Origin: an uncultured bacterium
GTDB taxonomy: Bacteria; Hydrogenedentota; CAZGCA01; CBFDCQ01
Direction: 5' to 3'
DNA: 64,000 nucleotides
Assembly (NCBI GenBank): GCA_965603355.1
Contig: CBFDCQ010000001.1
Location: forward strand, 42,350-106,349
This document shows positions 1 to 64,000 of this stretch, one piece after another. Every line of letters starts with the position of its first letter. The first letter of the stretch is position 1. The translations under genes and the position numbers were made by a program. The notes beneath the pieces were generated by a model, which was not told the DNA's origin, ran no database searches, and worked only from the letters and a program-made list of their open reading frames with translations.

Positions 1-420
1 TGCCAGGAATCCGGCCGACAGTACGAACCACCATTTGTGAGGTACCTCAGTCAATCCGAACCGTTGCCGCAACAACTCGAGCGCGAGCATACCAAGAACC
101 AGCCCGCCGAGCATAGGTTTCAACGTAGCGCTGTCGATTCGCGACAACGTTAATGCGCCGGCAGCTATGCCAACCGCCACGGCGGGGAACAATCCCCATA
201 GCCGATCCCATTGCGTATACTTCCGGTAATAGGTAACAGCGAACATATCGCCGACGATTAGCATCAGCAACAACGCACCGACAGACTGTTTCGCCGGGAA
301 CAACATCGCCATCAACGGCACGATCAGTATACCCAGACCCGGCACGCCCGTCTTCGTTAACCCGACGAACAATGCTGCGACTAGTCCTAGAAGTAAAGAC
401 GAGATTTCGAAATCCACCAT
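1..420 (-). CDS. TSUP-family (TauE/SafE-like) membrane permease, partial; N-terminus at 420, C-terminus runs off the window
   Basis: The reverse strand translates as MVDFEISSLLLGLVAALFVGLTKTGVPGLGILIVPLMAMLFPAKQSVGALLLMLIVGDMF..., hydrophobic helices with the TSUP 'GxGGG-like' N-terminus. It is absent from the ORF track only because it has no stop inside the window. Confidence 0.6.
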   Translation of the reverse strand, partial: MVDFEISSLLLGLVAALFVGLTKTGVPGLGILIVPLMAMLFPAKQSVGALLLMLIVGDMFAVTYYRKYTQWDRLWGLFPAVAVGIAAGALTLSRIDSATLKPMLGGLVLGMLALELLRQRFGLTEVPHKWWFVLSAGFLA

Positions 421-710
421 AGGATCGCGCTCACCATGTGTTCCTTACCAGTATTCGGATATGCCGACGATACGCACGATGAAGACATATTGTAACAGAA
501 TCAGCGTAAGGAATCGACAGAATGAGACCTCGAGGTTGAGAACTCATTACGGCAGTCCTGGTCAAGCATTGACAGCCAACGCCACCGCGCCTACAATAAC
601 TCAAGACCTGCCCGTGGTGGTCGCGGGCAGGTCCATAGGGGAAATCAGGGCTAACCAGGGTTGCGAGTATCGGGTTTTTCCAGGCATTGACAAGACGGGA
701 GGATTGAACC

Positions 711-1127
711 ATGAGTAAACGTGAAATGAAGAAGCTACTGGCCGTTGTGATGACTGTGACACTTCTTTGCGGTTGTGCCACGCTTCTGGGGGGTCCGTCT
801 GATGAGGAGTCGATTCAGACCATGCTCAGCGATTGGAAAGCCGCGCTGGAATCAGAGAATCTCGACGACATTATGGCGTTTTATTCCGAAGACTATAAGG
901 ATGAGCAAATCGAGAGCAAGGATGAGCTCCAAAATTTCATAGGTCGTGCCATCGACCAGGGCTACCTGGCGAGCGTCGACATATTCATAGAAGACGCGAT
1001 TATCGAGGTAGACGGCGATACGGCGACGGCCGGACCGGTGCAGCTCGCAGTATCCATGTCGGTCAAGTACCAACTCAAGAAGGAAGGGAAGAGCTGGCGT
1101 ATCGTCGGCGCCGAGCAGGACTACTAG
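711..1127 (+). CDS. small secreted lipoprotein, possibly with a SnoaL/NTF2-like fold
   Basis: RBS GGGAGG before the ATG. The N-terminus MSKREMKKLLAVVMTVTLLCGCATLL is a type II signal peptide with a lipobox Cys. No overlap with a better ORF. Confidence 0.55.
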   Translation: MSKREMKKLLAVVMTVTLLCGCATLLGGPSDEESIQTMLSDWKAALESENLDDIMAFYSEDYKDEQIESKDELQNFIGRAIDQGYLASVDIFIEDAIIEVDGDTATAGPVQLAVSMSVKYQLKKEGKSWRIVGAEQDY

Positions 1128-1341
1128 CTTCACCCGTGTTCCTACCGTGATATCTGCCCTTGGCATTACCGGCGTCCTTGAAGGACGGGGGCGGTTTAGC
1201 GTATAATATGTTGCAGCACATAGGATTGTGCTGGGAGTTGGCGAGTCGTATCCGGCGTTAATTCGTTTGGGCCCGATAACATTGTTGATGCATCTTCTTC
1301 TTCACCATAACCGTACCGGCTGTCCCTCGTTAGGCCGCCGG

Positions 1342-2160
1342 ATGGTGCTTGCGAGCGTGTGGGTTGCCGCTCTGTCCATCACAACCGGCTTGTGTGAGGC
1401 TGCGCCGCGGTTGGACGTTCAGCTGCCTGCGCGCGATCCAATAATCGAGAGGTCTTTCCCGTTAAGAGTTATTGTGACGTGGGAAGGTAGCGCGGACGCT
1501 TACCGGTTCCTGCCGCTCCGACTGCCGGAAAGGGAAGATGTCACTGCCACGGATTCAGCGATGTCCTCCTCGACGAGCGGGCAGAGGAACCGTGTGCAGT
1601 ATGTGGTACATCTCACCGCTGCCAGAAAGGGCGAGATGACCCTGGGCAGCGTCACCGTGCCGTACCGTGTTGCGGGTTCCGATGAGGGCCAATCGTTGCA
1701 GTCCGATTCCGTCACATTCAACGTGCGTGGCAACCCTCTGCCGATGCAGATTCTCATGGGCGGTGTGTCGGCAGGGAGCGTCATCGGTCTGTTGCTGCTG
1801 TTGAGGAGCATCGCCGCGTCACGTCGCGAGCGGCGTAAAGAGCAGGAGTGGATTGACGAGGATGAGCGCGAGAGGGATTCGCTCGAGAAGCTTGAGGAAC
1901 TCAAATCGCTGCGAATAGCCGGCGATCTGGGCGAGTACCTGGTGGGTCTCGCGGATATCGCGTCGGGATGCGGTCGGCTGGTTTGCGAATCCGCCCGGTT
2001 CAAGGAACTTAAAGAGGTTGCCGAGAAGACCAAATTCAGCGGGTATCATCCGAGCGTCGAGGAGCTCGATTCGAGTTACAAGAGGGTGGAACGGTGGGTC
2101 AAGCGCAGTGCGGAACAGCCTGCAAGAGATGCAGGACCCATTTCAGCAACGAACGGTTGA
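1342..2160 (+). CDS. BatD-like short paralog: signal peptide, beta domain, one TM helix, cytoplasmic helical tail
   Basis: The internal Met gives the signal peptide MVLASVWVAALSITTGLCEAAP, followed by a TM helix (VSAGSVIGLLLLLRSIAA) and an RRERRK stop-transfer. It has the same architecture as the 4188..5210 protein and lies immediately upstream of moxR. Confidence 0.45.
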   Translation: MVLASVWVAALSITTGLCEAAPRLDVQLPARDPIIERSFPLRVIVTWEGSADAYRFLPLRLPEREDVTATDSAMSSSTSGQRNRVQYVVHLTAARKGEMTLGSVTVPYRVAGSDEGQSLQSDSVTFNVRGNPLPMQILMGGVSAGSVIGLLLLLRSIAASRRERRKEQEWIDEDERERDSLEKLEELKSLRIAGDLGEYLVGLADIASGCGRLVCESARFKELKEVAEKTKFSGYHPSVEELDSSYKRVERWVKRSAEQPARDAGPISATNG

Positions 2161-2172
2161 GGAGATAGCGCC

Positions 2173-3159
2173 ATGGCTTTTGACGTTAGAGAGATAACGG
2201 AACGCGTGCGGGAACAGAGCCGGTTCGTCAAGGCGATTACCGATGAGATCGGCAAGGTTATAGTCGGCCAGAAGTACATGATCGAGCGGTTGTTGATAGG
2301 TCTTCTCGCCGACGGACACGTTCTGGTGGAAGGCGTGCCGGGACTTGCCAAGACCACGGCGGTCAGGTGTCTGGCGGATGCGGTCAAGCTGAAGTTCCAG
2401 CGCCTGCAGTTCACCCCGGACCTTCTTCCGGCGGACCTGATCGGGACGCTGATCTACAATCCTAAGACCGGCGAGTTTACCACTCGTAAGGGCCCGCTCT
2501 TCGCCAACATAATCTTAGCGGACGAGATCAATCGCGCGCCCGCCAAGGTCCAGAGCGCGCTGCTCGAGGCAATGCAGGAAAGACAGGTGACCATCGGCGA
2601 GAACACGTTCCCGCTGGACGAGCCGTTTCTCGTCATGGCCACGCAGAACCCCATCGAGCAGGAGGGTACGTATCCGCTGCCGGAAGCGCAGGTCGACCGG
2701 TTCATGCTGAAGCTGCGAATCACTTATCCGAACAAGCAGGAAGAACGTCAGATAATGGAGCGGATAGAGGTTGGGCGGAAGTTCACACTCGAGCCGGTCA
2801 TCTCGCCCGAAGACATAGTCCAGGCCCGCAACATCGTCAATGAGGTCTACATCGACGACAAGATCAAGGATTACATTGTGGACATCGTCCTGGCTACGCG
2901 CGAGCCGAAGGAGTACGGGTTGGACCTGGAACACCTTATCGAGTACGGTGCATCGCCGCGCGCTTCGATCTACCTCAAACAGACAGCGCGCGCGTACGCT
3001 TTTCTTCAAGGACGAGGGTACGTGAGCCCGCAGGATGTGAAGTCCGTCGGGATGGATGTCCTGCGCCACCGTATCATCATCACCTACGAGGCGGAAGCGG
3101 AAGAGATGACAAGTGAGGACATAGTGCGGCGCGTTTTCGACGGGGTGGAAGTACCTTGA
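2173..3159 (+). CDS. MoxR-family AAA+ ATPase
   Basis: Walker A GVPGLAKT, Walker B ILADEINRA, and the MoxR signature LLEAMQERQVTIGENTFPLDEPFLVMATQNP. 328 aa. The next gene starts 4 nt before this one ends. Confidence 0.9.
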   Translation: MAFDVREITERVREQSRFVKAITDEIGKVIVGQKYMIERLLIGLLADGHVLVEGVPGLAKTTAVRCLADAVKLKFQRLQFTPDLLPADLIGTLIYNPKTGEFTTRKGPLFANIILADEINRAPAKVQSALLEAMQERQVTIGENTFPLDEPFLVMATQNPIEQEGTYPLPEAQVDRFMLKLRITYPNKQEERQIMERIEVGRKFTLEPVISPEDIVQARNIVNEVYIDDKIKDYIVDIVLATREPKEYGLDLEHLIEYGASPRASIYLKQTARAYAFLQGRGYVSPQDVKSVGMDVLRHRIIITYEAEAEEMTSEDIVRRVFDGVEVP

Positions 3160-4034
3160 TATCAAGAGAGCTGCTAAGAACAGTACGTAGAATACAGATC
3201 CGGACGAGCCGGCTTGTGAACGACGTTCTCGCGGGCCAGTACGAGAGCGTGTTCAAGGGCAGGGGTATGGAGTTCAAGGAGGTGCGCGAGTACCAGCCGG
3301 GCGACGAAATCCGGTTCATTGACTGGAACGTCACGGCGAGGATGGACCGCCCGTACGTGAAGCTCTTCGCGGAAGAGCGCGAGCTGACCGTGATGCTCGT
3401 GGTTGACATGAGCGGGTCCGGCATGTTCGGCACGGGCGACAAACTGAAGAACGAACTGGCTGCAGAACTGTGCGCGGTGCTGGCTTTTTCCGCCATCAAG
3501 AACAACGACAAGGTCGGACTCATAATGTTCACGGACGAGGTCGAGAAATATGTGCCGCCCAAGAAGGGCAGGACAAACGTGCTGCGGGTCGTGCGCGAAG
3601 TGTTGTATTTCAAGCCGCGCGGCACCGGCACCAACATACCTGCGGCGCTGGAGTTTCTCGACAGGGTAACGACACGACGGTGCGTGCTGTTCCTGGTTTC
3701 GGACTTCATGGCGGCAGGGTACGAACACGCGATGCGGATCGCTAACAAACGGCACGATCTTATCGGGGTCACCATTAACGATCCTCGAGAGAGGGAACTG
3801 CCGGATGTCGGCATGATCGAACTGAGAGACGCGGAAACCGGCCAGTACGTGTTTGTGGACACTCACGACCGGCGCGTACGTCAGGAGTACCGCAGCAAGA
3901 ACCTGAAGCGCATCGCAGAGCGCAATGGACTGTTCCGGTCAACGAGCGTGGATGTGATTGACGTGTTCACGGACAAGCCGTATGGAGAGGCGCTCTACAA
4001 GTTCTTCAGGATGCGCGAACGGCGGCTGGCGTGA
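3156..4034 (+). CDS. DUF58 (vWA-like) protein, the usual partner of MoxR
   Basis: Conserved DUF58 motifs YQPGDEIRFIDWNVTAR and LVVDMSGSGMFG (MIDAS-like), and it sits directly downstream of MoxR. Confidence 0.85.
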   Translation: MISRELLRTVRRIQIRTSRLVNDVLAGQYESVFKGRGMEFKEVREYQPGDEIRFIDWNVTARMDRPYVKLFAEERELTVMLVVDMSGSGMFGTGDKLKNELAAELCAVLAFSAIKNNDKVGLIMFTDEVEKYVPPKKGRTNVLRVVREVLYFKPRGTGTNIPAALEFLDRVTTRRCVLFLVSDFMAAGYEHAMRIANKRHDLIGVTINDPRERELPDVGMIELRDAETGQYVFVDTHDRRVRQEYRSKNLKRIAERNGLFRSTSVDVIDVFTDKPYGEALYKFFRMRERRLA

Positions 4035-4187
4035 CTCGGTATGCAGTAGACCGTAGACGGAATGCGGGAGAGGTAGGCCGGGCATCCTGCCCGGCGTTGC
4101 AGGTGAGCAAGAACCACTGTGTTGGGTGTCAATCGATCAAGACCAATGGAATCTAGGGCGCGGCAAACAGCGCCCCTACGGATTACG

Positions 4188-5210
4188 ATGTTGGACAAAA
4201 AACAGTTCGCTCTGATTCTCGGATCTTGCGCGGTGTTCCTGACCGCTTTCTGTTGGATTCAATCGTCATCCTCCAGCCAACCCGTGCGGAACGGGGCGGA
4301 AGAGGCAGCACCGATAAAGGTGACGGCTCAGCTCGACAGGAACGTCATCACTATCGGCGACAAGATCAAGTACGAGCTGATTGTCGAAGCACAGCCGGAC
4401 GTCGAGTATAGCTTTCCGGAGTTCGGCAGTAACCTCGGCGGCTTGGCAGTCAAAGATTTCGGGCACACGCCGGAACGAAGAGAGCGCGACGGAACCGTCC
4501 TGGCAAGCAGGTGGTACGTTTTGGACACCTACGTCACCGGCACTTACGAGATTCCTCCGGCGCCGTTCCGATACAAGCTGGAAGGCCAGGATACGGAACA
4601 GACCATCTACGCGCCCCAGCTCTCGGTGCTCGTGGAGAGCCTCCTCGAAAAGGAGGTAGATGCTACGGATATCCGCGACATAAAAGGCCCGGTGGAGTTG
4701 CCTGCTGACCGCACCAAGATCTACATTGCGGTCGGCTCAGTCCTCGCCGCCGTGATGGTTGGTCTCGTTACTATATTCCTGCTGAAACGGCGCCGGCGGC
4801 GTATAGAGATCGAGTCGGTCGAGATGCCGTGGGAGACCGCTTTGAGGCAGCTTGACGCGCTCAGGTCGTTCGATCCCCTGAAAGAGGGTCGTATCGAGGA
4901 GTTTTACGTTAGCCTTTCCGGCATAGTCAGACACTACCTGGAAAGGCGGTTCGGGCTCAGAGCGCCTGAGATGACCACGGAGGAGTTCCTTGACCTGATG
5001 TCGCGCGACGGTACCCTCGCGGGTGAGCATAAGCAGCTCATGCAGGAGTTCCTGGCACACTGTGACCTCGTCAAATTCGCGCGTTACGGACCGTCGCGTA
5101 ACGAGATAGAAGGAGCTTACGGGTCGGCAAGCCGTCTCGTCAAGGAGACGATCCCTCAGGAGACCGAGGAGCCGACGAAACGGGCGGATGGGGCAGAGGG
5201 GGCAGAATGA
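4188..5210 (+). CDS. BatD-like / DUF4381-type membrane protein (signal peptide, beta domain, TM helix, cytoplasmic domain)
   Basis: Signal peptide MLDKKQFALILGSCAVFLTAFCW, TM helix IYIAVGSVLAAVMVGLVTIFLL followed by KRRRRR. Position between DUF58 and batA is typical for Bat loci. The start was chosen at the internal Met. Confidence 0.5.
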   Translation: MLDKKQFALILGSCAVFLTAFCWIQSSSSSQPVRNGAEEAAPIKVTAQLDRNVITIGDKIKYELIVEAQPDVEYSFPEFGSNLGGLAVKDFGHTPERRERDGTVLASRWYVLDTYVTGTYEIPPAPFRYKLEGQDTEQTIYAPQLSVLVESLLEKEVDATDIRDIKGPVELPADRTKIYIAVGSVLAAVMVGLVTIFLLKRRRRRIEIESVEMPWETALRQLDALRSFDPLKEGRIEEFYVSLSGIVRHYLERRFGLRAPEMTTEEFLDLMSRDGTLAGEHKQLMQEFLAHCDLVKFARYGPSRNEIEGAYGSASRLVKETIPQETEEPTKRADGAEGAE

Positions 5211-6205
5211 CTTTCAGAGACCCGATATTCCTCTTGCTCCTGCTCACGGTGCCGGTGATCCTGGCAGGCCATTTTCTGCGCAGGTCGCGCGGGCACGTGC
5301 GGTTCTCATCCGTACGAGTGTTGCGGCAGATCAGGCAGCCGGCGTCCGTCAAGGCGCGGCGATTCATACCGGTATTCGCAGCGGCCGCCGTGGCCCTTTT
5401 TTCGCTCGCTCTCGCAAGACCGCAGAAGGGGATCGAGTACACGTCCATAACCACCGAGGGGATAGATATCGAGCTGGTAGTAGATGTTTCCGGCAGTATG
5501 CTCGCGCTCGACTTTGAGATCGACGGGGAGCGCAGAGACAGGCTTTACGTGGCGAAGGAGGTGCTGAAGGATTTCGTTCAGGGACGCATCGGTGACCGGA
5601 TAGGCCTGGTAGTTTTCGCCGGACTCCCGTACACGCAATGCCCGCTGACGCTGGATTATGATGTGCTTGTCTCTCTGCTGGACCGCGCACAGATCGGTAT
5701 GGTGCAGGACGGGACCGCTATCGGGTCAGCCATAGGAACCGGCGTAATGAGGCTCAAGGACTCGCAGGCCACGAGCCGCGTCATAATCCTGCTCACCGAC
5801 GGCATCAACAACAAGGGAAAAGTTAGCCCGGACACCGCCGCGAATCTCGCGAAGGAGTTGGGCATAAAAGTCTATGCAGTCGGTGTAGGCAGTAGGGGAC
5901 TTGTTCCTTACCCCTGGAGGAAGGACGTTTTCGGCAACATCATCTATCGCAACAGGGAACTGCCTGTTGATGACGAAGGGCTCACGCGTGTTGCCGAGAC
6001 GACCGGAGGAAAGTACTGGCGGGCAACCGATTCAGAGGCTTTGAGAGAAATCTACGCTGAAATAGACAAGTTGGAGAAAACCGAGGCTAAGATCGACAAG
6101 TACGCGGAATATGACGAGATGTTCTCGTACTTCGCGGTGCCGGGATTAGTTTTACTCGTTCTCGGCGCACTGCTCGAGAACACCAGGTTTGCTCGGATAC
6201 CATAA
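5207..6205 (+). CDS. batA: VWA-domain protein BatA
   Basis: N-terminal TM helices, vWA MIDAS DVSGSM with a later TDG element, and a C-terminal TM helix. Overlaps its neighbours by 4 nt (operon). Confidence 0.85.
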   Translation: MTFRDPIFLLLLLTVPVILAGHFLRRSRGHVRFSSVRVLRQIRQPASVKARRFIPVFAAAAVALFSLALARPQKGIEYTSITTEGIDIELVVDVSGSMLALDFEIDGERRDRLYVAKEVLKDFVQGRIGDRIGLVVFAGLPYTQCPLTLDYDVLVSLLDRAQIGMVQDGTAIGSAIGTGVMRLKDSQATSRVIILLTDGINNKGKVSPDTAANLAKELGIKVYAVGVGSRGLVPYPWRKDVFGNIIYRNRELPVDDEGLTRVAETTGGKYWRATDSEALREIYAEIDKLEKTEAKIDKYAEYDEMFSYFAVPGLVLLVLGALLENTRFARIP

Positions 6206-7250
6206 AGCAATGGAGATCACGTACGGTAACCTCAATTTCCTTTATCTGCTTTTCGCCGTAGCGGCTGTCGGCGCTCTGCTGCTCTGGTCCTTCATGCACA
6301 GACGCAGGCTCCTGGAGCGATTTACGGGCGAGGCGCTGGTCGGGAAGCTCGCGGTGGGGACCGACCCGCGCGGCTACAAGGTGAATGCTGTACTCCTTCT
6401 GGCGGGTATGACGTTTATTATATTGAGCCTGGTGGAGCCGAAATGGGGTTACCATATCGAACAAGTTCAGAGGCACGGTGTCGACATAGTGGTTGCCGTC
6501 GATACATCAAAGAGTATGCTGGCGGAAGACGTCAAGCCGAACAGGCTGGCTTATGCCAAGCGCGAGATCGAGGATCTTCTGAAGGTAATGCAAGGCGACA
6601 GAATAGCTATCGTCGCGTTCGCGGGGACGGCGTTCGCACAATGTCCGCTCACGCTCGATTACGCTTTTGCGCGGATGGTTCTCAACGACATCGACACCAG
6701 GTCCATTCCGCAGGGAGGCACTGCACTTGCAGAAGCGATACAGAAGTCGCTGGAGGCGTTTCAGGACCCTCTCAAGAAGCACAAGGCTATCATAGTCCTC
6801 ACGGACGGGGAGGACCACGAGGGATGGGTCGACACGGCGGCCCTGTTTGCCAAAGATGCGGGGGTGAACGTATATGTCGTAGGTATAGGCGAGCCTGAAG
6901 GTTCGCTTGTCCCTGTGCAGGACGAATCCGGTGCCCGGACGTATATCAAGGACGAGGGCGAACCGGTGCTCTCCAAGCTGAACGAGGAAATGCTTCACGA
7001 GATCGCCTTCGCGACCGGCGGGGCGTACGTTCACGGAGGAGGAGCGCGTTCCGCACTCCAGGACATATATGAGGAGTGGATTGTAGGGATGGAGAAGAAG
7101 GAACTGGCCAGCGGTGAGGTAAAGCGGTACGACAACCGTTATCAGATCCCTCTGGCGGCCGGTACCGTGCTTTTACTGTTGCAGCAGGGTTTTCTCGCAA
7201 GCCTGATAGAGGCAGGACGAAGGTCGCTGCGGTTGAAAAGAGCGGCGTAA
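6189..7250 (+). CDS. batB: VWA-domain protein BatB
   Basis: Two N-terminal TM helices and vWA motifs DTSKSM and LTDGEDHEG. Follows batA. Confidence 0.85.
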   Translation: MLGYHKAMEITYGNLNFLYLLFAVAAVGALLLWSFMHRRRLLERFTGEALVGKLAVGTDPRGYKVNAVLLLAGMTFIILSLVEPKWGYHIEQVQRHGVDIVVAVDTSKSMLAEDVKPNRLAYAKREIEDLLKVMQGDRIAIVAFAGTAFAQCPLTLDYAFARMVLNDIDTRSIPQGGTALAEAIQKSLEAFQDPLKKHKAIIVLTDGEDHEGWVDTAALFAKDAGVNVYVVGIGEPEGSLVPVQDESGARTYIKDEGEPVLSKLNEEMLHEIAFATGGAYVHGGGARSALQDIYEEWIVGMEKKELASGEVKRYDNRYQIPLAAGTVLLLLQQGFLASLIEAGRRSLRLKRAA

Positions 7251-7267
7251 CGAGGAGTTGGCAGGTT

Positions 7268-8173
7268 TTGGCTGGGAATCACCATAGCAGGGTGTTGAAT
7301 AGAAGGTGTTGGGCGGCGTGTATCGGCGCGATTGCGCTCCTGCACGCTGCGACGTGTGTCGGGGAATCTCTGCGCGCCAAGATCCACGAAGGCAATGCCC
7401 TCTATCATGAGGGGCTCTATGACGACGCGCTTGAAGTGTATACCGACGCGCAGATTGATGCGCCGGAATCGCCTGAGCTGCACTTCAACATAGGCAACGT
7501 GGGTTATCGTAAGGAAGATCATGAAAATGCAATAGAAACGTACGGGAAATCGTTCAATACTGATGATATACATCTGGAATCCAGGGCAGACTACAATATC
7601 GGCAACGCCACGTACAGACTGGGCGAGAAGGCCGGCAACGACGTAGCGCTGTTGCGGGAGGCGGTTGAACATTATAGAAAAGCCATAGAACTTGACCCAA
7701 CCGATGAGGATGCCAAGTTTAACTTTGAGTTTGTCGAGAAGAAGATTAAGGACGAAATGAACAAGCAGAAGGAAGAACAGGAACAAGAGCAGGAGCAGGA
7801 GCAGGAGCAACAGCAGCAAGAAGAACAGCAACCGCAGGACGAACAACAAGAGGCAGACGAGTCCTCCGAGCAGGAGAGGCAAGAGCAGGCCAGCGAACAA
7901 GAGCAGGAGGGGAAACCTGAAGAGGAAGAGGAAGAGGAAGAGGAACAGCAACAGGAACAAGGCGCCGAGCAAGAAGAGGGCGACCGATCCGAACCGGCGC
8001 CTCAGACCATTCCTGTGGCGCCTGGCCAGGAACAGGCCGGGCCTGCCCCGGAGGATGAGGGGCTTGCGGAACAGGAGATTTTTAGTATACTTCAGGGGGA
8101 GGAGAAGGCTGCACGGGAGCAGGCACCTGCTCTCATGGTGCCCTATACGGGGCGCGTTACAAAGGATTGGTGA
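7268..8173 (+). CDS. batC: TPR-repeat protein BatC with a long acidic E/Q-rich low-complexity region
   Basis: N-terminal TM or signal segment, TPR-like repeats (YHEGLYDDALEVY, HFNIGNVGY, DYNIGNATY, AVEHYRKAIELDP), then roughly 70 aa of QEQEQE/EEEEE. Confidence 0.75.
   Translation: MAGNHHSRVLNRRCWAACIGAIALLHAATCVGESLRAKIHEGNALYHEGLYDDALEVYTDAQIDAPESPELHFNIGNVGYRKEDHENAIETYGKSFNTDDIHLESRADYNIGNATYRLGEKAGNDVALLREAVEHYRKAIELDPTDEDAKFNFEFVEKKIKDEMNKQKEEQEQEQEQEQEQQQQEEQQPQDEQQEADESSEQERQEQASEQEQEGKPEEEEEEEEEQQQEQGAEQEEGDRSEPAPQTIPVAPGQEQAGPAPEDEGLAEQEIFSILQGEEKAAREQAPALMVPYTGRVTKDW
7768..7985 (+). repeat. imperfect GAR/CAG trinucleotide repeat tract encoding the E/Q-rich region of BatC
   Basis: Repeats of gaacag gagcag gagcag gagcaa cagcag..., then gaagaggaagaggaagaggaagag. 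Confidence 0.6.
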
Positions 8174-8239
8174 ATGAGGTGGCACCACGACGTCTGTAAC
8201 GGGCGTCGGGGATAGTCGAAGAGAAGGTATCGCATACAT

Positions 8240-10066
8240 ATGGCACGCAGGTTTCTAACGTTGGCTTTGCTGGCGGTGTCGGCGCTGCTATGCGCAAATG
8301 CCGCAGCCCAGATCACGTTCACCGCATCCGTCGACAAGAACGTGGTCGCCATTGGAGATACCATAGTCCTGACTCTGACGATGGGCGGTGCACCGCAATT
8401 TCCCGAACCCGAACTGCCTCCGCTTATCGGTTTTGACCTGCTACACGACCGCGCGACGAAAATCAGCAGCACGTTCATAAACGGCGTAAGGACCTCCTCG
8501 GTAGCCCGCCAGTATACACTCGCTCCCAGGGAGAAAGGCAAGTTCGTGATAGGCGCCGCAACGCTCAGGCATGACGGTGCAGTCTACCGCACCGAGCCCA
8601 TTCAGGTACAGGTTGTGACGACTCGTGAGCTGCCCCAGGAGGTACCTACCCAAGCCGAGAACTTGTTCACAACGCTCAGCGCGGACAAAGACGAGGCATT
8701 TCTGGGCGAACAGGTTAACCTGTATTTGCGATTGTACTTTCGACAAGTTCAGCCGGTTGGCGAACTGAAAGTCGAAGGCCCCGATACTGACGCGTTCGTG
8801 AGATACGACCTGTCTTCCAGGCGATTCCGAACCAGGCGAGACCGTTTCATATACGAGGTCGTGGAACTGCCTGTGGTGCTTTTTCCGCTAAAGACGGGCG
8901 AGATCACTATACCTCCGGTCGTCATAACAGGGCAGGTCAGGGTGCAAGCGCGCCGCAGGGGCAGGACCGTACCGCGCGGGTTCGACGACTTCTTCTTTGA
9001 CAGATACACGGAGAAGCAGTACAGAGTCTCCACGGACCCGGTAACCATCCTGGTGAAACCGCTGCCCGAGGACGACAAACCTGAAGATTTTTCCGGCAAT
9101 GTCGGAAGCTATTCCCTGGAAGCCTATGCAAAACCGTCACAGGTCAGGGTTGGCGAGCCGATCACGGTCACGATGAGGGTTACGGGCTCAGGCAATCTGG
9201 AGGCGGTGAACGCACCTGTCTTGAGCGACATAGAGCACTTCAAGACGTACGAGCCGGAGATTACCACCGACATTGAGGGAAAAGAACCGATATTCACGGG
9301 ACAGAGGAGTTTCGAGACGATACTGGTGCCTCAACGGTCCGGCAGACAGGTCATTCGTAACGTCAAGGTCAATTTCTTCGACCCGAAAAAAGAGAAGTAC
9401 GTGACGTTGGCGAAAGGTTCGTTCGAGTTCGATGTTTTGCCCGCGCCTGTCGAGCCTATGAGGCGCGTGGTACAGGTGGAGACCGGTTCCGGCAAGACGG
9501 AGATAAGGGTCGTCGGAGAGGATATCGGTCCGATTTTCACTGAAATCAGGCGTGCCGGGAACGTCGAGCCACCTGGCACAATAGCCTTCTCGTTCTCGTT
9601 GACCGTACCGCCTTTGGCGTATGCGATGTTGCTTGCATTGGTCACGCGGAAACGCCGGCTGGCTTCGGACGTCGCGTACGCAAGAAAACAGAGGGCGACC
9701 CGTGACGCCAGGAGAAGGCTGGCCGCTGCAACCAGAGCGCTCAACCGGGGAGAGGGGGCCAGCTTCTACGGAGAGGTGACGAAAGCGATGACCGGGTTTG
9801 TGGCTGACAGGACCGGTATGCCTCGCGCAGGGCTGACTGCGGGCGACGTCAGAGAGAAGCTGGAATCCGCCGGCGTCTCCGTGGATCTCGTGAACCGCGT
9901 TACGAGCATTCTGGAGGCATGCGATTACTGGCGGTTTGCGGCGTCCGCGCACAAGCCGGAGGAGATGAAATCCATGTTGGATAGCGCGAAGTACGTGCTC
10001 TCGGAACTCCAGAAGGTGCTCGGCCGCCCTGGACAGGCAGGGCGGGCATCACGCCCGGCAATGTAA
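8240..10066 (+). CDS. batD: BatD (oxygen-tolerance protein): multi beta-sandwich periplasmic domains, a C-terminal TM helix and a cytoplasmic tail
   Basis: Signal peptide MARRFLTLALLAVSALLCANAAAQ. 608 aa with a TM helix near residue 455 (IAFSFSLTVPPLAYAMLLALV) followed by RKRR. Typical BatD size and organisation. Confidence 0.8.
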   Translation: MARRFLTLALLAVSALLCANAAAQITFTASVDKNVVAIGDTIVLTLTMGGAPQFPEPELPPLIGFDLLHDRATKISSTFINGVRTSSVARQYTLAPREKGKFVIGAATLRHDGAVYRTEPIQVQVVTTRELPQEVPTQAENLFTTLSADKDEAFLGEQVNLYLRLYFRQVQPVGELKVEGPDTDAFVRYDLSSRRFRTRRDRFIYEVVELPVVLFPLKTGEITIPPVVITGQVRVQARRRGRTVPRGFDDFFFDRYTEKQYRVSTDPVTILVKPLPEDDKPEDFSGNVGSYSLEAYAKPSQVRVGEPITVTMRVTGSGNLEAVNAPVLSDIEHFKTYEPEITTDIEGKEPIFTGQRSFETILVPQRSGRQVIRNVKVNFFDPKKEKYVTLAKGSFEFDVLPAPVEPMRRVVQVETGSGKTEIRVVGEDIGPIFTEIRRAGNVEPPGTIAFSFSLTVPPLAYAMLLALVTRKRRLASDVAYARKQRATRDARRRLAAATRALNRGEGASFYGEVTKAMTGFVADRTGMPRAGLTAGDVREKLESAGVSVDLVNRVTSILEACDYWRFAASAHKPEEMKSMLDSAKYVLSELQKVLGRPGQAGRASRPAM

Positions 10067-10088
10067 GGCCCCGGAGGTACGGGAGCTG

Positions 10089-10889
10089 TTGGAAACGGAC
10101 ATGATTCGGAACAAAAGAAAAGAGGTTGTCGGGCTCGCGCTCTTGCTGACGGCCATCGTGACGGCCGGTGTGTTCTTACACACCGCGGACTGCGAACCGC
10201 TTTCTACCGCTGAGACAACCCTGTTTATCGAAGCAAACATGGCTTACGAGAAGAACGATTTTGCCACGGCGGCGCAGAAGTACGAACAGATCGTCGCCGC
10301 CGGACTCGAGCCCGGCGAGATACTTTACAATCTCGGCAACTGCTATTTCAGAATGGGCGAGCTGGGTATGTCGATAGTCTACTACGAGCGTGCCAGAACG
10401 GTAATGCCTAGAGATCAGAATCTGCTGACGAACATTCTCCTCGCAGACTCGCGAGCGCTGGACAAGATCACACCGCCGAAGGTATGGGCGGTCGCCCGGA
10501 AGCTCTTTGTCTGGTGCCGGATGCTGACGGCACGCGAGATTTCCTTGATCTTCATTGCGGCGAACGCGGCATTCTGGGCGAGCCTTGCCGCGTTTGCGAT
10601 CGCGAAGAACCGTTTTGTCAAGATAGCCGTCGTACTAGCCGGTATTATTCTTATACTGTCGGGGACCTCTTATGCACTCGGCTGGACTGAGCGTCGCGGT
10701 CTCGGCACAGCAGTCGTCGTGGCCGATGAGGCGGAGGTCCGGACAGGTCCCGGCAACTATGCGGTTACGTTCAAGCTGCATGACGGCACGCGGCTCAAGC
10801 TCGTTGATTCGCGTGAGGAGTGGTATCAGATCAGGTTGGCTGACGGCAAGAGAGGGTGGATACAAACCGGAGAAGTCGAGAGGATATAA
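10089..10889 (+). CDS. batE: BatE: TPR repeats, TM helices and a C-terminal SH3b domain
   Basis: TPR motifs (ANMAYEKNDFATAAQKYEQIV, LYNLGNCYFRMGE), TM helices, and the C-terminus VVVADEAEVRTGPGNYAVTFKLHDGTRLKLVDSREEWYQIRLADGKRGWIQTGEV resembles SH3b. Confidence 0.7.
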   Translation: METDMIRNKRKEVVGLALLLTAIVTAGVFLHTADCEPLSTAETTLFIEANMAYEKNDFATAAQKYEQIVAAGLEPGEILYNLGNCYFRMGELGMSIVYYERARTVMPRDQNLLTNILLADSRALDKITPPKVWAVARKLFVWCRMLTAREISLIFIAANAAFWASLAAFAIAKNRFVKIAVVLAGIILILSGTSYALGWTERRGLGTAVVVADEAEVRTGPGNYAVTFKLHDGTRLKLVDSREEWYQIRLADGKRGWIQTGEVERI

Positions 10890-10913
10890 GTCTGGCTGTT
10901 TGTGACGCAGCGA

Positions 10914-10945
10914 AGACGTCCCGACGGGACGTCTCTACTGTCTTT
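10914..10945 (+). terminator. putative intrinsic terminator after batE
   Basis: AGACGTCC-cgacg-GGACGTCT forms a perfect 8-bp stem with a 5-nt loop, followed by ctactgtcttta, 25 nt after the batE stop. Confidence 0.4.
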
Positions 10946-11035
10946 ACACCGCACGGAGGTTCTTGGTAAGATTATTGGTTCAATTGAGAGGATGCGCGCC
11001 GCATGGGCGGCGCGCCAAGAAGGGAGGTACCTGGA

Positions 11036-12505
11036 ATGACGAGAGGGATTGGGAAATCAACCGTGGTCCGCTGGATACTGGTTCTGGCGGTTTTGACCAC
11101 ACTGTTTGCGTTTGGGCTGCGCACGGGAGCGACGGCGCGGGCGGCAGCGCGAGGTGTCGACTTGCTGAAGCAGCTGGATGAAGCCTACGTGGAGATCTGG
11201 GAGAGGGTTGCGCCGGCTGTTGTTAATGTTGACACCAGCCGCGAGATAACTCTTCCCGGACCTTCCCCTAGTGTCAGGCGATTCTTCGATGATTTCGGCA
11301 TCGACCACCCCGATCAACCACGGACCATACCGAGGCTGGGACGGGGTTCAGGCTTCGTTATTGATAAGAAGGGATACGTTTTGACAAACCTTCATGTCGT
11401 CGAAGGGGCCGACAAGATCAAGGTCCGGTTCTCGAAAAAGGAGGAACCGTACAAGGCCAAGCTCGTCGGTACGGACAGTGATACAGAGATCGCGCTGATC
11501 AAGATAGAACCGAGGGGCGATCTGCCGGTTGTCGCGCTGGGCGATTCTGGCAAGCTTCGCGTTGGTCAGATAGTTATGGCAATAGGTAATCCGGCGGGAG
11601 TGCTTGAAAGGACCTTCACAGTGGGTCATGTCAGCGGGCTCGGTCGTTTCCTGCCGGAGTTCGCAGCACAAATGCGATTAGCGGCCAGCAATTTCATCCA
11701 GACGGATGCCGCAATCACCTTCGGCAACAGCGGCGGACCACTGGTCAACGTGGACGGCGAAGTTATCGGGATCAACACGGCATGGGCACCCGGCGGAGAG
11801 AATATCGGGTTCGCGGTGCCGATAAATTTCGCAAAGGAAATCCTGCCCGACCTCAAGAAAAGGGGAAAAGCTTTCCGAGGGCATCTCGGCGTTGAGGTCA
11901 AGCCGATAAAACCTGGTGCGGGAAAGTTGCTTGGTCTGCCGGATGATGGAGGAGCGCTCGTTCAGAGGGTGGTACCTGGTTCTCCCGCGGATAAAGCCGG
12001 ACTCCAGCAATACGACGTGATCACCGAGGTAAACCGGCAGAAGATCAGCTCATCGCCGGACCTTGTTGAAGTGGTAACGCATCTGCGACCGGGAACCACC
12101 GTGCGCGTGACATTCTTCAGGAACAGCAGGCGGAGCAGTGTCCGGGTGAGACTCACCGACCGGTCAGATGAAACAACCGAAAAGGAAGTAATCGCTGAGG
12201 CAAAGACCGAAGAGACGCTAGGCATGACGGTTGAGGAGATAACAAGCGACGCAGCGCGGCGCTTCGACATAAAGGAGGAAAAGGGCGTTGTCGTTACGGA
12301 CGTTGACTTGTCGGGTCCTGCAGCGGAACAAGGCGTAAGACCGGGTGACGTCATACTGGAAGTCAATCGCAAGCCCGTGGAAAGCGTGGCGGAGTTCCGC
12401 AAGGCTGTCGGAGAAATCGAGCCGGGTGACTGGGTCATGCTGCTCCTGAGCCGTAAGGGAGAAACGTCGATCGTGTTCGTCCGGAAACCCCAGGCTGACA
12501 AGTAG
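11036..12505 (+). CDS. degP: periplasmic serine endoprotease DegP/HtrA (trypsin domain plus two PDZ domains)
   Basis: RBS AAGGGAGG lies 9 nt before the ATG at 11036. Signal-anchor RWILVLAVLTTLFAFG, catalytic motifs including TNLHVV (His), IALIKI (Asp) and GNSGGPL (Ser), and two PDZ-like C-terminal repeats. Confidence 0.9.
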   Translation: MTRGIGKSTVVRWILVLAVLTTLFAFGLRTGATARAAARGVDLLKQLDEAYVEIWERVAPAVVNVDTSREITLPGPSPSVRRFFDDFGIDHPDQPRTIPRLGRGSGFVIDKKGYVLTNLHVVEGADKIKVRFSKKEEPYKAKLVGTDSDTEIALIKIEPRGDLPVVALGDSGKLRVGQIVMAIGNPAGVLERTFTVGHVSGLGRFLPEFAAQMRLAASNFIQTDAAITFGNSGGPLVNVDGEVIGINTAWAPGGENIGFAVPINFAKEILPDLKKRGKAFRGHLGVEVKPIKPGAGKLLGLPDDGGALVQRVVPGSPADKAGLQQYDVITEVNRQKISSSPDLVEVVTHLRPGTTVRVTFFRNSRRSSVRVRLTDRSDETTEKEVIAEAKTEETLGMTVEEITSDAARRFDIKEEKGVVVTDVDLSGPAAEQGVRPGDVILEVNRKPVESVAEFRKAVGEIEPGDWVMLLLSRKGETSIVFVRKPQADK

Positions 12506-12544
12506 CACGGCGTTCCGCTCGGCGCAAGTGAAAGTCGAAAAGGT

Positions 12545-12564
12545 AGGGCGGGCGTCTCGCCCGC
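12545..12564 (+). other. GC-rich stem-loop between degP and rarA
   Basis: GGGCGGGCG-tct-CGCCCGCC, followed by the purine-rich run GGGGAGGGAGAGGAGC directly before the in-frame GTG at 12588. Confidence 0.4.
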
Positions 12565-12587
12565 CGGACGAGGGGAGGGAGAGGAGC

Positions 12588-13925
12588 GTGGCGGACCTGT
12601 TTGAGGAGGAGGAGCGCGTATCGGCGGCGGACTTCCCGCTTGCGCGGCGGATGACTCCCCGTGACCTGTCGGAGTTCGTCGGGCAGGAGCACCTGCTGGG
12701 CAAAGGCAAGATACTGCGCCGCGCTATCGAGTCCGACCGGATACGTTCGCTGATCCTTTGCGGCCCGCCCGGCAGTGGCAAGACAGCGCTCGCCAGAATC
12801 GTCGCCAGACGAACGAAATCCGCCTTTGAGACTCTCAACGCAGTGACTTCCGGCGTGAAGGAGCTCAGAGATCTCATATCCGCCGCAAAGCAGCGGAAAC
12901 GTGCCGCCGGCAAGAGAACCATCGTCTTCATAGACGAGATACACCGGTTCAACCGCGCGCAGCAGGACGCGCTGCTACCGGACGTCGAGATGGGCTCGAT
13001 CACGCTAATCGGCGCCACGACGCAGAATCCCTTTTTCTCCATTGTAGCTCCGCTCTTGTCGAGGTCGCAGATCTTCGAGCTTGAACCGCTGACGGAAGAA
13101 CAGGTCGGGACGATCCTTCGTCGCGCAGTCGGGGACAAGCAACGCGGCTTCCCAGACGCGGAGGTCGATCTCACACCTGAGGCTTTGGACCATCTCGCGC
13201 GTTACGCCAACGGGGATGCGCGCGTCGCGCTGAACGGCCTGGAGATAGCGGTTCTTACCACGCCGCCGGACAAACGCGGCAAGATCATGATAACGCGCGA
13301 GGTAGCGGAGGAGTCCATCCAGAAGAAGGCGGTCGTCTACGACGGCACAGGCGACGACCATTACGATACCGCCTCAGCTTTCATCAAGAGCTTGCGCGGT
13401 TCGGATCCGGACTCCGCGCTTTACTGGCTTGCGAAGATGCTTGATGCCGGGGAAGATCCTCGGTTCATCGCCAGGCGCATAGCGATTGCCGCCGCCGAGG
13501 ATGTTGGCAATGCCGACCCTCAGGCGCTGGTCGTCGCCAACGCGGCCTGGCAGGTGTGCGAGTTCATCGGCATGCCGGAAGCCCAGATACCGCTCGCTCA
13601 AGCCACCGTCTACGTCGCGACCGCACCGAAAAGCAACGCCTCGTACATTGCTCTCGGCAAGGCAAGGAAAGAGGTACAGGAGGAAGGGACTGTTCCCGTG
13701 CCGCGCCACCTGAAGGATGCCAACTATCCCGGTTCCAAACGACTCGAACGCGGGAAGGGGTACCTGTATCCGCACAACCACGAGGGAGGGATTGTGGAGC
13801 AGTTCTACGGTGTCGAACAGGGGCGATACTACTCGCCGACGGGCCGAGGGTATGAGGCGGAAATTGCAAAGAGATTAGAGGAAATTAGAGAGAGTATCAG
13901 GAAGAACAAGCCTGAGACTCCCTGA
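12588..13925 (+). CDS. rarA: replication-associated recombination protein A (RarA/MgsA, AAA+)
   Basis: N-terminus VADLFEE...PLARRMTPRDLSEFVGQEHLLGKGK parallels the E. coli RarA N-terminus. Walker A GPPGSGKT, Walker B VFIDEIHRFNRAQQDALL, and a MgsA_C-like C-terminal domain. The start was moved to the GTG after the hairpin and RBS; the track ORF begins at 12528. Confidence 0.85.
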   Translation: MADLFEEEERVSAADFPLARRMTPRDLSEFVGQEHLLGKGKILRRAIESDRIRSLILCGPPGSGKTALARIVARRTKSAFETLNAVTSGVKELRDLISAAKQRKRAAGKRTIVFIDEIHRFNRAQQDALLPDVEMGSITLIGATTQNPFFSIVAPLLSRSQIFELEPLTEEQVGTILRRAVGDKQRGFPDAEVDLTPEALDHLARYANGDARVALNGLEIAVLTTPPDKRGKIMITREVAEESIQKKAVVYDGTGDDHYDTASAFIKSLRGSDPDSALYWLAKMLDAGEDPRFIARRIAIAAAEDVGNADPQALVVANAAWQVCEFIGMPEAQIPLAQATVYVATAPKSNASYIALGKARKEVQEEGTVPVPRHLKDANYPGSKRLERGKGYLYPHNHEGGIVEQFYGVEQGRYYSPTGRGYEAEIAKRLEEIRESIRKNKPETP

Positions 13926-14246
13926 TTACCGTCGGCGGTTCTTCCTCTTCTTCGGCCTGTAAGATAGCTGCAAGCCGATTACGATCAGCAGCAGACCCAC
14001 CACGTCGGCCACCGTCCATATGTTCGTCAGAAGGTAGAAGAGGTCCTCGAAATCCGGACCCAGCACGAGGTATCGGGCCAGACCGTCGCCGATAAGGCTT
14101 ATTAGCGAACCAAGCATTATCACGACGAAGCCGAACGTGGCGAACAGCATAGGCTTCGACTCGACACCTCTTCTAGCAGTGACGAGCGCGCCCCACGTAC
14201 ACAGGCACATCTGCAAGAGCCACAGGCAAAAATAGTAGCGCGCCAT
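13926..14246 (-). CDS. small hypothetical membrane protein (3 predicted TM helices, basic C-terminal tail)
   Basis: Hydrophobic segments ARYYFCLWLLQMCLCTWGALV, MLFATFGFVVIMLGSLISLI and VVGLLLIVIGL, ending KKRKNRRR. Convergent with rarA and occupies an otherwise empty interval. Confidence 0.4.
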   Translation of the reverse strand: MARYYFCLWLLQMCLCTWGALVTARRGVESKPMLFATFGFVVIMLGSLISLIGDGLARYLVLGPDFEDLFYLLTNIWTVADVVGLLLIVIGLQLSYRPKKRKNRRR

Positions 14247-14487
14247 CGGGATGATCCCCCTCGTTTCTGCGCGAAAGACGACCCGGTCGCAGATTATACC
14301 ACCTCACTGCGCACCTCGCAACACCAAATACGCGAGGGACAGGGCGCGCGCCTTGAAATATGTCATCGCAGGGCTTACAATCTTCACAGACGGTGGGTGG
14401 AGTCTGATCGTTTGCGCGATTCAGAGTGATGGATGACCTGGGTGCGAGGTTCGGATCGCTACTGATCTTCTCTGGAGGTGGATAAAC

Positions 14488-16095
14488 ATGGTGGTGACGC
14501 GAAGAATTCATTACGCTGCGGCGTTGGCTCTCGCCGTACTGACGTGTCATGCGTGTACAGGCCGGCCCGAGCAGGAACGTGACGTGACAACCTTGCGGTA
14601 CGGCACCTTCGCCGATCCGGCGACGCTCGACCCGGCTCATTCCACGGACACGGGGTCGGGCATTGTCGTTCTCAAGGTCTTCGACGGACTGGTGCAGTTT
14701 GAACCGGAGACTATGGAGATCGCCCCTGACATTGCCGAGAGTTACGACGTTTCCGCCGATGGTACGACGTACACCTTCCGGTTGCGCAAGGGAGTTCTCT
14801 TTCACAATGGCAGGGAGGTAACAGCGGAGGACTTCCGGTACTCTCTCGAGCGGATCCTTGATCCGAAGACCCGGTCTGAGCGGAGATGGGTGCTGGCGGA
14901 GATCGACGGTGCGGAGGAGTTCTCGAAAGACGAAGCCGACTCGGTCAGAGGTATAGAGGTGCTGGACAAGTACGTTTTGCGCATCCGGCTGCGCCGACCG
15001 TTGGGGCCTTTCCTGGCGCAACTGTGCATGGAGGCAGCCAGCGCAGTCCCGCGCGAGGAGGTTGAGAGGTGGGGTGAGAATTTCACGTCTCATCCCGTTG
15101 GGTGCGGACCGTACAAGTTCGTGTCGTGGAAGCACGATGTTGACCTCGTGCTCGAAGCGTTCGACAGGTACTACGGCGGTTCGCCCAAGATTCCCCGGAT
15201 CCGGATCCGCATCCTGCCCGATCTGAACGTCATGTTGGAGGAATACCTTGCCGGTGGGCTTGATTTCGTCGACGAATTGCCTCCGGGCAGGGTCAAGGGC
15301 CTTCGCGAGCAAAGGCCCGATGAGTTGAAGATCTGGCCGATACTCGCAACCTACTACTGCGGATTCAACCATCAGAAACCGCCTTTCAAGGGCAATCTGA
15401 AGCTGCGTCAGGCGTTCAATTACGCGATAGACCGCCAGGGTATCTGTGAAAGCATAAGAGAGGGCATTCCAATACCTGCGTCCGGAATATTACCTCCGGG
15501 CATTCCCGGGCACAACCCGGACCTTAAGGTGTATGACTACGCTCCTGAGAAGGCAAAGAGACTTCTCGCCGAAGCAGGGTACCCGAACGGCGAGGGGCTG
15601 CCGGAAATAGCCTTGTGGTACAACACGCAGATCGGCCACAAACGCATCTGCGAGTACATACAGCATTGTCTTAGACAGATTGGCGTGCAGATAAAACTGA
15701 AGAACCTCGATACAGCAGCGTACTGGCTGGCAATGTACGATGGCGAGCCGGCCTTCTTCCGCAACGGCTGGATAGCGGATATTCCGGACCCGGATAATTT
15801 CCTGTACACATTGCTTCACAGCAGCCAGTTCGGTGCAGCGGGAAACACGTCCAGGTACAGCAACCCGAAGTTGGACGAGCTGGTCGAGCGCGCTCGCCTT
15901 CTCACCGACTGGTCTGAACGGGAACCTCTTTACCGGGAGGCGGAGCGGATCGCCGTGGAGGACGCCGTCTGGCTGTCCATTTACTATTATCGCGACCAGG
16001 CATTGGTGAAACCGTACGTGAAAGGTATCCGATACTCGGTGCAGGGCGATTTTGCCATCCCCTGGCATGAGGCATATATCGAAAGTGGCGAGTAA
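14488..16095 (+). CDS. ABC transporter substrate-binding protein, family 5 (peptide/nickel, OppA/DppA-like)
   Basis: Signal or lipoprotein N-terminus (LALAVLTCHAC). 535 aa, with SBP_bac_5 features visible to me: an N-terminal signal or lipoprotein motif and family-5 length. Directly upstream of two OppBC-type permeases. Confidence 0.85.
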   Translation: MVVTRRIHYAAALALAVLTCHACTGRPEQERDVTTLRYGTFADPATLDPAHSTDTGSGIVVLKVFDGLVQFEPETMEIAPDIAESYDVSADGTTYTFRLRKGVLFHNGREVTAEDFRYSLERILDPKTRSERRWVLAEIDGAEEFSKDEADSVRGIEVLDKYVLRIRLRRPLGPFLAQLCMEAASAVPREEVERWGENFTSHPVGCGPYKFVSWKHDVDLVLEAFDRYYGGSPKIPRIRIRILPDLNVMLEEYLAGGLDFVDELPPGRVKGLREQRPDELKIWPILATYYCGFNHQKPPFKGNLKLRQAFNYAIDRQGICESIREGIPIPASGILPPGIPGHNPDLKVYDYAPEKAKRLLAEAGYPNGEGLPEIALWYNTQIGHKRICEYIQHCLRQIGVQIKLKNLDTAAYWLAMYDGEPAFFRNGWIADIPDPDNFLYTLLHSSQFGAAGNTSRYSNPKLDELVERARLLTDWSEREPLYREAERIAVEDAVWLSIYYYRDQALVKPYVKGIRYSVQGDFAIPWHEAYIESGE

Positions 16096-16173
16096 GACGG
16101 CACAGGTTTCATCCTGTGAAACAAACAACACACGATACATCCTATGTCACCAAGGGGTAGGGGGTGGCTCTGA

Positions 16174-17106
16174 ATGTACGGATTCATTCTGAAAAGATTG
16201 GCGTTGGCAGTACCGGTGATGCTCGGCATAGCGACCATCATCTTCCTTCTCATGTTCTTCATACCCGGCGACCCGGTACGCATGCTGATGGGTCAACACG
16301 GGGATCCGGAGACGGAGGCGGAGATACGCGCCGACCTGGGTCTTGACAAACCTCTGCACGTTCAGTACTTTCGGTTCCTCGGAAGACTGCTCAAAGGCGA
16401 CCTCGGCAGGTCCTATCGCCAACGCAGACCCGTCAAAGAGATACTCCTCGAACGGTTGCCCGCGACGCTCAAGCTGGGAACCGCCGCGTTGTGTCTCGCA
16501 GTGTTCTTTGGAGTAACCGCGGGCATCATAGCTGCGCTGAACAGGAACAAGCCCCTGGACGGTGCAGTTATGGTAGCGTCGCTCGTCGGAATATCGACGC
16601 CCGTGTTCTGGCTCGGGCTGATGCTCATGTTGGTATTTGCGTCACGTCTGAAATGGCTTCCCGTGGCTGGCTACGGTACCAACGGCGACCTTCGTCATCT
16701 CGTGCTTCCAGCCGTCTCGCTATCGCTTGTCTATCTCGGCTATATTGCGCGGATAACCAGGTCTAGCCTGCTCGAGGTCATAGGAATGGAGTTTTTGAGG
16801 ACGGCCAGGGCTAAGGGTCTGGGAAAGCGCGTCGCGGCAATCAAGCACGGCCTCAGAAACGCACTTATCCCCATCGTGACGGTAATTGGGCTGAACTTCG
16901 CCGGTCTCCTGGGCGGTGCGGTCGCCACCGAGACCGTGTTCGCATGGCCGGGTATAGGTCGCACTATGGTTCTCGCCATCGGCATGCGCGACGTGCCTGT
17001 GATAGAAGGAGGGGTGATCATCCTGTCGCTGTCGTTCGTGTTGATCAACTTGCTCGTTGACGTTTCTTACTCGTTTATAGACCCGAGGATCAGGCTTGAA
17101 AGTTAG
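16174..17106 (+). CDS. ABC transporter permease (OppB/DppB-like)
   Basis: Begins MYGFILKRLALAVPVMLGIATIIFLLMFFIPGDPV (classic DppB N-terminus) and contains the ABC-type permease EAA loop region. Confidence 0.9.
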   Translation: MYGFILKRLALAVPVMLGIATIIFLLMFFIPGDPVRMLMGQHGDPETEAEIRADLGLDKPLHVQYFRFLGRLLKGDLGRSYRQRRPVKEILLERLPATLKLGTAALCLAVFFGVTAGIIAALNRNKPLDGAVMVASLVGISTPVFWLGLMLMLVFASRLKWLPVAGYGTNGDLRHLVLPAVSLSLVYLGYIARITRSSLLEVIGMEFLRTARAKGLGKRVAAIKHGLRNALIPIVTVIGLNFAGLLGGAVATETVFAWPGIGRTMVLAIGMRDVPVIEGGVIILSLSFVLINLLVDVSYSFIDPRIRLES

Positions 17107-17141
17107 GAACGGAACACACGCTTGCCGCATATTGGCCGATT

Positions 17142-17993
17142 ATGAGATTGATTAGAGAGAGTTGGACGCAGCTACGGCGCAGCAAACACGCAACCGTCGG
17201 CGTGTCAATTGTCCTTGTGCTGGTTCTGGCGGCGATACTTGCGCCTGTCATAGCGCCGTACGACCCGTATTACGCAAACCTGGACGAGGCTCTTGAACCG
17301 CCGTCGTCTCGCCACTTGATGGGCACGGACGATCTCGGACGGGACATCTTCAGCAGGGTGCTCTACGGTGCGCGGATCTCGCTGCAGGTGGGCGTACTCG
17401 CCGAGGTGATATCGCTCGCAATCGGCATAGCCGCAGGTGCATTAGCGGCCCATTATGGCGGCTGGGTCGACATGACGCTCATGCGCGTCGCCGACATGTT
17501 CTTCGCGTTCCCGACGGCGCTCTTCGCGATGGCGGTCATAGCTGTGTTTGAGGAGCCGAGCGTCACCAAGATCTTCGTTGTCCTCGGTATAGTGAACTGG
17601 GCAGGCATAGCCAGGCTAGTCCGCGGCAGCCTTCTGTCCATCAAAGAGCGTGAGTTCGCTGAAGCGGCGCGGGCTCTGGGTGTCGGCTCGCCCCGGCTCA
17701 TGGTAAGACACCTGCTTCCCAACGCGCTGGCGCCGATACTCGTCGTCGCGACCATAGGCATCGCGGGCAACATCCTTACGGAAGCGTGGCTCAGCTTTCT
17801 GGGTTTGGGCGCCCAGGCACCGCTGGCAAGTTGGGGCTCGATGATCACGGCCGCCCAATCCTTCATCTACACTCAACCGTGGATCTGCCTCTGTCCGGGT
17901 CTGGCTATCGTCATCACTGTGCTCGGCTTTAATCTCCTCGGAGACGGCCTGCGCGACATACTCGATCCGCGCCTGACGCGCTCACGCCTGTGA
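17142..17993 (+). CDS. ABC transporter permease (OppC/DppC-like)
   Basis: N-terminal periplasmic segment with LMGTDDLGRDIFSRVLYGARISL (DppC hallmark) and six TM helices. Confidence 0.9.
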   Translation: MRLIRESWTQLRRSKHATVGVSIVLVLVLAAILAPVIAPYDPYYANLDEALEPPSSRHLMGTDDLGRDIFSRVLYGARISLQVGVLAEVISLAIGIAAGALAAHYGGWVDMTLMRVADMFFAFPTALFAMAVIAVFEEPSVTKIFVVLGIVNWAGIARLVRGSLLSIKEREFAEAARALGVGSPRLMVRHLLPNALAPILVVATIGIAGNILTEAWLSFLGLGAQAPLASWGSMITAAQSFIYTQPWICLCPGLAIVITVLGFNLLGDGLRDILDPRLTRSRL

Positions 17994-18019
17994 GCGCAAA
18001 TTCCGACTTCCGGCATCGG

Positions 18020-18049
18020 TTGCAAACGCATTGCCCCCTGGTATAGAAT
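18020..18049 (+). promoter_or_regulatory. candidate sigma-70 promoter upstream of the HAMP protein gene
   Basis: TTGCAA, a 16-18 nt spacer, then TATAGAAT (TATAGA/TAGAAT), about 90 nt upstream of the 18134 start. Confidence 0.35.
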
Positions 18050-18133
18050 CTGGAATGTGGGTAACGGGCCGGGATTCATTGCACGACTATTTACTGTCCT
18101 CGGCCGGGACTGGAAGGAGATGGTTCTTCGCGA

Positions 18134-18748
18134 TTGAGGGAGGCGAAAATGAGGTCTAGACCGAAGAGACGCCGCTATTTTGTTGATCCGAAATTCCAGC
18201 TATCGCATCTTGCTGGCTACGCGGTCTCTACAATAGTGATAGCTGTAGTGGTCGGTGGAGTCGTCGCTAATCTGTTTCTGCCCAAATTGCCCAAGACGAG
18301 GGTGGAAGAGGGGCTCTGGAGGCCGGAGTTCTTATCGCATCTGATGTGGGTGATACTGGCAGCGACGGTCGCTGCATGCGTGCGCGCGGTCTTCGTCTCG
18401 CACAAGATCGTTGGCCCGCTGTTCAGGTTGAAGAATGTCATGCAGGCGGTCGGTGAGGGCGATCTGTCCTACCGAATGCAGTTCCGCGCCCGCGACCGCC
18501 TCCAGGACGTTGGTGTGGCGTTCGACGGGATGGTTCAGGGACTCAGGACTCTTGTGCACCTGGACCGTACTTTAGCGGGACAAGTGGCCGATACGGCCAA
18601 ACGAGCCGGCCAAATGCTCGAAAGCGGGGATCTCACACCGGACCGCGTGCAGGAGTTACGCAACCTGCTTGACCAGATTACCCGCAAGGCGGAGAGTATA
18701 GCCGCCGCGTTCAAGACCGAGGACAACATGTATGATGCTACATTATAA
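18134..18748 (+). CDS. small membrane protein with two TM helices and a HAMP-like domain
   Basis: TM1 AGYAVSTIVIAVVVGGVVANLFL, TM2 LMWVILAATVAACV, then a HAMP-like stretch PLFRLKNVMQAVGEGDLSYRMQFRARDRLQDVGVAFDGMVQGL. No output domain. Confidence 0.5.
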   Translation: MREAKMRSRPKRRRYFVDPKFQLSHLAGYAVSTIVIAVVVGGVVANLFLPKLPKTRVEEGLWRPEFLSHLMWVILAATVAACVRAVFVSHKIVGPLFRLKNVMQAVGEGDLSYRMQFRARDRLQDVGVAFDGMVQGLRTLVHLDRTLAGQVADTAKRAGQMLESGDLTPDRVQELRNLLDQITRKAESIAAAFKTEDNMYDATL

Positions 18749-19826
18749 ACGCCATGGAGATGTTCTGCATCTTTGGGCACACGTTCACGGGAACCGTGCT
18801 TTGATTGCGGCGTTGTGCATGGCACTTCTATGCTCCTGCGGCAAGAGGGAGACCGCTCCTTCGGATCTCCCACCTTCTGCAACGGCACCTGTGCGTGTCG
18901 GTATAGTCTTCGACGCCGGCGGTAAGGATGACAAGTCGTTCAATACCGCCTGCTGGCAAGGCGCGTTAAGGGCCAGGGATGAGTTTGGGATCGAGCTGAG
19001 AGATGTCGAGCCGGATAACCCTTCTGTCGTCGAATCCGCCATACGAGGGTACGCTGAACAGGGGTTCGACCTGGTCATAGGAATAGGCTTTGCAGCGGCA
19101 CCGTACATCAACGATGTTGCGAGTGAGTTTCCGGAAAAGAAGTTCGCCGTCGTTGACGATACGGGAAAGGTCGTCGATCAACCGAACGCGGTTTCTCTGA
19201 CGTTCGACGAACACGAGGGCTCGTATCTCGTAGGTGTGATCGCCGCCGCCAAAAGCCAGACCGGTACCATAGGATTCATAGGGGGGATGGACATCCCGCT
19301 GATCCGAAAGTTCGAGCTCGGTTATGAGCTTGGTGCTAAATCGGTCAACCCGGATGTCAAGGTGCTGCAGAACTATGCCGGTGTGACTCTCGCAGCGTGG
19401 AGCGATAGGACACGCGGCAGGGAATTGGCCATGTCCCAGTACGACCGTGGCGCCGACATCATCTTTGCCGCCGCAGGCGTCACCGGCCTGGGGGCATTCG
19501 ACGCGGCGGAGGAAAAGGGCAAGTTCGTTATCGGCGTCGATGCGAACCAGAACTATATCAGGCCGGGACGCGTCCTGACAAGCATGCTGAAACGGTCCGA
19601 CCTTGCCGTGTACGAGACCGTCAAGGCAGTCGTGGACGGCACGTTCAGCGGTGGACGACGCGTCATGGGCCTCGAGAACGACGGCGTGGGGTACGCCGTT
19701 GACGACTACAACCGCGACCTCCTGACGCCGGAAATCATCGAGAAGGCGGAGGAAGCGAAACGCAACATCCTGGAGGGCACAATCGTCGTGCCGGACTATG
19801 CGGAGCAAGAGATCGAGACGGAATAA
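18732..19826 (+). CDS. BMP-family (PnrA/Med-like) ABC substrate-binding lipoprotein
   Basis: Lipobox ALLCSCGK. BMP hallmarks: RVGIVFDAGGKDDKSFN, GFIGGMDIPLI, and the ANQNYIRPG region. Confidence 0.8.
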   Translation: MMLHYKRHGDVLHLWAHVHGNRALIAALCMALLCSCGKRETAPSDLPPSATAPVRVGIVFDAGGKDDKSFNTACWQGALRARDEFGIELRDVEPDNPSVVESAIRGYAEQGFDLVIGIGFAAAPYINDVASEFPEKKFAVVDDTGKVVDQPNAVSLTFDEHEGSYLVGVIAAAKSQTGTIGFIGGMDIPLIRKFELGYELGAKSVNPDVKVLQNYAGVTLAAWSDRTRGRELAMSQYDRGADIIFAAAGVTGLGAFDAAEEKGKFVIGVDANQNYIRPGRVLTSMLKRSDLAVYETVKAVVDGTFSGGRRVMGLENDGVGYAVDDYNRDLLTPEIIEKAEEAKRNILEGTIVVPDYAEQEIETE

Positions 19827-19911
19827 GGGCCGTTGGCGAACGACGGCTCATGAGTCGGGTTTTCATCTTTTTTGGCCGCGCATGACCGTACGAGGTGGAG
19901 CATTATCTGTC

Positions 19912-21429
19912 ATGAAACGCGTCGTAATGAAGGGGATAACCAAGCGATTTGGCCACGTCGTGGCCAATGACTGGGTGGAATTCAGCGCTTCTTCCGGCGA
20001 AATTCACGGGTTGATCGGTGAGAACGGCGCCGGCAAATCCACTCTGATGAAGATTCTCGCTGGAATGTATCGTGCAGACCACGGCGAAATCCGTGTTGAC
20101 GGAAAACCAGCGGCCATCACGTCGCCACGTGCCGCCAGACAACTCGGCATCGCCATGGTTCACCAGCAATTCAGTCTCGTGGACGCTCTTACGGCACTCG
20201 AGAACGTGATCCTGGGCTCAGAACTGGGCGGTTTCTTTCTGCGCGACCTCGCTGAAGCGGAGAAGTCGGTACGCGATCTTTGCCGAAAGTTCAACTTCAC
20301 ACTCGATATGTCTAGCAGGGTGAGCGACATGACGGTCGGTGAAAAACAGCAACTGGAGATCGTGAAGGCTCTGGTCAAAGGTGCTGAACTGCTTATCCTC
20401 GATGAACCAACGTCATTACTGGCCCCGCCTGAGGTGGAACCTCTGTTCGACGTGATACGCACCCTGAGGACAGAAGGGACGATCGTAGTTTTCATAAGTC
20501 ACAAGCTCGAGGAGGTAATGCACGTCGCTGACCGCATAACGGTGATGCGGGAAGGTTGTGTGGTGGCATCAGGGCTGAAGAGGGTCTTCTCTCAAGACAC
20601 CTTGGCCGAGCTGATAATAGGAGCCAGGCTGGAGCACAAGGAGGGGCGGGCTCGCCGGAGACCTCCGCCTCGCCGCAGGCGCCCCAAGCTCAGCGTCGAG
20701 CGGTTATGTCTCGCAAAGAACGGCCGCCAAGTGTTGAAGGACGTGACCTTCTCGCTGCGGCCAGGTGAAATCCTTGGTGTAGCCGGCGTGTCGGGCAACG
20801 GTCAAAGCGAGCTTGCCGAAGTTCTGGCGGGACTTGCAGTACCGACGAGCGGGAAGGTGATCATTAACGGCACTGCTTTCGCCAGACTATCTCCCGCGCA
20901 AGCGCGCCGAGCCGGTATAGCCCACATACCCGAAAACACACGAGAACGAGCGTTGGTGCCGGAAATGACTGTCGCTGAAAACGCGTTTCTGGGTAGGTGC
21001 GAAGCCCCCGGACAGCATTGTCCAGCCCTTCTGAGGTCGAAGGAACTGAAGGATACGGCTTCTCTCCTCATTCGGCGGTACAATATTAAACCGCCAAATC
21101 CCAACGCGCCTGTCGGGGACCTGTCAGGAGGCAACCAACAGAAGGTTGTGCTCGCTCGCGAGCTATCCTGGGTACCGAGTATAGTCGTTGCGGCATATCC
21201 GACGCGCGGACTGGACCTGCGAACGCGGCTCTTTCTCCACGAGCAGTTCTTGCGGTTGCGGCGGAAAGGTGCGGCTGTACTCCTCATCTCGGCTGACCTG
21301 CCGGAAGTGCTCGAGTTGAGCGACAGAGTCCTGGTCTTCTACGCGGGGGAGACTCGCGGCCCGTTCGATTTGAAGGAGCTCGATGAACGGCGTCTTGGGC
21401 TGCTTATGACAGGTTCGCGCGGCGAGTAG
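19912..21429 (+). CDS. ABC transporter ATP-binding protein with tandem ATPase domains (nucleoside/sugar type)
   Basis: Domain 1 has Walker A GENGAGKST, signature LTVGEKQQLEI and Walker B LLILDEPT. Domain 2 has GVAGVSGNGQSELAEV, LSGGNQQKVVLAREL and GAAVLLISADL. The start was chosen at MKRVVMKGITKRFG. Confidence 0.85.
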   Translation: MKRVVMKGITKRFGHVVANDWVEFSASSGEIHGLIGENGAGKSTLMKILAGMYRADHGEIRVDGKPAAITSPRAARQLGIAMVHQQFSLVDALTALENVILGSELGGFFLRDLAEAEKSVRDLCRKFNFTLDMSSRVSDMTVGEKQQLEIVKALVKGAELLILDEPTSLLAPPEVEPLFDVIRTLRTEGTIVVFISHKLEEVMHVADRITVMREGCVVASGLKRVFSQDTLAELIIGARLEHKEGRARRRPPPRRRRPKLSVERLCLAKNGRQVLKDVTFSLRPGEILGVAGVSGNGQSELAEVLAGLAVPTSGKVIINGTAFARLSPAQARRAGIAHIPENTRERALVPEMTVAENAFLGRCEAPGQHCPALLRSKELKDTASLLIRRYNIKPPNPNAPVGDLSGGNQQKVVLARELSWVPSIVVAAYPTRGLDLRTRLFLHEQFLRLRRKGAAVLLISADLPEVLELSDRVLVFYAGETRGPFDLKELDERRLGLLMTGSRGE

Positions 21430-21452
21430 CGCCCGAACCGGGACGTTTCTTG

Positions 21453-21482
21453 TTGACAGGTCGTGGTTGACGATGCTAGTAT
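21453..21482 (+). promoter_or_regulatory. candidate strong sigma-70 promoter for the peptidase gene
   Basis: TTGACA, an 18 nt spacer, then TAGTAT. This leaves a roughly 285 nt leader before the ATG at 21775. Confidence 0.4.
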
Positions 21483-21774
21483 CAACTCGACGTCGAGAAC
21501 CCCGTTGGGGGGATTGGGAGGGTCCAAATAGCTTCTCCGTTATCCAGAGCGGACGCCTACCGTGGAGAACGCTGTGGGGCAAGCTGATGATGGAGTCCGG
21601 CAGTCTCAGTACAGCCCGCGATGAATTCAGTACGCACTCGGCGCGTGGCAAGCGCAAAGAACAGTCATTTCCGCAAGAGTGCGCTTCTTCGAGAGATCTC
21701 TTTCTTGCATCGCGATTCCCGCGTGATCTTCTGATGATCGGTCGAGGGACGATACAGAATTGAGGAGAATAGCC

Positions 21775-24315
21775 ATGACGAGGGGGATACCGTTCAGCGT
21801 CCGTTTTGTTCCTGCGATTTCCGTTCTGATGCTGGTTATATTGTCGCTTGGCGTTGCCGAAGCTCAGGAACCTCCGGCCAAGTGGACGTTCATGGTTTAC
21901 ATGGACGGGGACAACAACCTTGAAACGGACGCTATCCAGGACTTCCTCGAGATGGCGCAGGTCGGCTCGAGTGACGACATTGACATAGTGGTTCTTTTCG
22001 ACCGAATAGACGGGTATGACTGGACCCACGGGGACTGGACCGCCGCGAGGTTGTTCCATATAGAGCAGAACGAGCTGCCTGAGGCCACCGAGGGGGTCAG
22101 TTGGGGAGAAGTTAACATGGGGGACCCGCAGACGCTGGTCCAGTTTGTTACTTCGGCGGCGGCAGACTACCCGGCCGACAACTATGCACTTGTGCTGTGG
22201 AACCATGGAGGCGGGTGGCGTAACCGCGCAGAGCAAAAAGCGGGAAACGCACCTTTCAAAGACGTATGCTGGGACGATACGAGCATGGACGTCCTTCATA
22301 CGTATGAACTCCGACAAGCCCTCGAGGAAATCCAGACGACCGTGGGCACGATCGACCTCATCGGGTTCGACGCCTGTCTGATGGCGATGCTCGAGGTCGC
22401 GTACGAGCTCCGGAATCACGGCGATGTTATGGTTGCGTCCGAAGAGGTTGAACCGGTTGCCGGTTGGGCGTACGACGACGTGCTCCGCGACCTTGCCGCT
22501 GACCCGCTGATGACGGCAGCCCAGCTGGGACAAGTTATAGTGAACCGGTACGCCCAAGAGATGGCGTGGTTCTCAGGACACACAGTTTCCACGATCGACC
22601 TCAGCGAGGTACAGGATCTCGCTGACCGGGTGGACACGCTTGCGGAAACGCTCAGCGCTCACTGGGAGGACGATCAGGACGCAGTCAAAAGCGCGGCAAC
22701 TGATGTAATGACCCAGGTCGAGCAGACGGTCATTCACGAGCTCCACGGAAGCTCGTCGCCGGGCAGCCACGGTCTGGCGATCTACTTCCCTGAAGTGCAG
22801 TACATGTTCGACCCGAGCTACACTGGAACGACGATCTTGTTCGCGCTGGACACGCAATGGGACGATTTTCTCTCGAGCTTTTACGGTACGATGCAGCGCT
22901 CATGGGTGAGAACCGCAAGAGTCCTTGCGCAATTCTACGAGTGCCTGTACTACGAGCATGTCGACCTGTACGATTTCTGCTCTCAGCTCGTGAACTACGC
23001 TCCACCGACCATCGAGTACGAGGAGTCGCTCGTCACAAACGAGTTCATCGGGGGCGGCGAGCCACAATTATGGTGCGACGATGAGTGGTGCTGGCGTTAC
23101 GTTCTCCCCTTTCCGTTCCCGTTCTTTGGGGAGGAGGAAACAGCCGTATGGATTTGCTCCAACGGATACCTCGATTTCACAAGCAGTGAGTCTGAATGGG
23201 TAAACTGGGCTCGTGGATTAGTCGAGAATAAGCGCATTGCACCATTATGGACGGACCTTGATACGACGTCTTGGGGTGATATTTACATTCATCAGCCTAC
23301 ACCGGACTCGGTCTGCATTCGTTGGGAAACGGAGGAATATGGTGCCTTCGGTCTCGTCAACGTGGAGGTTGTGCTTTACCGCAACGGGACTATCAAGTTC
23401 AACTATGGGTCTGACAACACGACTCTGGGCGAATCGTTCGTCTGGACGTGGGGTGCCTACTGGGCGCCAACCATAGGGCTCTCAAACGGCGATGGCCTTA
23501 ATATGCACTATTCCGAGTACGACTCCCGCTCCAATCTAACAGGAGTCGACACCGTGGTATGGACGCCCCCTATAGTGGATTCAGATGGCGACGGTCTGCT
23601 CGACTCGGTGGAAACCAACACTGGCGTGTACGTCGACGAGAACGACACCGGCACGGATCCTGACGAGCCGGACACCGACGGCGACGGTCTTACCGATTGG
23701 GATGAGGTGCACACTTATCCCTGCGACCCGAACGACGCGGACACCGACAACGACGACCTTGAGGACGGCGAGGAGATTAACACGCACGGGACCGACCCGG
23801 ACGACGACGACTCGGACGACGACACTTACACTGACGGAGAGGAAGTCGCAGCGAACACGGACCCTCTTGACGCGAGTTCGATGCCTTCCGGCAGACGCGC
23901 CGCGCCACCGCCGCCGCCGCCCGCACCGGTACGTGGTCATCACAGCGACAGCGGAATAGAAAAGCTGAATCCGTGCTTCATCGCCACGGCGGCGTACGGC
24001 ACACCGACGGCCGACCAGGTGCGCACGCTCCTAGAGTTCAGGGACACTTATCTGTTGACCAACCGCGCAGGTTGCGCTCTTGTGAGAACATACTATAGGC
24101 TAAGTCCACCGGTGGCAAGATTCATAGAAGGTTGGCCGTCAGGCAAGAAGCTGGTACGCGCCGCTCTGACACCGGTTGTCCTGGTGGCACGCGTGGCACT
24201 CAATTCACCAGTCGCTTGCGCGGCAGCCTTCGCGGCGGCGGTCGCGCTGTCCTTCTCGCTGACGGCATTCCCGGTTTCGCGCGTCCGGCGCCGGCGACGT
24301 ATACGACGCAGTTGA
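21775..24315 (+). CDS. secreted clostripain-like cysteine peptidase (C11 family) with Ca-binding TSP3-like repeats and a C-terminal CFIATAAYG sorting-like domain
   Basis: RBS GAGGAG before the ATG at 21775. Signal peptide. C11 hallmarks: FMVYMDGDNNLE, catalytic His in LVLWNHGGGW and catalytic Cys in IGFDACLMAM. Aspartate-rich DxDxDG repeats (DSDGDGLLD, DTDGDGLTDWDE, DADTDNDDLEDGEE). The C-terminus has PCFIATAAYGTP...LLEFRDTYLL, then a hydrophobic helix and RRRRRIRRS. Confidence 0.8.
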   Translation: MTRGIPFSVRFVPAISVLMLVILSLGVAEAQEPPAKWTFMVYMDGDNNLETDAIQDFLEMAQVGSSDDIDIVVLFDRIDGYDWTHGDWTAARLFHIEQNELPEATEGVSWGEVNMGDPQTLVQFVTSAAADYPADNYALVLWNHGGGWRNRAEQKAGNAPFKDVCWDDTSMDVLHTYELRQALEEIQTTVGTIDLIGFDACLMAMLEVAYELRNHGDVMVASEEVEPVAGWAYDDVLRDLAADPLMTAAQLGQVIVNRYAQEMAWFSGHTVSTIDLSEVQDLADRVDTLAETLSAHWEDDQDAVKSAATDVMTQVEQTVIHELHGSSSPGSHGLAIYFPEVQYMFDPSYTGTTILFALDTQWDDFLSSFYGTMQRSWVRTARVLAQFYECLYYEHVDLYDFCSQLVNYAPPTIEYEESLVTNEFIGGGEPQLWCDDEWCWRYVLPFPFPFFGEEETAVWICSNGYLDFTSSESEWVNWARGLVENKRIAPLWTDLDTTSWGDIYIHQPTPDSVCIRWETEEYGAFGLVNVEVVLYRNGTIKFNYGSDNTTLGESFVWTWGAYWAPTIGLSNGDGLNMHYSEYDSRSNLTGVDTVVWTPPIVDSDGDGLLDSVETNTGVYVDENDTGTDPDEPDTDGDGLTDWDEVHTYPCDPNDADTDNDDLEDGEEINTHGTDPDDDDSDDDTYTDGEEVAANTDPLDASSMPSGRRAAPPPPPPAPVRGHHSDSGIEKLNPCFIATAAYGTPTADQVRTLLEFRDTYLLTNRAGCALVRTYYRLSPPVARFIEGWPSGKKLVRAALTPVVLVARVALNSPVACAAAFAAAVALSFSLTAFPVSRVRRRRRIRRS

Positions 24316-24598
24316 CCAACCGCGCCTCTCCCGACTCTCATCGGGGGATCGCGATAAACAGGAGTGTTGTCGAAGACTCGATGGGGAAAGCCTGAGTAGA
24401 GCCAGCGTAGCATTGATATGCGGGTGGGAACACCGGAGTGTCCTATTGCGCCCCGCATCCGTTCCGGCTCTCCGCGTGGCTTCGTAGTCAACCCTGCACG
24501 GTGTATAGTTGTGTTAGCGGGCCTTGCACGTTCTTAACTGAAGCTTAAGTGCCCGAAGCCCAGACATAAGGAGTGACCTCCGGAGACTGTCAAACAGA

Positions 24599-26536
24599 AT
24601 GAGACTTGCGCTCGTTAGAATGTCCCTCCGCGCGAAGCTGGTGGCAAGCTTCCTCATCGTCGTGCTGATTACCGGGACTACCGCGATATTGGTGGGCGTC
24701 AGCCTAATCGCCAACGGCGTCATCAGGCAAGCTGAAGATAACGTGCGTCTCGATCTGAACTCGGCCCGCGAGGTCTATCAGGAAAGAGTACGCCAAATCG
24801 ACACCGTCCTGCATTTCACTGCGATCCGTTCCGTCATGGTGCGAGACGCGCTCATCAACAAAGACAGAAAGACACTTGGAACGACGCTCGAAGAAGTGCG
24901 GCAGGCCAGTGCGATGGACATCCTGACCATAACCGACGGTGAAGGGCGCGTCCTCCATCGATGTCAAAACCCTCAGGTTTATGCTGATGATCTAAGCCAA
25001 GACGAGTTCGTGAAACGGGTCCTGCGCGACCGGGAATGTGCAATGGGAACCACCCTTGTGCCCGCAGAGCAACTGGTGAAAGAGAGCCCGGAACTCGCGG
25101 AACGAGCGCGGGTCAAGTTCGTCCAAACCGAGAAGGCGAAACCCAGACCTGGAACTGAAGAGACGACAGGTATGATGATGAAAGCGGCAGTCCCCATCTT
25201 TGGCGACAGCGGCGATGTTGTGGGGGTGCTTTATGGCGGAGACCTGCTCAACAAGGATAACGAGATCGTGGACCGGGTCAAAGCCATCGTGTATCGGGGC
25301 GAACGGTACAAGGGCAAAGAGACCGGTACCACGACGATCTTCCAGGGAGACTTGCGCATATCCACTAACGTCAGGAACGATGACGGTAAGCGGGCGATTG
25401 GAACGCGGGTGTCGGCGGAAGTCAACGATACCGTGCTCGTGAAAGGTTTGCCCTGGGTCGGGCGGGCGTTCGTCGTGAACGACTGGTACATCGCGGCGTA
25501 CGAGCCGATACGGAACGTAAACGACGAGATCATCGGTATGCTCTATGTCGGTGTGCTCGAAGAGAAGTTCGCGGACATGAAGAAGAGGACGCTGTGGATA
25601 TTTGTAGGCATAACGATAGCGGGCGCGGTGGCCGCTCTGGCGGTGTCGTACCTGCTTGAGCTGAGCATTCTTAAGCCGATCAGGGAACTGGCCCGAGGCG
25701 CCCATGAGCTCGCCGGAGGAAATCTCGAGTACCGGGTTAAAACGGCCTCAAAAGACGAGATGGGTGAACTGGGGAAAACATTCAACCTCATGGCCGAGAG
25801 CATCAAACAAAGGGACAGGGAGCTTAAAGATAGGACGCGGATGATGGTCGAATCGAAGCGGCTGGCAACGCTCGGCCAGCTCGCCGCCGGCGTGGCTCAC
25901 GAGATAAACAACCCGCTCGGAGGCATATTGGTGTACGCACATCTTCTGCTCGAAGACACGGGCATCGACGATCCCAGACGCGAGAATATGTCGAGGATCG
26001 TTAGGGAGACCACCAGGTGCCGTGACATAGTGAGGAACCTGCTCGATTTTTCGCGGCAAACCAGCCCCCGAGTCGAGGAGGCGGATATTAACGGAATAGT
26101 CGAAGAGGCGCTCGCTATGACGGTCCAGCGGCCGCGGTTCAGGGACGTCAGAGTCGAGTTGGACTTGTGCAGGACGCTGCCGCATGTTATGGTAGATGTA
26201 TCGCAGATCGAACAGGTCTTCAGGAATATCATTCAGAATGCCGCCGAAGCTATGGACGGTGAAGGCAGCATAAGCGTGAGCAGCAGGCTGTCCCGTGAGG
26301 ATGGCATGGTGGAAGTCTCGATAAGCGATACGGGACCAGGCATAGAGATCGAGCATATGGAAAGGTTGTTTGACCCGTTCTTCACCACCAAGGAGGTGGG
26401 GCACGGTACGGGTCTTGGTCTCGCTGTCAGTTATGGTATAGTGGAGAGGCACGGGGGGCGAATCAAGGTCGAGAGCGAGCCGGGAGCAGGTGCTGGTTTT
26501 ATCGTGCAGCTGCCTGTCAAACAGGGGGGTAAGTAG
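24599..26536 (+). CDS. sensor histidine kinase (periplasmic or Cache-like sensor, HAMP, HisKA, HATPase_c)
   Basis: TM1 LVASFLIVVLITGTTAILVGVSL, a roughly 280 aa extracytoplasmic domain, TM2, HAMP (LKPIRELARGAHELAGGNLEYRV), H-box LAAGVAHEINNPLGGI, N-box QNAAEAM, and G-boxes DTGPGI and GTGLGLAV. Confidence 0.85.
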   Translation: MRLALVRMSLRAKLVASFLIVVLITGTTAILVGVSLIANGVIRQAEDNVRLDLNSAREVYQERVRQIDTVLHFTAIRSVMVRDALINKDRKTLGTTLEEVRQASAMDILTITDGEGRVLHRCQNPQVYADDLSQDEFVKRVLRDRECAMGTTLVPAEQLVKESPELAERARVKFVQTEKAKPRPGTEETTGMMMKAAVPIFGDSGDVVGVLYGGDLLNKDNEIVDRVKAIVYRGERYKGKETGTTTIFQGDLRISTNVRNDDGKRAIGTRVSAEVNDTVLVKGLPWVGRAFVVNDWYIAAYEPIRNVNDEIIGMLYVGVLEEKFADMKKRTLWIFVGITIAGAVAALAVSYLLELSILKPIRELARGAHELAGGNLEYRVKTASKDEMGELGKTFNLMAESIKQRDRELKDRTRMMVESKRLATLGQLAAGVAHEINNPLGGILVYAHLLLEDTGIDDPRRENMSRIVRETTRCRDIVRNLLDFSRQTSPRVEEADINGIVEEALAMTVQRPRFRDVRVELDLCRTLPHVMVDVSQIEQVFRNIIQNAAEAMDGEGSISVSSRLSREDGMVEVSISDTGPGIEIEHMERLFDPFFTTKEVGHGTGLGLAVSYGIVERHGGRIKVESEPGAGAGFIVQLPVKQGGK

Positions 26537-27898
26537 ATGTCAGCATCGTTTTCTATCCTTGTAGTAGATGATGAGGAGGTTATGCGCGACTGTTGCGTGC
26601 AGATCCTGTCCCGAGACGGATGCCGCGTTGAGGTGGCCCACGACGGACTTTCCGGGCTTGAGAGAATAAGGAAGGAGCCGTTTGACGTAGTCATACTGGA
26701 TTGGAAAATGCCGGGCCTGAACGGACTGGACCTGCTTGACCGGATCGCGCAAACAAGCGCGGATACTGTTGTGATAGTAATGACGGGTTACGCTTCAGTC
26801 GAATTTGCAGTAGAGGCAATGAGGCACGGCGCGTACGACTTCATACCGAAACCGTTCCCGCCACGGGTACTTCGCGGGATAGTGGCGCGCGCTCTGGAAA
26901 AGCGCGGCTTCGCCAGGGATACGGTTTGTCCACCGAGCGAGCTTGAGACGTTGCGCGGCGTAGACTCTCTTGTTGGAGAGAGCGTCGTCATGAAAGCTAC
27001 AAAACAGCTCGTTAAACGCGCCGCTGCCACCGACAGTACTGTGCTGATCGCCGGCGAGAGCGGTACGGGCAAGGAACTGGTTGCGCGCGCACTGCACCAT
27101 CACAGTGCGCGCAGAGATGGTTCGTTTGTCACGGTCGATTCCGGCGGGTTGGTCGAGAACCTTATCGAGAGCGAACTCTTTGGTCACGTCAGAGGAGCTT
27201 TCACCGGGGCCACGTCTACTCGACAGGGCAGGTTCGAACTCGCTCATGGCGGAACACTGTTCCTGGATGACGTATCCACCCTTGGCTGGTCCGTCCAAGG
27301 AAAGCTCTTGCGCGCCTTACAGGAACGTGAGATTACAAGAGTCGGCAGCGGCCAGGTCATCAAGGTGGACGTGCGAATTATCGCCGCGACAAACAGCGAC
27401 CTGCTCTCCGACGTGGCCGCGGGAGGATTCAGAGAGGACCTTTTCTACCGGCTAAGTGTAATCCCGATCAATCTGCCGCCACTACGGGAGCGCAAGGAGG
27501 ATATTCCTCATCTCGCCAGCTTCTTCCTGAGAAAGTACAACGCCAAGCGTGCCGCAACCAAGGTCAGGAGCATCTCGGAAGAGGCGCTCAGGATGCTTGC
27601 TGACTACGATTGGCCCGGCAACGTGAGGGAGCTCGAAAATGTCATAGAGCGCGCGGTGGTAATGGCCGATAGCGAGACGGTCCGACCGCTCGACCTCGTC
27701 TGGCACCAGTTCTCATCCGCGGTTAGCCTCCGCGGCGCGCGGTCGGCCGGCGCGCGCCTTGAGGATATCGAAAAAGAACATATCAAGAGAACCTTGGCAA
27801 CGTTCAACAGGCACAAGGCCAAGACGGCTGACGCTCTCGGTATTGACCGCAAAACGCTCCGGAACAAGATGCGACGGTACAATATTGAGGAAGATTAG
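26537..27898 (+). CDS. sigma-54-dependent response regulator (NtrC family: REC, AAA+ sigma-54 activator, Fis-type HTH)
   Basis: REC segment ILVVDDEEVMRD...VILDWKMPGLNG, Walker A GESGTGKE, GAFTGA motif (RGAFTGATS), Walker B LFLDDV, and a C-terminal HTH (KTADALGIDRKTLRNKMRRY). Confidence 0.9.
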   Translation: MSASFSILVVDDEEVMRDCCVQILSRDGCRVEVAHDGLSGLERIRKEPFDVVILDWKMPGLNGLDLLDRIAQTSADTVVIVMTGYASVEFAVEAMRHGAYDFIPKPFPPRVLRGIVARALEKRGFARDTVCPPSELETLRGVDSLVGESVVMKATKQLVKRAAATDSTVLIAGESGTGKELVARALHHHSARRDGSFVTVDSGGLVENLIESELFGHVRGAFTGATSTRQGRFELAHGGTLFLDDVSTLGWSVQGKLLRALQEREITRVGSGQVIKVDVRIIAATNSDLLSDVAAGGFREDLFYRLSVIPINLPPLRERKEDIPHLASFFLRKYNAKRAATKVRSISEEALRMLADYDWPGNVRELENVIERAVVMADSETVRPLDLVWHQFSSAVSLRGARSAGARLEDIEKEHIKRTLATFNRHKAKTADALGIDRKTLRNKMRRYNIEED

Positions 27899-27913
27899 CC
27901 TTCTGGCGTAGCG

Positions 27914-27936
27914 TTTTTCCCCGCCAAGGGGAAAAA
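27914..27936 (+). promoter_or_regulatory. inverted repeat: candidate enhancer (UAS) for the NtrC-type activator, or a terminator hairpin
   Basis: TTTTTCCCC-gccaa-GGGGAAAAA (9-bp arms) lies 16 nt after the regulator stop and about 125-140 bp upstream of the sigma-54 -24/-12 element. Confidence 0.35.
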
Positions 27937-28056
27937 CTCCCCCAAAAACCTCCCCTTGTCAACCTTCGCAGGAAACTCATCCCGGGCATTGAGATCCGAC
28001 GTTAGGGCTTGTCCTGAGCCGATTTGGCCCGATGCCCACATTGCTCCAGCACCCTG

Positions 28057-28075
28057 CTGGCACAAAAAATGCTAA
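28057..28075 (+). promoter_or_regulatory. candidate sigma-54 (-24/-12) promoter
   Basis: cTGGCAC-aaaaa-aTGCt compared with the consensus TGGCAC-N5-TTGCW. The GG and GC are correctly spaced and sit about 55 nt upstream of the 28127 start. Confidence 0.5.
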
Positions 28076-28126
28076 TACTGATGAAACGAGAGGCCACAAG
28101 GACAGGATGCAAACGTTGGGGACCCA

Positions 28127-29278
28127 ATGGAGATTAGTGGTGCAACTGTCCTCGTCATTGACGACGAGGAATCGATGCGCGATTCCTGTTATCAGGCGCT
28201 GACGAAGGAGGGGTATCGTGTCGAGACGGCGGTGGACGCGGAGAGCGGCTTGCGCAAGGTGCGCGAGTTATCTCCCGACATCGTGCTCGTGGACCTCAAG
28301 ATGCCCCGCGTTGGTGGAACGGAAGTGTTGAAAGAGATAACCGCAATAGACCCGACGATCGTTGCAGTAGTGATCACGGGTTACGCAACGGTCGAATCGG
28401 CGGTCGAGGCCATGAAATGCGGCGCATACGATTTCCTTCCCAAACCTTTCACTCCGGACGAGCTCCGAATCGTCACGAAAAGAGGCCTGGAAAAGCGACG
28501 GCTGAGTGTCGAAATGGAGGCTCTTCGCAGGGAAAATGAGAGGATGAGAGAGAACTTCGTGACGGTTGTCACGCACGAAATGAGAGCGCCGCTGGTCGCG
28601 GTCGAACAGTACCTTGAAGTGATGCTGAAAGAGATGGCGGGCGATGTCACCGAGAAGCAGAAGGAGATACTCGAGCACAGTCGCAAACGAGTCGAGTGGC
28701 TGCTTACGCTGGTGAACGAATGGCTGAGCATGTCTCGCATCCAGCGGGGGAAAATAGTCGAGAGCCTCGAGACGGTAAAGATGCGGGAACTGCTCGAAGA
28801 ATCGGCCGCCCTGGTCAAGCCCCAAGCTGACGAGAAGGATATCAATATAGAGATCGAGGTGGCGAACGGAGCCGAGTCAATTGAAGGCGACATGGACGCT
28901 CTGAGCCACGTTTTCATGAATCTGGTGAGCAATGCGGTTAAGTACAACCACGAGGAAGGTTCTGTTTGCGTCAGAGCGATTGACAAGGACGATAGCATTG
29001 CCGTGGAGGTTGAGGACACGGGCGTGGGGATTCCCGAAGGTAGCTTGCCGTTCATTTTCGATGAGTTCTTCCGGGTAAAAACCGACGAAGGGCGGCGCGT
29101 GACGGGCACGGGTCTGGGATTAACGGTTGTCAAGAGGATTGTCGAGGCCCATCGCGGTCATGTGACCGTCAAGAGCGCTGTAGGACAAGGCACCACGTTT
29201 GTTGTGTTCTTACCGAAGAAGCAAACGATAGCGGAGCCGGGCATGGCAGAGAAGACCGGCAGCGTGAGTGAATCATAA
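28127..29278 (+). CDS. hybrid response-regulator/histidine kinase (REC, HisKA, HATPase_c) with no sensor or TM domain
   Basis: REC segment VLVIDDEESMRD...VLVDLKMPRVGG, a coiled coil, H-box VVTHEMRAPLVAVEQY, N-box NLVSNAVKYN, and G-boxes DTGVGI and GTGLGLTVV. Its stop overlaps the start of the next gene (TAATG). Confidence 0.85.
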   Translation: MEISGATVLVIDDEESMRDSCYQALTKEGYRVETAVDAESGLRKVRELSPDIVLVDLKMPRVGGTEVLKEITAIDPTIVAVVITGYATVESAVEAMKCGAYDFLPKPFTPDELRIVTKRGLEKRRLSVEMEALRRENERMRENFVTVVTHEMRAPLVAVEQYLEVMLKEMAGDVTEKQKEILEHSRKRVEWLLTLVNEWLSMSRIQRGKIVESLETVKMRELLEESAALVKPQADEKDINIEIEVANGAESIEGDMDALSHVFMNLVSNAVKYNHEEGSVCVRAIDKDDSIAVEVEDTGVGIPEGSLPFIFDEFFRVKTDEGRRVTGTGLGLTVVKRIVEAHRGHVTVKSAVGQGTTFVVFLPKKQTIAEPGMAEKTGSVSES

Positions 29279-30333
29279 TGAATACGCGGTTCATCTCTGA
29301 AGGCAATTTTGTCAGACTACTGGATCATCTGGCCGAACGCGGTCGAGTGTTCGTGGCGGAGCCGGTCGAGGACACCGGAAAGATAGCTTTTCGCGCCCGT
29401 CAAGAGGGTGAGGGTTTCGATTACACCGGTTTTCGCGCGACCCAGTCGCTCAAACCGTTCTTGTTTGTTGCGAGAGAGAAGGTGGCGGAATATCCCTGCG
29501 CGGCTGGGTCCGAGACGGTTCCTGCTGCGGAGCACGTGACCGTGGTAGGGGCGGCGGCGTGCGACCTTGCGGCGTTGAAGACCCTCGACGCAGTCTTCAT
29601 CTCTGAGGATTTTACGGACTGTTTCTATGCGGAGCGGAGGGCAAACACGCTGATCATCAGCATGGAGTGCACGGATCCACGCGACAGCTGTTTTTGCACG
29701 CTCATCGGCAATAAGCCGTATCCGGAAGCCGGATATGACCTGAACCTGGCGAAGGCCGGTGCCGGATATGTCGTCGAGGTGGGGTCCGAGAAGGGAGAAA
29801 GCCTCATCGGTGAACAGGCGTCTCTGTTTAAAGATGCCTCTAAGGAAACGCTCGCCGCGCGGGACAAGGCTCGCGAAGAGGCGGCGCGTCGAGTCGAGGA
29901 TATCAATCGCGGCGTTGAAGTGAGCAGGTCGCGACAAGAGATCCTGAAGCACGCTCCGGAAGATGAGGAATGGCACTCTCACGTGCAAACCTGCGTCGAG
30001 TGTGCAGCCTGCCTCTTCTGCTGTCCGACGTGTCACTGCTTCTTGCTTTACGACCAGAAGGGCGCGGAGAACTTCGAGCGGTTGAAGGTCTGGGACGCCT
30101 GTGTGTATGCAGGATACTCGCGCATGGCGGGTGGCGGGACGCCTAGAGCGTTTCTCGTGGAACGGTTCAGACACCGCTACGCGCACAAGTTCGACCAGAT
30201 TGTCGAGAGGCACGGTATTGAAGGTTGTTCGGGCTGCGGCAGGTGCATAGAAGCCTGTCCCGGCAACATTGACATGCGCAAAGTGTTCAAAGCCCTTGAC
30301 TCTGCGGCGTTAACCGAGAAGGTTGCGAGATGA
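29278..30333 (+). CDS. HydB/AsrA-like 4Fe-4S protein (sulfhydrogenase beta / anaerobic sulfite reductase A family)
   Basis: Cys clusters CVECAACLFCCPTCHCF and CSGCGRCIEACPG. The N-terminal 'ratio' domain and the 351 aa length fit HydB/AsrA-type subunits. Confidence 0.7.
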   Translation: MNTRFISEGNFVRLLDHLAERGRVFVAEPVEDTGKIAFRARQEGEGFDYTGFRATQSLKPFLFVAREKVAEYPCAAGSETVPAAEHVTVVGAAACDLAALKTLDAVFISEDFTDCFYAERRANTLIISMECTDPRDSCFCTLIGNKPYPEAGYDLNLAKAGAGYVVEVGSEKGESLIGEQASLFKDASKETLAARDKAREEAARRVEDINRGVEVSRSRQEILKHAPEDEEWHSHVQTCVECAACLFCCPTCHCFLLYDQKGAENFERLKVWDACVYAGYSRMAGGGTPRAFLVERFRHRYAHKFDQIVERHGIEGCSGCGRCIEACPGNIDMRKVFKALDSAALTEKVAR

Positions 30334-31145
30334 ACAATCTGTATTCCCCGATTCAGGCGCAAATCGAGGAAATCATAAAAGAGACGCCGACCAACAAGAC
30401 GTTCGTCATTCGGCCGGAAGCGCCGATACGTTTCAAGGCGGGCCAGTTCATGCAGCTCACGGTACCAGGCATGGGCGAGGCGCCGTTCACCCCCTCATCG
30501 TCGCCGGCCGTGACCGAGAAGATGGAGATCACCATACTCAAGACCGGCACGGTGACCGATGTGCTCCACACGATGCAAGCGGGAGATAACGTCGGATTGC
30601 GCGGCCCGTTCGGGAAAGGCTACCCGCTGGACAAGTTCGAGAACAAGGAGGTCCTGGTGGTCGGTGGCGGAGTGGGACTGGCCCCTCTGAGATCACTGAT
30701 TCTGGCTATGTTCGAGGATATGGGAAAGTATAAGCGGCTCTCGATAAAATATGGTGCGAAGACGCCGGAGGAGCTGCTTTTCAGGACGAGTTTCGACGAA
30801 TGGTCCAAGAAGCCGCAAACGGATCTTACCGTAACCATCGACGTTCCGGCGCCCGGATGGGAGGGCAAGGTAGGGCTCGTCACGAGCCTGCTGGACGATG
30901 TCGACGTGGACAAGCCCAACAGCTATGTCGTCTCCTGCGGGCCGGGCATCATGCTGCGGTTCGTGACGTATAAGCTTCTCGAAATCGGATTCGAGCCGGA
31001 ACAGATATACTTGTCGATGAACAGGAAAATGAGCTGCGGTGTCGGCAAGTGCGGCAGATGCGAGGTCGGACCGTACTATCTATGCAAAGACGGTCCGGAT
31101 ATGAACTACGCGAAGATTAAGGACGTGCCAAACGTTTTCAGTTGA
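30330..31145 (+). CDS. HydG/AsrB/PyrK-like FAD/NAD(P)H-binding oxidoreductase with a C-terminal [2Fe-2S] site
   Basis: FAD-binding barrel (RFKAGQFMQLTVPGMGEAPFTPSS), nucleotide-binding GGGVGLAPL, and a C-terminal C..CGVGKCGRCEV cluster motif. 4-nt overlap with the upstream gene. Confidence 0.8.
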   Translation: MNNLYSPIQAQIEEIIKETPTNKTFVIRPEAPIRFKAGQFMQLTVPGMGEAPFTPSSSPAVTEKMEITILKTGTVTDVLHTMQAGDNVGLRGPFGKGYPLDKFENKEVLVVGGGVGLAPLRSLILAMFEDMGKYKRLSIKYGAKTPEELLFRTSFDEWSKKPQTDLTVTIDVPAPGWEGKVGLVTSLLDDVDVDKPNSYVVSCGPGIMLRFVTYKLLEIGFEPEQIYLSMNRKMSCGVGKCGRCEVGPYYLCKDGPDMNYAKIKDVPNVFS

Positions 31146-31169
31146 GGGAACCTCGAACAGGTAGTTGAG

Positions 31170-32588
31170 ATGGTTGAGTCAAGAAAAAACATTTGCCTTC
31201 TCTGCTCGCTCGGTTGCGGCCTGATAGTTGATCTGGAATGCGACGAGCCGGTCAACCTCGAGTATGACACGGAAAATGGCGTGAACCGAGGCAAACTGTG
31301 CGCGAAAGGTAATTACATTCTGGAGCTGCTGAACGACCCCTTGCGTCTTGATGTGCCCAAGAAAGACGGCAAACCGATCAGGTGGGAACAGGCGGCAGAT
31401 GAGGTGGCGGATGCCCTGCGTGCCGTTCAGGGCGGCAAGACTGCGGCCGTCGTGCTCTCCGGTGATGCGTCGTGCGAGGACGTCGGGTTGGCCTTTGCGT
31501 TTGCAGCCGATTGCACCGGAGCCGGCAAAGCTGCGATAAGTCTCCCCACCGGCGACGATAAGGTGGTGTCAGCACTCGCGGAAACGTCCGGCGGCGTTGC
31601 GCAGGCCACTCTGGACGATGTCGAGAACTCCGTGTGCACGATCGCCGTGGGGGATCCGTTTGCCAGATGTCCCGTTATAGCCGGGAGAGTTCTTGCCGCG
31701 CGAAATGCGGCCCGCGAGAACTCTCTCAACGTGGTCTCTCGAGAGAGCAACATGACGTCGCGGTTCGCTGCGACCCACCTCCTTGGACCCGAGCGAGATA
31801 GCATGCTGGATCTTGTTGCCGCAGTGGTGGAGGCGCGGGGCGGCGCGAAGGAAAAGTGGTTGAATCAACTGGTCAAGGGCGTGGATGCCGGTTCGGACGC
31901 GCAGAAATTGGCGAAGAGCTTCGTTGAGTCCGAGCGGGCGGTAGTGGTGTTGTCCACGGACGATCCGGTGGTCGCACAACTGGCGAACGCTCTCGTCAAG
32001 GCTGCCGGCGACACGAAGGGACTTTTCGCGCTGCACGATTACGGTAACGCGCGCAGTATTGCGGAGATTTCATCCGGTGACGTTTCGGCCGAGGACGTGA
32101 TCAAGTCTGCGGCCCGTGGGGAGATAGAGGTTCTGCTCGTACTGGGGGCAGATCTCGTGTCGTCATATCCGAACCTGGATGTGAACGGAGCGCTGTCTGA
32201 AGTGCAACTGCTTGTTGCGGGAGCACCGTTTCCGAACAAGACGACATCTCTGGCCGGCATGGTTCTGCCGACTGCGCTGTGGATCGAGCAGGATGGCACG
32301 TTCAATGGTGCTCAATGCCAGCGGGTCGTCGCCCCACCTGGAGGTGCAATGTCGTATGGCGACATACTGAAGGCCGTCGCCAAAGCGACGGGCGTTGAGT
32401 TGCGTGCACACGAAGCGCCAGAAGCGCTCGCGGAAGCGGCCCTTGACGAGGGCAAGGCGGCGGCAATTGCTAAAGCGGCTCGCGAGGAGGCAGTGACATC
32501 ACCCGTCGTGTCGACGGCAACGTGTTTTGCGGACGGTTCCCTAACGGACAGAGTGAGTTGGGTTAAGATGGTAGAAAGAGTTCCGTGA
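31170..32588 (+). CDS. FdhA/NuoG-like molybdopterin-oxidoreductase-family protein, short form (472 aa)
   Basis: N-terminal 4Fe-4S motif CLLCSLGCGL...C-x3-C (CAKGNY) typical of the MopB Fe4S4 domain, then the start of a MopB-like domain (PIRWEQAADEVADAL). About 250 aa shorter than catalytic FdhH/FdhA. Confidence 0.6.
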   Translation: MVESRKNICLLCSLGCGLIVDLECDEPVNLEYDTENGVNRGKLCAKGNYILELLNDPLRLDVPKKDGKPIRWEQAADEVADALRAVQGGKTAAVVLSGDASCEDVGLAFAFAADCTGAGKAAISLPTGDDKVVSALAETSGGVAQATLDDVENSVCTIAVGDPFARCPVIAGRVLAARNAARENSLNVVSRESNMTSRFAATHLLGPERDSMLDLVAAVVEARGGAKEKWLNQLVKGVDAGSDAQKLAKSFVESERAVVVLSTDDPVVAQLANALVKAAGDTKGLFALHDYGNARSIAEISSGDVSAEDVIKSAARGEIEVLLVLGADLVSSYPNLDVNGALSEVQLLVAGAPFPNKTTSLAGMVLPTALWIEQDGTFNGAQCQRVVAPPGGAMSYGDILKAVAKATGVELRAHEAPEALAEAALDEGKAAAIAKAAREEAVTSPVVSTATCFADGSLTDRVSWVKMVERVP

Positions 32589-33077
32589 ATGAAGAAGCTG
32601 TTTGTAGATCTCGATCTCTGCATAGGATGTCAAGCACATAGCGTCGCCTGCAGTCGCGTAAACCACGACATCCTGACGATGCAGAGCGGCGAGATACCGG
32701 AGGAAGGCACGCTGCCTGTCGTGTGCAGACACTGCGAGACCGCCGCGTGCGTCGCTGCTTGTCCGAACGAGTCGATGAAGAAGCACGAGGACGGCATCGT
32801 TAGGAGAAACATGGCGACATGCACCGGCTGCATGAGCTGTACGCTGGCGTGCCCGTTCGGGACGCTGACTCGCGGCATGAGACTGGCCCGGCACTCGTCG
32901 AGCAAGTGCGACCTGTGCGCGCCGAGGGTAGAACGCGGGCTTGAACCCGCCTGCGTTGCGACGTGTCCCACAAGCGCGCTACAGTTTAGAGAGGTTGAAG
33001 AGGTCTACGAGGCGAAAGACGTTCTCGTGGTGGGAGCACATACAATCGGACATAGCCCGTACATAAGGAGAGCCTAG
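32589..33077 (+). CDS. HycB-like poly-ferredoxin (4x [4Fe-4S])
   Basis: CIGCQAHSVAC, CRHCETAACVAACP, CTGCMSCTLACP and CDLCAPR...CVATCP. Size and cysteine spacing match HycB/HyfA. The ATG overlaps the previous stop. Confidence 0.8.
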   Translation: MKKLFVDLDLCIGCQAHSVACSRVNHDILTMQSGEIPEEGTLPVVCRHCETAACVAACPNESMKKHEDGIVRRNMATCTGCMSCTLACPFGTLTRGMRLARHSSSKCDLCAPRVERGLEPACVATCPTSALQFREVEEVYEAKDVLVVGAHTIGHSPYIRRA

Positions 33078-33096
33078 CGGGAGAAGCCCGCGTGAA

Positions 33097-34035
33097 TTGG
33101 TGAGGATGATGAGTGCATTTGGCGTACCATATTTCCTGGCTGTGTTCGCCGTAACGGCTGTTGTAGGACTGGTGACGAGCTGGGTGGACAGAAAAGTCAC
33201 CGCGCGGGTGCAAGCGCGGGTTGGTCCGCCGTGGTTCCAACCGTTTGCGGATTTCGTGAAGCTGCTAGGCAAAGAGACGCTCGTGCCCGAAGGCAGCCGT
33301 CAGAAAGGCTTCCTCGTCGCGCCGCTGTTGGCACTCGTTGGCGTGTCGCTTGGCGCGGCGGCGCTCGTGTCAGGAGGTGTACTTGGCAAGGAAGGCTTTA
33401 TCGGAGACATAGTAGTTGTGCTGTACCTGCTCACGATACCGTCAGCGGCGCTGATACTCGGCGCGGCCTCGACCGGCAACCCTATGGCGTCTGTCGGGGC
33501 GAGTCGCGAGATGAAGCTCATACTCGCGTACGAGCTGCCGTTCCTTATCGTAGTGCTTACGGCCGTGTACAAAGCGCAGGCCGGTTTCATGATCGACAAG
33601 ATCGTGGACTACCAGGCTCAGAACGGCGCGTTCATATGGAGCATTTCGGGAGTCATCGGGTTCATCGTTGCGATACTGTGCATTCAGGGCAAGCTGGGGT
33701 TGGTGCCGTTTGACGCGCCGGAGGCTGAGCAGGAGTTGATGGGCGGTGTTCTTACAGAGTACTCCGGCGTCCCGCTGGCGCTGTTCAAGCTCAGCAAAGC
33801 GATGATGCTGAGCGTTCTGACAGTCTTTCTGGCGGTCATATTCTTTGGCGGAATGCAATTCAAGGGCATCGATATCCTGTGGAGTATCTTGAAGTATCTC
33901 GTGCCGGTAGTGCTGGTGGTCTTGATCAGAAACACGAACCCGAGGTTGAGGATTGACCAGATAATGAAGCTGTTCTGGGGTCCGCTTACGGTGCTGGCCC
34001 TGATCGCTCTGTTGCTGGCAAGGTTCAACCTCTGA
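33097..34035 (+). CDS. membrane subunit NuoH/HycD/MbhM-like
   Basis: Polytopic membrane protein, 312 aa, with a conserved NuoH-like segment (GLVPFDAPEAEQELMGGVLTEYSG). Confidence 0.85.
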   Translation: MVRMMSAFGVPYFLAVFAVTAVVGLVTSWVDRKVTARVQARVGPPWFQPFADFVKLLGKETLVPEGSRQKGFLVAPLLALVGVSLGAAALVSGGVLGKEGFIGDIVVVLYLLTIPSAALILGAASTGNPMASVGASREMKLILAYELPFLIVVLTAVYKAQAGFMIDKIVDYQAQNGAFIWSISGVIGFIVAILCIQGKLGLVPFDAPEAEQELMGGVLTEYSGVPLALFKLSKAMMLSVLTVFLAVIFFGGMQFKGIDILWSILKYLVPVVLVVLIRNTNPRLRIDQIMKLFWGPLTVLALIALLLARFNL

Positions 34036-34055
34036 TCTTTATGGAGTGAAGCGTT

Positions 34056-34487
34056 ATGAGCGTTAAGATGTGGGGACTGAAGAAGTCGCCCTGGGTGTAC
34101 CACGTAGCGCTGTCACCCTGCAATAACTGCGACATAGAGATACTCGACCTGCTGACTCCGAGATTCGATGTGGAACGTTTTGGAATAAAGCTCGTGGGCA
34201 GTCCCAGACACGCTGACGCCCTGCTTGTTACCGGATCCGTAAACCGGCACGTTCTCCCCAGGTTTGTCGAGCTATACAAGCAGACGGCGAAACCGTGCGT
34301 GGTGTTCGCGATAGGCTCCTGCGGTCTGTCATCGACTATGTTCAGAGATAACTACAACATCGTCGGCCCCATTGACAAGGTCGTGAGACAGATCGATCCT
34401 AACGCCATCATCGCGTACGTGCCGGGATGTCCGCCAAAACCGGAGGCGATGATCTCCGGAGTGGTCAAGGCGCTGAGCGTGTTATAG
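34056..34487 (+). CDS. [NiFe]-hydrogenase small subunit, NuoB-like (HycG/MbhJ/EchC-type)
   Basis: SPCNNCDIE (compare HycG SCNGCEIE), GSCG and GCPPKPE provide the four Cys of the proximal [4Fe-4S]. Confidence 0.85.
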   Translation: MSVKMWGLKKSPWVYHVALSPCNNCDIEILDLLTPRFDVERFGIKLVGSPRHADALLVTGSVNRHVLPRFVELYKQTAKPCVVFAIGSCGLSSTMFRDNYNIVGPIDKVVRQIDPNAIIAYVPGCPPKPEAMISGVVKALSVL

Positions 34488-34499
34488 GAGAGGTGAAGT

Positions 34500-34955
34500 A
34501 TGAGTGGTAGCGTCGCGCTGACAGCGGTCAAAGAGAGCATGCCGGCAAAGATTTTGGAAATCGTGGAGAGATCTCCCGCGCGCGCATACGTATACATTGC
34601 GCCGGAGGAGATAGTCGCAGCGTCGCGGTTCATGTTCGAGGAGTGCGGTGTGCGGCTCGCCACGGTGTCCGGTGTAGACACGAGGAGCGGCATCGAGCTG
34701 GTTTACCATTGGATGAGCGCGAAGGACCATCAGTTCATCATGATCAAGACAAAAGTCAAGAAACCGTTCCCGGAAATAGACTCGGTCGGCTCGTTTCTGC
34801 CGGCGGCGGTTTGGATTGAGAGGGAAATCCACGACATTCTGGGTGTGGTTTTCAGAGGGCACCCTGATTTCAGGAAACTCATTCTTTCAGATGATTGGCC
34901 TGAGGGAATCCACCCCTATAAGCGCGGCGTGAGATTCGGGGAGTTTAAGGCATGA
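34500..34955 (+). CDS. NuoC-like subunit (MbhK/EchD-type)
   Basis: 151 aa NuoC/30-kDa-subunit fold (LVYHWMSAKDH...WIEREIHDILGVVFRGHPD). Overlaps the large-subunit gene by 4 nt. Confidence 0.8.
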   Translation: MSGSVALTAVKESMPAKILEIVERSPARAYVYIAPEEIVAASRFMFEECGVRLATVSGVDTRSGIELVYHWMSAKDHQFIMIKTKVKKPFPEIDSVGSFLPAAVWIEREIHDILGVVFRGHPDFRKLILSDDWPEGIHPYKRGVRFGEFKA

Positions 34956-36184
34956 AAAGGACGATAGTACCGCTCGGCCCGTTTCACCCTCTGCTGGAGG
35001 AGGCGGAGCATTTTCAGCTTTACGTCGAGGGTGAAACTGTCGTTGACATAGACATGCGCATCGGCTACATGCACCGTGGAATTGAGAAGATGAGCCAGTA
35101 CAAGACGTTCGACCAAGTACCTTTCACCGTCGAGCGCATCTGCGGCATCTGCTCCACCTCCCACCCGATAGCCTATGTGAACGCCGTGGAGGACCTCGCG
35201 GGAATAGAGATCCCAGAGAGAGCGAAGTATATCAGGAACATCGTCGCCGAGCTTGAACGGTTGCATAGTCACATGTTATGGGTGGGACTCGCCGGTCACT
35301 TCATCGGGTACGATACGGTGTTCATGTGGGCCTGGAAATATCGGGAGCCGATTCTCGACATCTTCGAGCTAATAAGCGGCAATCGCAACCATTATGCTAT
35401 GATGAAGCCCGGCGGTGTCAGACGCGACATCAAGGAGGAGGATTTCCCTGCGATAATCTCGATGCTCGACACGCTGGCTAAGGGCAATGAGCTTTTCACC
35501 GGCGCGGTCGTGGATGACCCGGTAATTCACGCGAGGACAAAAGGCGTCGGAATCCTGAGTAAGGAGGATGCGATTTCCTACGGTACTGTCGGGCCCACTG
35601 TGCGAGGTTCGGACATATCTGATGATATTCGGACGGATGACCCGTACGCGGGTTACGACCTGGTCGATTGGGACGTGATCACGTACGAGGGAGGAGACGT
35701 GTTCGCCAAAGCGGCAGTAAGGTTGCTGGAGAACTTCGAGTCGATCAAGATCATAAGGCAAAGCCTCGAGAAGATGCCGCCCGGACCGATTGAGACGGAA
35801 GTCAGGGAAATACCGCCCGGCGAGGGCGTCGGTCACGCGGAAGCGCCGCGCGGCGAGGTGTTCCATTATGTGCGCAGCGACGGGTCGGCCTGTCCCGTGC
35901 GACACAAGATTCGCGCGCCAAGCTTCGTGAACATACCGTCGTTCAAAGCTACCTGCATCGGCGAGACTATAGCCGATGTCGCTCTTATCACGGCTTCGGT
36001 TGACCCGTGCTATTGCTGCACCGAACGGATGGCGGTGGTTGACCGACAAACTGAGGACGTTCTCATGTCCGGCGAAGAGTTGGTGCGCATGAGCCGGGAG
36101 AAGACCAAAGAGATCAAGGAGGGGCTTGGGCAGGAAACGCCCATTGACAAGCTTGCCCGTAAACTGCAGAGAGGAGAGTTGTAG
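34952..36184 (+). CDS. [NiFe]-hydrogenase large subunit, group 4 (NuoD-like; MbhL/EchE/HycE-type)
   Basis: N-terminal Ni-Fe ligand motif RICGICSTSH and C-terminal DPCYCCTER (DPCxxCxxR), both intact. 410 aa. Confidence 0.9.
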   Translation: MKRTIVPLGPFHPLLEEAEHFQLYVEGETVVDIDMRIGYMHRGIEKMSQYKTFDQVPFTVERICGICSTSHPIAYVNAVEDLAGIEIPERAKYIRNIVAELERLHSHMLWVGLAGHFIGYDTVFMWAWKYREPILDIFELISGNRNHYAMMKPGGVRRDIKEEDFPAIISMLDTLAKGNELFTGAVVDDPVIHARTKGVGILSKEDAISYGTVGPTVRGSDISDDIRTDDPYAGYDLVDWDVITYEGGDVFAKAAVRLLENFESIKIIRQSLEKMPPGPIETEVREIPPGEGVGHAEAPRGEVFHYVRSDGSACPVRHKIRAPSFVNIPSFKATCIGETIADVALITASVDPCYCCTERMAVVDRQTEDVLMSGEELVRMSREKTKEIKEGLGQETPIDKLARKLQRGEL

Positions 36185-36234
36185 GGGCGGTCGCCTCTGG
36201 CGACCTGCGCCCTCGCGAGGGTGGAACAAATAGA

Positions 36235-38064
36235 ATGAACTTGCTCCTTTATCCGATACTGGTTCCGCTTGCGGGCGGACTGTTGGCGCTACTGATGCCG
36301 CGTGCGCTCAAGGGGTTGAGAGAGCTGGTCTGCATTGTGGCGACCGGCGCGACAGTCTACCACGCCGCGCAGATAGTGAGGATAAGCAGCCTCGGCGAGC
36401 GCCTTGACTTCTCACGTCCCTGGTTGAGCATAGAGAACTTCGTGTTCTCGATTAGCCTGCGCGCGGACGCGCTTAGCCGGTTCATCGTCCTGGCTGCCTC
36501 CATATTCGGGCTGCTAATTGTCCTGTACTCCATAGGATATATGAGGAACAAGGACAGGCTCCCCGAGTATTACGCTTACATTGTCTGGACAGTCGCCGCG
36601 GCTAACGCCGCATTGCTGGCGGATAACCTCATACTGCTGCTCGTTTCGTGGGAAGTGGTCACCGTGCTGCTGTTCTTCCTAATCACGATAGCCGGCGAAG
36701 GGTCGCCGCCGGCCGCCGGGAAGACTTTTGTAATGATCGGTGCGGCGGACTGCGCCATGCTGCTCGGAATAGTCCTCATTTGGCGGGTGATGGGCACTCT
36801 CGAGATCAGTGCATTGAGACACGTACCGATGCAGACCGGTATGATGCATCTGATTTACGCGCTTCTGCTTGCCGGGGCAATTACAAAAGCGGGCGCTATG
36901 CCGGGCCATTCCTGGATACCGAAAGCGGCGGAGATTGCGCCGACATCTGTCATGGCGTTTCTGCCGGCGGCGCTCGACAAGCTGCTCGGCATCTATCTGC
37001 TCGCCCGCATGTCGCTATACATGTTCGCGCCCAGCGAGGCAATGAAGCTGGCGCTGCTTATCATAGGCGCTGTCACTATCATATTGGCAGTGATGGCGGC
37101 CCTCGTGCAACACGAGCTCAAGAAGCTTCTGTCCTGTCACGCAGTAAGCCAGGTCGGCTACATGGTAATGGGTATCGGAACCGGCGTCCCGCTCGGCATC
37201 ATTGGCGGCCTTTTCCACATGTTGAACAACGCAATCTACAAATGTTGCCTGTTCCTGACCGCCGGCGCCGTCGAACGTAAAGCGGGTACCACTGAGCTTG
37301 AGAAGCTCGGTGGACTTGCCTCGGCAATGCCCGTCACGTTCGGCGCATGCGTGATCGCGGCGTTAGCCATCTCCGGAGTGCCGCCGCTCAATGGGTTCGC
37401 GTCCAAATGGTTCGTCTACCAGGGGGTGCTCCAGGTTGGTCGTCCGGTGTTCGTCGTGGCGGCGATGTTCGGCAGCGCGCTGACGCTTGCGTCGTTTATA
37501 AAGGTCATCTATTCGGTGTTCCTCGGCAAGCGCCCGGAATCGCTCCGTTCCATCAAGCCGGTAGGTTTCTCGATGACTTTTCCGATGATCTTCCTCGCGC
37601 TATTGTGCATAGTATTCGGTGTATTCTACCATCTACCAGTCAAACAGTTCATAGCCCCCGCGCTCGGAAGTCAGGCGCTGGTATTACCGCAACTTGGATT
37701 GTGGGACTCGACTCTTGCTACCGGGCTGATCGTTATTGGGCTCGTGATCGGGATCATCATCTATCTGTTTGGGACGGCCTTCAAAGGGCGCACCACGTCT
37801 ATCTTCGTGGGCGGCGAGACACTGGACGAGGAAGAGAGCCGCGTACCTGGCACGGGCTTTTACGAGACGGTAACCTCCATGCGCGGTCTCGGCACGATCT
37901 ATCGGGACGCGGAACAGGGTGCGTACGACCTGTACGTGCTTGGGGCACGGTACGGACAGAAGATCGTTGACGTGTTCAGGGGAATGCATACGGGTATAGT
38001 GTCGACGTACGTCGCTTTTTGCGTGGCTGGACTTGGCATAATACTGTTCTTACTGTTGAGGTAA
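36235..38064 (+). CDS. Mrp/NuoL-family antiporter-like subunit (MrpA/MbhH-like), 609 aa
   Basis: About 16 TM helices and conserved NuoL/MrpA segments (WEVVTVLLFFLI, HAVSQVGYMVMGIG). Confidence 0.85.
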   Translation: MNLLLYPILVPLAGGLLALLMPRALKGLRELVCIVATGATVYHAAQIVRISSLGERLDFSRPWLSIENFVFSISLRADALSRFIVLAASIFGLLIVLYSIGYMRNKDRLPEYYAYIVWTVAAANAALLADNLILLLVSWEVVTVLLFFLITIAGEGSPPAAGKTFVMIGAADCAMLLGIVLIWRVMGTLEISALRHVPMQTGMMHLIYALLLAGAITKAGAMPGHSWIPKAAEIAPTSVMAFLPAALDKLLGIYLLARMSLYMFAPSEAMKLALLIIGAVTIILAVMAALVQHELKKLLSCHAVSQVGYMVMGIGTGVPLGIIGGLFHMLNNAIYKCCLFLTAGAVERKAGTTELEKLGGLASAMPVTFGACVIAALAISGVPPLNGFASKWFVYQGVLQVGRPVFVVAAMFGSALTLASFIKVIYSVFLGKRPESLRSIKPVGFSMTFPMIFLALLCIVFGVFYHLPVKQFIAPALGSQALVLPQLGLWDSTLATGLIVIGLVIGIIIYLFGTAFKGRTTSIFVGGETLDEEESRVPGTGFYETVTSMRGLGTIYRDAEQGAYDLYVLGARYGQKIVDVFRGMHTGIVSTYVAFCVAGLGIILFLLLR

Positions 38065-38072
38065 CGCAGACC

Positions 38073-38627
38073 ATGATATTCTTGCTATATTTGCTGCTCC
38101 TTTTCATGATCGCCGGCGCGATAATCGCCATTGAGACGAAAGACCTGCTCTCGAGCGTGATATGTGTAGGCGCGATCGGACTGGGACTGGCAATAATCTT
38201 TCTGTTGCTTGGCGCACCTGACCTCGCCATCGTACAAGTAGTCGTGGAGGTTCTCAGCCTCGTGTTGCTGCTGCGCGTGGTGGTTAAGCGTGAGGACGTT
38301 ACCATCGCTCACCGGTACAGGTATGGCGAGGTGTTCGCGACCGCGACCGCGCTCGTGTTTTTCGGCGTATTCATTGTGCTGGCCTCCATGGCCTACAAGG
38401 AAATGCCGGCGTTTGGTCAACCGATCCTCAATGTATCGCAGCGTTACATCGCGGAGGGTATGGACAAGGTGGGAGCGCCAAACCTCGTCACAGGGATCTT
38501 GCTGGATTACCGCGCCTACGATACCCTCGGTGAGGCAACAGTTATTTTCACAGCAATCATTGGCAGTTTGGTCATCCTGAGAAAGAGAGGCAGGATACGT
38601 CATGAAGGGGATGAGCCTCATAGTTAG
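38073..38627 (+). CDS. small Mrp-module membrane subunit (MbhD/MrpB-N-like)
   Basis: ATG with RBS GAGG directly after the MrpA-like stop. Hydrophobic 184 aa protein, and the only subunit type of the Mbh/Mrp set otherwise unassigned here. Confidence 0.55.
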   Translation: MIFLLYLLLLFMIAGAIIAIETKDLLSSVICVGAIGLGLAIIFLLLGAPDLAIVQVVVEVLSLVLLLRVVVKREDVTIAHRYRYGEVFATATALVFFGVFIVLASMAYKEMPAFGQPILNVSQRYIAEGMDKVGAPNLVTGILLDYRAYDTLGEATVIFTAIIGSLVILRKRGRIRHEGDEPHS

Positions 38628-39033
38628 GACTATAACCCGGCTGCTTGTCGGGTTCATTCTCGTGTACGGCGCCCACATCGTGCTGTACGGGCATCTGACG
38701 CCGGGCGGCGGTTTTGCCGGCGGCGTTATGCTGGCGTGTGCACTGATACTTCTCGTCCTGGCTTTCGGCAAGGAAGCGGCGCTGGATATCGTGAGCGAGA
38801 ATGCCGCATCGGCGTGGGACTGCATAGGAGCTCTTCTGTTCCTGCTTATAGCCCTGCTTGGGCTGACGGGAGGCTATTTCTTCAGGAACGTCCTCGACAA
38901 GGGCAAACCGTTCGACCTGCTCAGTGCAGGGACTCTTATGTGGAGCAATATCGCGATCGGGATCAAGGTAGGCGCGTGCTTGTTCCTGGTATTTCTGGTG
39001 CTGGCGGCCTTCAGGATACGCGACGAAGGGTAG
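38602..39033 (+). CDS. MnhB/MrpB-domain subunit (MbhE-like)
   Basis: MrpB hallmark HLTPGGGFAGGVMLA and four TM helices. Confidence 0.7.
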   Translation: MKGMSLIVRTITRLLVGFILVYGAHIVLYGHLTPGGGFAGGVMLACALILLVLAFGKEAALDIVSENAASAWDCIGALLFLLIALLGLTGGYFFRNVLDKGKPFDLLSAGTLMWSNIAIGIKVGACLFLVFLVLAAFRIRDEG

Positions 39034-39040
39034 GGAAGCG

Positions 39041-39385
39041 ATGGGACCGTATATTCTGTGTTCGATAATTCTCTTGCTCGGTGTGTACGCTGTCGTGGCG
39101 AAGAAGAACCTGATAAAGATCATCATTGGACTCCTTATCATCGAGTACGCCGTGAATCTTATGCTTGTGCTCATCGGATACAGGGCCGGCGGAGAAGCTC
39201 CGATACGTACGGAGGCAGCTCAGGATGCGGCCCGTATCTTGGTCGATCCGCTACCGCAGGCGCTGATCGTAACCTCGATAGTCATCGGTCTCGGATTGAC
39301 CGCGATGGTGGTGGCATTGTGCATTCGACTATACGAGAAGTACGGCACGTTTGACGTGCTTCTCATCAGAAGGTTGAGAGGATGA
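39041..39385 (+). CDS. MnhC/MrpC (NuoK-like) subunit
   Basis: 114 aa with three TM helices and a NuoK-like pattern (IIIGLLIIEYAVNLMLVLIGY). Confidence 0.8.
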   Translation: MGPYILCSIILLLGVYAVVAKKNLIKIIIGLLIIEYAVNLMLVLIGYRAGGEAPIRTEAAQDAARILVDPLPQALIVTSIVIGLGLTAMVVALCIRLYEKYGTFDVLLIRRLRG

Positions 39386-40881
39386 ATGATAATCACGTTC
39401 TGCCGTTGTTTGTAGCCCTGCCGTTAGGGGCAGCGTTTCTCATCGTGCTCGTTGGCAGGTTGCGTGAGTCGCTCTCGGATCTCCTGGGCACGCTGATTGC
39501 GGCGATTCTGGTGGTCTGCTCCCTGCAACTGGTCGGCGCACCGGAGCAGGTGTACCACATGGGAGGGTGGGAGCCGCCGCTGGGCATCAACCTGGTCTCA
39601 GACGCGCTGAGCACGCTCCTGCTGGTTATCGTCAGCAGCGTCAGCTTGCTCGTGTGCATCTATTCGATCACCTATATGAAGGGTTACACCAGCAAACCGA
39701 AGTACTACGGCCTTTTGATGCTGATGATAGCGGGTATGAACGGCGTAGTGCTGACCGGCGACCTGTTCAACATGTATGTGTTCCTTGAAATCGCTGCAAT
39801 CGCATCGTACGCGCTTGTGGCGTTCGGCACTGAGCATGAAGAACTAGAAGCTTCGTTCAAGTATCTCGTGCTCGGAAGTGTAGCCTCGAGTTTCATCCTT
39901 TTCGGAATAGCTTTAATGTATAGCGCAACAGGTACGTTGAATCTCGCTGACATCGCGAACACAATCGACAAGAACGGGCTCAACGCCGTCATGACTATGG
40001 CCTCGGCAATGTTCATAGCCGGTTTCGGGCTTAAGGCGGCCATGGTGCCGTTCCACGCCTGGTTGCCGGACGCACATCCATCTGCGCCCGCGCCCATATC
40101 GGCCATGCTTTCCGGGCTGCTGATCAAGGCGCTTGGCGTGTACGCTCTGGTAAGGCTGTTCTACAGCGTAATCGGCGTTGGCGGAATGTATACGAACATA
40201 CTGATCGGCCTTGGAATCCTGTCAATGGTGGTAGGGGTAATTCTTGCGGTAGGCCAGTGGGATTTCAAGCGGCTGCTCGCCTATCACAGCATAAGCCAGA
40301 TGGGATACGTCATGCTCGGCGTGGGCCTCGGCACTCCGCTCGCGTTGGCGGGAGCGTTGTTTCACCTGCTCAACCACAGCATGTTCAAATCCTTGCTGTT
40401 CCTGTGCTCCGGTGCGGTTGAGCACAGCACGGGTACGCGCCGACTGAAGGAACTTGGCGGGCTATGGTACAGAATGCCTGTGACCGGTACAACCTGTTCT
40501 GTTGCATCCCTATCGATTTCTGGAGTCCCGCCGTTCAACGGCTTCTGGAGCAAACTCCTGATCATCGCCGGGGCCGTACAAGCGGCGGACCGGTTTGGTC
40601 CTGTGGCATACGTACTCGCGGCCATCACTGTGCTCGTGAGTTTCCTTACGCTTGTATCCTTTGTCAAAGTGCAGCGTTACGTTCTCTTCGGAGCGTTGTC
40701 GGAGAAGCTGAAGAAGATACGGGAAGTTCCGGCGGCGATGTGTATCGCGCTTGTCGCGTTCGCGATACTGTGTCTCGCGCTGGGTGTTTTCTGTCCGTTC
40801 GTTCTGGAAAAGCTGATCTATCCCGCGCGGGACGTCGTGCTGGATAAAGCCGGTTATATAGGTCTGGTACTGGGGAAATAG
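39382..40881 (+). CDS. MnhD/MrpD (NuoM/N-like) antiporter subunit
   Basis: 499 aa polytopic protein with conserved MrpD/NuoN segments (FHAWLPDAHPSAPAPISAMLSG, LAYHSISQMGYVMLGVG). Confidence 0.85.
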   Translation: MNDNHVLPLFVALPLGAAFLIVLVGRLRESLSDLLGTLIAAILVVCSLQLVGAPEQVYHMGGWEPPLGINLVSDALSTLLLVIVSSVSLLVCIYSITYMKGYTSKPKYYGLLMLMIAGMNGVVLTGDLFNMYVFLEIAAIASYALVAFGTEHEELEASFKYLVLGSVASSFILFGIALMYSATGTLNLADIANTIDKNGLNAVMTMASAMFIAGFGLKAAMVPFHAWLPDAHPSAPAPISAMLSGLLIKALGVYALVRLFYSVIGVGGMYTNILIGLGILSMVVGVILAVGQWDFKRLLAYHSISQMGYVMLGVGLGTPLALAGALFHLLNHSMFKSLLFLCSGAVEHSTGTRRLKELGGLWYRMPVTGTTCSVASLSISGVPPFNGFWSKLLIIAGAVQAADRFGPVAYVLAAITVLVSFLTLVSFVKVQRYVLFGALSEKLKKIREVPAAMCIALVAFAILCLALGVFCPFVLEKLIYPARDVVLDKAGYIGLVLGK

Positions 40882-40897
40882 AACGAGGTTAGACCTG

Positions 40898-41383
40898 ATG
40901 AGACGGATCGTACATTTCATTGTAGCTCTGATTGTCTGGCTACTGCTCACGTGGAGCGTGACCGTCCAGAACGTGATTGCCGGCGTCATCGTCGCGGCCC
41001 TGAGCGCAGCGCTGTTCGGTCACTTTTTCCCGAGTGACTCGAGGCTCATGCTGAATTTCAGCCGAGTCTTGTGGTTCCTTTACTACATCCCCGTGTTTCT
41101 GATTCACTGCTTCAAAGCCAACCTGGATGTCGCGTACCGAGTGCTGCACGTGAACGTGCCTATACGCCCCGGCATTGTGAGGGTTAAAACGACGCTCAAG
41201 AGCGATATGGCGTTGACATTCCTGGCAAACTCCATAACGCTGACGCCCGGCACGCTGACGGTGGACATCATCGGTAATGACATGTACATCCACTGGATAA
41301 ACGTGGCCAGCGACGATCCGGAAGAACAGACGCTTATTATCGTGAAGAGGTTTGAGGATATTCTCAAGAGGGTGTTCGAGTAA
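40898..41383 (+). CDS. MnhE/MrpE (MbhA-like)
   Basis: 161 aa with two N-terminal TM helices and an MrpE-like C-terminal domain. Confidence 0.7.
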   Translation: MRRIVHFIVALIVWLLLTWSVTVQNVIAGVIVAALSAALFGHFFPSDSRLMLNFSRVLWFLYYIPVFLIHCFKANLDVAYRVLHVNVPIRPGIVRVKTTLKSDMALTFLANSITLTPGTLTVDIIGNDMYIHWINVASDDPEEQTLIIVKRFEDILKRVFE

Positions 41384-41652
41384 TGATGATTACCGCACCG
41401 CTGCTATTCATGGCCCTGCTCGTGTTCTCGTCCTTCCTGTGCCTTTACAGAATAGGTGCCGGACCCACTGCGCCCGACCGCACGGTAGCGATCGACATTC
41501 TCGGCACGCTCGTGGTGGGCTTCTGCGCGATCATGACGTGGCAAACAGGCAAGGCGTTCTACATGAACATAGCAATAACATGGGCGCTGCTCAGTTTCAT
41601 AGGCACAATAGCGCTGGCCAAATACCTGGAGGGGCGTGGATTCGATGAGTGA
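41383..41652 (+). CDS. MnhF/MrpF (MbhB-like)
   Basis: 89 aa with three TM helices (ALLVFSSFLCLYRI...). Overlaps its neighbours. Confidence 0.7.
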   Translation: MMITAPLLFMALLVFSSFLCLYRIGAGPTAPDRTVAIDILGTLVVGFCAIMTWQTGKAFYMNIAITWALLSFIGTIALAKYLEGRGFDE

Positions 41653-41998
41653 AACCGTGGGGTTGGTCATAATCGTCGTGGGCGTCCTGTTTGATCTGCT
41701 CGGTTGCATAGGACTGGTTCGTCTTCCAGACATATACAACAGGCTTCAGGCGGCCACAAAGTGCGTGACGCTCGGTACGTGCATGATACTTGTCGGTGTA
41801 GCGATCAAGATCGGGGTCGGGGAGGGCGGCGCTAAAGCGATCATCTGTGCCATCTTTGTTCTGCTCACGTCCCCAGTTGGAGCACACGCACTGGCGCGCG
41901 CGGCCCACAAGTCCGGGATAAGACTCTGGGAGGGCAGTGTGGTTGACAAGTACCTTGAAGTGGATTCCGGCAAGGAGGTCCCTGGAGCTAAGGTGTAA
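41636..41998 (+). CDS. MnhG/MrpG (MbhC-like)
   Basis: 120 aa with an MrpG N-terminus (GLVIIVVGVLFDLLGCIGLVRLPDIYNRLQA). Confidence 0.75.
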   Translation: MDSMSETVGLVIIVVGVLFDLLGCIGLVRLPDIYNRLQAATKCVTLGTCMILVGVAIKIGVGEGGAKAIICAIFVLLTSPVGAHALARAAHKSGIRLWEGSVVDKYLEVDSGKEVPGAKV

Positions 41999-42001
41999 CA
42001 T

Positions 42002-42613
42002 ATGAAGAAACCGAAGTTAAGAGAGCTTGGCGAAGCGTTAAAGGTCTTATTCATTGAAGGACCGTATACTTCCAAGTTTCCGAAAGAACCATACATACCA
42101 CCGGAGACATTCAAAGGCAAACCGCAGTATGACGAGGAGAAGTGTATCGGTTGCGGAGCCTGCGCCCAGGTGTGTCCGGCGCGCGCGATAGAGATCATTG
42201 ACGACACGGAAACCGGCAAACGAAAGCTGGCGCTGCGTTATGACATCTGCATCTTCTGCGGTCAGTGTCAAGCGTATTGCACGACCAAGGACGGGATAAC
42301 GCTCAGCAACGAGTACGATCTGGCAACCCTGGACCGGAGCGGTACCGTGGAGACCGTCGAGAAAGACCTTGTCATGTGCGAGGTGTGCGGTTCAGTTGTC
42401 GGCGCGCTCGACCATCTATGTTGGATTAGCAATAGGCTGGGCACATTGGCCTACGCGAATCCCTCGTTGATTCTCGCCTCGTTGAGCAAGTTGTCCCTGG
42501 CAGAAACAGGTACCCCACGCAGTAAGGAGGTAATACCGGCCAGGTCTGACTTGCTCAGGGTTCTGTGCCCAACGTGTAGGCGCGATATTTACCTCAAGGA
42601 GGAATGGAAATAG
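42002..42613 (+). CDS. NuoI-like 2x[4Fe-4S] ferredoxin subunit (MbhN/HycF-type)
   Basis: CIGCGACAQVCP and CIFCGQCQAYC, plus a C-terminal Cys-rich extension (CEVCGS...CPTC). Confidence 0.8.
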   Translation: MKKPKLRELGEALKVLFIEGPYTSKFPKEPYIPPETFKGKPQYDEEKCIGCGACAQVCPARAIEIIDDTETGKRKLALRYDICIFCGQCQAYCTTKDGITLSNEYDLATLDRSGTVETVEKDLVMCEVCGSVVGALDHLCWISNRLGTLAYANPSLILASLSKLSLAETGTPRSKEVIPARSDLLRVLCPTCRRDIYLKEEWK

Positions 42614-42706
42614 CGGCGTCTCGTTCTCGATCGAATGGAGTTGTGCGGGAAAACCATCGGCGGTTCTTTCCGCAGGGAGTTTTGCAGCCAAGAGGGGGTG
42701 TTTGAA

Positions 42707-43105
42707 GTGAGCGCGAACCCGAAAAGAATCCTAATCGTTGATGACGATCAGGATATAGTAGATTCCGTAACCATCATGCTCCAGTCTGAGGGATATGATG
42801 TGGTCGCCGCAAGGGGCGGCGAGGACTGCATGAAGATTGTCGGGGAGAAACGTCCCGACCTTATCCTGCTCGATATAATGATGGAAAAACTCACGACGGG
42901 ACTCCACGTCGGATACGAGTTGCGGAAGCATCCCGAGTATAAGTCGATCCCGATCATCATCATGTCTGGCATCGGAGAAGCGACGGGTCTCGATCTCGCC
43001 GCTGAAAAGGAAACCGACTATATCGCCGCGGATGAATTTCTCGAAAAACCGGTCAACCCGGAAGTCCTGCTGAAACGAGTCGCCGAGTTGACACAGGCAA
43101 GCTGA
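42707..43105 (+). CDS. stand-alone response-regulator receiver (CheY-like)
   Basis: GTG start with RBS AGAGGGGG. Receiver segment ILIVDDDQDIVD...LILLDIMMEKLTTG, plus a conserved Ser and Lys. Confidence 0.7.
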   Translation: MSANPKRILIVDDDQDIVDSVTIMLQSEGYDVVAARGGEDCMKIVGEKRPDLILLDIMMEKLTTGLHVGYELRKHPEYKSIPIIIMSGIGEATGLDLAAEKETDYIAADEFLEKPVNPEVLLKRVAELTQAS

Positions 43106-43145
43106 GTATCCTGAACAGCTTGCGACGTCGCGTCAGACCAGCCAC

Positions 43146-45236
43146 TCAACGGTACAACTGAAGATAGTTGCCGTACGTACCGAGCACTTTCTTAATGTAG
43201 TTTCGGGTTTCATCGAGTGGGATGCTCTCAATGAACGCGTCAACGTCTCCGGAAACGTTTTCCGCATTGAGCCACCGCCTGACGTTGCCCGGCCCTCCAT
43301 TGTATGCCGCGAGCACGTAGATGAGATTGCCGTCAAACTCGTTCCATAGATAGCCTAGATACCAAGTACCAAGTCTCAGGTTGACATCCCGGTCGAACAG
43401 CGAGCCGTCGTCGTAGTCCCCCAGGGCAAGCCGAGATGCTATCCACCGGCCGGTTGAAGGCATGACCTGCATCAACCCCACCGCACCCGCGCTCGACACG
43501 AGCCCGCCGCTGAAGTGGCTCTCTTCCCTCATGACAGCATGTACGAGAAGCGGATCCAGGCCGGCGGTTGAGGCTAGCTTATCCACGCGTTGAGCGTGGG
43601 CGAGCGGATAAAGGTGCGGCAGCAGGTTCGCGACCCGCGATTGCCCGCCGGCGCTTGGTGTCAGGCCGACCGCCGCGTTCACGCATCTGTCGAAAGCTCC
43701 GACATGAAGAAACAACTGCGCCAACCCGTGCACGTCAGAGGCAGGGTTCATCACCCCCAGCTTATCCAGATCCCAATCCGCTTCCGGCAGTTGATGTTCA
43801 AGGAGAAACGCCGCCCGTCTGGCGAGTTTAACCGCCGGTTCGCCTAACCCGGTCGGGGGAGACGCGGCGAAAACCGCTTTCTGGCGGGCGGAAGCCGTCG
43901 ACAGTTTTGCCGGCAATATCATCAGCCACCTGTCGCCGAGCGGCACTCGGTGCGCGCGTTTGAAGCCAATCATGCTCATCTCGCGCAGCGCTGCCCACGC
44001 CCGGTAGCTATAGAAACCGGCCGGCCGGACCTGCGCCGAGCGGGATAGATAGTGTGCAGCGATGTGACTCTTGCCCAACGCCAGGTGCGCCTTGCCGGCC
44101 CAATAGGAGGCGTCATCCGTCAGCCTGTCTGAAGCTACGTTGGTTGCTTCCACAAGGAGTTCAGCGGCCCGAACGTAGTCGCCGGAAAGGTACGATCGTA
44201 CTCCTGCTCGAAACAACGCGTCGTCCGCCAGGAACGATGTCGGATGGTCCCGGGCGAACTTCGCGTACTGTGCTATCGCCCCTTCAAGTACCCCGTTTCT
44301 GTCGTAAGATCGCGCCAGTTCCCATTGCGCCTGGACGGCCTGTGGCGTGCCGGAATACTCGTTTCGAAGGCGCTGCCACATCCAGACAGCGTCCTCGAGA
44401 TACCTTTGCCGTGCACTTAACCTCGCTGATTCAAGAAGGGCCCGCGCAGCGAATGAGGAGTCCGCAAACTGTTCGGCGACAACTGCGTAGGTTTCGAGCG
44501 CGTCCGAGGGGCGTTTTGCGCCGGTATACGCCCTTGCCAACTCCAGCAACGCCTGAGCTCGGTGCACGCTGTCGGCTCCTGCATCGTCGCAAACCCGCTC
44601 GCAGACATCTATAGCCGTCTCCCATTCTCTTTGCGCCACGTAGACGCCGGCGGCTTCAAGTTTCTCAGAGACGCCTCCGGTTTCCGCAAGGTATTCGGCG
44701 CCGGACAACGCCTCGTCGGTTCGCGCGGCCGTCCTGCATATCCGCTTGAATGCCTTGAGCGCGTCTTCCTGCCTACCGATTTTCAGGTATGTTGAGGCCA
44801 GTAGTTCCAACACTTCCGGTTTGTTGATAGAAGACGGTTGGACTCCCAGCGCCCGTTCAAGTTGCACCACGGCCTCATTGAGCACACCCAGGTCGGCAAG
44901 CGTTCCGCCCAATTCAACGCGCGCATACGGTACAGCCGGACTCTGGGGAAAGTCGTCGAGCAGCTTCTCGAGCGCGACCCTCGCTTGCTCCGGCTTCCCG
45001 AGCTGCCTGTAACAGCGCGCCATCCCAAACAAAGCGTAATCGGCGAACTCAGCCCGCGAGGAGGTCAATCGCTCGAACATCTCGAGCGAATCCGCCCATT
45101 CAGCAGCCTGCTCGAGCTTGCGCGCCTCCAGATATGGTCTGCCTTCCCGCGCGTCAAAAGTAGCGCTTCGCAGAGACAGTGCCGAGAACAGGCTTACTGA
45201 ACAGACGAACGAAACGATTAAAGTCAGAACGCTCAC
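43146..45236 (-). CDS. slt: soluble lytic murein transglycosylase (Slt: superhelical TPR-like domain plus a C-terminal SLT domain)
   Basis: Signal peptide, long alpha-superhelical region, and C-terminal SLT motifs EESHFSGGLVSSAGAVGLMQVMPSTG and AAYNGGPGNVRRW. Confidence 0.85.
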   Translation of the reverse strand: MSVLTLIVSFVCSVSLFSALSLRSATFDAREGRPYLEARKLEQAAEWADSLEMFERLTSSRAEFADYALFGMARCYRQLGKPEQARVALEKLLDDFPQSPAVPYARVELGGTLADLGVLNEAVVQLERALGVQPSSINKPEVLELLASTYLKIGRQEDALKAFKRICRTAARTDEALSGAEYLAETGGVSEKLEAAGVYVAQREWETAIDVCERVCDDAGADSVHRAQALLELARAYTGAKRPSDALETYAVVAEQFADSSFAARALLESARLSARQRYLEDAVWMWQRLRNEYSGTPQAVQAQWELARSYDRNGVLEGAIAQYAKFARDHPTSFLADDALFRAGVRSYLSGDYVRAAELLVEATNVASDRLTDDASYWAGKAHLALGKSHIAAHYLSRSAQVRPAGFYSYRAWAALREMSMIGFKRAHRVPLGDRWLMILPAKLSTASARQKAVFAASPPTGLGEPAVKLARRAAFLLEHQLPEADWDLDKLGVMNPASDVHGLAQLFLHVGAFDRCVNAAVGLTPSAGGQSRVANLLPHLYPLAHAQRVDKLASTAGLDPLLVHAVMREESHFSGGLVSSAGAVGLMQVMPSTGRWIASRLALGDYDDGSLFDRDVNLRLGTWYLGYLWNEFDGNLIYVLAAYNGGPGNVRRWLNAENVSGDVDAFIESIPLDETRNYIKKVLGTYGNYLQLYR

Positions 45237-45242
45237 TTTGTA

Positions 45243-45662
45243 TCAGATACCCTTCACTTCTATACCGTGTCGTGCAAGAAGGGCGGTGGTCACCCCCGTG
45301 CCCTCCGCCAAGCCGGCCTCGCAATGAACCTGCGTCACGCCGCACGAGGGACTCCTATCCTTGAAGACCGCTCTATGCGCACCCAACGAGCGTGCCAGAC
45401 GCAAGACCTCTTCAGCGCCTCGCAGAAAATGCTGCGTAACATCTCTGCCATCTTCCGTGACGACAAATGCGTTGCCGTCGAGCACGTCCATTCCGTCACC
45501 GCCCACCAGGTGAGCTGTCTCACGCGGTGTGGGCAGACCGCCGAGCTGTTCCGGACAGACGGGCACACATGCGCTTTCCTTGCAGACAACGTTGTCCTCA
45601 GGCGCCGCGCTTCCGTCGTACCGGCAGCGAACCCCGAGAAGACAAGCGCTAACGAGTAACAT
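45243..45662 (-). CDS. DUF523 family protein (related to 2-thiouracil desulfurase TudS)
   Basis: DUF523 N-terminal signature MLLVSACLLGVRCRYDG with conserved Cys residues (CKESACVPVCPEQLGGLPTPR). The start was chosen at an internal Met. Confidence 0.6.
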   Translation of the reverse strand: MLLVSACLLGVRCRYDGSAAPEDNVVCKESACVPVCPEQLGGLPTPRETAHLVGGDGMDVLDGNAFVVTEDGRDVTQHFLRGAEEVLRLARSLGAHRAVFKDRSPSCGVTQVHCEAGLAEGTGVTTALLARHGIEVKGI

Positions 45663-46125
45663 CGTCTGACATCTCTCCATGCTTACTGCGCAATTGCGCG
45701 CGGATGAACCCTGCCTGAACAGATACTGCTCCGAAAGCATCCGCGACGATATCGCCCGGGTCACAGCTGCGGTACGATACAAGCTTCTGGACAATCTCGT
45801 TAAATGTGCCAAAGGCTACTGAGAAAACGACAGGAACAACAATAAGTTTCACGGCACGATACGGGCGCTCGGCCTTTCTGAGGCTCATCGCGGCCAGCCA
45901 GCACAGCAGCGCGTAGCCGCAAAAATGGACTATCTTGTCGGCAAAAGGGATGTCAAACAGCCGGTCGCCCGGCACCTCCGCAGCCAGCGACGCCCAGAAA
46001 ATGATTCCAGCCCACACGATGGTGGCAAAGCCGTAACGCGGTTCGAAAATTCTAATCGCCAGTGTCCCTTTTTTTGCGTTCGTGTATGAATCCTTCCCGC
46101 CGCGACGCACACGCCCCGTGCACAT
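45649..46125 (-). CDS. VanZ-like family membrane protein
   Basis: TM pattern and conserved VanZ segments (IVWAGIIFWASL, DKIVHFCGYALL, GTFNEIVQ, DIVADAFGA). The start is uncertain. Confidence 0.5.
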   Translation of the reverse strand: MCTGRVRRGGKDSYTNAKKGTLAIRIFEPRYGFATIVWAGIIFWASLAAEVPGDRLFDIPFADKIVHFCGYALLCWLAAMSLRKAERPYRAVKLIVVPVVFSVAFGTFNEIVQKLVSYRSCDPGDIVADAFGAVSVQAGFIRAQLRSKHGEMSDDVTR

Positions 46126-46183
46126 TTGAGAATCGGACCTGAAGGACCAGTCCGCAACGTGGCTCTCGAGCGAGATATCGTGG

Positions 46184-47101
46184 TTACTCTTTCCACATCG
46201 GGAAGAAGGTCGCAAATTGTCCCGGATGAGCGCCCACATATTTCTCGCACACTTTCGCGTAAGCGCGGGTAAGCTCGCTTACGAGCTCGTTTCTATCGCC
46301 GCCCTGCCGTGGGTGAATCGGTTCCTCGAATATCAGTTCAAACGTGTTATCGGGCTGCCTGATCATAAACCCGGGCACAATGGGAGCGCCCGTCGCAATG
46401 GAGAATCTTGCGGGCCCCACCGGGAACTTCGCACGCTTGCCGAAATACTCGATCTCAATGCCGGTCCCCGTGGGGTCCCTGTCTCCCACAAGACAAATCA
46501 GCTCGTTACGTCTTAGTGCTTCCAGACAGTGCCGTCCACCGCGCGTCAGCGAGTACATCTTGACCCCTTTCCGGGCACGCTGCCTGTTGAACAATCTGTT
46601 GACGCTGTGGTTGTCGTGATCAAGCGCCAGACCCGTCACCGGGTACCCGGCGTCAACCATCTTAACCCCGCCAAGCTCCGTGTTACTCAGATGAGCGCTG
46701 GTTAAGATGACTCCTCTTCCAAGGCTTCTCGCCTCGTCAACATTTTCTAAGCCCAGTACCTTCACACGATCTTCGAGAAAACGTCTGTCTATCCGCGAGT
46801 AACCGAAGAACTCCAGGATGGATTTCCCAAAGTTATTAAACGTCTCCCTTGCAACCTTGTCGATCTCCTCCTCGCTGGCTCCCTCGCCGAGGATGACACG
46901 CAAATTCGCTCTGATCCCCGCTTTGGACGCACGGCTGAGACGGTAGTTCAACCACGCAACCCTGATCGCCAACCAGTATAAGGCCGGCCACGGCAAGGTT
47001 ATCGCAATGAGTTTGACCACAATAAGAGTGAGATACTCAACCATTAAGCGCCGCCACCAAGGTCGATCATTCCGTCCCGAAAAAGAATTCTCCTCTACCA
47101 T
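46184..47101 (-). CDS. lysophospholipid/lipid A acyltransferase, LpxL/HtrB family
   Basis: N-terminal membrane anchor and an LPLAT_LABLAT-like core (GVILTSAHLSNTELGG, PTGTGIEIEYFG...PVGPARFS). Confidence 0.7.
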   Translation of the reverse strand: MVEENSFSGRNDRPWWRRLMVEYLTLIVVKLIAITLPWPALYWLAIRVAWLNYRLSRASKAGIRANLRVILGEGASEEEIDKVARETFNNFGKSILEFFGYSRIDRRFLEDRVKVLGLENVDEARSLGRGVILTSAHLSNTELGGVKMVDAGYPVTGLALDHDNHSVNRLFNRQRARKGVKMYSLTRGGRHCLEALRRNELICLVGDRDPTGTGIEIEYFGKRAKFPVGPARFSIATGAPIVPGFMIRQPDNTFELIFEEPIHPRQGGDRNELVSELTRAYAKVCEKYVGAHPGQFATFFPMWKE

Positions 47102-47333
47102 TTATCTTACCAGAAGTAGGCAAAAAACGCCAGACTATGGAACGTATCGTCGAGGCCATGGCCGAGAGCTACGGAGAGAACGGGACCCGAGATGGCGGCG
47201 CGAATGCAGGTGACTTGTGGAACTTGTCATGAAGAAAGTAGCGTTGGCGCGCTCGCGAGCGTGAGCCGAACTGACTCGGATTCGTTTCCGTCTTCCGGAC
47301 TACATCCGGTCGGGATGTCTTCTTGCGCCTGGC

Positions 47334-50219
47334 CTATTTCGGACCGGCTTTGTCCTCGACTATGTCGCGCAGCGGTTGCCAATCCTTCGTGGTCTTGAGG
47401 CCTTCAGCAATCTCCCGGGTAGCGACCAGGTCGTCCTCCGAGCTTCTGAGGACGGTGGGCGTGATGAAGACGACGAGTTCCACTGTTTCGTGTATGGAAT
47501 CCTTCTTTCTGAACGGTATGCCGAGCACCGGGATATGGCCGAGTATCGGAACCCGCCGGATTTGCTCGGTGTCGGTATTTCGTACGATTCCACCGACGAC
47601 CATCGTGTCACCGCTCTTGACAGCCAGCTCCGTGTTGAACAGTCGCTTATCGATGACCGGGGCGCCTCCGATGTCCTCGCCCGCCCGAATCTGAGATGCT
47701 TCGAGTTCCACCTTCATTACCGCTTTGTCTATGTCGTTTATGTTCGGAGTGATTTTCAGCTTGGTCCCGGCCTCCTTCGGCGAGAACGACTGAGTCACGC
47801 CACCCTGTGGAGTCGCCTGACTGGTCGTGGGGTACAGGAACTCGGTCCCCGCAAATATGTCGCCCGGCTCGTTGTTGTTCATGACAAGAGTCGGCACTGC
47901 GAGGACGCGTGTATCAGAGTGGCGTTGCAGAAACTGAACCAGCAAGTTAACGCTGACATCGCCCCTGAGGATGGCGTTTCCGCGGATGTCCTCCCACGTT
48001 ACACCGAACGTGGACATCAGACCGTTATCAAAGTCGCTGCTCGAAAAGGCGCCCTGGCTCGAGCTGAACCGAGTGCCGATCCGAGATTCCCTGGTTGTTG
48101 TAATTTCGACCAGACGCACCCGGACCTGGACCTTCGGCGATTCGACATCAAGTTTCTGGATCAGTTCCTTCAGCAGTTCGAAATTCTGGACCGCGGTTGT
48201 AACGAGAAGAGAGTTGGTGCGCGTATCGGGTACGACACGGACCTGTCCGATCAGATTACTGATTGCGCGCTCCTCCTTCTTCTGCGGAGAGCCGTAGAGC
48301 CAGGCGAACTGCGTGCTTCGCGCCTCTTCCTCCTCAGTCTGACGTCTTTCGGGCATGCGAGCGCCCTCACGGGCAAACAGGCCATTCAGTTGGTCGGCGA
48401 CAGCGCTCGCCTTGGCGTTCTTCAGAGTCACAACCATCGTGTTGGCGGCATCGGGACTGAACTTGTCCAGATCCGTGATGAACTTACCAATTATCTTGAA
48501 GTTTTCCTTGTTATTCGTCGTCACAATGATCGAGTTGGTTGTGGTTTCAGGCACGAAACGCACTTTACCGTACAGCCTGCCCACCTCCTCCTTTGTGCCT
48601 CCGTACCGCCCGAACATATAGTCGTAATACCCACTGGTACCCGCCGTATCTTCCGCACCGAATATCTTATTCAAGACGTCGGTCATCTCCTTGGCGTCGA
48701 CGTAGCGTATCCGGAAGATGCGTGGAGCCACCTGCTCCGCATCGATCGGCTGATCGAGCTTTTCAATCAACTTGCTGATCTTCTCGAACTCGCTCGGCTT
48801 AGCTATTGCGATGACCGAGTTGGTACGACGTTCCGGGACAAACCGGGTCTTCGCCTGCTGCTGCCGCCGCGGGTAGTAAAACATCATGGAGTAATAGTCC
48901 TGCTGCATGCCGCTATAGAGGCTGTTCATCTGCTCGGAGATATCCTCGGCATCGGCGTATTCCAGCGGGTACGTCTTGGTCATAGTCTGGACCGACTCCT
49001 CGGTGTCCAGCTCGTCAACGACATCCTTGATCAGCGCGAAGTTCTCTGCCGAACTCAGCACCAGCAGAGAGCCCGAGCGGTCGTCGGCCGTGATCTCGAC
49101 CATATCCCGCACACGTTTTTCAGGGCGCCTCCTGAAGAGAGACGTTAGTTGCGACGCCAGGTCCCTGGCATCGGCGTACTTGAGCATCAGGGACCGCATC
49201 TGCAACTCCTGCGGTCGCGCTCTGTCGAGCTCATCGACAAGGCTCTTCGCTTTGCCGGTCAGCTCTTTCGGGACGACCACGACAAGCCAGTTCGCGGCCT
49301 TATACGGCACGACTTCCACCCCGCCGCCGCCCGGCGGCGCACCGCCCGGTTTGCCTGGCTGGGGTCTTCCGTCCGGCGGCTTGCCTTGTTTGGGCTTGCC
49401 CGGCTGTGCACCACCGGCCTTCTGCGCGAGCGCGCCGAGCACGGACTTAAGGATTGGCGCAATGGCTTCGGCATCGGCCTGCTTCAGCTCGAATATCTGC
49501 ACCTGCCTCTGATCGCTGGTCAGGACGTCCAGTTGCGCAACCACAGCTTCGATGTTAGCGACACGATTGGCGCTGTCAGTAACGATGATCTGTTTCGATG
49601 ACGGATGTGCCAACATCGACCCGGTCCCGCTCAAGAGCTCTTTGACGAGTTTCTCGATCTCCGCGACATCCGCGAATCGAATCGGTATGGATTTCCTGAC
49701 TATTCCCCCCGGCAGCTCTTCGACTCCTGCCGGCAGAAGTTCAACGACAGTCTCTTTGAGGAGCTCGGCGGGTATTAGTTTGATGGTGTCGTTGCTCGCG
49801 ACGACCGCCACCTTCTCCAGGAGCAATGCCTCACAAATCAGCGCAAACGCTTTCTCCTTGCTCACCTTCTCCGGGCTGAAGACGTTTAGTTGCGCCTTGA
49901 CGTCCTTATGTTTCACGACGAACTTGCCGGTGATCTCGGCTATGAATTTCACCACCTGGTCGACGGGTACGTTATTGAGATTCACTGGAACCTTGTCAGG
50001 GTCCGTCTCTTCAGCGGCGGCTTCCTCGGCCTCCGGGCTCTCCGGCAGGGCGGTTTCCGGGGTTTCCCCAGTCTCGTCGGCGGCAACCGCCTCGCTCTCA
50101 ACCTCACTCACCTCCTGAGCGAAGATAAGTGTGGGCGAAAGTGACAAGAACCAGGCCATTATCACGAACAGCACGCCAAATCGGTGGATGTTTCTTCTGG
50201 CACGTTTCATTGTTATCAC
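47334..50219 (-). CDS. gspD: type II secretion system secretin GspD
   Basis: 961 aa. Signal peptide, N0/N1-like repeats, a Pro/Gly-rich linker (PGKPKQGKPPDGRPQPGKPGGAPPGGGG), and the C-terminal secretin domain (VMVVGGIVRNTDTEQIRRVPILGHIPVLGIPFRKKD...VVFITPTVL). Confidence 0.9.
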   Translation of the reverse strand: MITMKRARRNIHRFGVLFVIMAWFLSLSPTLIFAQEVSEVESEAVAADETGETPETALPESPEAEEAAAEETDPDKVPVNLNNVPVDQVVKFIAEITGKFVVKHKDVKAQLNVFSPEKVSKEKAFALICEALLLEKVAVVASNDTIKLIPAELLKETVVELLPAGVEELPGGIVRKSIPIRFADVAEIEKLVKELLSGTGSMLAHPSSKQIIVTDSANRVANIEAVVAQLDVLTSDQRQVQIFELKQADAEAIAPILKSVLGALAQKAGGAQPGKPKQGKPPDGRPQPGKPGGAPPGGGGVEVVPYKAANWLVVVVPKELTGKAKSLVDELDRARPQELQMRSLMLKYADARDLASQLTSLFRRRPEKRVRDMVEITADDRSGSLLVLSSAENFALIKDVVDELDTEESVQTMTKTYPLEYADAEDISEQMNSLYSGMQQDYYSMMFYYPRRQQQAKTRFVPERRTNSVIAIAKPSEFEKISKLIEKLDQPIDAEQVAPRIFRIRYVDAKEMTDVLNKIFGAEDTAGTSGYYDYMFGRYGGTKEEVGRLYGKVRFVPETTTNSIIVTTNNKENFKIIGKFITDLDKFSPDAANTMVVTLKNAKASAVADQLNGLFAREGARMPERRQTEEEEARSTQFAWLYGSPQKKEERAISNLIGQVRVVPDTRTNSLLVTTAVQNFELLKELIQKLDVESPKVQVRVRLVEITTTRESRIGTRFSSSQGAFSSSDFDNGLMSTFGVTWEDIRGNAILRGDVSVNLLVQFLQRHSDTRVLAVPTLVMNNNEPGDIFAGTEFLYPTTSQATPQGGVTQSFSPKEAGTKLKITPNINDIDKAVMKVELEASQIRAGEDIGGAPVIDKRLFNTELAVKSGDTMVVGGIVRNTDTEQIRRVPILGHIPVLGIPFRKKDSIHETVELVVFITPTVLRSSEDDLVATREIAEGLKTTKDWQPLRDIVEDKAGPK

Positions 50220-50241
50220 CCCTCTTGCTTGCTCTCTGCCA

Positions 50242-50955
50242 TCATTCCTCTATGGTAGAATACCTTCTCAAGGATCTTAGACCAACCGATCCGCCGCGCC
50301 TGGGCTGGACCGGTTCCGTACTCGCCGCGTCCGGCGAAGTTTGTTGTTGCACCTCAGCGCCCGGGGGACTTTGTTGCGGCGGCTCAGCGACGGCTGGCCT
50401 CGGACCTCCGGGTCCGGGTACCGGCCCCGGTCCGGGCATCCCACGCGGTCCCGGCGCCCCGGGCGGCCCTCCTTGTTGCCCCGGCGCCCCCTGCTTGAGT
50501 TCCGGAAAGACCGTTATAGTTTTCTGCTTGCCCTCGATCTCGACGACCACCTTATCACTGCCGATCTCGACGAGCTTGCCCCCTTGAGGAAGCTGCGTTC
50601 CGACCTCATACAATTTCGCGTCTTTCGGCGAAGTGCCGAGCAGCGCGCGGTTGCCCATCACGCCCATCAGCATCAATTTTGGCGGCCGCGCCTGCACCTT
50701 TGTCCCTATGACACCTTTCTCGAAGATGACATCGTATGCCTCGATGGTCCTCGCTACATTTCTCTCCGGCGGCGCACCGCTGCTACTTCTCAAGTACTGC
50801 GCCAGCCTCCTTCCAAGAGGCAGCGTGAGGCCGAAACGCACGCCCTGAACAAGCAGCAGGACCGCCATAACAGCGGCGAGCGCCAGCAAACACTTGTCCG
50901 GGCCCCATTCTCGCAACTTCGCTAATGCTCGTGCAGCAACGTCCCTCATGATCAC
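50242..50955 (-). CDS. T2SS-associated bitopic protein, GspC/GspN/PilP-like
   Basis: One TM helix (CLLALAAVMAVLLLV), a beta-rich periplasmic domain, and a Pro/Gly-rich C-terminus. Located between the gspM-like gene and gspD. Confidence 0.45.
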   Translation of the reverse strand: MIMRDVAARALAKLREWGPDKCLLALAAVMAVLLLVQGVRFGLTLPLGRRLAQYLRSSSGAPPERNVARTIEAYDVIFEKGVIGTKVQARPPKLMLMGVMGNRALLGTSPKDAKLYEVGTQLPQGGKLVEIGSDKVVVEIEGKQKTITVFPELKQGAPGQQGGPPGAPGPRGMPGPGPVPGPGGPRPAVAEPPQQSPPGAEVQQQTSPDAASTEPVQPRRGGSVGLRSLRRYSTIEE

Positions 50956-51665
50956 CCCGCTATTGCCTCATATCCCACGACATCGAGGGTGGTCGCGACG
51001 TTACCACCCTTCTTAAGATCACGACGCAACTGGATACTCTCGACTCGGATGAGTCGTTCCCCCTTCTCGATCGCGTACAGCAGTTTGATTAGGTTCTCGA
51101 TGTTGCTCTCGATATTGACCTTCAGCGCTACCGCACCAAAATGCTTGTTGCTTTTCCCGGCGCTGGCACGTTTCCTGGGCGAAATCCGTTTGATATTCAC
51201 TCCGGATGTCTTGGCAATTCGTTCAAGATGCGCGGCCAGACAAACGCCGCTCGATCCCGTCCCGGAGTTCTGTTCTACGGCCACTGCCGCAGGATCGGCA
51301 GTCTCCTCGGCTGGAGAAGGTTCTTTCTCGGTTTCTCCGGGGTTGCCGCCTTCGGCGTCCGCAGCCGACTCCCCTGACCCGGGCATCGCCGCGTCAGGAC
51401 GCTTTTGAACCGCCAAGTCCTCCGGGCAGGTCAACGCGCCGAGCCTGCTGACCAGAACGTTCCGCGTCCTCACGAGAGAACCCTGTCGGCGCGCACGCTC
51501 GCGAAGCTCTGTTATTTGCCGAAGTCTTGGTTTGAGGTCGTTTCCCCTCCAGGACCATGCTCGTGCCAGCGGCGCAACAACATACGCGTATAGAACGACC
51601 AATCCTACAATTATTGCTCCGATAACAGCCGCCTTCTTCTCTCTACCCGTGAGATTCATCGTCAC
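50952..51665 (-). CDS. GspM/PilO-like bitopic protein
   Basis: N-terminal TM helix (AAVIGAIIVGLVVLYAYVV), a coiled-coil segment, and a C-terminal periplasmic domain. 4-nt overlaps on both sides. Confidence 0.45.
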   Translation of the reverse strand: MTMNLTGREKKAAVIGAIIVGLVVLYAYVVAPLARAWSWRGNDLKPRLRQITELRERARRQGSLVRTRNVLVSRLGALTCPEDLAVQKRPDAAMPGSGESAADAEGGNPGETEKEPSPAEETADPAAVAVEQNSGTGSSGVCLAAHLERIAKTSGVNIKRISPRKRASAGKSNKHFGAVALKVNIESNIENLIKLLYAIEKGERLIRVESIQLRRDLKKGGNVATTLDVVGYEAIAG

Positions 51666-53095
51666 CTACCTCCCAAGCCCCCTCTCAACTCGCACGTAAT
51701 CTGAAAATTGAACTCTTTTTCTCCCCGCGTCGCTCCCCGGAAGCTCGGGTTTGCCAGCAACTTCGATGCGCGCATTGCGGATATCGCTTTGTCCGACGCC
51801 TCCTCCACGGATTTCGTTTTTCCCGCAATCGTCACCTCTCCCTTTGCAGTGATCTTCAATATTTCAACCTTAATACCACCCGGCAGCGCCTCCGTGATGG
51901 GAATGAGCGCATCCAGGATCGATCGCTGACGCCTGCTCTCGTACTGGAGGATGTCCACCTCGTCCTCCACGCTTGTCAGGTCTTGCAGGAGGGGGCGGCT
52001 ATCTTCGATGGTACGTTTGGCAGCACTCATCTGAGCAGCCCGCACACCGAACGCCGCCGCAATCAGTTCCACAAGAAGCAGAGCGTTTGCGCATATAAGC
52101 GCGACCCTCTTATTGCGCAGGTTAACCTCTCTGAATCTCCTCGCCTGCCGACGCAGCGCAGGGGCAGCCGCTCGCTCACCACGCAACCTGTGGTGCGCCG
52201 CGATCAGCGCACCGACGCACTCGGGGTATCTTTCAAGCAGCTCACCACCCACAGTCGCAGATTCGGGTACGTGCACGATTTCAGGAAGAGCGGCCTGTTC
52301 AACGGGTCGCTTCAGACGTGCCCCCAGTGCGTCAACGAACCCTTCGACACCCATCCCCTCACCGGCGACAAGAACGCGTTCAGGCCCATCTCCTCCCGTG
52401 CGCAGCAGATAATCGTATAGGGACTGGTCCAGCTCATTGACCAGCCCGGAAACCCACGTGGCGTCCGGGCGTCCGTCTCCAGTCGGCGCCATGTCCAACG
52501 AAATACGGCGCACGTAGCGCAGCTTGCCCGCATGCGCTATCGCCAGGGTAGCTCTCTTTGCTCCGACACTGACCAAGGCGACGGTATCGACCGCCGGGCC
52601 ACACGCGACGGCCAACTCAGCCAGGCACGTCCCATCGAACTCGACGCTGGTGCAGCGCTTCTTTTTCGCGCGCAGTTCTCCCTCTGCCTCCTCAATCTCG
52701 GCGTTGCGGGTAGCGATCACCAGGACGGTTCCGGCGTCTGTACCCCCGTTGTCCTGTCGCTCCCACACCCACGTGCTTTCTGCGACAGGGTAGGGGAGTT
52801 CTGTTTCGAGACGCAAAGCCACCATCCGGCGCATCTCGTCGGACGACGCATCCGGCACTTCGATCGATCGGCAGACCGCCGTGTCGGAACTCGACACGAG
52901 AACCACGTCGCCGTTGTTTGCAAACTCCGCGAAATCCGGCCCCGAGGAGGCGGCACTCGCTTCGTCAGCGCTTTTCAGGATCTCGGCTCGCGATACGGTG
53001 ACGCGGTCGCCGCCTACCTCGGCCTCAACCGCTTTCCACTCCTTACCACTGGTCCGTTCCAGGACCAGTACGCGGCGATTCTTCACAGTCTGCAA
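51662..53095 (-). CDS. GspL-like (or PilM-PilN fusion) inner-membrane assembly protein
   Basis: Cytoplasmic domain of about 330 aa, one TM helix (VALICANALLLVELIAAAFGV), and a periplasmic domain of about 120 aa. Correct position for gspL. Confidence 0.55.
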   Translation of the reverse strand: MQTVKNRRVLVLERTSGKEWKAVEAEVGGDRVTVSRAEILKSADEASAASSGPDFAEFANNGDVVLVSSSDTAVCRSIEVPDASSDEMRRMVALRLETELPYPVAESTWVWERQDNGGTDAGTVLVIATRNAEIEEAEGELRAKKKRCTSVEFDGTCLAELAVACGPAVDTVALVSVGAKRATLAIAHAGKLRYVRRISLDMAPTGDGRPDATWVSGLVNELDQSLYDYLLRTGGDGPERVLVAGEGMGVEGFVDALGARLKRPVEQAALPEIVHVPESATVGGELLERYPECVGALIAAHHRLRGERAAAPALRRQARRFREVNLRNKRVALICANALLLVELIAAAFGVRAAQMSAAKRTIEDSRPLLQDLTSVEDEVDILQYESRRQRSILDALIPITEALPGGIKVEILKITAKGEVTIAGKTKSVEEASDKAISAMRASKLLANPSFRGATRGEKEFNFQITCELRGGLGGR

Positions 53096-53135
53096 AGCTC
53101 ACCCCTCTCGGTTCGTCCCGTCGATTCTCCTCGGA

Positions 53136-54659
53136 CTATTCCAGTTCACGCCAATACCCAATCTTCACCTGATTCTCAGTTCGGTCAATAACGGCGCTAA
53201 CACAGCAGTACGTATTTCCGGTCCCAACAACGCCGAACGATCGGACATTGAATACGTCCGATCTGGCGCTAATGTGCGGCCATACCTCCTTGAATACCTC
53301 CAACGTTATCCCATCAACATCGAGCAGCTCTGCCTCCGTCTGGAAACCGGTCTTGCGCCCTTGTCGCGACTGTACAATCTGCCGCGCGAGAGCATCATCA
53401 AGCCCGGGCAGGCAAGCGAGCACTTCGCGGGGTGCGGTGTTGATGTTGACAACGCCTTTTCGCACTTCGCCCTCTGCCGTCGTTACCAGGTCGGCGATCT
53501 GCCGGAACTTTCCCATGTCGAAAGCTTTCTGGCCGGTTCCTTGCGTGGCCGTCTGCTGTTGTCTCTGTTCGCCGCGCCCAGCGCGTTCCGACTCATCCGG
53601 TTGCTCTGGCCTCGGCCGGCCGGGCTCCGACCGACTCTCAGGTTCCCCCTCGGTCTCCTCCTCCTCGTCGCCATTGCCCTCGGGCTTTTCCTCTTCTCCC
53701 CCAGCCTGAGGAGGCCCACCCCTCGGCCCTTCCCGTTCCGGCCCTCCCTCTCTTCTTTCTCTCCCGTCCGGCCTGTCCGGCTGCTCCTCGGGCTTTTTCT
53801 CCACGAGTTCGACATCCAGCAAGTCCACAATTGCGGCGAACTTGTTCTTCTCACGATGCGCCACGATGGACTCGGCTTCCTGAGAGGATATGCCGGTTAC
53901 CGATTTGGCGATATCCTCCGCGCCGGCGCTATTCAGGTCGACACGTTTGTTTCCGTCGGCGGTGACGTTGCGTGCCGCGGACCACGTCGTGAGATACGCC
54001 GTAAGGCCCTCGTCGAGCACGCCGTCAGCGTCGTCCGGCGGCCAACTCTGGTCACCGTCATTCTCGTTCGGGTCAAGAAGACCGTTACTGTTCTGATCCT
54101 CACCATACAATACAAGAAAGTCAACGTTCTCAAGCAGGAGCAAGTCATTCAAATCGTGAAGCTCTTCCTGCTTTCTCAGGGCCAATATCCCGGCCACAAG
54201 ATCCGCATCCATCCTGGGCACCACGTCCAATATCGACTCCTCTGCGGTATTCACATTGATCTTCGCCGCTTCGTCCCCAATACCATAGACCGGCTCGCCG
54301 GCAGTATCCATTCCCACGTAAAGAGTGTACGATCCGTCGCCAAGCTCGACGTTCTGGTAGACGCGCGTCTGGCTTTCCCGGAGGTCCGCCTGTGCTTGCA
54401 CCTTGTTCCTCCCTTCAACCAACTCGGCGATAGTCCTCTCCACGCCTGCTCGAGCCAGGAATAGGGCCTTTGCAGCACCGCTCGTGCTTGCCGTCACCTG
54501 CATGCGGAGGTGCGACGAGAACTTCAGCTCCAGGGCCACCGCGCAAAGGATCGCCATAATCCAGAGCACGAACACCAACGCCATACCGCGCTCGGACGGC
54601 CCTCTATTGAGCCATGATCGGGACCGTTGTATTGAACACCATCGGGTTTTCGATCTCAT
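53136..54659 (-). CDS. gspK: T2SS minor pseudopilin GspK
   Basis: GspK N-terminus ERGMALVFVLWIMAILCAVALEL, large periplasmic domain, and C-terminal helix-hairpin-helix-like segments (NINTAPREVLACLPGL). The start was trimmed to an internal Met. Confidence 0.65.
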   Translation of the reverse strand: MRSKTRWCSIQRSRSWLNRGPSERGMALVFVLWIMAILCAVALELKFSSHLRMQVTASTSGAAKALFLARAGVERTIAELVEGRNKVQAQADLRESQTRVYQNVELGDGSYTLYVGMDTAGEPVYGIGDEAAKINVNTAEESILDVVPRMDADLVAGILALRKQEELHDLNDLLLLENVDFLVLYGEDQNSNGLLDPNENDGDQSWPPDDADGVLDEGLTAYLTTWSAARNVTADGNKRVDLNSAGAEDIAKSVTGISSQEAESIVAHREKNKFAAIVDLLDVELVEKKPEEQPDRPDGRERREGGPEREGPRGGPPQAGGEEEKPEGNGDEEEETEGEPESRSEPGRPRPEQPDESERAGRGEQRQQQTATQGTGQKAFDMGKFRQIADLVTTAEGEVRKGVVNINTAPREVLACLPGLDDALARQIVQSRQGRKTGFQTEAELLDVDGITLEVFKEVWPHISARSDVFNVRSFGVVGTGNTYCCVSAVIDRTENQVKIGYWRELE

Positions 54660-55218
54660 CTTCGTCCACCACAACAATCTGAATGCGCACTGCTTTGGGA
54701 AAACCCGGTTTCTCTTGCCAACCGGACTCCCAATACAGCCCGTCATAGAATTCCAGGTTAAGCTCGGACACTTGCGGGCCGGCGAGCGAGACCGCACCTC
54801 CCTCAAGCGGGTCGTCGTCAAGCGAGCCGTCCTCCCGGCGCAGCAACCACTGTGCGTCGGTTTTGGAATCGTTCTCAACATAATAGCCTATCTCGCAACG
54901 GCCGCTCACGCCGGGTTCCCCCTTGGCCAGTCGTACCCGGTCGGCGGCGACAAAATCAAGCGTATCGGCGGTCAGGCCTTCGAACTCGGCATCAAGTGAG
55001 GTCATTTGAGTATTGCCGTGTTCGACGGCCGCGCGGATGTCGGTAGCCATCGCCTGGAGCGCCGCCTGTCCGTGGGTTATCATAGCGCCGTAACGCCTGG
55101 CTTTCGCCGCCGATCGAGTCCCCGTAGTAAGGGCTGCGAATCCAGCTGCCGCCAGGAGCGCCAACATGCTCGTAGTGACGAGTAATTCAACAAGTGTAAA
55201 GCCGCGTCGAAACCTCAT
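54604..55218 (-). CDS. gspJ: T2SS minor pseudopilin GspJ-like
   Basis: Prepilin motif MRFRRGFTLVELLVTTSMLALL. Its ATG overlaps the gspI stop (ATGA). The track ORF is longer because it lacks an upstream stop. Confidence 0.65.
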   Translation of the reverse strand: MRFRRGFTLVELLVTTSMLALLAAAGFAALTTGTRSAAKARRYGAMITHGQAALQAMATDIRAAVEHGNTQMTSLDAEFEGLTADTLDFVAADRVRLAKGEPGVSGRCEIGYYVENDSKTDAQWLLRREDGSLDDDPLEGGAVSLAGPQVSELNLEFYDGLYWESGWQEKPGFPKAVRIQIVVVDEDEIENPMVFNTTVPIMAQ

Positions 55219-55598
55219 AGTTGAAGCCGCTCCGCGACGAGCGTCGTCAGCACGTACTCCTTCTCGCGCCCGCGCTCGTTCCAGGTAACCAGAATACGCA
55301 ATAACATCAACCCAACCTGATCCGTGTCCTCGATATCGTAGCTCCACGAGTGACGTGGGTACTCCTGGCCGAAGTCGCCGCTGTCGCTGCTCGCGTAAAG
55401 CTCTCCCTCGGCGATCACCTCCTCGACAAGCCCTTGCGCCAGGTAGACGGCCTGCGTGTGGGCGAGCGATGCCGAGGTGGATTGCAGGCACGTCGTGAAC
55501 AGCTCCATCGTGCCCAGCACACCGATTCCGAAGATGGTCAGCGCAGCAACCATTTCGACCAGTGAATATCCTCCCGACCGGCGCCTGCGCATCATCAT
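55215..55598 (-). CDS. gspI: T2SS minor pseudopilin GspI-like
   Basis: MMMRRRRSGGYSLVEMVAALTIFGIGVL prepilin-type N-terminus. 127 aa. Confidence 0.7.
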   Translation of the reverse strand: MMMRRRRSGGYSLVEMVAALTIFGIGVLGTMELFTTCLQSTSASLAHTQAVYLAQGLVEEVIAEGELYASSDSGDFGQEYPRHSWSYDIEDTDQVGLMLLRILVTWNERGREKEYVLTTLVAERLQL

Positions 55599-56167
55599 AA
55601 GAGCACCTCTCTGCCGCGTACCTCGCCGGTGGCACCGAGAATATTGATCTCAAAACGCTCGCCACGCATACTCGTCAGCTCAATCAGTGCATCTTCCGTT
55701 CCACCGTCGCTCCGGAACGTTATTACCTCCCAGGGTTGGGACTCAGCGGTACTGAAGGGAGATGCCTCTCCGCGGGTGACGATCAGTTGGGTTCCCTCCG
55801 GCAGTTCCATAGTCGCCAGGGTTTGCGTCTCCGACTCATTTGGCTCAGCCAACCACGGCAACGAGCTCCTGTACGCCGAAACCCAACACAATCTCCGGCC
55901 GGCATCGAGATTAACAACCACAGGTCGGTGCCGTGTCACGGCGGACATGTACGCGAAGTTCAGAACCTCACAAACCTGATTGCCCGTTCTCCTGAATCCG
56001 GTCCCTCGCAAAGCGGCAGCAATCGAAGGCACGATCATGGCGGAAAACATCGATATGATGACCAGCACCACCATCAACTCGATGAGCGTGAAACCGCGCA
56101 CCGGTCTTGCTCCATTTCCGCAGCCGTCGGTCCGGATTTCGAAACGACTAATACTCTTCACCTTCAA
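55595..56167 (-). CDS. gspH: T2SS minor pseudopilin GspH-like
   Basis: RGFTLIELMVVLVIISMF prepilin motif. The start codon is uncertain (TTG or GTG alternatives). Confidence 0.65.
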   Translation of the reverse strand: MKVKSISRFEIRTDGCGNGARPVRGFTLIELMVVLVIISMFSAMIVPSIAAALRGTGFRRTGNQVCEVLNFAYMSAVTRHRPVVVNLDAGRRLCWVSAYRSSLPWLAEPNESETQTLATMELPEGTQLIVTRGEASPFSTAESQPWEVITFRSDGGTEDALIELTSMRGERFEINILGATGEVRGREVLL

Positions 56168-56612
56168 TCTCCACCCAGCTGACTACATCGGCGTTCTCGC
56201 CCTCTCCGCCTTCTTCGCCGTCCCTGCCACACGACATGACCTCGTACGGCAGCGCCGAATGCGTGCCGGGACTATCGTAGATGTAAGGATTGCCCCATGG
56301 ATCGTTCGGTATCGGTTTCTTCGAATACGGTCCCTTCCACTTCTCCGTTTCTTCATCGGGCCTAAAATAGAGGACTCGCAAGCCCTCCTCCGGGCTCGGG
56401 TATCGGTCCATATCAAGATAGTACTGATCGAGTAGGCTCTCGATCATAGCTATGTCGGTTTGCGCCTTGGTCCGCATGGCACCTTCCTTCTTCCCGACAA
56501 CGTTGGGGAGAATTGTCACCGCAAGTATGGCGAGTATTGCCAGAACGACCAAGAGCTCGATCAACGTAAACGCGCTTTCTGCCCGACGTCTTTCTCTTCT
56601 CATAGTTTTCAC
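56148..56612 (-). CDS. gspG: T2SS major pseudopilin GspG
   Basis: FTLIELLVVLAILAILA N-terminus and the GspG C-terminal signature DPWGNPYIYDSPG...CGRDGEEGGEGENADVVSW. Residue -1 of the cleavage site is Ala (ESA|FTLIE). Confidence 0.9.
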   Translation of the reverse strand: MKTMRRERRRAESAFTLIELLVVLAILAILAVTILPNVVGKKEGAMRTKAQTDIAMIESLLDQYYLDMDRYPSPEEGLRVLYFRPDEETEKWKGPYSKKPIPNDPWGNPYIYDSPGTHSALPYEVMSCGRDGEEGGEGENADVVSWVEIEGEEY

Positions 56613-56614
56613 TC

Positions 56615-57829
56615 CTATCTAATCACCGTGCTCAACTGGAATATCGGAAGCAGCATCGAGATAACGATAAAGCCCACAATGCCCGCCACGAACAGGATCA
56701 TGGCAGGAGCGAGCAGCGAAGTCATCACCTTGGTTGAAGCCGTTGTTTCCCGATCATAAGCGTCCGCCACGCGCAGCAGCATCTGGTCCAGGTGCCCCGT
56801 CTCCTCACCGACTGCAACCATCTGCACCGGCAGCGGTGGGAAAATCTGCGTCTCCTTCATGAGAGCCGCAAGCGACTCGCCTGTGCGGATGCGCTTGGTC
56901 ATGTTCCTGACACTCTCCGCAATCGCCTCATTAGCCACCGCGGGCCCCACGATGTCGAGCGCTTCGACAATAGTTATGCCTCCGTGCGTTAGCGTGCCGA
57001 GCAAACGCGTGAAACGCGCGATCTCCAGATTGCGGACTAATGTGCCTAACCACGGGATGCGCAGTTTGTACTGATCGATAAAAAGGCGTACCTCTTTGTT
57101 TCGCGCAGCAAACTTCACCGCCGCGACTGCCACCAGGACGCCCACCATGAGACCCCAGCCATGTCCCGTTAAGAAATGGGAAATCCCCAACAGTATCCGC
57201 GTCGGTGCCGGCAGATCTTGTCCCACGTCCGCGAAAAGACTCTCGAGCCTCGGTATCAGAAACGCAACGAGTACGACGGCAGACGCCACCCCCAACAAAA
57301 GGACCAGCATCGGGTAGGCGAGTGCGGCACGTATTTCTCCCTTGCGGGATTCCTCTTTCTCGTAGAGATCCGAGAGCTCCAGCAACTCCTCGTCGAGCGT
57401 GCCGCCCATCTCTCCGACGCGCACCATGCTGGTCATGAGCTTTGGGAACACCCGAGGATGTTTGCCAAGCGCGTCCGCGAACGTACTGCCGCCCTGGACG
57501 GACCCCCGAATATCAGTGAGTATTTGCCGGGCTCGCGGATCCTGCAACTGTTCTATGAGGACGTTGAGGCTTCTAACGATCGGTACGCCGGACGCCGAGA
57601 GCGTGGCAAGTTGGCGCGTGAAAGTGGCAAGTCGGATAGACTGTCTCTGGAACTGGAACCGGAACCCGGTAGCACCCGCGCCATCCTCCGCCCCGCGCTG
57701 GCTCAGATCCAGCGGATGCTGTCCGCCGTCTATGAGCCGCTGAAGGGCCTCACGGCGGCTCGCAGCGACAATCGTCCCTTCCGTAGGCCGGTTTTCCACG
57801 CCGAGCGCTCTATACCAGTAAGTCGGCAC
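56615..57829 (-). CDS. gspF: T2SS inner-membrane platform protein GspF
   Basis: 404 aa with two GspF repeats and three TM helices, and the conserved LATLSASGVPIVRSL segment. Confidence 0.9.
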   Translation of the reverse strand: MPTYWYRALGVENRPTEGTIVAASRREALQRLIDGGQHPLDLSQRGAEDGAGATGFRFQFQRQSIRLATFTRQLATLSASGVPIVRSLNVLIEQLQDPRARQILTDIRGSVQGGSTFADALGKHPRVFPKLMTSMVRVGEMGGTLDEELLELSDLYEKEESRKGEIRAALAYPMLVLLLGVASAVVLVAFLIPRLESLFADVGQDLPAPTRILLGISHFLTGHGWGLMVGVLVAVAAVKFAARNKEVRLFIDQYKLRIPWLGTLVRNLEIARFTRLLGTLTHGGITIVEALDIVGPAVANEAIAESVRNMTKRIRTGESLAALMKETQIFPPLPVQMVAVGEETGHLDQMLLRVADAYDRETTASTKVMTSLLAPAMILFVAGIVGFIVISMLLPIFQLSTVIR

Positions 57830-57947
57830 TTGCTGTCTCCACTAGTAGGCCTTGTAGATATGAATCAGACCGTCCCCCATACAGTTGCGCGCGTCACACG
57901 CCAGGCGGTTCACGGCGAAGTTCTGCACGCTGCTCCGCCGCACATGC

Positions 57948-59618
57948 CTACCGTCCGTCGTCAAAATCGTCGAACTGCTCCTCCATTTGAGTAGCCCGTA
58001 TTACCTCCTCCGGGGTTGTGATGCCCCGAACGACCTTCAGCCAGCCAGCCTCACGCATGCTCTGCATTTTGCCGGCCACCTGCTGGCGAATAGCCGACGC
58101 CGACGCCCGTTGCAGGACAAGGTCCCGAAGGTTATCATCAACGAGCAGTAACTCCAGGATAGCCGTTCGGCCGCGATAGCCTGTACCGTTGCAGTCAGAG
58201 CAGCCCTCGCCGCGATACAGGATCACCTCCTCCTCTGCATTCAGTTCGCGCCTGATCTGCGCGAGTTGTGCTTCGCTTGGCTCGACTCTCTCACCGCAGG
58301 CAGAGCACACTTTGCGCACGAGCCGCTGCCCCAGGATGCCGCGCACCGCCGAGGCGATTAGATACGGCTGCACGCCCATATCCAGAAGTCGCGCGATCGA
58401 CTCGGGGGCGTCATTGGTGTGCAGAGAGCTGAGTACAAGGTGGCCGGTCAGCGCGGAGCGAATGGCGATCTCCGCCGTCTCGCTGTCGCGTATCTCCCCG
58501 ACCATGATGACATCGGGGTCCTGCCGGACGATCGAGCGTATCCCGGTCGCAAAGGTTAAACCTCTCTTGGGCCTCACCGGAATCTGGTTGACACCCACCA
58601 GCTCGTACTCAACCGGATCCTCGATGGTGATGAACTTGCGCTCAGTCGTGAAGATCGCGGTTAGCGACGCGTAGAGAGTTGTGGTCTTGCCGCAGCCGGT
58701 CGGTCCGCACACAAGCACTATACCGTGCGGGTTTCGCAGGAGACGACTGAACCGCGCGAGCGTCCCTTCCTCGAATCCCAACCCCTCCAACCCGAAAAGG
58801 AACGATGTCTTATCCAAGAGGCGGAGCACGATACACTCGCCGTATATTGTCGGGATCGTGGCGACACGCACATCTACCTCGCGTCCCTCGAAGTTGAGCT
58901 CAATGTGCCCGTCCTGAGGAATATAACGTTCCGCGATGTTCATGTCGGCCATGATCTTGACGCGTGAGATAATAGCGTCCTGCAAGTGTTTCGGCGGAGC
59001 GGGCATCTCGTGCAGCACACCGTCGATGCGGTACTTGACTTTCAGCATGTTTTCGAACGGTTCGAGGTGAATGTCGCTCGCCCGGTCGCGGATGGCCCTC
59101 ACGACAATGAGGTTGACCAGGTTGACGACCGTGGGCTCGCTCGCGATCTCCCGGAGGTGACCGACCTGCGCATTGTCCGCGGCGTCCTCCTCGGGTACCT
59201 CGAGGTGCTTTATCATCCTCTCCACCGAGAAACCGTAGAAGGTCTGCATCGCGGCCTCCATATCGCTCTCGGTACAGATGGCACGGTCGATATCCTTGCC
59301 GGTGAGTATATGAATGTGGTCCACGGTTTGGAAGTCGAACGGGTTCTCCATAGCCAGAAGAAGATTGCCGTCAATCTGAGCGACAGGTATGACGCGCGCT
59401 TTGTGGATGAGTTCGGAAGGTATGTCGGTCGCGGCCGTCCGGTCAATCTCCGTCTCGGACAGCTCCAGGAAACGGATCTGCAGGGTCTCCGCGAGCGCCT
59501 CCAGGGCGCTCTTCTCGTCCGGCCAGCCCAGCGCCGTCAGACACCGCCCGAGACTCTCACCGGTGCGGCGAAAACGATCCAGCGCCTTATGAAGCACCTC
59601 CTCGGAAAGCTTGCTCAA
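57948..59618 (-). CDS. gspE: T2SS ATPase GspE
   Basis: N1 and N2 domains, Walker A GPTGCGKTT, Asp and His boxes, and a C-terminal tetracysteine (CSACG...CSDCNGTG). TTG start. Confidence 0.9.
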   Translation of the reverse strand: MSKLSEEVLHKALDRFRRTGESLGRCLTALGWPDEKSALEALAETLQIRFLELSETEIDRTAATDIPSELIHKARVIPVAQIDGNLLLAMENPFDFQTVDHIHILTGKDIDRAICTESDMEAAMQTFYGFSVERMIKHLEVPEEDAADNAQVGHLREIASEPTVVNLVNLIVVRAIRDRASDIHLEPFENMLKVKYRIDGVLHEMPAPPKHLQDAIISRVKIMADMNIAERYIPQDGHIELNFEGREVDVRVATIPTIYGECIVLRLLDKTSFLFGLEGLGFEEGTLARFSRLLRNPHGIVLVCGPTGCGKTTTLYASLTAIFTTERKFITIEDPVEYELVGVNQIPVRPKRGLTFATGIRSIVRQDPDVIMVGEIRDSETAEIAIRSALTGHLVLSSLHTNDAPESIARLLDMGVQPYLIASAVRGILGQRLVRKVCSACGERVEPSEAQLAQIRRELNAEEEVILYRGEGCSDCNGTGYRGRTAILELLLVDDNLRDLVLQRASASAIRQQVAGKMQSMREAGWLKVVRGITTPEEVIRATQMEEQFDDFDDGR

Positions 59619-60168
59619 GACACGTTCTCCCGGCCCTCCCCCGTGTTGCGGCTAAGTCCCTTGGCGCGTCTTAAGGCGACGTTTGCAGCGCGGAACGCGG
59701 AAGACCACTCGCGAGCCGCCCTGACAACATCCCCCCATTATATGTATAACGTCCGAGCCGGCGATTTCTTGGCACTAATGTACTATTCCGTCGGTTATGG
59801 CAGTACCGACGGCGAAACTGCCAAATCCAGCAGGTCGCACATATCCCGGAACTGTACTATAGCACCAGCACAGCGCCCTGTCAACAGTAAAAGGAGCACT
59901 GCTCTGTCAAAAAAAACCCTCGGTATAGGGTATCTGTATATAGTAACGCCAGTAAGTGCCCTTATGTTTACACGTTAGAGCTTTCTTTGCCATCGTACCT
60001 CAGCAATATCTTCTGCGCCGCTGCGCTCCGTCGACGCTTGAAGGTCTACACCACTCTATACTACGCACACCTTCTCCATAAGTTCATATGACATATATGG
60101 GATCGAACGATCAAAAGAAAAGTTCCGCGTCGCGGGTCACGGGCAGTATCCTGTGCCACATCCGGGAG

Positions 60169-61587
60169 TCAGCGGCTGGAACGCCAGACGATATCTCCCT
60201 CGCGCGCATCCGGTTTGCCACCGTCGTCAACCAGGTTGACGGACACACTGTACAAGACGAAGCCCTCGCTCTCCTTGCGGTAAAGATAGGGTGCGCCGGT
60301 GAAAGGGTCGACAGGCAATTCTTGAATGTACTCGGGCACGATCGCGTCGAGCTTTTCCGGGTATGAGCCGGTCTTCTTCTTTAACTGCTTCAAGTATATC
60401 GCCATTTCAGCAAGGTCGCACTGAACTACGATCCTATCCTGTGCAGGCAGCGCCCGCGAGAAAGCCGGTACGGTTGTGCGGGTAGCTACCTTGAGTTTTG
60501 AGATTGTGCTGACCTCATCCCCCAGCTCTTTGAGGGCAAGTCGCGATTCATACGATGGTACAGCCGCAAACTCTATTACTCTCGGCATGTACTTCAAATA
60601 TGCCTCCTCGTCCACAAGACGAAACGGCCGCCCTACATAGCTTGCGCCCATGAGCTGGCGGTCGCGCGCCAGGAAAAAGCACAATTCGCCTTGCAGACCC
60701 CCTGCAAAGGGCCTTCTGTCGCGCAGTTCATCGAGCTCCGCGATAATCTCGCGCAAACGTTCGTCGGGTAGATAACCTTCCTCCAGCGTCTCGTACATGG
60801 CGCCGATAGCAATTCCCCCTATCGCCATCCGGACTAACTGGGTAATGAGCAGCGGTTCCCTCTTGAGAGCGTTTGCTATATGGAGTCCCGCAGAAATCAG
60901 CTCGGAAGCTTCTTTCATATTGCCCTCGCGCGCTTCAAGAATCGCCGCGTCTCCCACGTACCGCGCAAGGGCACGCATTCTCGCCAGATGGGGCAGAATT
61001 GACCGCGAGGCTGCGTCCACTCCGATGTCATAGTCCACGAGCATCTGTGCCTGGTCCAACGCACGAGCATCCTTAACCACCTGGAGGCCAGGTTCCATCT
61101 TCGTGAATATGTGCCGGGCGGCAATCTCGATTTCTCTGCCGTCCACCTCGACACCCGACTGGACCTTCTCGAGATACTTTGTCGCTGCCTCAACTCCACG
61201 CTCGTACTCATGTCCTACAGCCCGTGACCGCTCCCTCTCCGACATCATGGAACTCCTCGGCAAGGTGTGAAACGCGGTGTAGACATCGTACCCCAGACCG
61301 TCGTATTCTGCCAGAACGGGCCCCATGATTGACAGAGCGTACGAGTAATGTATCATGGCATTCTTCTGGTCGGACAAGAGTTCACCAACCAGCTCGGAAA
61401 ACGTCATGGCACCGCCCGCTTCCCTGATCTCGGCGATCTTGCTCTCGACACGTCTCTGCAGCACTAAGGTAAGTGCCGTATCTAAGATCAGAAGGACTAT
61501 CAGGACGACGACTACGATGAGGGCGCCTCGTTTCGCCCACCGCAGGAATGTCGGGAACGACCTCTTCACCCAGTTTCGTTGTTCCAT
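60169..61587 (-). CDS. membrane-anchored protein with a GspG-like (T2SS_G) C-terminal domain
   Basis: N-terminal TM helix (RGALIVVVVLIVLLILDTAL), about 380 aa of helical periplasmic region, and the C-terminus LPVDPFTGAPYLYRKESEGFVLYSVSVNLVDDGGKPDAREGDIVW, which parallels the GspG fold signature DPWGNPY.Y...G.DG..GG...DI..W. Confidence 0.55.
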   Translation of the reverse strand: MEQRNWVKRSFPTFLRWAKRGALIVVVVLIVLLILDTALTLVLQRRVESKIAEIREAGGAMTFSELVGELLSDQKNAMIHYSYALSIMGPVLAEYDGLGYDVYTAFHTLPRSSMMSERERSRAVGHEYERGVEAATKYLEKVQSGVEVDGREIEIAARHIFTKMEPGLQVVKDARALDQAQMLVDYDIGVDAASRSILPHLARMRALARYVGDAAILEAREGNMKEASELISAGLHIANALKREPLLITQLVRMAIGGIAIGAMYETLEEGYLPDERLREIIAELDELRDRRPFAGGLQGELCFFLARDRQLMGASYVGRPFRLVDEEAYLKYMPRVIEFAAVPSYESRLALKELGDEVSTISKLKVATRTTVPAFSRALPAQDRIVVQCDLAEMAIYLKQLKKKTGSYPEKLDAIVPEYIQELPVDPFTGAPYLYRKESEGFVLYSVSVNLVDDGGKPDAREGDIVWRSSR

Positions 61588-62027
61588 GGGTTCTTATTCT
61601 CCATAAGGCCCTCGATCCACACGTCTCGGTTCTGTCGGGCTGTGCTCGTGGCCCTGAACGACGACCCGGCACCCGACCGGCTCAGCGACCGGGCGAAGTA
61701 CTCTTCAATTTCTACTGTATAATCACCGTCCAGCGTCTCGGCAAGTTCTCGCGCCAGTTCCCTCGCCGTGGCATCGACCTCGCGAGCCGCTGCGGGTGAG
61801 TGAATCATCCGCTGGAGCCGTTTGGACGAGGCTCGGTCCGCCCCGAACGCGATAATGACGACAACCCCCAGAGCTGCAAAGGCGACCTTCAGTGCAGGAT
61901 TGTACCTCTGGTGTGCCCAACGCTCCGCTCTCTCCGGTGCGGCGGCCAGCAAACGCTCACGAACCGCATGAGCCGGTTTTGGCAGCGCGAACCTTTTGAG
62001 CAGTTCCTCCATCCGTTCGTTCTTCAC
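61566..62027 (-). CDS. putative anti-sigma factor (single TM helix, no zinc motif)
   Basis: Immediately downstream of the ECF sigma gene with a 4-nt overlap. Cytoplasmic N-terminal segment, then TM helix VAFAALGVVVIIAFG. Confidence 0.45.
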   Translation of the reverse strand: MKNERMEELLKRFALPKPAHAVRERLLAAAPERAERWAHQRYNPALKVAFAALGVVVIIAFGADRASSKRLQRMIHSPAAAREVDATARELARELAETLDGDYTVEIEEYFARSLSRSGAGSSFRATSTARQNRDVWIEGLMENKNPWNNETG

Positions 62028-62569
62028 CTTTCGTCACCTAATAGCAGCTTAAGTTTATCCAGCGCGTACCTGTACCGGCTGGCGGCGGTATTCGGAGACG
62101 CACGGACCACCGTTCCAATCTCCCTGAACGTCATTCCATGGAAGATCTTCAGTACTACAACCTCCCTCTGCTTCGTAGGCAGTTCTTGCAGCGCTGCATT
62201 CACCCGGTCAACATCCTCTCTCTCGATCTCCTCTCCCGATGCCGGGTTCAGCAGACTTGCCTGTTGGCTCAGTACCTCCCCAGCACGCTCCCGAACGTTT
62301 CGGCGACGCAGTCGGCTGAACGCCTCGTTGCGCGCCGCGCGGAACAGGTACGCCTCCGCGTTTCTCAATTGCGAGTACTTCCTCCGCTTCGACAGGAGCC
62401 TCGCAAACAGTTCTTGCAGCGCGTCTTCAGCCTCTTCGGGCGAGCAAAGCAGTGCGAACAGGTAGCCGTAAAGCGCACTCCCGTACGCATCGTAAAACGT
62501 TCTCAGCTCTTCCATCCACTTATCGTCGACTAACCGACGCTGCGGAGGTCCCGCCCGTCCACTGCTCAA
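62024..62569 (-). CDS. ECF-type RNA polymerase sigma factor (sigma-70 family group 4)
   Basis: Region 2 (ALYGYLFALLCSPEEAEDALQELFARL) and region 4 HTH (ELPTKQREVVVLKIFHGMTFREIGTVV). 181 aa. Confidence 0.85.
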   Translation of the reverse strand: MSSGRAGPPQRRLVDDKWMEELRTFYDAYGSALYGYLFALLCSPEEAEDALQELFARLLSKRRKYSQLRNAEAYLFRAARNEAFSRLRRRNVRERAGEVLSQQASLLNPASGEEIEREDVDRVNAALQELPTKQREVVVLKIFHGMTFREIGTVVRASPNTAASRYRYALDKLKLLLGDER

Positions 62570-62915
62570 ATTTCCCCTGCCTCCATAGGAAAAGACGCAT
62601 CTGGTCGCGGAATTTGTCTGAAAAAGTGTTCGATCCCCCTAGATCACGTGAAAAAAGCGCTGAGAACAAGAGTGCTGAGGCCCCCCAGTCACGTCATTCT
62701 GAGCGCAGCGAAGAATCTCACTCTTCCCATGACATAACTGATGGTAGTGTGGATTGACCGGCAGTGTCAAGGAACCGCGCTCTCCGCATCGGGTGTCCCA
62801 AGAGGTCATGCCTCGACCACGGAAGCGGCCGCCGGAACGTTAGCCCCCTGAGAACGCCGGGAACCGCGCTCTGGAGTAAACACATTGCTATTGATGAAAA
62901 AGTGCGAATATTCCC

Positions 62916-62944
62916 TTGACAAATGTCTGCGAACAGGTTAGAAT
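62916..62944 (+). promoter_or_regulatory. near-consensus sigma-70 promoter
   Basis: TTGACA, a 17 nt spacer, then TAGAAT, with an AT-rich UP-like stretch (attgatgaaaaagtgcgaatatt) just upstream. Points toward the recombinase remnant, which starts about 150 nt downstream. Confidence 0.5.
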
Positions 62945-63099
62945 ATTAGGGTTGCACCACGGAGGGCTTTCTCGTACGTCTCTCGGTGCGCATATCAAGG
63001 GGGGGAATTCGAGTTCGATAGATGGACCGCCGGGACAGTGCAGTTGGCTACTGCGAGTGGGATAAGTTAGCTGAGGCTTGATCGGGTTCGAGCGTAGGG

Positions 63100-63594
63100 G
63101 TGGAAACCATGGGCGTACAGACGAAGACAAGCGTTACCGAAGCGGCTGAGAGAGCGGCGAGAAGGGCGGCATCTCACGGGTTGAAAGTCAAGCGGGGGCA
63201 ACTCAACGCGGTTCAGCGCGGATGTTACGGGACCGGCCCGGCTCCGTTCGGGTATCGAAGGACCAAGGATGGCGAACGTTCTCTCGAACCTGACGACATA
63301 GAGTCCGGTATTGTAGAACGCATCTTCCGGGAGTACCTGAGGATGAAGAGCACCGGCAAGGTAGTCAAGCTGCTTAACTCGGAGAACATACCAACCCGCA
63401 AGGGAAACAAGTGGTCGCGCCAGGCTGTCTCAATTATCCTCACAAATCGCACGTACCGTGGACGTGTTCGTTACGGCGACCTCGATATTCGCGGGCAACA
63501 CGACCCTATAGTCGAGGCGTCCGTTTTCTATAAAGCGAATGCTCTTAAGCGGAAGAGGAGCCGAAGGCGAAAGCGCACCGAGGCCGCCACGTAG
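63100..63594 (+). pseudogene. large-serine-recombinase remnant (central 'Recombinase' domain only; catalytic resolvase domain and C-terminal zinc-ribbon region absent)
   Basis: PF07508-like region (GYRRTKDGE...IVERIFREYL...KVVKLLNSENIPTRKGNKWSRQAVSIILTNRTYRGRV). No upstream frame encodes a YxRVSTxxQ catalytic domain. Confidence 0.55.
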
Positions 63595-63697
63595 CCTGAG
63601 GAGTATTTGACGGCGCCGGCATTTAAGGGGTGGCAAAGACAGGCGTCTTTGCAGGGAAGCTGTGGCGCTCACGCGTCTGCCGCATGGAGAGGATTGC

Positions 63698-64000
63698 ATG
63701 GCGAAAGCCTCCCCGAACGAACGCGTCCTCCTTTATCTTAAGTCGCGACTGTGGGTAGAGGGGCGCGTACACATCCCGTCGAATCAAGGCGTGCTGGACT
63801 ACGCCAACGATCGAGATTGTCATTTCATCCCGCTGACCGACGTGACCGTATTTGGCGAAGCTGAAGCGGACACCGTGACGATAGATTTTCTTGCCGTGAA
63901 CGTCGAGGAAATCGGCCTGATGACAACCTATACCGGCAAGAGCGATCCGGTTTTCAGGGAACGGATAATGGAGATGGTCCTCCGGCAGCCGGAGCAGCCG
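63698..64000 (+). CDS. hypothetical protein, partial (runs off the window)
   Basis: Open frame from the ATG at 63698 to the window end (MAKASPNERVLLYLKSRLWVEG...). No recognisable motif. Confidence 0.3.
   Translation, partial: MAKASPNERVLLYLKSRLWVEGRVHIPSNQGVLDYANDRDCHFIPLTDVTVFGEAEADTVTIDFLAVNVEEIGLMTTYTGKSDPVFRERIMEMVLRQPEQP

Follow-up and report, generated by a model that had tools for sequence, protein, structure and literature searches.

The gene ending at position 24315 of the window (the whole 64-kb stretch of DNA that was analyzed) probably encodes a Sec-exported C11 endopeptidase that combines a NIDO-like domain, a flexible stalk, and an interchangeable CFI-box cassette for anchoring or sorting in the envelope of a Hydrogenedentota-like diderm. 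The domains follow one another in the order signal peptide, C11 peptidase, NIDO-like beta domain, TSP3 repeats, poly-Pro linker, CFI-box, transmembrane (TM) helix, and SRVRRRRRIRRS. Orthologues at 62-82% identity kept this entire architecture, and at the locus of P0051 (62% identity), the single orthologue locus that we inspected, the neighboring genes were kept as well.

Gene, peptidase head, and stalk

The open reading frame lies on the + strand, to which all coordinates below refer, and runs from TTG 21760 or ATG 21775 to 24315. A Shine-Dalgarno sequence, GGAG (21764..21767), was read directly in the sequence 7 nt 5' of the ATG, and it favors ATG 21775 over TTG 21760 as the start. The 846-aa product is identical to that in public gene calls. 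A candidate sigma70-like promoter (21453..21482; TTGACA, an 18-nt spacer, TAGTAT, and a TG extension) with 10 of 12 consensus matches lies in the gap of 345 bp that precedes the gene; it was recognized by consensus only, and its promoter function is putative. No sigma54 -24/-12 site precedes the gene, and across the window such sites are as frequent as expected by chance, so control of the protease by the adjoining sigma54 regulator is unsupported. The searches for an intrinsic terminator 3' of the gene and for Rfam matches in the window were negative.

Residues 1-30 (21775..21864) have the features of a Sec-type signal peptide, with R3 and R10 in the n-region, the h-region FVPAISVLMLVILSLGV, and a c-region AEA/QE in which the cleavage site was placed by eye according to the A-x-A rule. 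The structure model has a helix at residues 12-29 of this region. The Sec machinery would thus be expected to export the chain.

The C11 (clostripain-family) cysteine peptidase domain occupies residues ~35-410 (21877..23004). The Pfam family Peptidase_C11 (PF03415) matched residues 41-309 with 198.9 bits (cut-off 25.8; E 2.4e-58). Clostripain (9CIP) was recovered both by sequence (E 2.4e-27) and by fold (E 5.5e-19, Foldseek with the AF2 model), and the AF2 model superposed on 6N9J with a target-normalized TM-score of 0.62-0.65, in a caspase-like alpha/beta fold. Profile, alignment, conservation, and fold matches agree with the original prediction, which had assigned the protein to C11 and described both catalytic motifs as intact. 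The catalytic H144 (nt 22204-22206) lies in LVLWNHGGGW and the catalytic C201 (nt 22375-22377) in IGFDACLMAM; they align with NHGGG and FDACLM of clostripain, respectively. Among 31 relatives, H144 and D199 were invariant and C201 was kept in at least 90%. The clostripain equivalog model TIGR02806 gave 108.5 bits, below its cut-off of 550, which indicates a member of the C11 family and not an orthologue of clostripain. Judging from the sequence, D199 would lie in the S1 pocket, and the protease is therefore probably Arg/Lys-specific.

The solved C11 enzymes, clostripain and those of gut Bacteroidales (9CIP, 6N9J/6NAG, 6MZO, and 3UWS/4YEC), share with the window protease the caspase-like fold, the NHGGG His, the DAC Cys, an Asp at position -2 relative to this Cys, and a basic loop in the segment that joins the two catalytic residues. 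However, they are only 17-26% identical to it, and they lack its ~440 extra C-terminal residues, which form the beta domain, TSP3 stalk, CFI-box, and TM helix. The basic loop of the window protease, residues 145-160 (WRNRAEQKAGNAPFKD), was modelled with low confidence; its position presumably corresponds to the self-cleavage site of C11 enzymes. The zymogen state would last until this loop is cut.

Residues ~416-600 (23020..23574) were modelled as an all-beta, NIDO-like domain with a pLDDT of ~90. The NIDO family (PF06119) matched the window protein weakly (E 0.008; 16.6 bits; cut-off 25), and the cut-off was passed in two relatives, with 41 bits in P0054 and 38.9 bits in P0053. This domain had no place in the original description of the protein.

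The following residues, ~601-700 (23575..23874), contain acidic repeats of the bacterial TSP3 type (DxDxDG), which would bind Ca, and were modelled as disordered. Four to five DxDxDG-like units are visible. TSP3_bac (PF18884) matched across three stretches with 24.5 bits, against a cut-off of 25, and reached 62.9 bits in a relative that is 52% identical (P0052), in line with the earlier assignment of TSP3-type repeats. A match of the window protein to CglD was due to TSP3 repeats. A low-complexity linker, residues 701-733 (23875..23973; pLDDT <50), includes PPPPPPAP at residues 711-718. Repeats and linker together may act as a flexible stalk of ~130 residues between the head and the C-terminal cassette.

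The CFI-box cassette across proteins and genomes

The cassette begins with the CFI-box-CTERM domain, residues 734-802 (23974..24180), which was delimited by profile and model. The model placed CFIATAAYG in a helix, followed by helices at residues ~746-760, 764-786, and 788-808. Next come a predicted TM helix, VACAAAFAAAVALSFSLTAFPV, at residues 813-834 (24211..24276), with a Kyte-Doolittle hydropathy of 2.0 and agreement from the model, and the Arg-rich tail SRVRRRRRIRRS, read from the sequence at residues 835-846 (24277..24315 with the stop codon). All the sequence motifs quoted in the original prediction were found: besides the two catalytic motifs, the acidic repeats, and PPPPPPAP, these are PCFIATAAYGTP at residues 733-744, FRD at residues 754-756, the hydrophobic helix, and the Arg-rich tail. 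By the positive-inside rule, this tail is predicted to be cytoplasmic.

The NCBIfam model NF041770 (CFI_box_CTERM) matched the domain over profile positions 1-69 with 86.6 bits (cut-off 40; E 7e-25), and it also matched all 35 aligned relatives. The module is therefore already known, with a curated name, and its recognition here is not new. It is also very common: the profile search returned 29,260 cluster representatives, of which 21,992 reached E ≤ 1e-10, which confirms the earlier view of CFIATAAYG as a recurring C-terminal module. The carriers include Chloroflexota, Omnitrophota, Nitrospirota, Hydrogenedentota, Desulfobacterota, NC10, Planctomycetota, and the archaeal Methanophagales. The tail had no Pfam match with the threshold relaxed to E ≤ 1, the PDB yielded nothing related to the domain by fold or sequence, and our literature search on the CFI-box and NF041770 recovered no relevant paper, assigned function, or processing enzyme.

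The C, F, A, T, A, and G of the motif were invariant among 24 diverse sequences, and the complete set of invariant residues (C, F, A, T, A, G, R, D, G, Y, S, P, A, R) contains no His. The domain starts with the Cys, and Gly precedes this Cys in 169 of 270 tails (63%). A nine-residue motif that is nearly invariant across two domains of life favors chemistry or recognition over mere packing. In the window protein, the distance from the Cys is 79 residues to the TM helix and 113 to the C-terminus, and the interval of ~65 aa between Cys and TM helix is a strongly conserved four-helix domain (pLDDT 85). As modelled, the CFI-box is a folded four-helix domain rather than a short tripartite signal.

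Two forms of the tail predominate. In 177 of the 270 distinct tails (66%), a TM helix follows the domain, mostly with an R/K-rich end after it, whereas 83 (31%) stop after the domain and have neither TM helix nor basic cluster. The window tail shows no difference from NF041770 at the domain level and belongs to the majority, long form, in which the TM helix and Arg-rich end are added. Most complete carriers have signal-peptide-like N-termini; a crude signal-peptide count (106/181) is not meaningful, since most of its negatives are contig-edge fragments. Members of a minor subfamily (P0026, P0040, P0043, P0045, and P0046) contain a zinc ribbon and lack a signal peptide, and one of these proteins is encoded in an archaeal housekeeping neighborhood. 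The tails without a TM helix and the zinc-ribbon carriers without a signal peptide indicate that the core function of the CFI-box is not simply that of a TM anchor.

The box was internal in five of 146 representatives. In three of them (P0167, P0179, and P0290), a TM helix and a basic cluster come after the box, and then another start that resembles a signal peptide, which makes fused tandem genes likely; we therefore rejected the internal boxes as a case against C-terminal specificity.

The box is found on C11, SBBP, beta-helix, PKD, BNR, and InlB-B domain passengers. In the lineage of the window, one type of tail, LLTNRAG...YYR[LF]SPPVARFI, ends two SBBP propellers (P0001 and P0302), a beta-helix protein (L086/L088), and two tandem proteins at locus L087 that have TSP3 repeats ahead of the box. 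The original prediction would have been refuted by the lack of the box in any other protein of the genome; at the level of the lineage, these other proteins have it, with different passengers. Tandem CFI-box pairs were present at three loci (L017, L045, and L087), and several copies occurred per metagenome-assembled genome (MAG), with at least two loci in other MAGs among the top 80. A six-frame regular-expression search and an HMM search of the window and ~20 kb of flanks found no second CFI-box. Among relatives of the C11 peptidase, alternative C-terminal anchors occupy the same slot as the cassette; one homologue (P0147) carries the curated IPTL-CTERM in place of the CFI-box. The cassette would then be a swappable module for envelope anchoring or sorting, common to many unrelated exported proteins.

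Host envelope and neighboring genes

The window holds a secretin, a full type II secretion system (T2SS), and a lipid A acyltransferase, which indicates a diderm host. Its taxonomic placement is based on GspE, whose nearest named relatives belong to Candidatus Hydrogenedentes (76-80% identity). The T2SS lies 23 kb from the protease gene and is not adjacent to it. During export, the TM helix and basic tail would stop transfer and leave the CFI-box domain lying against the outside of the cytoplasmic membrane. In a diderm, a C-terminal TM anchor alone would keep the protease attached to the inner membrane, facing the periplasm. Since TSP3 and NIDO-like modules recall adhesins, retention of such a large protease in the periplasm would be odd, and another step of sorting may follow; the cell-surface destination of the original prediction is putative.

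The neighbor search covered 80 genome loci, with crude ORF calls, all-against-all BLAST, and clustering. Apart from parts of T2SS, which occurred in seven loci, no neighbor family of CFI-box genes recurred in more than five of the 80. The T2SS-like genes (GspC, GspD, GspE, GspF, or related) directly adjoin the CFI-box genes, and this adjacency was seen in several diderm phyla. In four loci, GspC-like PDZ proteins are encoded directly 3' of the CFI-box gene. Around the protease gene itself, none of the sortase, exosortase, rhomboid, and CPBP Pfam families was among the genes listed over ~85 kb. The original prediction had regarded the processing enzyme as unassigned, and this still holds: neither the literature nor conserved neighbors in the 80 loci provided one.

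Role of the cassette and comparison with known systems

The tail is most likely an envelope anchor or a sorting cassette. We give a permanent anchor or retention domain a little less than an even chance, cleavage or modification by a partner a somewhat smaller one, and other possibilities the rest.

The tail was compared with the eight attributes of tripartite C-terminal signals of the LPXTG, PEP-CTERM, PGF-CTERM, and MYXO-CTERM type (Haft, 2023, bioRxiv), and it has most of them: an invariant motif, a signal peptide on the majority of complete carriers, passengers of unrelated kinds, and a homologue with another signal. It does not have the tripartite layout, with the TM helix directly after the motif and then a basic cluster, because the four-helix domain of ~65 aa intervenes. 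Exosortase/archaeosortase-like signals are small as a whole, and nothing separates their motif from the TM helix (Haft, 2023, bioRxiv). The CFI-box module, at ~113 aa, is long beside such signals, and in a third of its members both TM helix and Arg cluster are missing. The exosortase/archaeosortase-like architecture originally proposed for the window protein thus stands as regards motif, TM helix, and Arg cluster, but the separation of Cys and TM helix by a conserved domain, the tails without a TM helix, and the zinc-ribbon carriers without a signal peptide depart from it.

These features bear directly on a true sortase-type signal, which we consider unlikely. A dedicated enzyme (exosortase/archaeosortase-, rhombosortase-, or myxosortase/CPBP-like) would cleave at the CFI motif, and the new C-terminus of the passenger, or the Cys, would be joined to a lipid or an envelope polymer; in diderms, transit through the outer membrane could follow, possibly via the T2SS. 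The near-C-terminal position of the motif, the TM helix and R/K-rich end of most tails, the signal peptides, the variety of passengers, the several copies per MAG with their tandem pairs, the IPTL-CTERM homologue, and the T2SS-like genes beside seven of the 80 loci are consistent with such a signal. The invariant Cys is as well, since MYXO-, JDVT-, Synerg-, and CGP-CTERM also have one (Haft, 2023, bioRxiv). However, with 79 residues between motif and TM helix, an intramembrane active site would reach the motif only if the helical domain folds back, and the conserved, confidently folded 65 aa in between are unlike the disposable parts of known signals. The 31% of tails that have neither TM helix nor basic cluster, the lack of a recurrent neighbor other than T2SS parts, and the lack of candidate families in the ~85 kb also argue against it, and a range over archaea, monoderms, and diderms would need an equally widespread enzyme.

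The presence of the domain with and without a TM helix could also mean that the helix of the long form is an independent add-on and that the CFI-box serves docking or oligomerization on either side of the membrane. PDZ domains bind C-terminal peptides, and the GspC-like PDZ genes directly 3' of four CFI-box genes fit this idea, as do the compact amphipathic helical bundle and the small zinc-ribbon carriers, including the one amid archaeal housekeeping genes. We nevertheless judge it improbable: strictly C-terminal placement after a Gly-rich linker suggests a terminal signal (the five internal cases resemble fused tandem genes), extracellular-type passengers predominate, and nine near-invariant residues exceed the usual need of a docking helix.

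Self-processing is the least probable, and a purely speculative, alternative: an N-to-S acyl shift at the Cys would form a thioester, resolved by a lipid or envelope nucleophile, with Hedgehog/intein-like chemistry on an unrelated fold, so that the helical domain is released and the passenger covalently tethered; an invariant Cys at position 1, often after Gly, the strong conservation of all 69 aa even where no TM helix follows, which fits an intrinsic activity, and the failure of the 80-locus search to yield a partner enzyme speak for it, but the domain is all-helical rather than a Hint beta fold, lacks an invariant His and any other residue that could evidently act as general base, and has no fold or sequence relative in the PDB.

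As a protein, the window protease adds one exported C11 enzyme to those known, this one from an anaerobe that is uncultivated and Hydrogenedentota-like; curated models already exist for the two families that define it. What our results add concerns the tail: a folded four-helix domain, TM-anchored and TM-less forms, exchange of passengers within lineages, and adjacency to T2SS-like genes. A bolder reading, which we hold to be rather unlikely, is that the CFI-box represents an orphan, pan-prokaryotic envelope-sorting system of undescribed design, in which a Cys-headed four-helix "handle" stands ~65-80 residues before an optional TM helix. The handle might be processed by an undiscovered enzyme or by itself, and in diderms the cargo might be handed over to T2SS-like machines. 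If this is true, the protease would be a convenient reporter cargo, as its activity is easy to assay. If the invariant Cys is a site of processing or attachment, it would mark a new and very widespread route of cell-envelope decoration.

Two further known systems serve as points of comparison. With the Hint domains of Hedgehog proteins and inteins, the CFI-box has in common its C-terminal place and an invariant Cys as first residue, mostly after Gly; this G-C-F junction is similar to the site at which Hedgehog proteins are cleaved. Hint domains, however, have a beta fold of ~150 aa with Thr-x-x-His, and the CFI-box is all-alpha, with 69 aa, no TxxH-type motif, and no detectable homology to them. 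The Vibrio protease VesB is reportedly a cargo of the GlyGly-CTERM/rhombosortase system linked to the T2SS. The window protease resembles it as an exported protease with a C-terminal membrane-spanning tail in a diderm with a T2SS. Unlike the cargo of this system (Haft & Varghese, 2011; PMC3237569), it lacks a GlyGly motif, and none of the genes listed over the ~85 kb is a rhomboid. The CFI-box also differs in range from the T2SS-linked GlyGly-CTERM, as it extends to monoderms and archaea, which have no T2SS.

The C11 protease gene and its product

The open reading frame runs on the forward strand from a TTG at 21760 or an ATG at 21775 to 24315, with a GGAG 7 nt 5' of the ATG on the same strand and a sigma70-like site at 21453-21482, inside the 345-bp gap upstream. 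The same 846-aa product appears in public gene calls; it is present on nine or more metagenome contigs, of which ENA ERZ25073487 NODE_24 (182.9 kb) is the longest. The original prediction of a C11 clostripain-like peptidase was confirmed: the frame is real, and reading of the sequence found every motif string quoted for it in its place.

The layout of the protein was obtained by combining an AlphaFold2 model (31 relatives) with profile searches. A signal peptide (residues 1-30; helix 12-29, AEA/QE) precedes the C11 peptidase domain (residues 35-410; Pfam PF03415, 198.9 bits against a cut-off of 25.8), which matches clostripain 9CIP both by sequence (E 2.4e-27, with NHGGG and FDACLM aligned) and by fold (E 5.5e-19). 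Among relatives, H144 and D199 do not vary, and at least 90% have C201. A loop at 145-160, modelled with low confidence, contains Arg and Lys and sits at the position where C11 enzymes undergo self-cleavage. The score for the clostripain equivalog model (108.5 bits) was below its cut-off of 550, so the protein belongs to the C11 family and clostripain proper was ruled out.

Residues 416-600 form a NIDO-like beta domain, confident in the model, that the original prediction had overlooked; the NIDO match is weak here (E 0.008), and the relatives P0054 and P0053 exceed the threshold. Acidic repeats of the TSP3 type follow (601-700; 24.5 bits against a cut-off of 25, and 62.9 bits in the relative P0052), then a linker with PPPPPPAP (701-733), the CFI-box (734-802; CFI_box_CTERM, NCBIfam NF041770, 86.6 bits against a cut-off of 40), a hydrophobic helix (813-834) and the C-terminal end SRVRRRRRIRRS (835-846). 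The protease adds a member to two known families, and orthologues of 62-82% identity retain the tail and the whole architecture.

Occurrence and forms of the CFI-box

NF041770 was matched by all 35 of the 35 aligned relatives; the CFI-box had thus been named before this work and is not a discovery made here. We found no Pfam family for it, no PDB relative by sequence or by fold, and no publication in the literature searched. Among representatives of clusters at 50% identity, a profile built on 24 diverse copies had 29,260 matches at E<=1e-3, of which 21,992 reached E<=1e-10. An exact-motif scan of species-representative genomes gave at least 599 stretches, with 589 confirmed among the matches listed. 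The best 80 loci came from Dehalococcoidia and other Chloroflexota, Omnitrophota, Nitrospirota, Hydrogenedentota, Desulfobacterota, Aminicenantes, NC10, Planctomycetota, Elusimicrobia, Saccharibacteria, Proteobacteria and Entotheonella, and, among archaea, a Methanophagales.

The AlphaFold2 model of the last 126 residues (35-sequence alignment, mean pLDDT 85) is all-helical: a short CFIATAA helix, three longer amphipathic helices and the TM helix. Conservation is complete at C, F, A, T, A and G of the motif, at R-D of FRD, and at one Gly, one Tyr, S-P, one Ala and one Arg. Of the 270 distinct tails, 63% have Gly at residue -1, often closing a Gly run. In 177 tails (66%), as in the studied protein, the domain leads into a TM helix that mostly has an R/K-rich end; 83 (31%) end 76-92 residues past the Cys with nothing beyond, and 10 carry a non-hydrophobic extension. 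Long-form tails of Dehalococcoidia (L003-L020) share a conserved VAVNTTPAEK (an N-x-T sequon) between domain and TM helix, possibly a clade-specific site for glycosylation or recognition.

Five "internal" copies occurred in the best 146 representatives. In the three examined (P0167, P0179, P0290), a TM helix, then a basic cluster and a new signal-peptide-like start come after the box, so these look like fused tandem genes. At L087:1-4146 (+), two successive CFI-box genes share one reading frame with no stop between them; this pair and the three proteins represent either hairpin polyproteins with two passengers or gene calls that were fused.

In a small subfamily, a short CFI-box follows an acidic or zinc-ribbon N-terminus that has no signal peptide. 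Two such carriers, P0026 (L090:6001-6564) and P0043 (L092:6001-6339), argue against restriction of the CFI-box to exported proteins. One of their loci lies amid archaeal housekeeping genes (TFIIB, S8e, S27e), the other among small unannotated ORFs that follow one another on the same strand, a stretch resembling a virus or mobile element.

Host and gene neighborhoods

For the GspE encoded in the window, the closest named relatives are from Candidatus Hydrogenedentes (76-80% identity). A complete T2SS operon (GspD, M-like, K, pseudopilins, F, E; 47334-59618, -), with a lipid A acyltransferase and a TPR-SLT lytic transglycosylase beside it (43146-47101), indicates a diderm host. This T2SS lies 23 kb from the protease gene and is not adjacent to it. 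Elsewhere in the window are a BatA-BatD, MoxR, DUF58 operon of the aerotolerance type (1228-10889, +), followed by HtrA (11003-12505) and MgsA (12528-13925).

The protease gene is flanked by a Bmp/ABC transporter and by a Cache histidine kinase and sigma54 regulator pair, an order also present at the locus of a 62%-identical orthologue. No sigma54 site was found 5' of the protease gene. A -24/-12 sigma54-like site with one mismatch (28058-28073) stands just 5' of a forward-strand stretch (28127-43105) encoding a response-regulator/kinase, a formate-dehydrogenase-like molybdopterin enzyme and an Mbh/Mrp-type energy-converting [NiFe] hydrogenase cluster; the sigma54 regulator (26537-27898) is more plausibly a partner of this cluster than of the protease gene. 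The families listed over the ~85 kb examined around the protease gene include none of the sortase, exosortase, rhomboid or CPBP type. The locus has no partner gene that would make CFI-box function directly testable.

A CFI-box gene directly adjoins T2SS-like genes in seven of the 80 loci, from five phyla, where a rough estimate of chance would give one or two. L009, L021, L046 and L077 each have a GspC-like T2SSC-plus-PDZ gene immediately downstream; the CFI-box gene has a secretin, GspF and GspE as neighbors in L035, and two MshEN ATPases in L051; in L056 the gene sits within a GspD, pseudopilin, GspC-like row. The passengers differ among these loci and therefore look like cargo, not machine parts.

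The CFI-box as a possible sorting signal

The original prediction read the tail as a sorting signal shared by surface proteins. Within the lineage, five or more distinct passengers carry the same tail subtype (P0001, P0302, L086/L088 and two genes in L087, where TSP3 repeats again immediately precede the box), so the box is indeed common to other proteins. For the signal itself we used the eight attributes of C-terminal sorting signals (Haft, bioRxiv 10.1101/2023.06.07.544157), and the interpretation as a whole was partly supported. In its favor are the position near the C-terminus, the invariant opening motif, signal peptides on the studied protease and most complete carriers, mutually unrelated passengers (C11, SBBP, beta-helix, PKD, BNR, InlB-B, DUF7948), multiple copies per MAG, tandem pairs included, and a C11 relative (P0147) with the curated IPTL-CTERM in the same slot. 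Against it, the parts do not follow the tripartite geometry, a third of the family has neither TM helix nor basic cluster, no conserved partner gene accompanies the CFI-box across the 80 loci, and carriers of the small acidic or zinc-ribbon subfamily lack a signal peptide.

Other C11 relatives have TM-plus-RRR tails in this slot. In many close relatives, among them those of ~470 aa (e.g., P0096, P0100, P0104) and the TSP3-rich P0052, a conserved ~45-aa C-terminal module (TLAEAV.AA..G.TICIKPGSS.ETL.I.K.L.LRACGG...IG) replaces the CFI-box. A very short ending, P(I/L)LxLLL(G)(D/N/E), with no TM helix after it, recurs in P0055, P0119, P0123, P0127, P0132, P0143 and P0156; NCBIfam sorting-signal models had no match in the two examples scanned (P0055, P0143), and the ending could be another C-terminal tag.

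The best reading, which we consider probable, is that an interchangeable CFI-box cassette holds an exported C11 protease on the envelope. Stop-transfer would be the role of the TM helix and Arg tail, and the helical domain would lie on the outer side of the inner membrane. A plain inner-membrane anchor in a diderm would leave a large adhesin-decorated protease periplasmic, which hints at a further step. A sorting pathway with a dedicated enzyme is rather unlikely: most sorting-signal attributes and the invariant Cys fit it, but the geometry and the TM-less forms do not. A docking or oligomerization role, which would account for the TM-less and zinc-ribbon forms, seems improbable. Least probable is self-processing at the Gly-Cys junction; it would account for a conserved "leaving group" and for the absence of an enzyme, but nothing in the structure speaks for it. 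The cassette that we favor differs from tripartite sorting signals in that its Cys and the TM helix stand 79 residues apart, with a conserved folded domain between them.

Follow-up and report, generated by a model that had tools for sequence, protein, structure and literature searches.

A candidate sigma-54 enhancer and promoter region for a group 4 [NiFe]-hydrogenase operon, downstream of an NtrC-type activator gene, in an uncultured bacterium

Results

Gene content of the hydrogenase locus

The window, by which we mean the whole 64,000-nucleotide stretch of DNA from an uncultured bacterium analysed here, part of a JGI metagenome contig (3300007900, Ga0111031_1087145), carries a sensor histidine kinase gene, an NtrC-type activator gene and a long run of hydrogenase-related genes on the plus strand (Table 1). 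The stop codon of the kinase gene adjoins the start codon of the activator gene, and this Cache/HAMP kinase is presumed to be the partner of the activator; its orthologues, at 51–61% identity, lie 5' of the activator in most matched loci (e.g. L002, L005, L016, L021 and L062). The Sigma54_activat domain of the activator was detected in Pfam with an E-value of 1.9e-65, and its ESELFGH and GAFTGA motifs start at 27167 and 27194, respectively. It is the sole gene of that type, no second sigma-54 activator gene being found in the window, and according to the domain searches it encodes the only protein of the cluster with a DNA-binding domain, a Fis-type HTH (approximately residues 400–453) in which the segment LGIDRKTL is kept in 26 orthologues. 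A gap of 228 bp (27899–28126) separates its TAG stop codon (27896–27898) from the next ATG (28127).

That ATG begins the gene of a hybrid kinase in which Pfam detected neither a sensor domain nor a DNA-binding domain, and whose homologues in 160 related loci (42–82% identity) are located inside or adjoining hydrogenase clusters. The genes that follow overlap or abut. The first part encodes a HydB-like and HydG-like NAD(P)H module, a short FdhH-like protein and a HycB-like ferredoxin; the middle encodes NuoH/B/C-like subunits and then the [NiFe] large subunit, with both CxxC ligand motifs (RICGICSTSH and DPCYCCTERM); and the end encodes Mbh/Mrp antiporter subunits, a ferredoxin and a stand-alone receiver (42635–43105). 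The gene after these (43146–45236) is on the minus strand. The region 28127–43105 is a single operon of approximately 15 kb for an Mrp/Mbh-type group 4 [NiFe]-hydrogenase.

The FdhH-like protein (31170–32588) is only 472 aa long, has Fe4S4 and Molybdopterin domains and no Molydop_binding domain, and scored 98.5 against an Fdh-alpha cut-off of 666; the L002 version is full-length (688 aa). The 472-aa protein may be a NuoG-like, non-catalytic electron-transfer subunit. The hybrid kinase and the stand-alone receiver are conserved companions of the regulatory module in the relatives, and the operon-encoded pair of a kinase without a sensor and a terminal receiver has the appearance of a conserved branch for phosphorelay or feedback. 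One to three additional receiver proteins adjoin the hybrid kinase in L002, L033 and L048.

Directly upstream of the sensor kinase gene, an 851-aa ORF (21760–24315) encodes a secreted-looking protein with an acidic repeat region of the DxDxDG type and, at its C-terminus, a hydrophobic anchor with an arginine run behind it; the protein appears to have no relation to the regulatory module. Between the ORF that ends at 10889 and the one that begins at 11003, a short gap contains two more perfect inverted repeats (10914–10934 and 10994–11015; AGACGTCCCG/CGGGACGTCT and GCGCGCCGC with a 4-nt loop), which may be terminators or operators.

Table 1. Features of the regulatory region and the hydrogenase operon, in window coordinates
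Feature	Position	Strand	Basis
Sensor histidine kinase (dCache/sCache_3 - HAMP - HisKA - HATPase_c)	24599–26536	+	Pfam
NtrC-type bacterial enhancer-binding protein, 453 aa	26537–27898	+	Response_reg, Sigma54_activat, AAA_lid_14, HTH_8 (Pfam)
Candidate distal enhancer site GTAGCGTTTTTCCCC, degenerate, 6/8 key bases	27908–27922		spacing, relatives
Palindrome of the original prediction, TTTTTCCCC-GCCAA-GGGGAAAAA; putatively the half-sites that face each other in the two enhancer sites	27914–27936		
Candidate proximal enhancer site GGGGAAAAACTCCCC, GGGG-N7-CCCC, 8/8 key bases	27928–27942		motif, spacing, conservation
Putative sigma-54 −24/−12 element TGGCACAAAAAATGCT	28058–28073	+	one mismatch to consensus
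Shine–Dalgarno-like GGGGA, then ATG of the first operon gene	28118–28129	+	conservation
Receiver-HisKA-HATPase hybrid kinase, 383 aa, first operon gene	28127–29278	+	Pfam
Remaining operon genes, overlapping or abutting	29278–43105	+	Pfam, NCBIfam

Related loci in other lineages

Two scans with the hybrid kinase as query yielded the 160 loci used for comparison, 80 from species-representative genomes (42–58% identity) and the other 80 from metagenomes; the phylum labels, taken from the deposited MAG records, include Latescibacterota, Planctomycetota, Aminicenantes, Acidobacteriota, Aerophobetes and others. The closest relatives are the metagenome loci L082–L085, with 78–82% protein identity. 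Complete MAG chromosomes are among the carriers of the module (e.g. CP070728.1 for L002 and CP070825.1 for L043). The gene order of the window is common to L001, L003 and L008 up to the NuoC-like gene, where the fetched stretch ends. In other phyla, the same regulatory genes accompany other hydrogenase-type clusters. The cluster of L048 consists of HydB, HydG and both a small and a large subunit, the latter with a weak match to the HycI maturation protease in its C-terminal region, and its hydrogenase looks, from this subunit set, like a group 3b enzyme; L002 has its full-length formate-dehydrogenase-like gene alongside HydB/HydG-like genes.

The putative sigma-54 promoter element

The −24/−12 element reads TGGCAC-AAAAA-ATGCT, with GG (28059–28060) and GC (28071–28072) 10 nt apart, and its lone mismatch to TGGCAC-N5-TTGCW is an A for T at −15, so that the one-mismatch element of the original prediction was recovered on reading the sequence. 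It is intergenic, starting 160 nt 3' of the activator stop codon and 69 nt 5' of the ATG at 28127, and the GAFTGA-bearing activator is encoded immediately upstream of it. By the usual 12-nt rule, transcription is predicted to start near 28084; counted from this predicted start, a 43-nt leader stands ahead of the conserved GGGGA Shine–Dalgarno sequence. The Shine–Dalgarno and ATG segment (TGGGGAcCCaATGG) is kept in L082–L084 despite diverged flanks.

The orthologous activator is in range in 25 loci, at 52–59% identity where its gene is covered in full length, and 22 of these loci have a −24/−12 element after the activator stop codon, counting elements with ≤2 mismatches, intact GG and GC, and a position within 450 nt of the stop; the background for such elements at ≤2 mismatches is 0.11 per kb per strand. 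In eight loci of different phyla, the element starts 155–161 nt after the activator stop, as it does at 160 nt in the window, and orthologous elements are also present in L082–L085. A weight matrix built only from the 22 orthologous promoters, the window excluded, ranked 28058 first of approximately 128,000 window positions, the runner-up lying inside an ORF. Its score of 12.4 bits is below those of all 22 training promoters (14.8–30.0 bits, inflated by self-training). This lowest score of the family is explained by the A at −15; all the closest relatives have TTGC at this place, versus ATGC in the window. No sigma-70-like promoter was found by scanning 27500–28500, and no RpoN box was found in the six-frame translation of the window.

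Candidate enhancer sites and the palindrome

The perfect inverted repeat reported earlier, with 9-bp arms and a 5-nt spacer (TTTTTCCCC, 27914–27922; GCCAA, 27923–27927; GGGGAAAAA, 27928–27936), is likewise present, and G27913 and C27937 lengthen it to a 10-bp stem; its centre at 27925 is 134 nt upstream of the promoter GG. What the relatives share, just 3' of the activator stop codon, is a 15-bp GGGG-N7-CCCC motif with an A/T-rich centre, often occurring twice, 21 bp apart. The consensus of 49 non-redundant sites is TGGGGAaaAATtCCCCA, and in the information profile the maximum lies on the proximal 15-mer, A/T-rich interior included, whereas the distal right half differs between lineages (CCCC, GAAC or ACA) and the inter-site spacer carries no information.

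The proximal site, the window's single exact GGGG-N7-CCCC, begins 130 nt 5' of TGGCAC, and L083 has an identical 15-mer at the equivalent place. At the other near matches to this motif in the window (184, 19283, 42842 and 58012), no acceptable −24/−12 element was found at the right distance. The distal site starts 150 nt upstream of TGGCAC, and its left half reads GTAG versus GGGG; full distal sites are present in the closest relatives (GGGGAACTTCTCCCC in L083, GGGGCGCTTTTCCCC in L084 and GGGGCAATTCTCCCC in L082), which have paired full or near-full sites (8/8 and 7–8/8 key bases) 20–21 bp apart. The window sites are 20 bp apart from centre to centre, 21 bp being usual in the relatives. On these comparisons, an activator dimer would most plausibly bind at the proximal site. 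Between enhancer and promoter, no IHF-like site (WATCAANNNNTTR, ≤2 mismatches) was found.

In many Aminicenantes-type loci (L025, L050, L096 and L145-like loci), the distal position reads (T/A)GGAAAT-N-TGGAAC or TGTCAAAATTGAACA, which another factor may bind, or which may represent half-sites in a diverged arrangement.

Spacing and conservation across loci

In an unbiased scan of every sigma-54-like site on both strands of the 160 loci, GGGG-N7-CCCC (≤1 mismatch) occurred 120–160 nt upstream of 68 distinct sites. The spacings form two sharp peaks, at 124–131 nt (mode 128–129) and 146–152 nt (mode 149), over a background outside 120–160 nt of 0–4 matches per 10-nt bin in most bins. Because the window fits both peaks, with spacings of 130 and 150 nt, the palindrome is best read as the inner half-sites of two adjacent sites, the right half of the distal one and the left half of the proximal one, and not as the binding unit itself; tandem palindromic sites with the half-site GGGGAAA would produce such an inverted repeat automatically. 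The original prediction had thus placed the enhancer correctly and misjudged its register, the conserved unit being GGGG-N7-CCCC at the proximal site, with a weaker copy at the distal site. The near-fixed spacing in turn suggests a stereospecific loop.

Pairwise, the 15-mer is 75% identical, versus 30% for the neighbouring loop DNA, and clustering at ≤50% loop identity divides the sites into 26 groups; the conservation of the enhancer is more than shared ancestry. In the four-sequence alignment with the closest relatives, only three islands are conserved, namely the enhancer, the −24/−12 element, and the Shine–Dalgarno sequence with the ATG.

Aminicenantes-type loci contain a second enhancer–promoter unit, at a distance of approximately 5 kb from the gene of the activator; the two units together suggest a small regulon and not a single promoter. 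The paired units are at 612 and 5577 in L038, 535 and 5575 in L053, and 588 and 5575 in L055, each with a spacing of 128–130 nt; one follows the activator gene and leads into hydrogenase genes, and the other precedes receiver–receiver–hybrid-kinase genes. In L015 (5402–5416) and L040 (5405–5440), the enhancer sites lie within the 3' end of the activator ORF because the promoter is only approximately 90 nt after the activator stop, and the non-conserved C-terminal tail of these activators (…LGNNSP…) is the translated enhancer. Insertions of short tandem repeats into the control region were also seen in two loci. L009 has approximately five copies of GATAAGATCCGATTCTGGC at 1600–1720, between the activator stop and the enhancer, and an enhancer–promoter distance of 115 nt, somewhat below the usual 124–131 nt; in L161, GGCAAAAGGAAAAAGG-type repeats flank the promoter on both sides (approximately 1330–1500).

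Chance level within the window

Within the window, sigma-54 matches with ≤1 mismatch numbered 3 versus 1.8 expected, the other two falling on coding sequence, one within an ORF at 6716 and one across a start codon at 8241, and exact GGGG-N7-CCCC numbered 1 versus 1.0 expected. Perfect inverted repeats with arms of ≥9 bp and loops of 3–12 nt gave eight position hits (five distinct), compared with 2.8 on average and at most 8 in Markov simulations; this particular palindrome occurs once, with 0.02 expected. On window counts alone, neither the promoter match nor the enhancer match is rarer than chance, and the case therefore rests on context and comparison.

RNA folding and terminators

As RNA, the palindrome would fold into a G+C-rich hairpin with a 10-bp stem and a 5-nt loop (−16.1 kcal/mol, z = −4.0). 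No U-tract was found 3' of the hairpin, where ACTCCCCCAAAAACC comes next, no terminator was called by scanning 27500–28500, and no known RNA family was matched in Rfam at E ≤ 1 in 27700–28300. In L002, L015 and L083, the only calls of the terminator scan were weak ones on the palindromic enhancer sites. Folding revealed in many relatives a hairpin followed by a T-run, 10–35 nt upstream of −24 and separate from the GGGG/CCCC motif, which is probably the terminator of the kinase–activator transcript; folding of the window revealed no counterpart of it. Such elements were seen in L002 (approximately 5000–5050), L005, L022, L118, L015 and L040 (approximately 5500–5540), L016 and L084, with examples reading CCACTTAGG..CCTAAGTGG-TTTTTTT and CCACCCGG..CGGGTGG-TTTTTTT. 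The stem of L002 is imperfect and was missed by the simple terminator scan.

Discussion

We consider it highly probable, on the conserved elements and their setting, that the 228-bp gap is a complete sigma-54 control region, with enhancer sites and a promoter for the hydrogenase operon. Phylogenetic footprinting over the 160 loci supports the earlier proposal that an enhancer and a sigma-54 promoter here form the control point of the hydrogenase locus, with the refinement that the first gene behind the promoter is the receiver–histidine-kinase hybrid, the hydrogenase genes following in the same operon.

The original prediction had also allowed that the hairpin terminates the activator transcript. 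An action on RNA, in which TTTTTCCCC-N5-GGGGAAAAA would terminate the kinase–activator transcript or protect its 3' end, with or without enhancer function, agrees with a stable 10-bp stem only 16 nt after the activator stop codon; moreover, no other terminator-like element stands between activator gene and promoter in the window, and the hairpin and T-run in this gap of the relatives lead one to expect some 3'-end signal here as well. We nevertheless regard this explanation as unlikely, because no T-run follows the palindrome and many relatives have a separate hairpin and T-run by the promoter, distinct from the GGGG/CCCC motif. The motif also keeps its distance to the promoter and not to the stop codon: it does so even inside the activator ORF (L015 and L040), and it precedes the second sigma-54 promoters approximately 5 kb from any activator gene (L038, L053 and L055). 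With the absent T-run, the empty scan and this tracking of the promoter, the reading of the palindrome as the activator-transcript terminator is not supported. Since the window has no separate hairpin and T-run, the palindrome may have a minor role at the RNA level, or transcription may read through; with no canonical kinase–activator terminator seen, read-through from upstream could also express the operon.

Taking the palindrome as an enhancer in its original register, an activator dimer would bind the inward CCCC and GGGG across the 5–6-bp spacer. This arrangement has the most perfect symmetry in the window, with arms of 9–10 bp, and in Planctomycetota- and Latescibacterota-type loci both CCCC and GGGG around a 5–6-bp spacer are fairly well kept. 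However, many loci (e.g. L013, L035, L038, L053 and L055) have a single GGGG-N7-CCCC with no CCCC 5–6 bp upstream, and it is the whole proximal 15-mer that is conserved, its A/T-rich interior included, and not the variable distal right half or the spacer; we hold this register to be quite improbable. Both matches might instead have arisen by chance in GC-rich intergenic DNA, and transcription of the operon might depend on a sigma-70-type promoter that escaped recognition, or on read-through out of the regulator genes. The window-only counts, which do not exceed expectation, and the departure of the promoter from consensus at −15 speak for such an account, but both motifs with their 130-nt spacing recur in approximately 70 loci, forming at least 26 sequence-independent clusters in which the surrounding DNA cannot be aligned, and 27500–28500 holds no sigma-70-like site, which makes coincidence a very remote prospect.

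Returning to the sigma-54 control region, we infer its binding and looping steps, its start site, its phosphorylation logic and its feedback from established knowledge of NtrC-type systems, and the following sequence of events is proposed on that basis. The Cache/HAMP kinase may sense a signal and phosphorylate the receiver domain of the activator. Activator dimers would then bind the proximal and distal sites, centred near −147 and −167 relative to the predicted start, and the bound dimers would form an active AAA+ ring. Looping of the DNA could bring this ring into contact with a closed complex of sigma-54 RNA polymerase at TGGCAC-N5-ATGCT, after which ATP hydrolysis would open the promoter, with transcription beginning near 28084. 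The transcript would encode the hybrid kinase, the NAD(P)H-type HydBG-like module, the Mrp/Mbh-type group 4 [NiFe]-hydrogenase and the stand-alone receiver, and a feedback on the system by the hybrid kinase and the receiver is probable. The scheme starts from direct observations, namely the sequence elements, the domain content of the proteins, and the conservation of the elements and of their spacing across relatives.

More tentatively, and with somewhat less than an even chance in our judgement, the locus may be one instance of a regulon spanning several phyla, in which a Cache-kinase/NtrC-type pair acts through TGGGGAA-N3-TTCCCCA enhancers 128 and 149 nt from sigma-54 promoters and switches on differing [NiFe]-hydrogenases. 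The targets would apparently be group 4 Mrp/Mbh-type enzymes here and four-subunit group 3b-like enzymes elsewhere, and every operon may also encode a receiver–kinase hybrid and stand-alone receivers. If so, a stereospecific loop, possibly bent by a protein, would follow from the rigid spacing, and a built-in feedback or a second input from the operon-encoded kinase. The locus offers a concrete regulatory model for energy-converting hydrogenases in lineages represented only by metagenomes, comprising a sensor kinase, an activator, an enhancer motif and a promoter. The signature of GGGG-N7-CCCC approximately 128 nt upstream of GG-N10-GC could be used for finding regulon members in MAGs, and motif and spacing together could be used in heterologous reporters to find the signal sensed by the Cache domain. 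The enhancer motif, the 15-mers in a relevant context, the fixed spacing and the module in these phyla were not found in the open-access literature. The mechanism itself is an ordinary type of switch and brings nothing new to sigma-54 biology.

The arrangement resembles NtrB/NtrC and glnAp2 of enteric bacteria in its histidine kinase and receiver–AAA+–HTH_8 activator. The enteric system has a pair of neighbouring inverted-repeat sites for dimers over 100 bp 5' of a GG-N10-GC promoter, and the window has candidates for such a pair, the distal one degenerate. At glnAp2, NtrC oligomerises, loops the DNA and drives promoter opening with ATP. The NtrC site is TGCACC-N5-GGTGCA, unlike the TGGGGAA-N3-TTCCCCA of the window, where moreover a Cache/HAMP kinase serves as the sensor and a hydrogenase operon as the target. 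The activator is not an NtrC equivalog because its score against the NCBIfam NtrC model (405.5) is under the cut-off of 558.6. More generally, neither the kinase nor the activator reached the cut-off of any NCBIfam equivalog model searched (for the activator, NtrC, AtoC, ZraR and FhlA), AtoS and AtoC being nearest. The likeness to AtoC covers the full length of the activator (423.7 bits, residues 1–451), and that to AtoS the kinase core. These best models were rejected as names for the pair, the scores being far below the cut-offs (714 and 646), and the context in the window is a hydrogenase operon as opposed to the acetoacetate metabolism of AtoS/AtoC.

In Cupriavidus necator, the NtrC-family response regulator HoxA activates sigma-54-dependent [NiFe]-hydrogenase operon promoters (PMC4377017). 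The window resembles this HoxJ/HoxA system, with its SH and MBH promoters, in combining an NtrC-family regulator, sigma-54 and [NiFe]-hydrogenase operons, and its activator is likened to HoxA at the family level only. The enzymes differ, being of the group 4 Mrp/Mbh type in the window and of a group 3b-like, four-gene HydB/HydG/small/large set in relatives, versus uptake and NAD-reducing hydrogenases in C. necator. In the HoxJ/HoxA system, the signal comes from a regulatory hydrogenase, whereas the window encodes none. Formate hydrogenlyase in Gammaproteobacteria is under the control of sigma-54 and an NtrC-family regulator (PMC12316311). The FhlA-hyc/hyp system of Escherichia coli shares with the window a sigma-54-dependent group 4 [NiFe]-hydrogenase operon with an upstream activating sequence. 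FhlA is a one-component activator that binds formate and has a GAF domain, whereas the activator of the window has an N-terminal receiver domain and a partner kinase. As a candidate FhlA, the activator scored 292.8 bits against a cut-off of 830, over residues 144–452 only (AAA+ and HTH), and this name was rejected. The NtrC/glnAp2-type architecture found here is thus of a known kind, and sigma-54 control of hydrogenases has precedents in HoxA and FhlA.

Follow-up and report, generated by a model that had tools for sequence, protein, structure and literature searches.

Does a long string of hydrogenase and antiporter genes in an uncultured bacterium encode a new kind of enzyme, and which donor would feed it? 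The string lies in a 64,000-nt window (the whole stretch of DNA that was analysed), where 20 plus-strand genes at 28127-43105 are each separated by no more than 50 bp from the next, with junctions between the extremes of a 46-nt overlap and a 50-nt gap. ORF placement agreed with the preliminary description, and each of the 20 assignments was backed by Pfam or NCBIfam. The string sits directly 3' of genes for a Cache sensor kinase and an NtrC-type activator, and a minus-strand gene (43146-45236) converges on its end. Within it, matches to sigma-70-like promoters and to terminators did not exceed the shuffled expectation; the 20 genes probably form a single transcription unit. The names HunA-P below follow gene order in the published hun operon.

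24599..26536, + strand: sensor histidine kinase (dCache/sCache_3 - HAMP - HisKA - HATPase; Pfam), first of the upstream two-component pair
26537..27898, + strand: NtrC-type sigma-54 enhancer-binding response regulator (REC - AAA+ Sigma54_activat - HTH_8; Pfam Sigma54_activat 1.9e-65)
27913..27937, no strand: perfect 10-nt inverted repeat GTTTTTCCCC-N5-GGGGAAAAAC, ~120-145 nt 5' of the -24 element
28058..28073, + strand: putative sigma-54 (-24/-12) promoter TGGCAC-N6-TGCT (consensus match)
28127..29278, + strand: cytoplasmic hybrid REC-HisKA-HATPase kinase (Pfam), first gene of the operon
29278..30333, + strand: HunA, sulfhydrogenase beta / AsrA-like poly-[4Fe-4S] protein, 18 Cys (Pfam Fer4_22; NCBIfam)
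30330..31145, + strand: HunB, sulfhydrogenase gamma / AsrB-like FAD + NAD(P)H + [2Fe-2S] protein (NCBIfam AsrB 5.8e-66, HydG 2.1e-51)
31170..32588, + strand: molybdopterin-oxidoreductase-like protein, 472 aa, domains I-III only (Pfam Molybdop_Fe4S4 + Molybdopterin)
32589..33077, + strand: HunC, HycB/CooF-like poly-ferredoxin, four Cys groups (Pfam Fer4_11 5.2e-20)
33097..34035, + strand: HunD, NuoH/MbhM/HycD-like membrane anchor of the hydrogenase module (Pfam NADHdh 3.6e-68)
34056..34487, + strand: HunE, NuoB-type hydrogenase small subunit (Pfam Oxidored_q6 2.1e-22)
34500..34955, + strand: HunF, NuoC/MbhK-like subunit (Pfam Complex1_30kDa 2e-25)
34952..36184, + strand: HunG, [NiFe] hydrogenase large subunit (PDB MbhL 5e-87, HycE 2.1e-85)
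36235..38064, + strand: HunH, MrpA/NuoL-type antiporter-like subunit, 609 aa (Pfam Proton_antipo_M 2.4e-55, Proton_antipo_N; NCBIfam)
38019..38627, + strand: HunI, MbhD + MbhE-like membrane subunit (Pfam MbhD 7.7e-18, MbhE 6.1e-8)
38602..39033, + strand: HunJ, MnhB/MrpB-like subunit (Pfam MnhB 3.8e-26)
39041..39385, + strand: HunK, MrpC/NuoK-like subunit (Pfam Oxidored_q2 4.7e-22)
39382..40881, + strand: HunL, MrpD/NuoM-N-type second antiporter-like subunit (Pfam Proton_antipo_M 2.4e-74)
40898..41383, + strand: HunM, MrpE-like subunit (Pfam MNHE 1.7e-41)
41383..41652, + strand: HunN, MrpF-like subunit (Pfam MrpF_PhaF 1.6e-17)
41636..41998, + strand: HunO, MrpG-like subunit (Pfam PhaG_MnhG_YufB 1.6e-26)
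42002..42613, + strand: HunP, NuoI/HycF-like 2x[4Fe-4S] ferredoxin subunit (NCBIfam formate hydrogenlyase Fe-S subunit 1.1e-30)
42635..43105, + strand: CheY-like single-domain receiver (Pfam Response_reg 1.5e-21), last gene of the operon

The Hun supercomplex (Ni-Fe hydrogenase - Na+/H+ antiporter) was described with 16 subunits; a molybdopterin-domain protein may be inserted between HunB and HunC, and the CGIC/CYCC motifs of HunG are diagnostic (Glass et al., bioRxiv 10.1101/536078). The same operon type has been named 'Mbh-Mrp-oxidoreductase type' (10.1101/765248), and an 'enigmatic' Mrp-linked group-4 hydrogenase of Saganbacteria RX5A has asrA, asrB and cooF plus a molybdopterin protein that could not be classified (PMC6349859). 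Because its gene content and order equal those of the published operon, its CGIC/CYCC motifs match and its relatives share the synteny, the locus is, by these sequence comparisons, a Hun-type ('Mbh-Mrp-oxidoreductase') [NiFe] hydrogenase operon, with 16 core subunits plus the optional molybdopterin-like one. HunG shares 61-71% identity with 80 species-representative loci, and HunB lies 5' of the core in 66 of the 66 loci with enough upstream sequence, from many phyla. The window operon is a new member of a known family, already described from genomes of many uncultured bacteria, and the preliminary description erred in placing the HydB/HydG-like pair outside any described group-4 operon. The identical gene order, which the preliminary description would have taken as refuting if already characterised, is so far described from genome sequences.

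In alignment, the L1 (RICGICSTSH) and L2 (DPCYCCTER) motifs of HunG correspond position by position to the Ni-Fe cysteine motifs in solved MbhL (6cfw_L) and HycE (7z0s_E), keeping 4 of 4 Ni-Fe cysteines. The NuoB-like HunE has four cysteines for a proximal [4Fe-4S] cluster (C22, C25, C89 and C125, from the Cys map and family conservation). On these alignments HunG/HunE is, to judge by its ligand residues, a genuine group-4 [NiFe] hydrogenase, as first proposed; a large subunit without Ni-binding cysteines, which would have made it something else, is contradicted. Of 81 family members, 64 share the L2 sequence DPCYCCTER and 17 have DPCYSCTER. A 51-aa C-terminal tail of HunG aligns with the HycE tail that the HycI protease cleaves in E. 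coli; neither hyp nor hycI maturation genes were found in the 64-kb window. The true start of HunD may be 33106, as the JGI start in a relative (L084) is 9 nt downstream. The first Cys group of HunC is CxxCxxHxxxC here, where the family majority has Cys instead of His, and the C-terminal CxxC...CPxC motif of HunP (C126, C129, C189, C192) is kept over 51 orthologues.

The Mrp-type module proposed earlier is also complete: eight Mrp/Mbh membrane subunits span 36235-41998. HunI is equivalent to the C-terminus of MrpA plus the N-terminus of MrpB; its start is likely ATG 38073, and its product is called as 184 aa in two relatives, L085 and L086. HunO may start at ATG 41645.

What would donate the electrons? 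HunA matched ShyB (1e-44), HydB (5e-43) and AsrA (2.5e-36) in NCBIfam, and aligned full-length with the beta subunit of solved P. furiosus sulfhydrogenase I (9nez_B, 5e-40), Cys motifs included. HunB aligned full-length with the gamma subunit (9nez_C, 4.8e-51), and its APFTPSS (FAD), GGGVGLAP (nucleotide) and 2Fe-2S Cys motifs are kept over 66 orthologues. Given this full-length homology and motif conservation, the NAD(P)H-type input module of the preliminary description appears better supported than the published ferredoxin proposal. The sequence gave no basis for choosing between NADH and NADPH.

The chief alternative, which we consider unlikely yet not negligible, is a ferredoxin-dependent, H2-evolving, Na+/H+-translocating Mbh-like complex in which HunA/B/C wire ferredoxin electrons to the Ni-Fe site. 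Electron transfer from ferredoxin to H2 is exergonic enough for ion pumping, and P. furiosus MBH, the closest solved enzyme, depends on ferredoxin. In MBH, however, the docking site of ferredoxin is placed on the NuoI-like subunit, and an additional module is not known to be required. HunB, homologous over its full length to the NADPH-binding sulfhydrogenase subunit, keeps a complete and strongly conserved FAD/NAD(P)H-binding fold, and retention of a flavin/nicotinamide site is hard to explain if ferredoxin were the sole donor. Ferredoxin is nonetheless the donor proposed in the Hun naming paper (10.1101/536078), and HydDB gives group 4g, the group to which Hun belongs, the generic prediction 'ferredoxin-coupled (putative)'. 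Bird et al. gave the donor as 'ferredoxin or NADH'; in Atribacteria the hydrogenase complex was reported to be co-transcribed with the adjoining oxidoreductase (PMC6469976). HunC or HunP could also offer ferredoxin a docking site.

The 472-aa molybdopterin-like protein has formate dehydrogenase alpha subunits as its best sequence matches and keeps the N-terminal [4Fe-4S] site, but scored 98.5 bits against the TIGR01591 cut-off of 666 bits. Aligned to the HDCR FdhF subunit (7qv7_S), it shows Gly128-Asp129 in place of the Sec/Cys-His of formate dehydrogenases. Every member of the family alignment (A1) has T127 and D129, and Cys was found at the former Sec/Cys position in none of 24 family members and none of 9 divergent orthologues. 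Asp is a metal ligand in NarG-type enzymes, and Asp129 could in principle be one. Pfam did not find the molybdopterin-capping domain IV (PF01568) in the 472-aa protein; relatives L003 and L006 retain it. Foldseek matches of the AlphaFold2 model (pLDDT 89) were FDH/Nap and also NuoG, NfnC and StnC, which to our knowledge carry no molybdenum cofactor. The protein occurs in 9 of the 65 hun operons whose HunB-to-HunC/HunD junction could be scored, all within one HunG subclade, and is absent from the other 56. Where the HunG proteins of two operons are 64-69% identical, their molybdopterin-like subunits share only 24-32% identity; those of L085 and L086 are 61-76% identical to the window's. Because of the Gly-Asp pair, the lack of Cys across the family, the missing domain IV, the low identity and the NuoG-, NfnC- and StnC-like fold, the window's subunit would be non-catalytic and cofactor-poor, a NuoG-like wire or scaffold.

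A second catalytic site seems improbable. The complex would then use H2 or NAD(P)H to reduce a sulfur compound or another acceptor, with HunA/HunB or an Asp-ligated molybdopterin-like protein as the extra site. The sulfhydrogenase beta subunit is linked to S0 reduction, and AsrAB supply sulfite reductase. T127 and D129 are invariant at the former active-site position, L003 and L006 retain domain IV, and Bird et al. allow that the complex may 'and/or reduce sulfur compounds' (PMC6469976). Yet the operon lacks an AsrC-like siroheme subunit or other catalytic partner, the molybdopterin-like subunit is optional, fast-evolving and here without domain IV, and no molybdenum-cofactor genes were found near the operon within the 64-kb window. 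We rejected as scarcely credible the formate-type resemblance first noted, a formate-respiring, Mrp-linked (group 4b-like) formate hydrogenlyase in which the FdhA-like protein oxidises formate and HycB relays electrons to the hydrogenase: the order FdhA-like, HycB-like, hydrogenase core, Mrp resembles FHL and Fdh-Mfh-Mnh clusters and the best matches are formate dehydrogenases, but the Gly-Asp pair, the missing domain IV, the low TIGR01591 score and the protein's absence from most hun operons stand against it, as does the Saganbacteria homologue, which phylogeny could not place among formate dehydrogenases (PMC6349859).

What is new here is the predicted lineage-specific sigma-54/NtrC control together with embedded REC-kinase and CheY-like genes; neither was found described in the literature. 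The preliminary claim that the operon has components outside described group-4 operons may hold for the two-component proteins, though not for the HydB/HydG-like pair. The sequence TGGCACAAAAAATGCT at 28058 is the sole TGGCAC-N6-TGCW match in the window (chance expectation 0.19), 69 nt 5' of the first ATG and 160 nt 3' of the activator gene, whose product carries GAFTGA, ESELFGH and Walker A motifs. Sigma-54 promoter activity at this site, as first suggested, is plausible. The -24/-12 elements recur at the same place as TGGCAT-N6-TGCT in L085 and TGGCAC-N6-TGCG in L086, where the Cache kinase and activator genes also keep their positions; no sigma-54 site was found in the 3 kb 5' of hunA at 64 more distant loci. 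The inverted repeat, partly kept in L085 and L086, is a candidate enhancer (UAS) for the activator, and would make a poor intrinsic terminator because no T-run follows it. The operon's REC-HisKA-HATPase kinase has no sensor domain (H-box THEMRAPL), and its gene is in the same location in L081-L086. A CheY-like gene also lies 3' of HunP in the closest species-representative locus, L001.

On balance we favour, with moderate confidence, an NAD(P)H-linked, ion-coupled respiratory Hun hydrogenase with a wire or scaffold molybdopterin-like subunit, under sigma-54 control. HunB would bind FAD and exchange hydride with NAD(P)H. Electrons would pass from its [2Fe-2S] cluster to the [4Fe-4S] clusters of HunA, to the one [4Fe-4S] cluster in the molybdopterin-like protein (acting as wire or scaffold, not as formate dehydrogenase), and then through HunC, HunP and HunE to HunG and its Ni-Fe site. 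Where HunG meets HunD, the turnover of H+/H2 would be coupled to H+/Na+ movement via HunD and HunH-O, in the manner of MBH and complex I. Reversibility is expected, since NAD(P)H + H+ <-> NAD(P)+ + H2 lies near equilibrium. At low H2 pressure, as in sediments, NAD(P)H could be disposed of as H2 almost or entirely without cost to the gradient; when H2 is high, NAD(P)+ would be reduced and an ion gradient built. NAD(P)H-driven H2 formation is endergonic at standard conditions (E0' about -320 vs -414 mV), so the direction and sign of ion coupling are uncertain. In the window organism and its close relatives, the sigma-54 promoter would drive expression, the adjoining Cache-sensor kinase and NtrC-type activator would switch the operon on, and the co-transcribed REC-kinase and CheY-like receiver may provide feedback or a phosphorelay.

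Compared with the published Hun supercomplex, the window has all 16 genes in identical order (AsrA-, AsrB-, HycB/CooF-like, NuoH, NuoB, NuoC, NuoD, eight Mrp-like, NuoI-like) and shares the optional 4Fe-4S molybdopterin-domain protein, the HunG motifs and the kind of host, uncultured anaerobes of sediment and subsurface. It differs, with L085 and L086, in starting with a REC-histidine kinase, a putative sigma-54 promoter and an adjoining Cache-kinase/NtrC pair; with L001, in its terminal CheY-like receiver; and in its molybdopterin-like subunit, which has lost domain IV. Our reading of the input module, NAD(P)H-linked, also departs from the ferredoxin proposed in the naming paper.

P. furiosus MBH (group 4d; PDB 6cfw), the best solved match of HunG, shares the NuoB/C/D/H/I-like hydrogenase module and the Mrp-derived membrane module, and ion-translocating H2 evolution is the working model of both. 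MBH has 14 subunits with one antiporter-like subunit, takes electrons directly from ferredoxin, and is not known to have counterparts of HunA/B/C or of the molybdopterin-like subunit; at L2 it reads CLSC where HunG has CYCC. In E. coli FHL-1 (group 4a; PDB 7z0s/7z0t) and Thermococcus Fdh-Mfh-Mnh (group 4b), as here, a molybdopterin-fold subunit and a HycB poly-ferredoxin extend the peripheral arm; the HycE tail of the former aligns with that of HunG, and the latter also carries Mrp. FdhF of FHL, however, has domain IV and is catalytic, with Sec and Mo, whereas the window protein lacks both ligand and domain, and FHL has no HydB/HydG-like module. P. furiosus sulfhydrogenase I (group 3b; PDB 9nez/9nf0) has the same beta/gamma FAD, NAD(P)H, 2Fe-2S and poly-4Fe-4S motifs as HunA/HunB, serving a soluble group-3 dimer rather than a membrane-bound, ion-coupled group-4 enzyme. 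Complex I (a NuoEFG N-module on a NuoBCDHI core) shares the core fold and the antiporter-like membrane arm. There too a nicotinamide-oxidising flavoprotein module is joined via an Fe-S subunit, NuoG, that has the molybdopterin fold but no catalytic residues and is itself among the structural matches of the 472-aa protein. The Hun flavoprotein is of FNR/PyrK type (FAD) and that of complex I of NuoF type (FMN); the acceptor is H+ at the Ni-Fe site in Hun, and quinone in complex I.

The gene string is a real, intact operon. Twenty open reading frames follow one another on the + strand at 28127-43105, neighbouring genes overlapping by up to 46 nt or standing up to 50 nt apart, and we place its end at 43105 because the next gene is convergent. 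Pfam and NCBIfam backed the gene assignments and the order given in the preliminary description. A REC-HisKA-HATPase kinase comes first, followed by a Fer4_22 protein, best named sulfhydrogenase beta or AsrA; an FAD/NAD/2Fe-2S protein, best named AsrB or sulfhydrogenase gamma; and a 472-aa protein (31170-32588) in which Pfam found Molybdop_Fe4S4 and Molybdopterin domains only, here called the FdhA-like protein. Then come a HycB-type poly-ferredoxin, NuoH-, NuoB-, NuoC- and NuoD-like proteins, a membrane module of two antiporter-like subunits with MbhD/E-, MnhB-, MrpC-, MrpE-, MrpF- and MrpG-like subunits, a NuoI/HycF-like ferredoxin and, last, a receiver-only protein. Simple scans for sigma-70 promoters and terminators inside the operon gave no excess over shuffled sequence.

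Features mapped around the operon.
2173-10889: Bat-type 'aerotolerance' cluster (MoxR AAA+ ATPase, DUF58 protein, unassigned 363-aa ORF, BatA-like VWA protein, second VWA protein, TPR protein, BatD, TPR-SH3 protein)
21760-24315: clostripain-family (Peptidase_C11) protein of 851 aa, directly upstream of the Cache kinase gene
27913-27937: perfect 10-nt palindrome, GTTTTTCCCC-N5-GGGGAAAAAC, ~120-145 nt upstream of the promoter and just after the stop codon of the NtrC-type activator gene
28058: predicted sigma-54 promoter, TGGCACAAAAAATGCT, 69 nt before the first ATG, fitting the GG-N10-GC core (TGGCAC-N5-TTGCW-like)
43146-45236: SLT/TPR gene, convergent to the operon and next after it
47334-59618, - strand: type II secretion-like cluster (GspD secretin with multiple Secretin_N repeats; T2SS M-, K- and F-like proteins)

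Open reading frames without a Pfam match are interspersed in the type II secretion-like cluster. The clostripain-family neighbour is also present in L085, a related locus close to this one. Elsewhere the window encodes HtrA, MgsA, peptide and Bmp ABC transporters and a lipid A acyltransferase.

Hydrogenase identity was examined in the NuoD-like large subunit, which carries the motifs RICGICSTSH (L1) and DPCYCCTER (L2). Among solved structures it matches P. furiosus MbhL (5e-87) and E. coli HycE (2.1e-85) best, and C64, C67, C353 and C356 align exactly with the Ni-Fe CxxC pairs of both (6cfw_L and 7z0s_E); the nickel motifs noted earlier as intact thus kept all their cysteines under careful alignment. 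The 51 residues that follow CTER can be aligned to the C-terminal tail of HycE (MAVVD vs MTVVD). The NuoB-like small subunit has its four proximal-cluster cysteines, and NuoH-, NuoC- and NuoI-like partners are also encoded. No hyp maturation or endopeptidase genes were found within the 64-kb window.

Operons of this kind have been described before. Glass et al. (bioRxiv 10.1101/536078) reported a 16-subunit Hun supercomplex in which HunAB are AsrAB-like, HunC is a ferredoxin, HunD-G with HunP form the hydrogenase module and HunH-O are Mrp-like; CGIC and CYCC are its distinguishing large-subunit motifs, and its HydDB class is group 4g. Matheus Carnevali et al. (PMC6349859) found the same cluster in Saganbacteria, with Mrp-like subunits, cooF, asrA and asrB, and termed it 'enigmatic'; its molybdopterin oxidoreductase was not identifiable as a formate dehydrogenase, and its closest relatives were in Zixibacteria and Omnitrophica. 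Meheust et al. (10.1101/765248) gave it the name 'Mbh-Mrp-oxidoreductase type', with function stated as unknown. Bird et al. (PMC6469976) described an Atribacteria hydrogenase complex co-transcribed with an adjacent oxidoreductase, with ferredoxin or NADH as suggested donor. Mrp-linked enzymes of group 4g are also on record in papers on Ace Lake Omnitrophota and Cloacimonadota. HydDB lists group 4g as uncharacterised, and our literature search for biochemical work on Hun or a more recent subgroup name returned genomic descriptions only.

The gene order here matches Hun: AsrA-like, AsrB-like, an optional molybdopterin-domain protein, HycB-like, NuoH, NuoB, NuoC, NuoD, eight Mrp-like proteins and NuoI-like, exactly 16 hun genes plus the optional one. 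Its large subunit, HunG, is roughly equidistant from MbhL (4d) and HycE (4a), and is 61-71% identical to that of hun-synteny loci in phyla named in these papers. On the strength of the 16 genes, the optional protein and the CGIC/CYCC motifs, we file the locus as a Hun-type operon, by gene content and motifs a further member of a described, biochemically uncharacterised family.

We searched for relatives with the large subunit, using one genome per species. There were at least 585, and the best 80, at 61-71% identity, were examined; they came from Omnitrophota, Planctomycetota, Bacteroidales, Margulisiibacteriota/Saganbacteria, Zixibacteria, Latescibacterota, Clostridia, Elusimicrobiota and others. 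The literature also places Hun-type operons in Elusimicrobia, Atribacteria and Kosmotoga. The nearest named relatives were Latescibacterota, Planctomycetota and Anaerolineae MAGs, at 70-73% identity. Metagenome protein space held at least 6,833 large-subunit clusters (90% identity clustering) at E <= 1e-100, and proteins identical to those of the window occurred on at least 16 metagenome contigs, reaching 183 kb in length.

When the window's proteins were mapped onto the 80 loci (13 truncated, one broken by a scaffold gap), the HydG/AsrB-like gene preceded the core in all 66 with enough upstream sequence. The HydB/AsrA-like gene was detected in 65 of these, L046 falling below threshold, and the HycB-NuoHBCD-Mrp-NuoI string came next wherever the contig allowed. 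This is a widespread, conserved operon type. The HydBG-like pair had been presented as foreign to any described group-4 operon; this fails against the arrangements already published (10.1101/536078, PMC6349859, 10.1101/765248). Novelty specific to this locus is limited to its sigma-54/two-component wiring and to a molybdopterin-like subunit without domain IV.

Over 81 family members the large-subunit L2 motif reads DPCYCCTER in 64 and DPCYSCTER in 17. A C-terminal tail is present in every one; it measures 31-59 residues in 78, and in the other three the ORF call ran on. Two loci, L051 and L070, are a rearranged variant, with the NuoI-like gene directly after the large subunit and the Mrp-like genes, of lower identity, later. 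In L072 the input module is duplicated: upstream of the regular HunA/HunB lies another HydB/HydG-like pair that is more divergent (28% and 43% identity). The first cluster motif of the window's HycB-like HunC (gene 32589-33077, residues 11-21) is CIGCQAHSVAC, that is CxxCxxHxxxC, where most orthologues have cysteine at the histidine position; it may carry a His-ligated or 3Fe cluster. The NuoI-like HunP (42002-42613) is extended at its C-terminus, where a CxxC...CPxC motif (C126, C129, C189, C192) is kept across 51 orthologues; the HycF profile match ends at residue 147. The motif could hold Zn or a further centre of Fe-S/rubredoxin-like type.

The FdhA-like protein, encoded between hunB and hunC, scores far under the cut-offs of formate dehydrogenase models (98.5 vs 666 bits), and Pfam did not find the capping domain IV (PF01568) in it. 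The catalytic Cys-His of the HDCR FdhF subunit (7qv7_S) aligns onto Gly128-Asp129. Among 24 metagenome family members the four N-terminal [4Fe-4S] cysteines are conserved, while the former active-site position is T-x-D, with T127 and D129 invariant and cysteine in none. AlphaFold2 gave a confident molybdopterin-oxidoreductase fold (pLDDT 89). Foldseek matched it equally well to catalytic FDH/Nap and to NuoG (complex I), NfnC and StnC, with TM-scores of ~0.7 for both, so the structure search did not separate a catalytic FDH from a NuoG-like protein. NuoG, NfnC and StnC are not known to contain a molybdenum cofactor.

The gene itself is patchily distributed. It occurs in nine of the 65 hun loci with a scorable junction, all nine in one subclade with the window in a neighbour-joining HunG tree, and one member of that subclade, L023, is without it. 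These orthologues are 24-32% identical to the window's FdhA-like protein, compared with 64-69% for HunG. Two of them, in the Zixibacteria-type hun operons L003 (5722-7626) and L006 (1980-3725), are 581-634 aa long and keep a C-terminal domain-IV-like barrel; the catalytic cysteine is absent from all nine, these two included. The pattern is that of a degenerating, apparently non-essential Fe-S or scaffold subunit and not of a formate dehydrogenase. The invariant Asp could still give it some catalytic function. The formate-type (group 4b-like) resemblance seen at first, shared in the Mrp-type antiporter module, a group 4b feature, is rejected on this pattern: Gly-Asp stands at the Sec/Cys-His position, domain IV is missing, the family lacks the cysteine throughout, the gene is patchy, and no CODH gene was found as an alternative group 4b donor module.

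As for regulation, the site TGGCACAAAAAATGCT at 28058 is the sole TGGCAC-N6-TGCW match in the window (0.19 expected) and lies between the first operon gene and the gene for an NtrC-type activator (26537-27898), which has REC, AAA+ (GAFTGA at residue 220) and HTH_8 domains and is translationally adjacent to the Cache-HAMP histidine kinase gene. The kinase-activator-gap-REC-kinase-hunA layout recurs in L085 and a second close relative, L086 (FdhA-like proteins 76% and 61% identical to that of the window), and there the -24/-12 elements, TGGCAT-N6-TGCT and TGGCAC-N6-TGCG, sit in the matching place. The sigma-54 promoter proposed in the preliminary description is supported as a prediction by this uniqueness, conservation and adjoining activator; no rpoN was found within the 64-kb window. 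The upstream palindrome overlaps two tandem AAAAAC(C)TCCCC repeats (27932-27955). It is partly conserved in L085 and L086 as sequence, not by compensatory change, a pattern more in keeping with an enhancer site than with an RNA hairpin, and we regard it as a candidate enhancer site.

In 64 more distant loci we searched the region ahead of hunA for TGG[CT]A[CT]-N6-TGC and found none within 3 kb; the single match lay 3.2 kb upstream. On this count we reject sigma-54 control as a trait of the whole family; as predicted from these sites, it is a lineage-specific overlay of the window's close relatives. Nor are two-component genes a general hun feature: REC/kinase genes adjoin hun operons in about eight of the best 80 of at least 585 loci, mainly in Planctomycetota and Brocadiia, so that the association is recurrent, not general. 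The window locus is a clean example complete with regulatory wiring (Cache kinase, NtrC-type activator, sigma-54 promoter, in-operon REC-kinase and CheY-like receiver), and this wiring could point to the inducing signal.

The electron donor is the wider question, on which the window locus itself adds little. HunA and HunB match P. furiosus sulfhydrogenase I beta (9nez_B, 5e-40) and gamma (9nez_C, 4.8e-51) over their whole lengths, with cysteine motifs in register. Conservation over 66 HunB orthologues is among the highest at APFTPSS (FAD motif), GGGVGLAP (nucleotide binding) and the 2Fe-2S cysteines. The residues that follow the second strand of the nucleotide-binding domain are variable, and a preference for NADH or NADPH is not readable from the sequence. 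The sulfhydrogenase beta/gamma pair is an NADP(H) diaphorase. Ferredoxin, the donor proposed in the naming paper (bioRxiv 10.1101/536078), appears less likely, since MBH takes ferredoxin without a HunA/HunB-like module, whereas this operon has one. From this homology NAD(P)H is more likely to be the partner of Hun, in agreement with the NAD(P)H option of the preliminary description and against the naming paper; an NAD(P)H-linked, ion-translocating enzyme is plausible and, in our view, better supported than the published ferredoxin model.

Calculated from standard potentials, the H2/NAD(P) couple is near equilibrium: H2 formation is endergonic at standard conditions and, where sediment H2 is very low, roughly neutral or slightly exergonic. 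The most economical model, given this, would be a reversible, ion-coupled enzyme working on the H2/NAD(P) couple. Hun-type operons are very common, and the literature calls them 'enigmatic'. With NAD(P)H as donor, the complexes would be a major overlooked route by which H2 and the ion gradient are tied to the nicotinamide pool in anoxic sediments, and an informative relative of complex I.

A fuller reading, which we offer tentatively and rate as less likely than not, is that Hun complexes are ion-translocating NAD(P)H:H+ (equally, H2:NAD(P)+) oxidoreductases, a 'complex I with protons instead of quinone', to which the window's subclade would have added its degenerate FdhA-like subunit as a cofactor-less Fe-S bridge from flavoprotein to hydrogenase arm. 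If so, fermenters of low-H2 sediments could get rid of NAD(P)H in the form of H2, with no need for electron confurcation. NuoG is thought to derive from an FHL-type ancestor, and the FdhA-like bridge, were this reading true, would be an independent living analogue of NuoG's origin.
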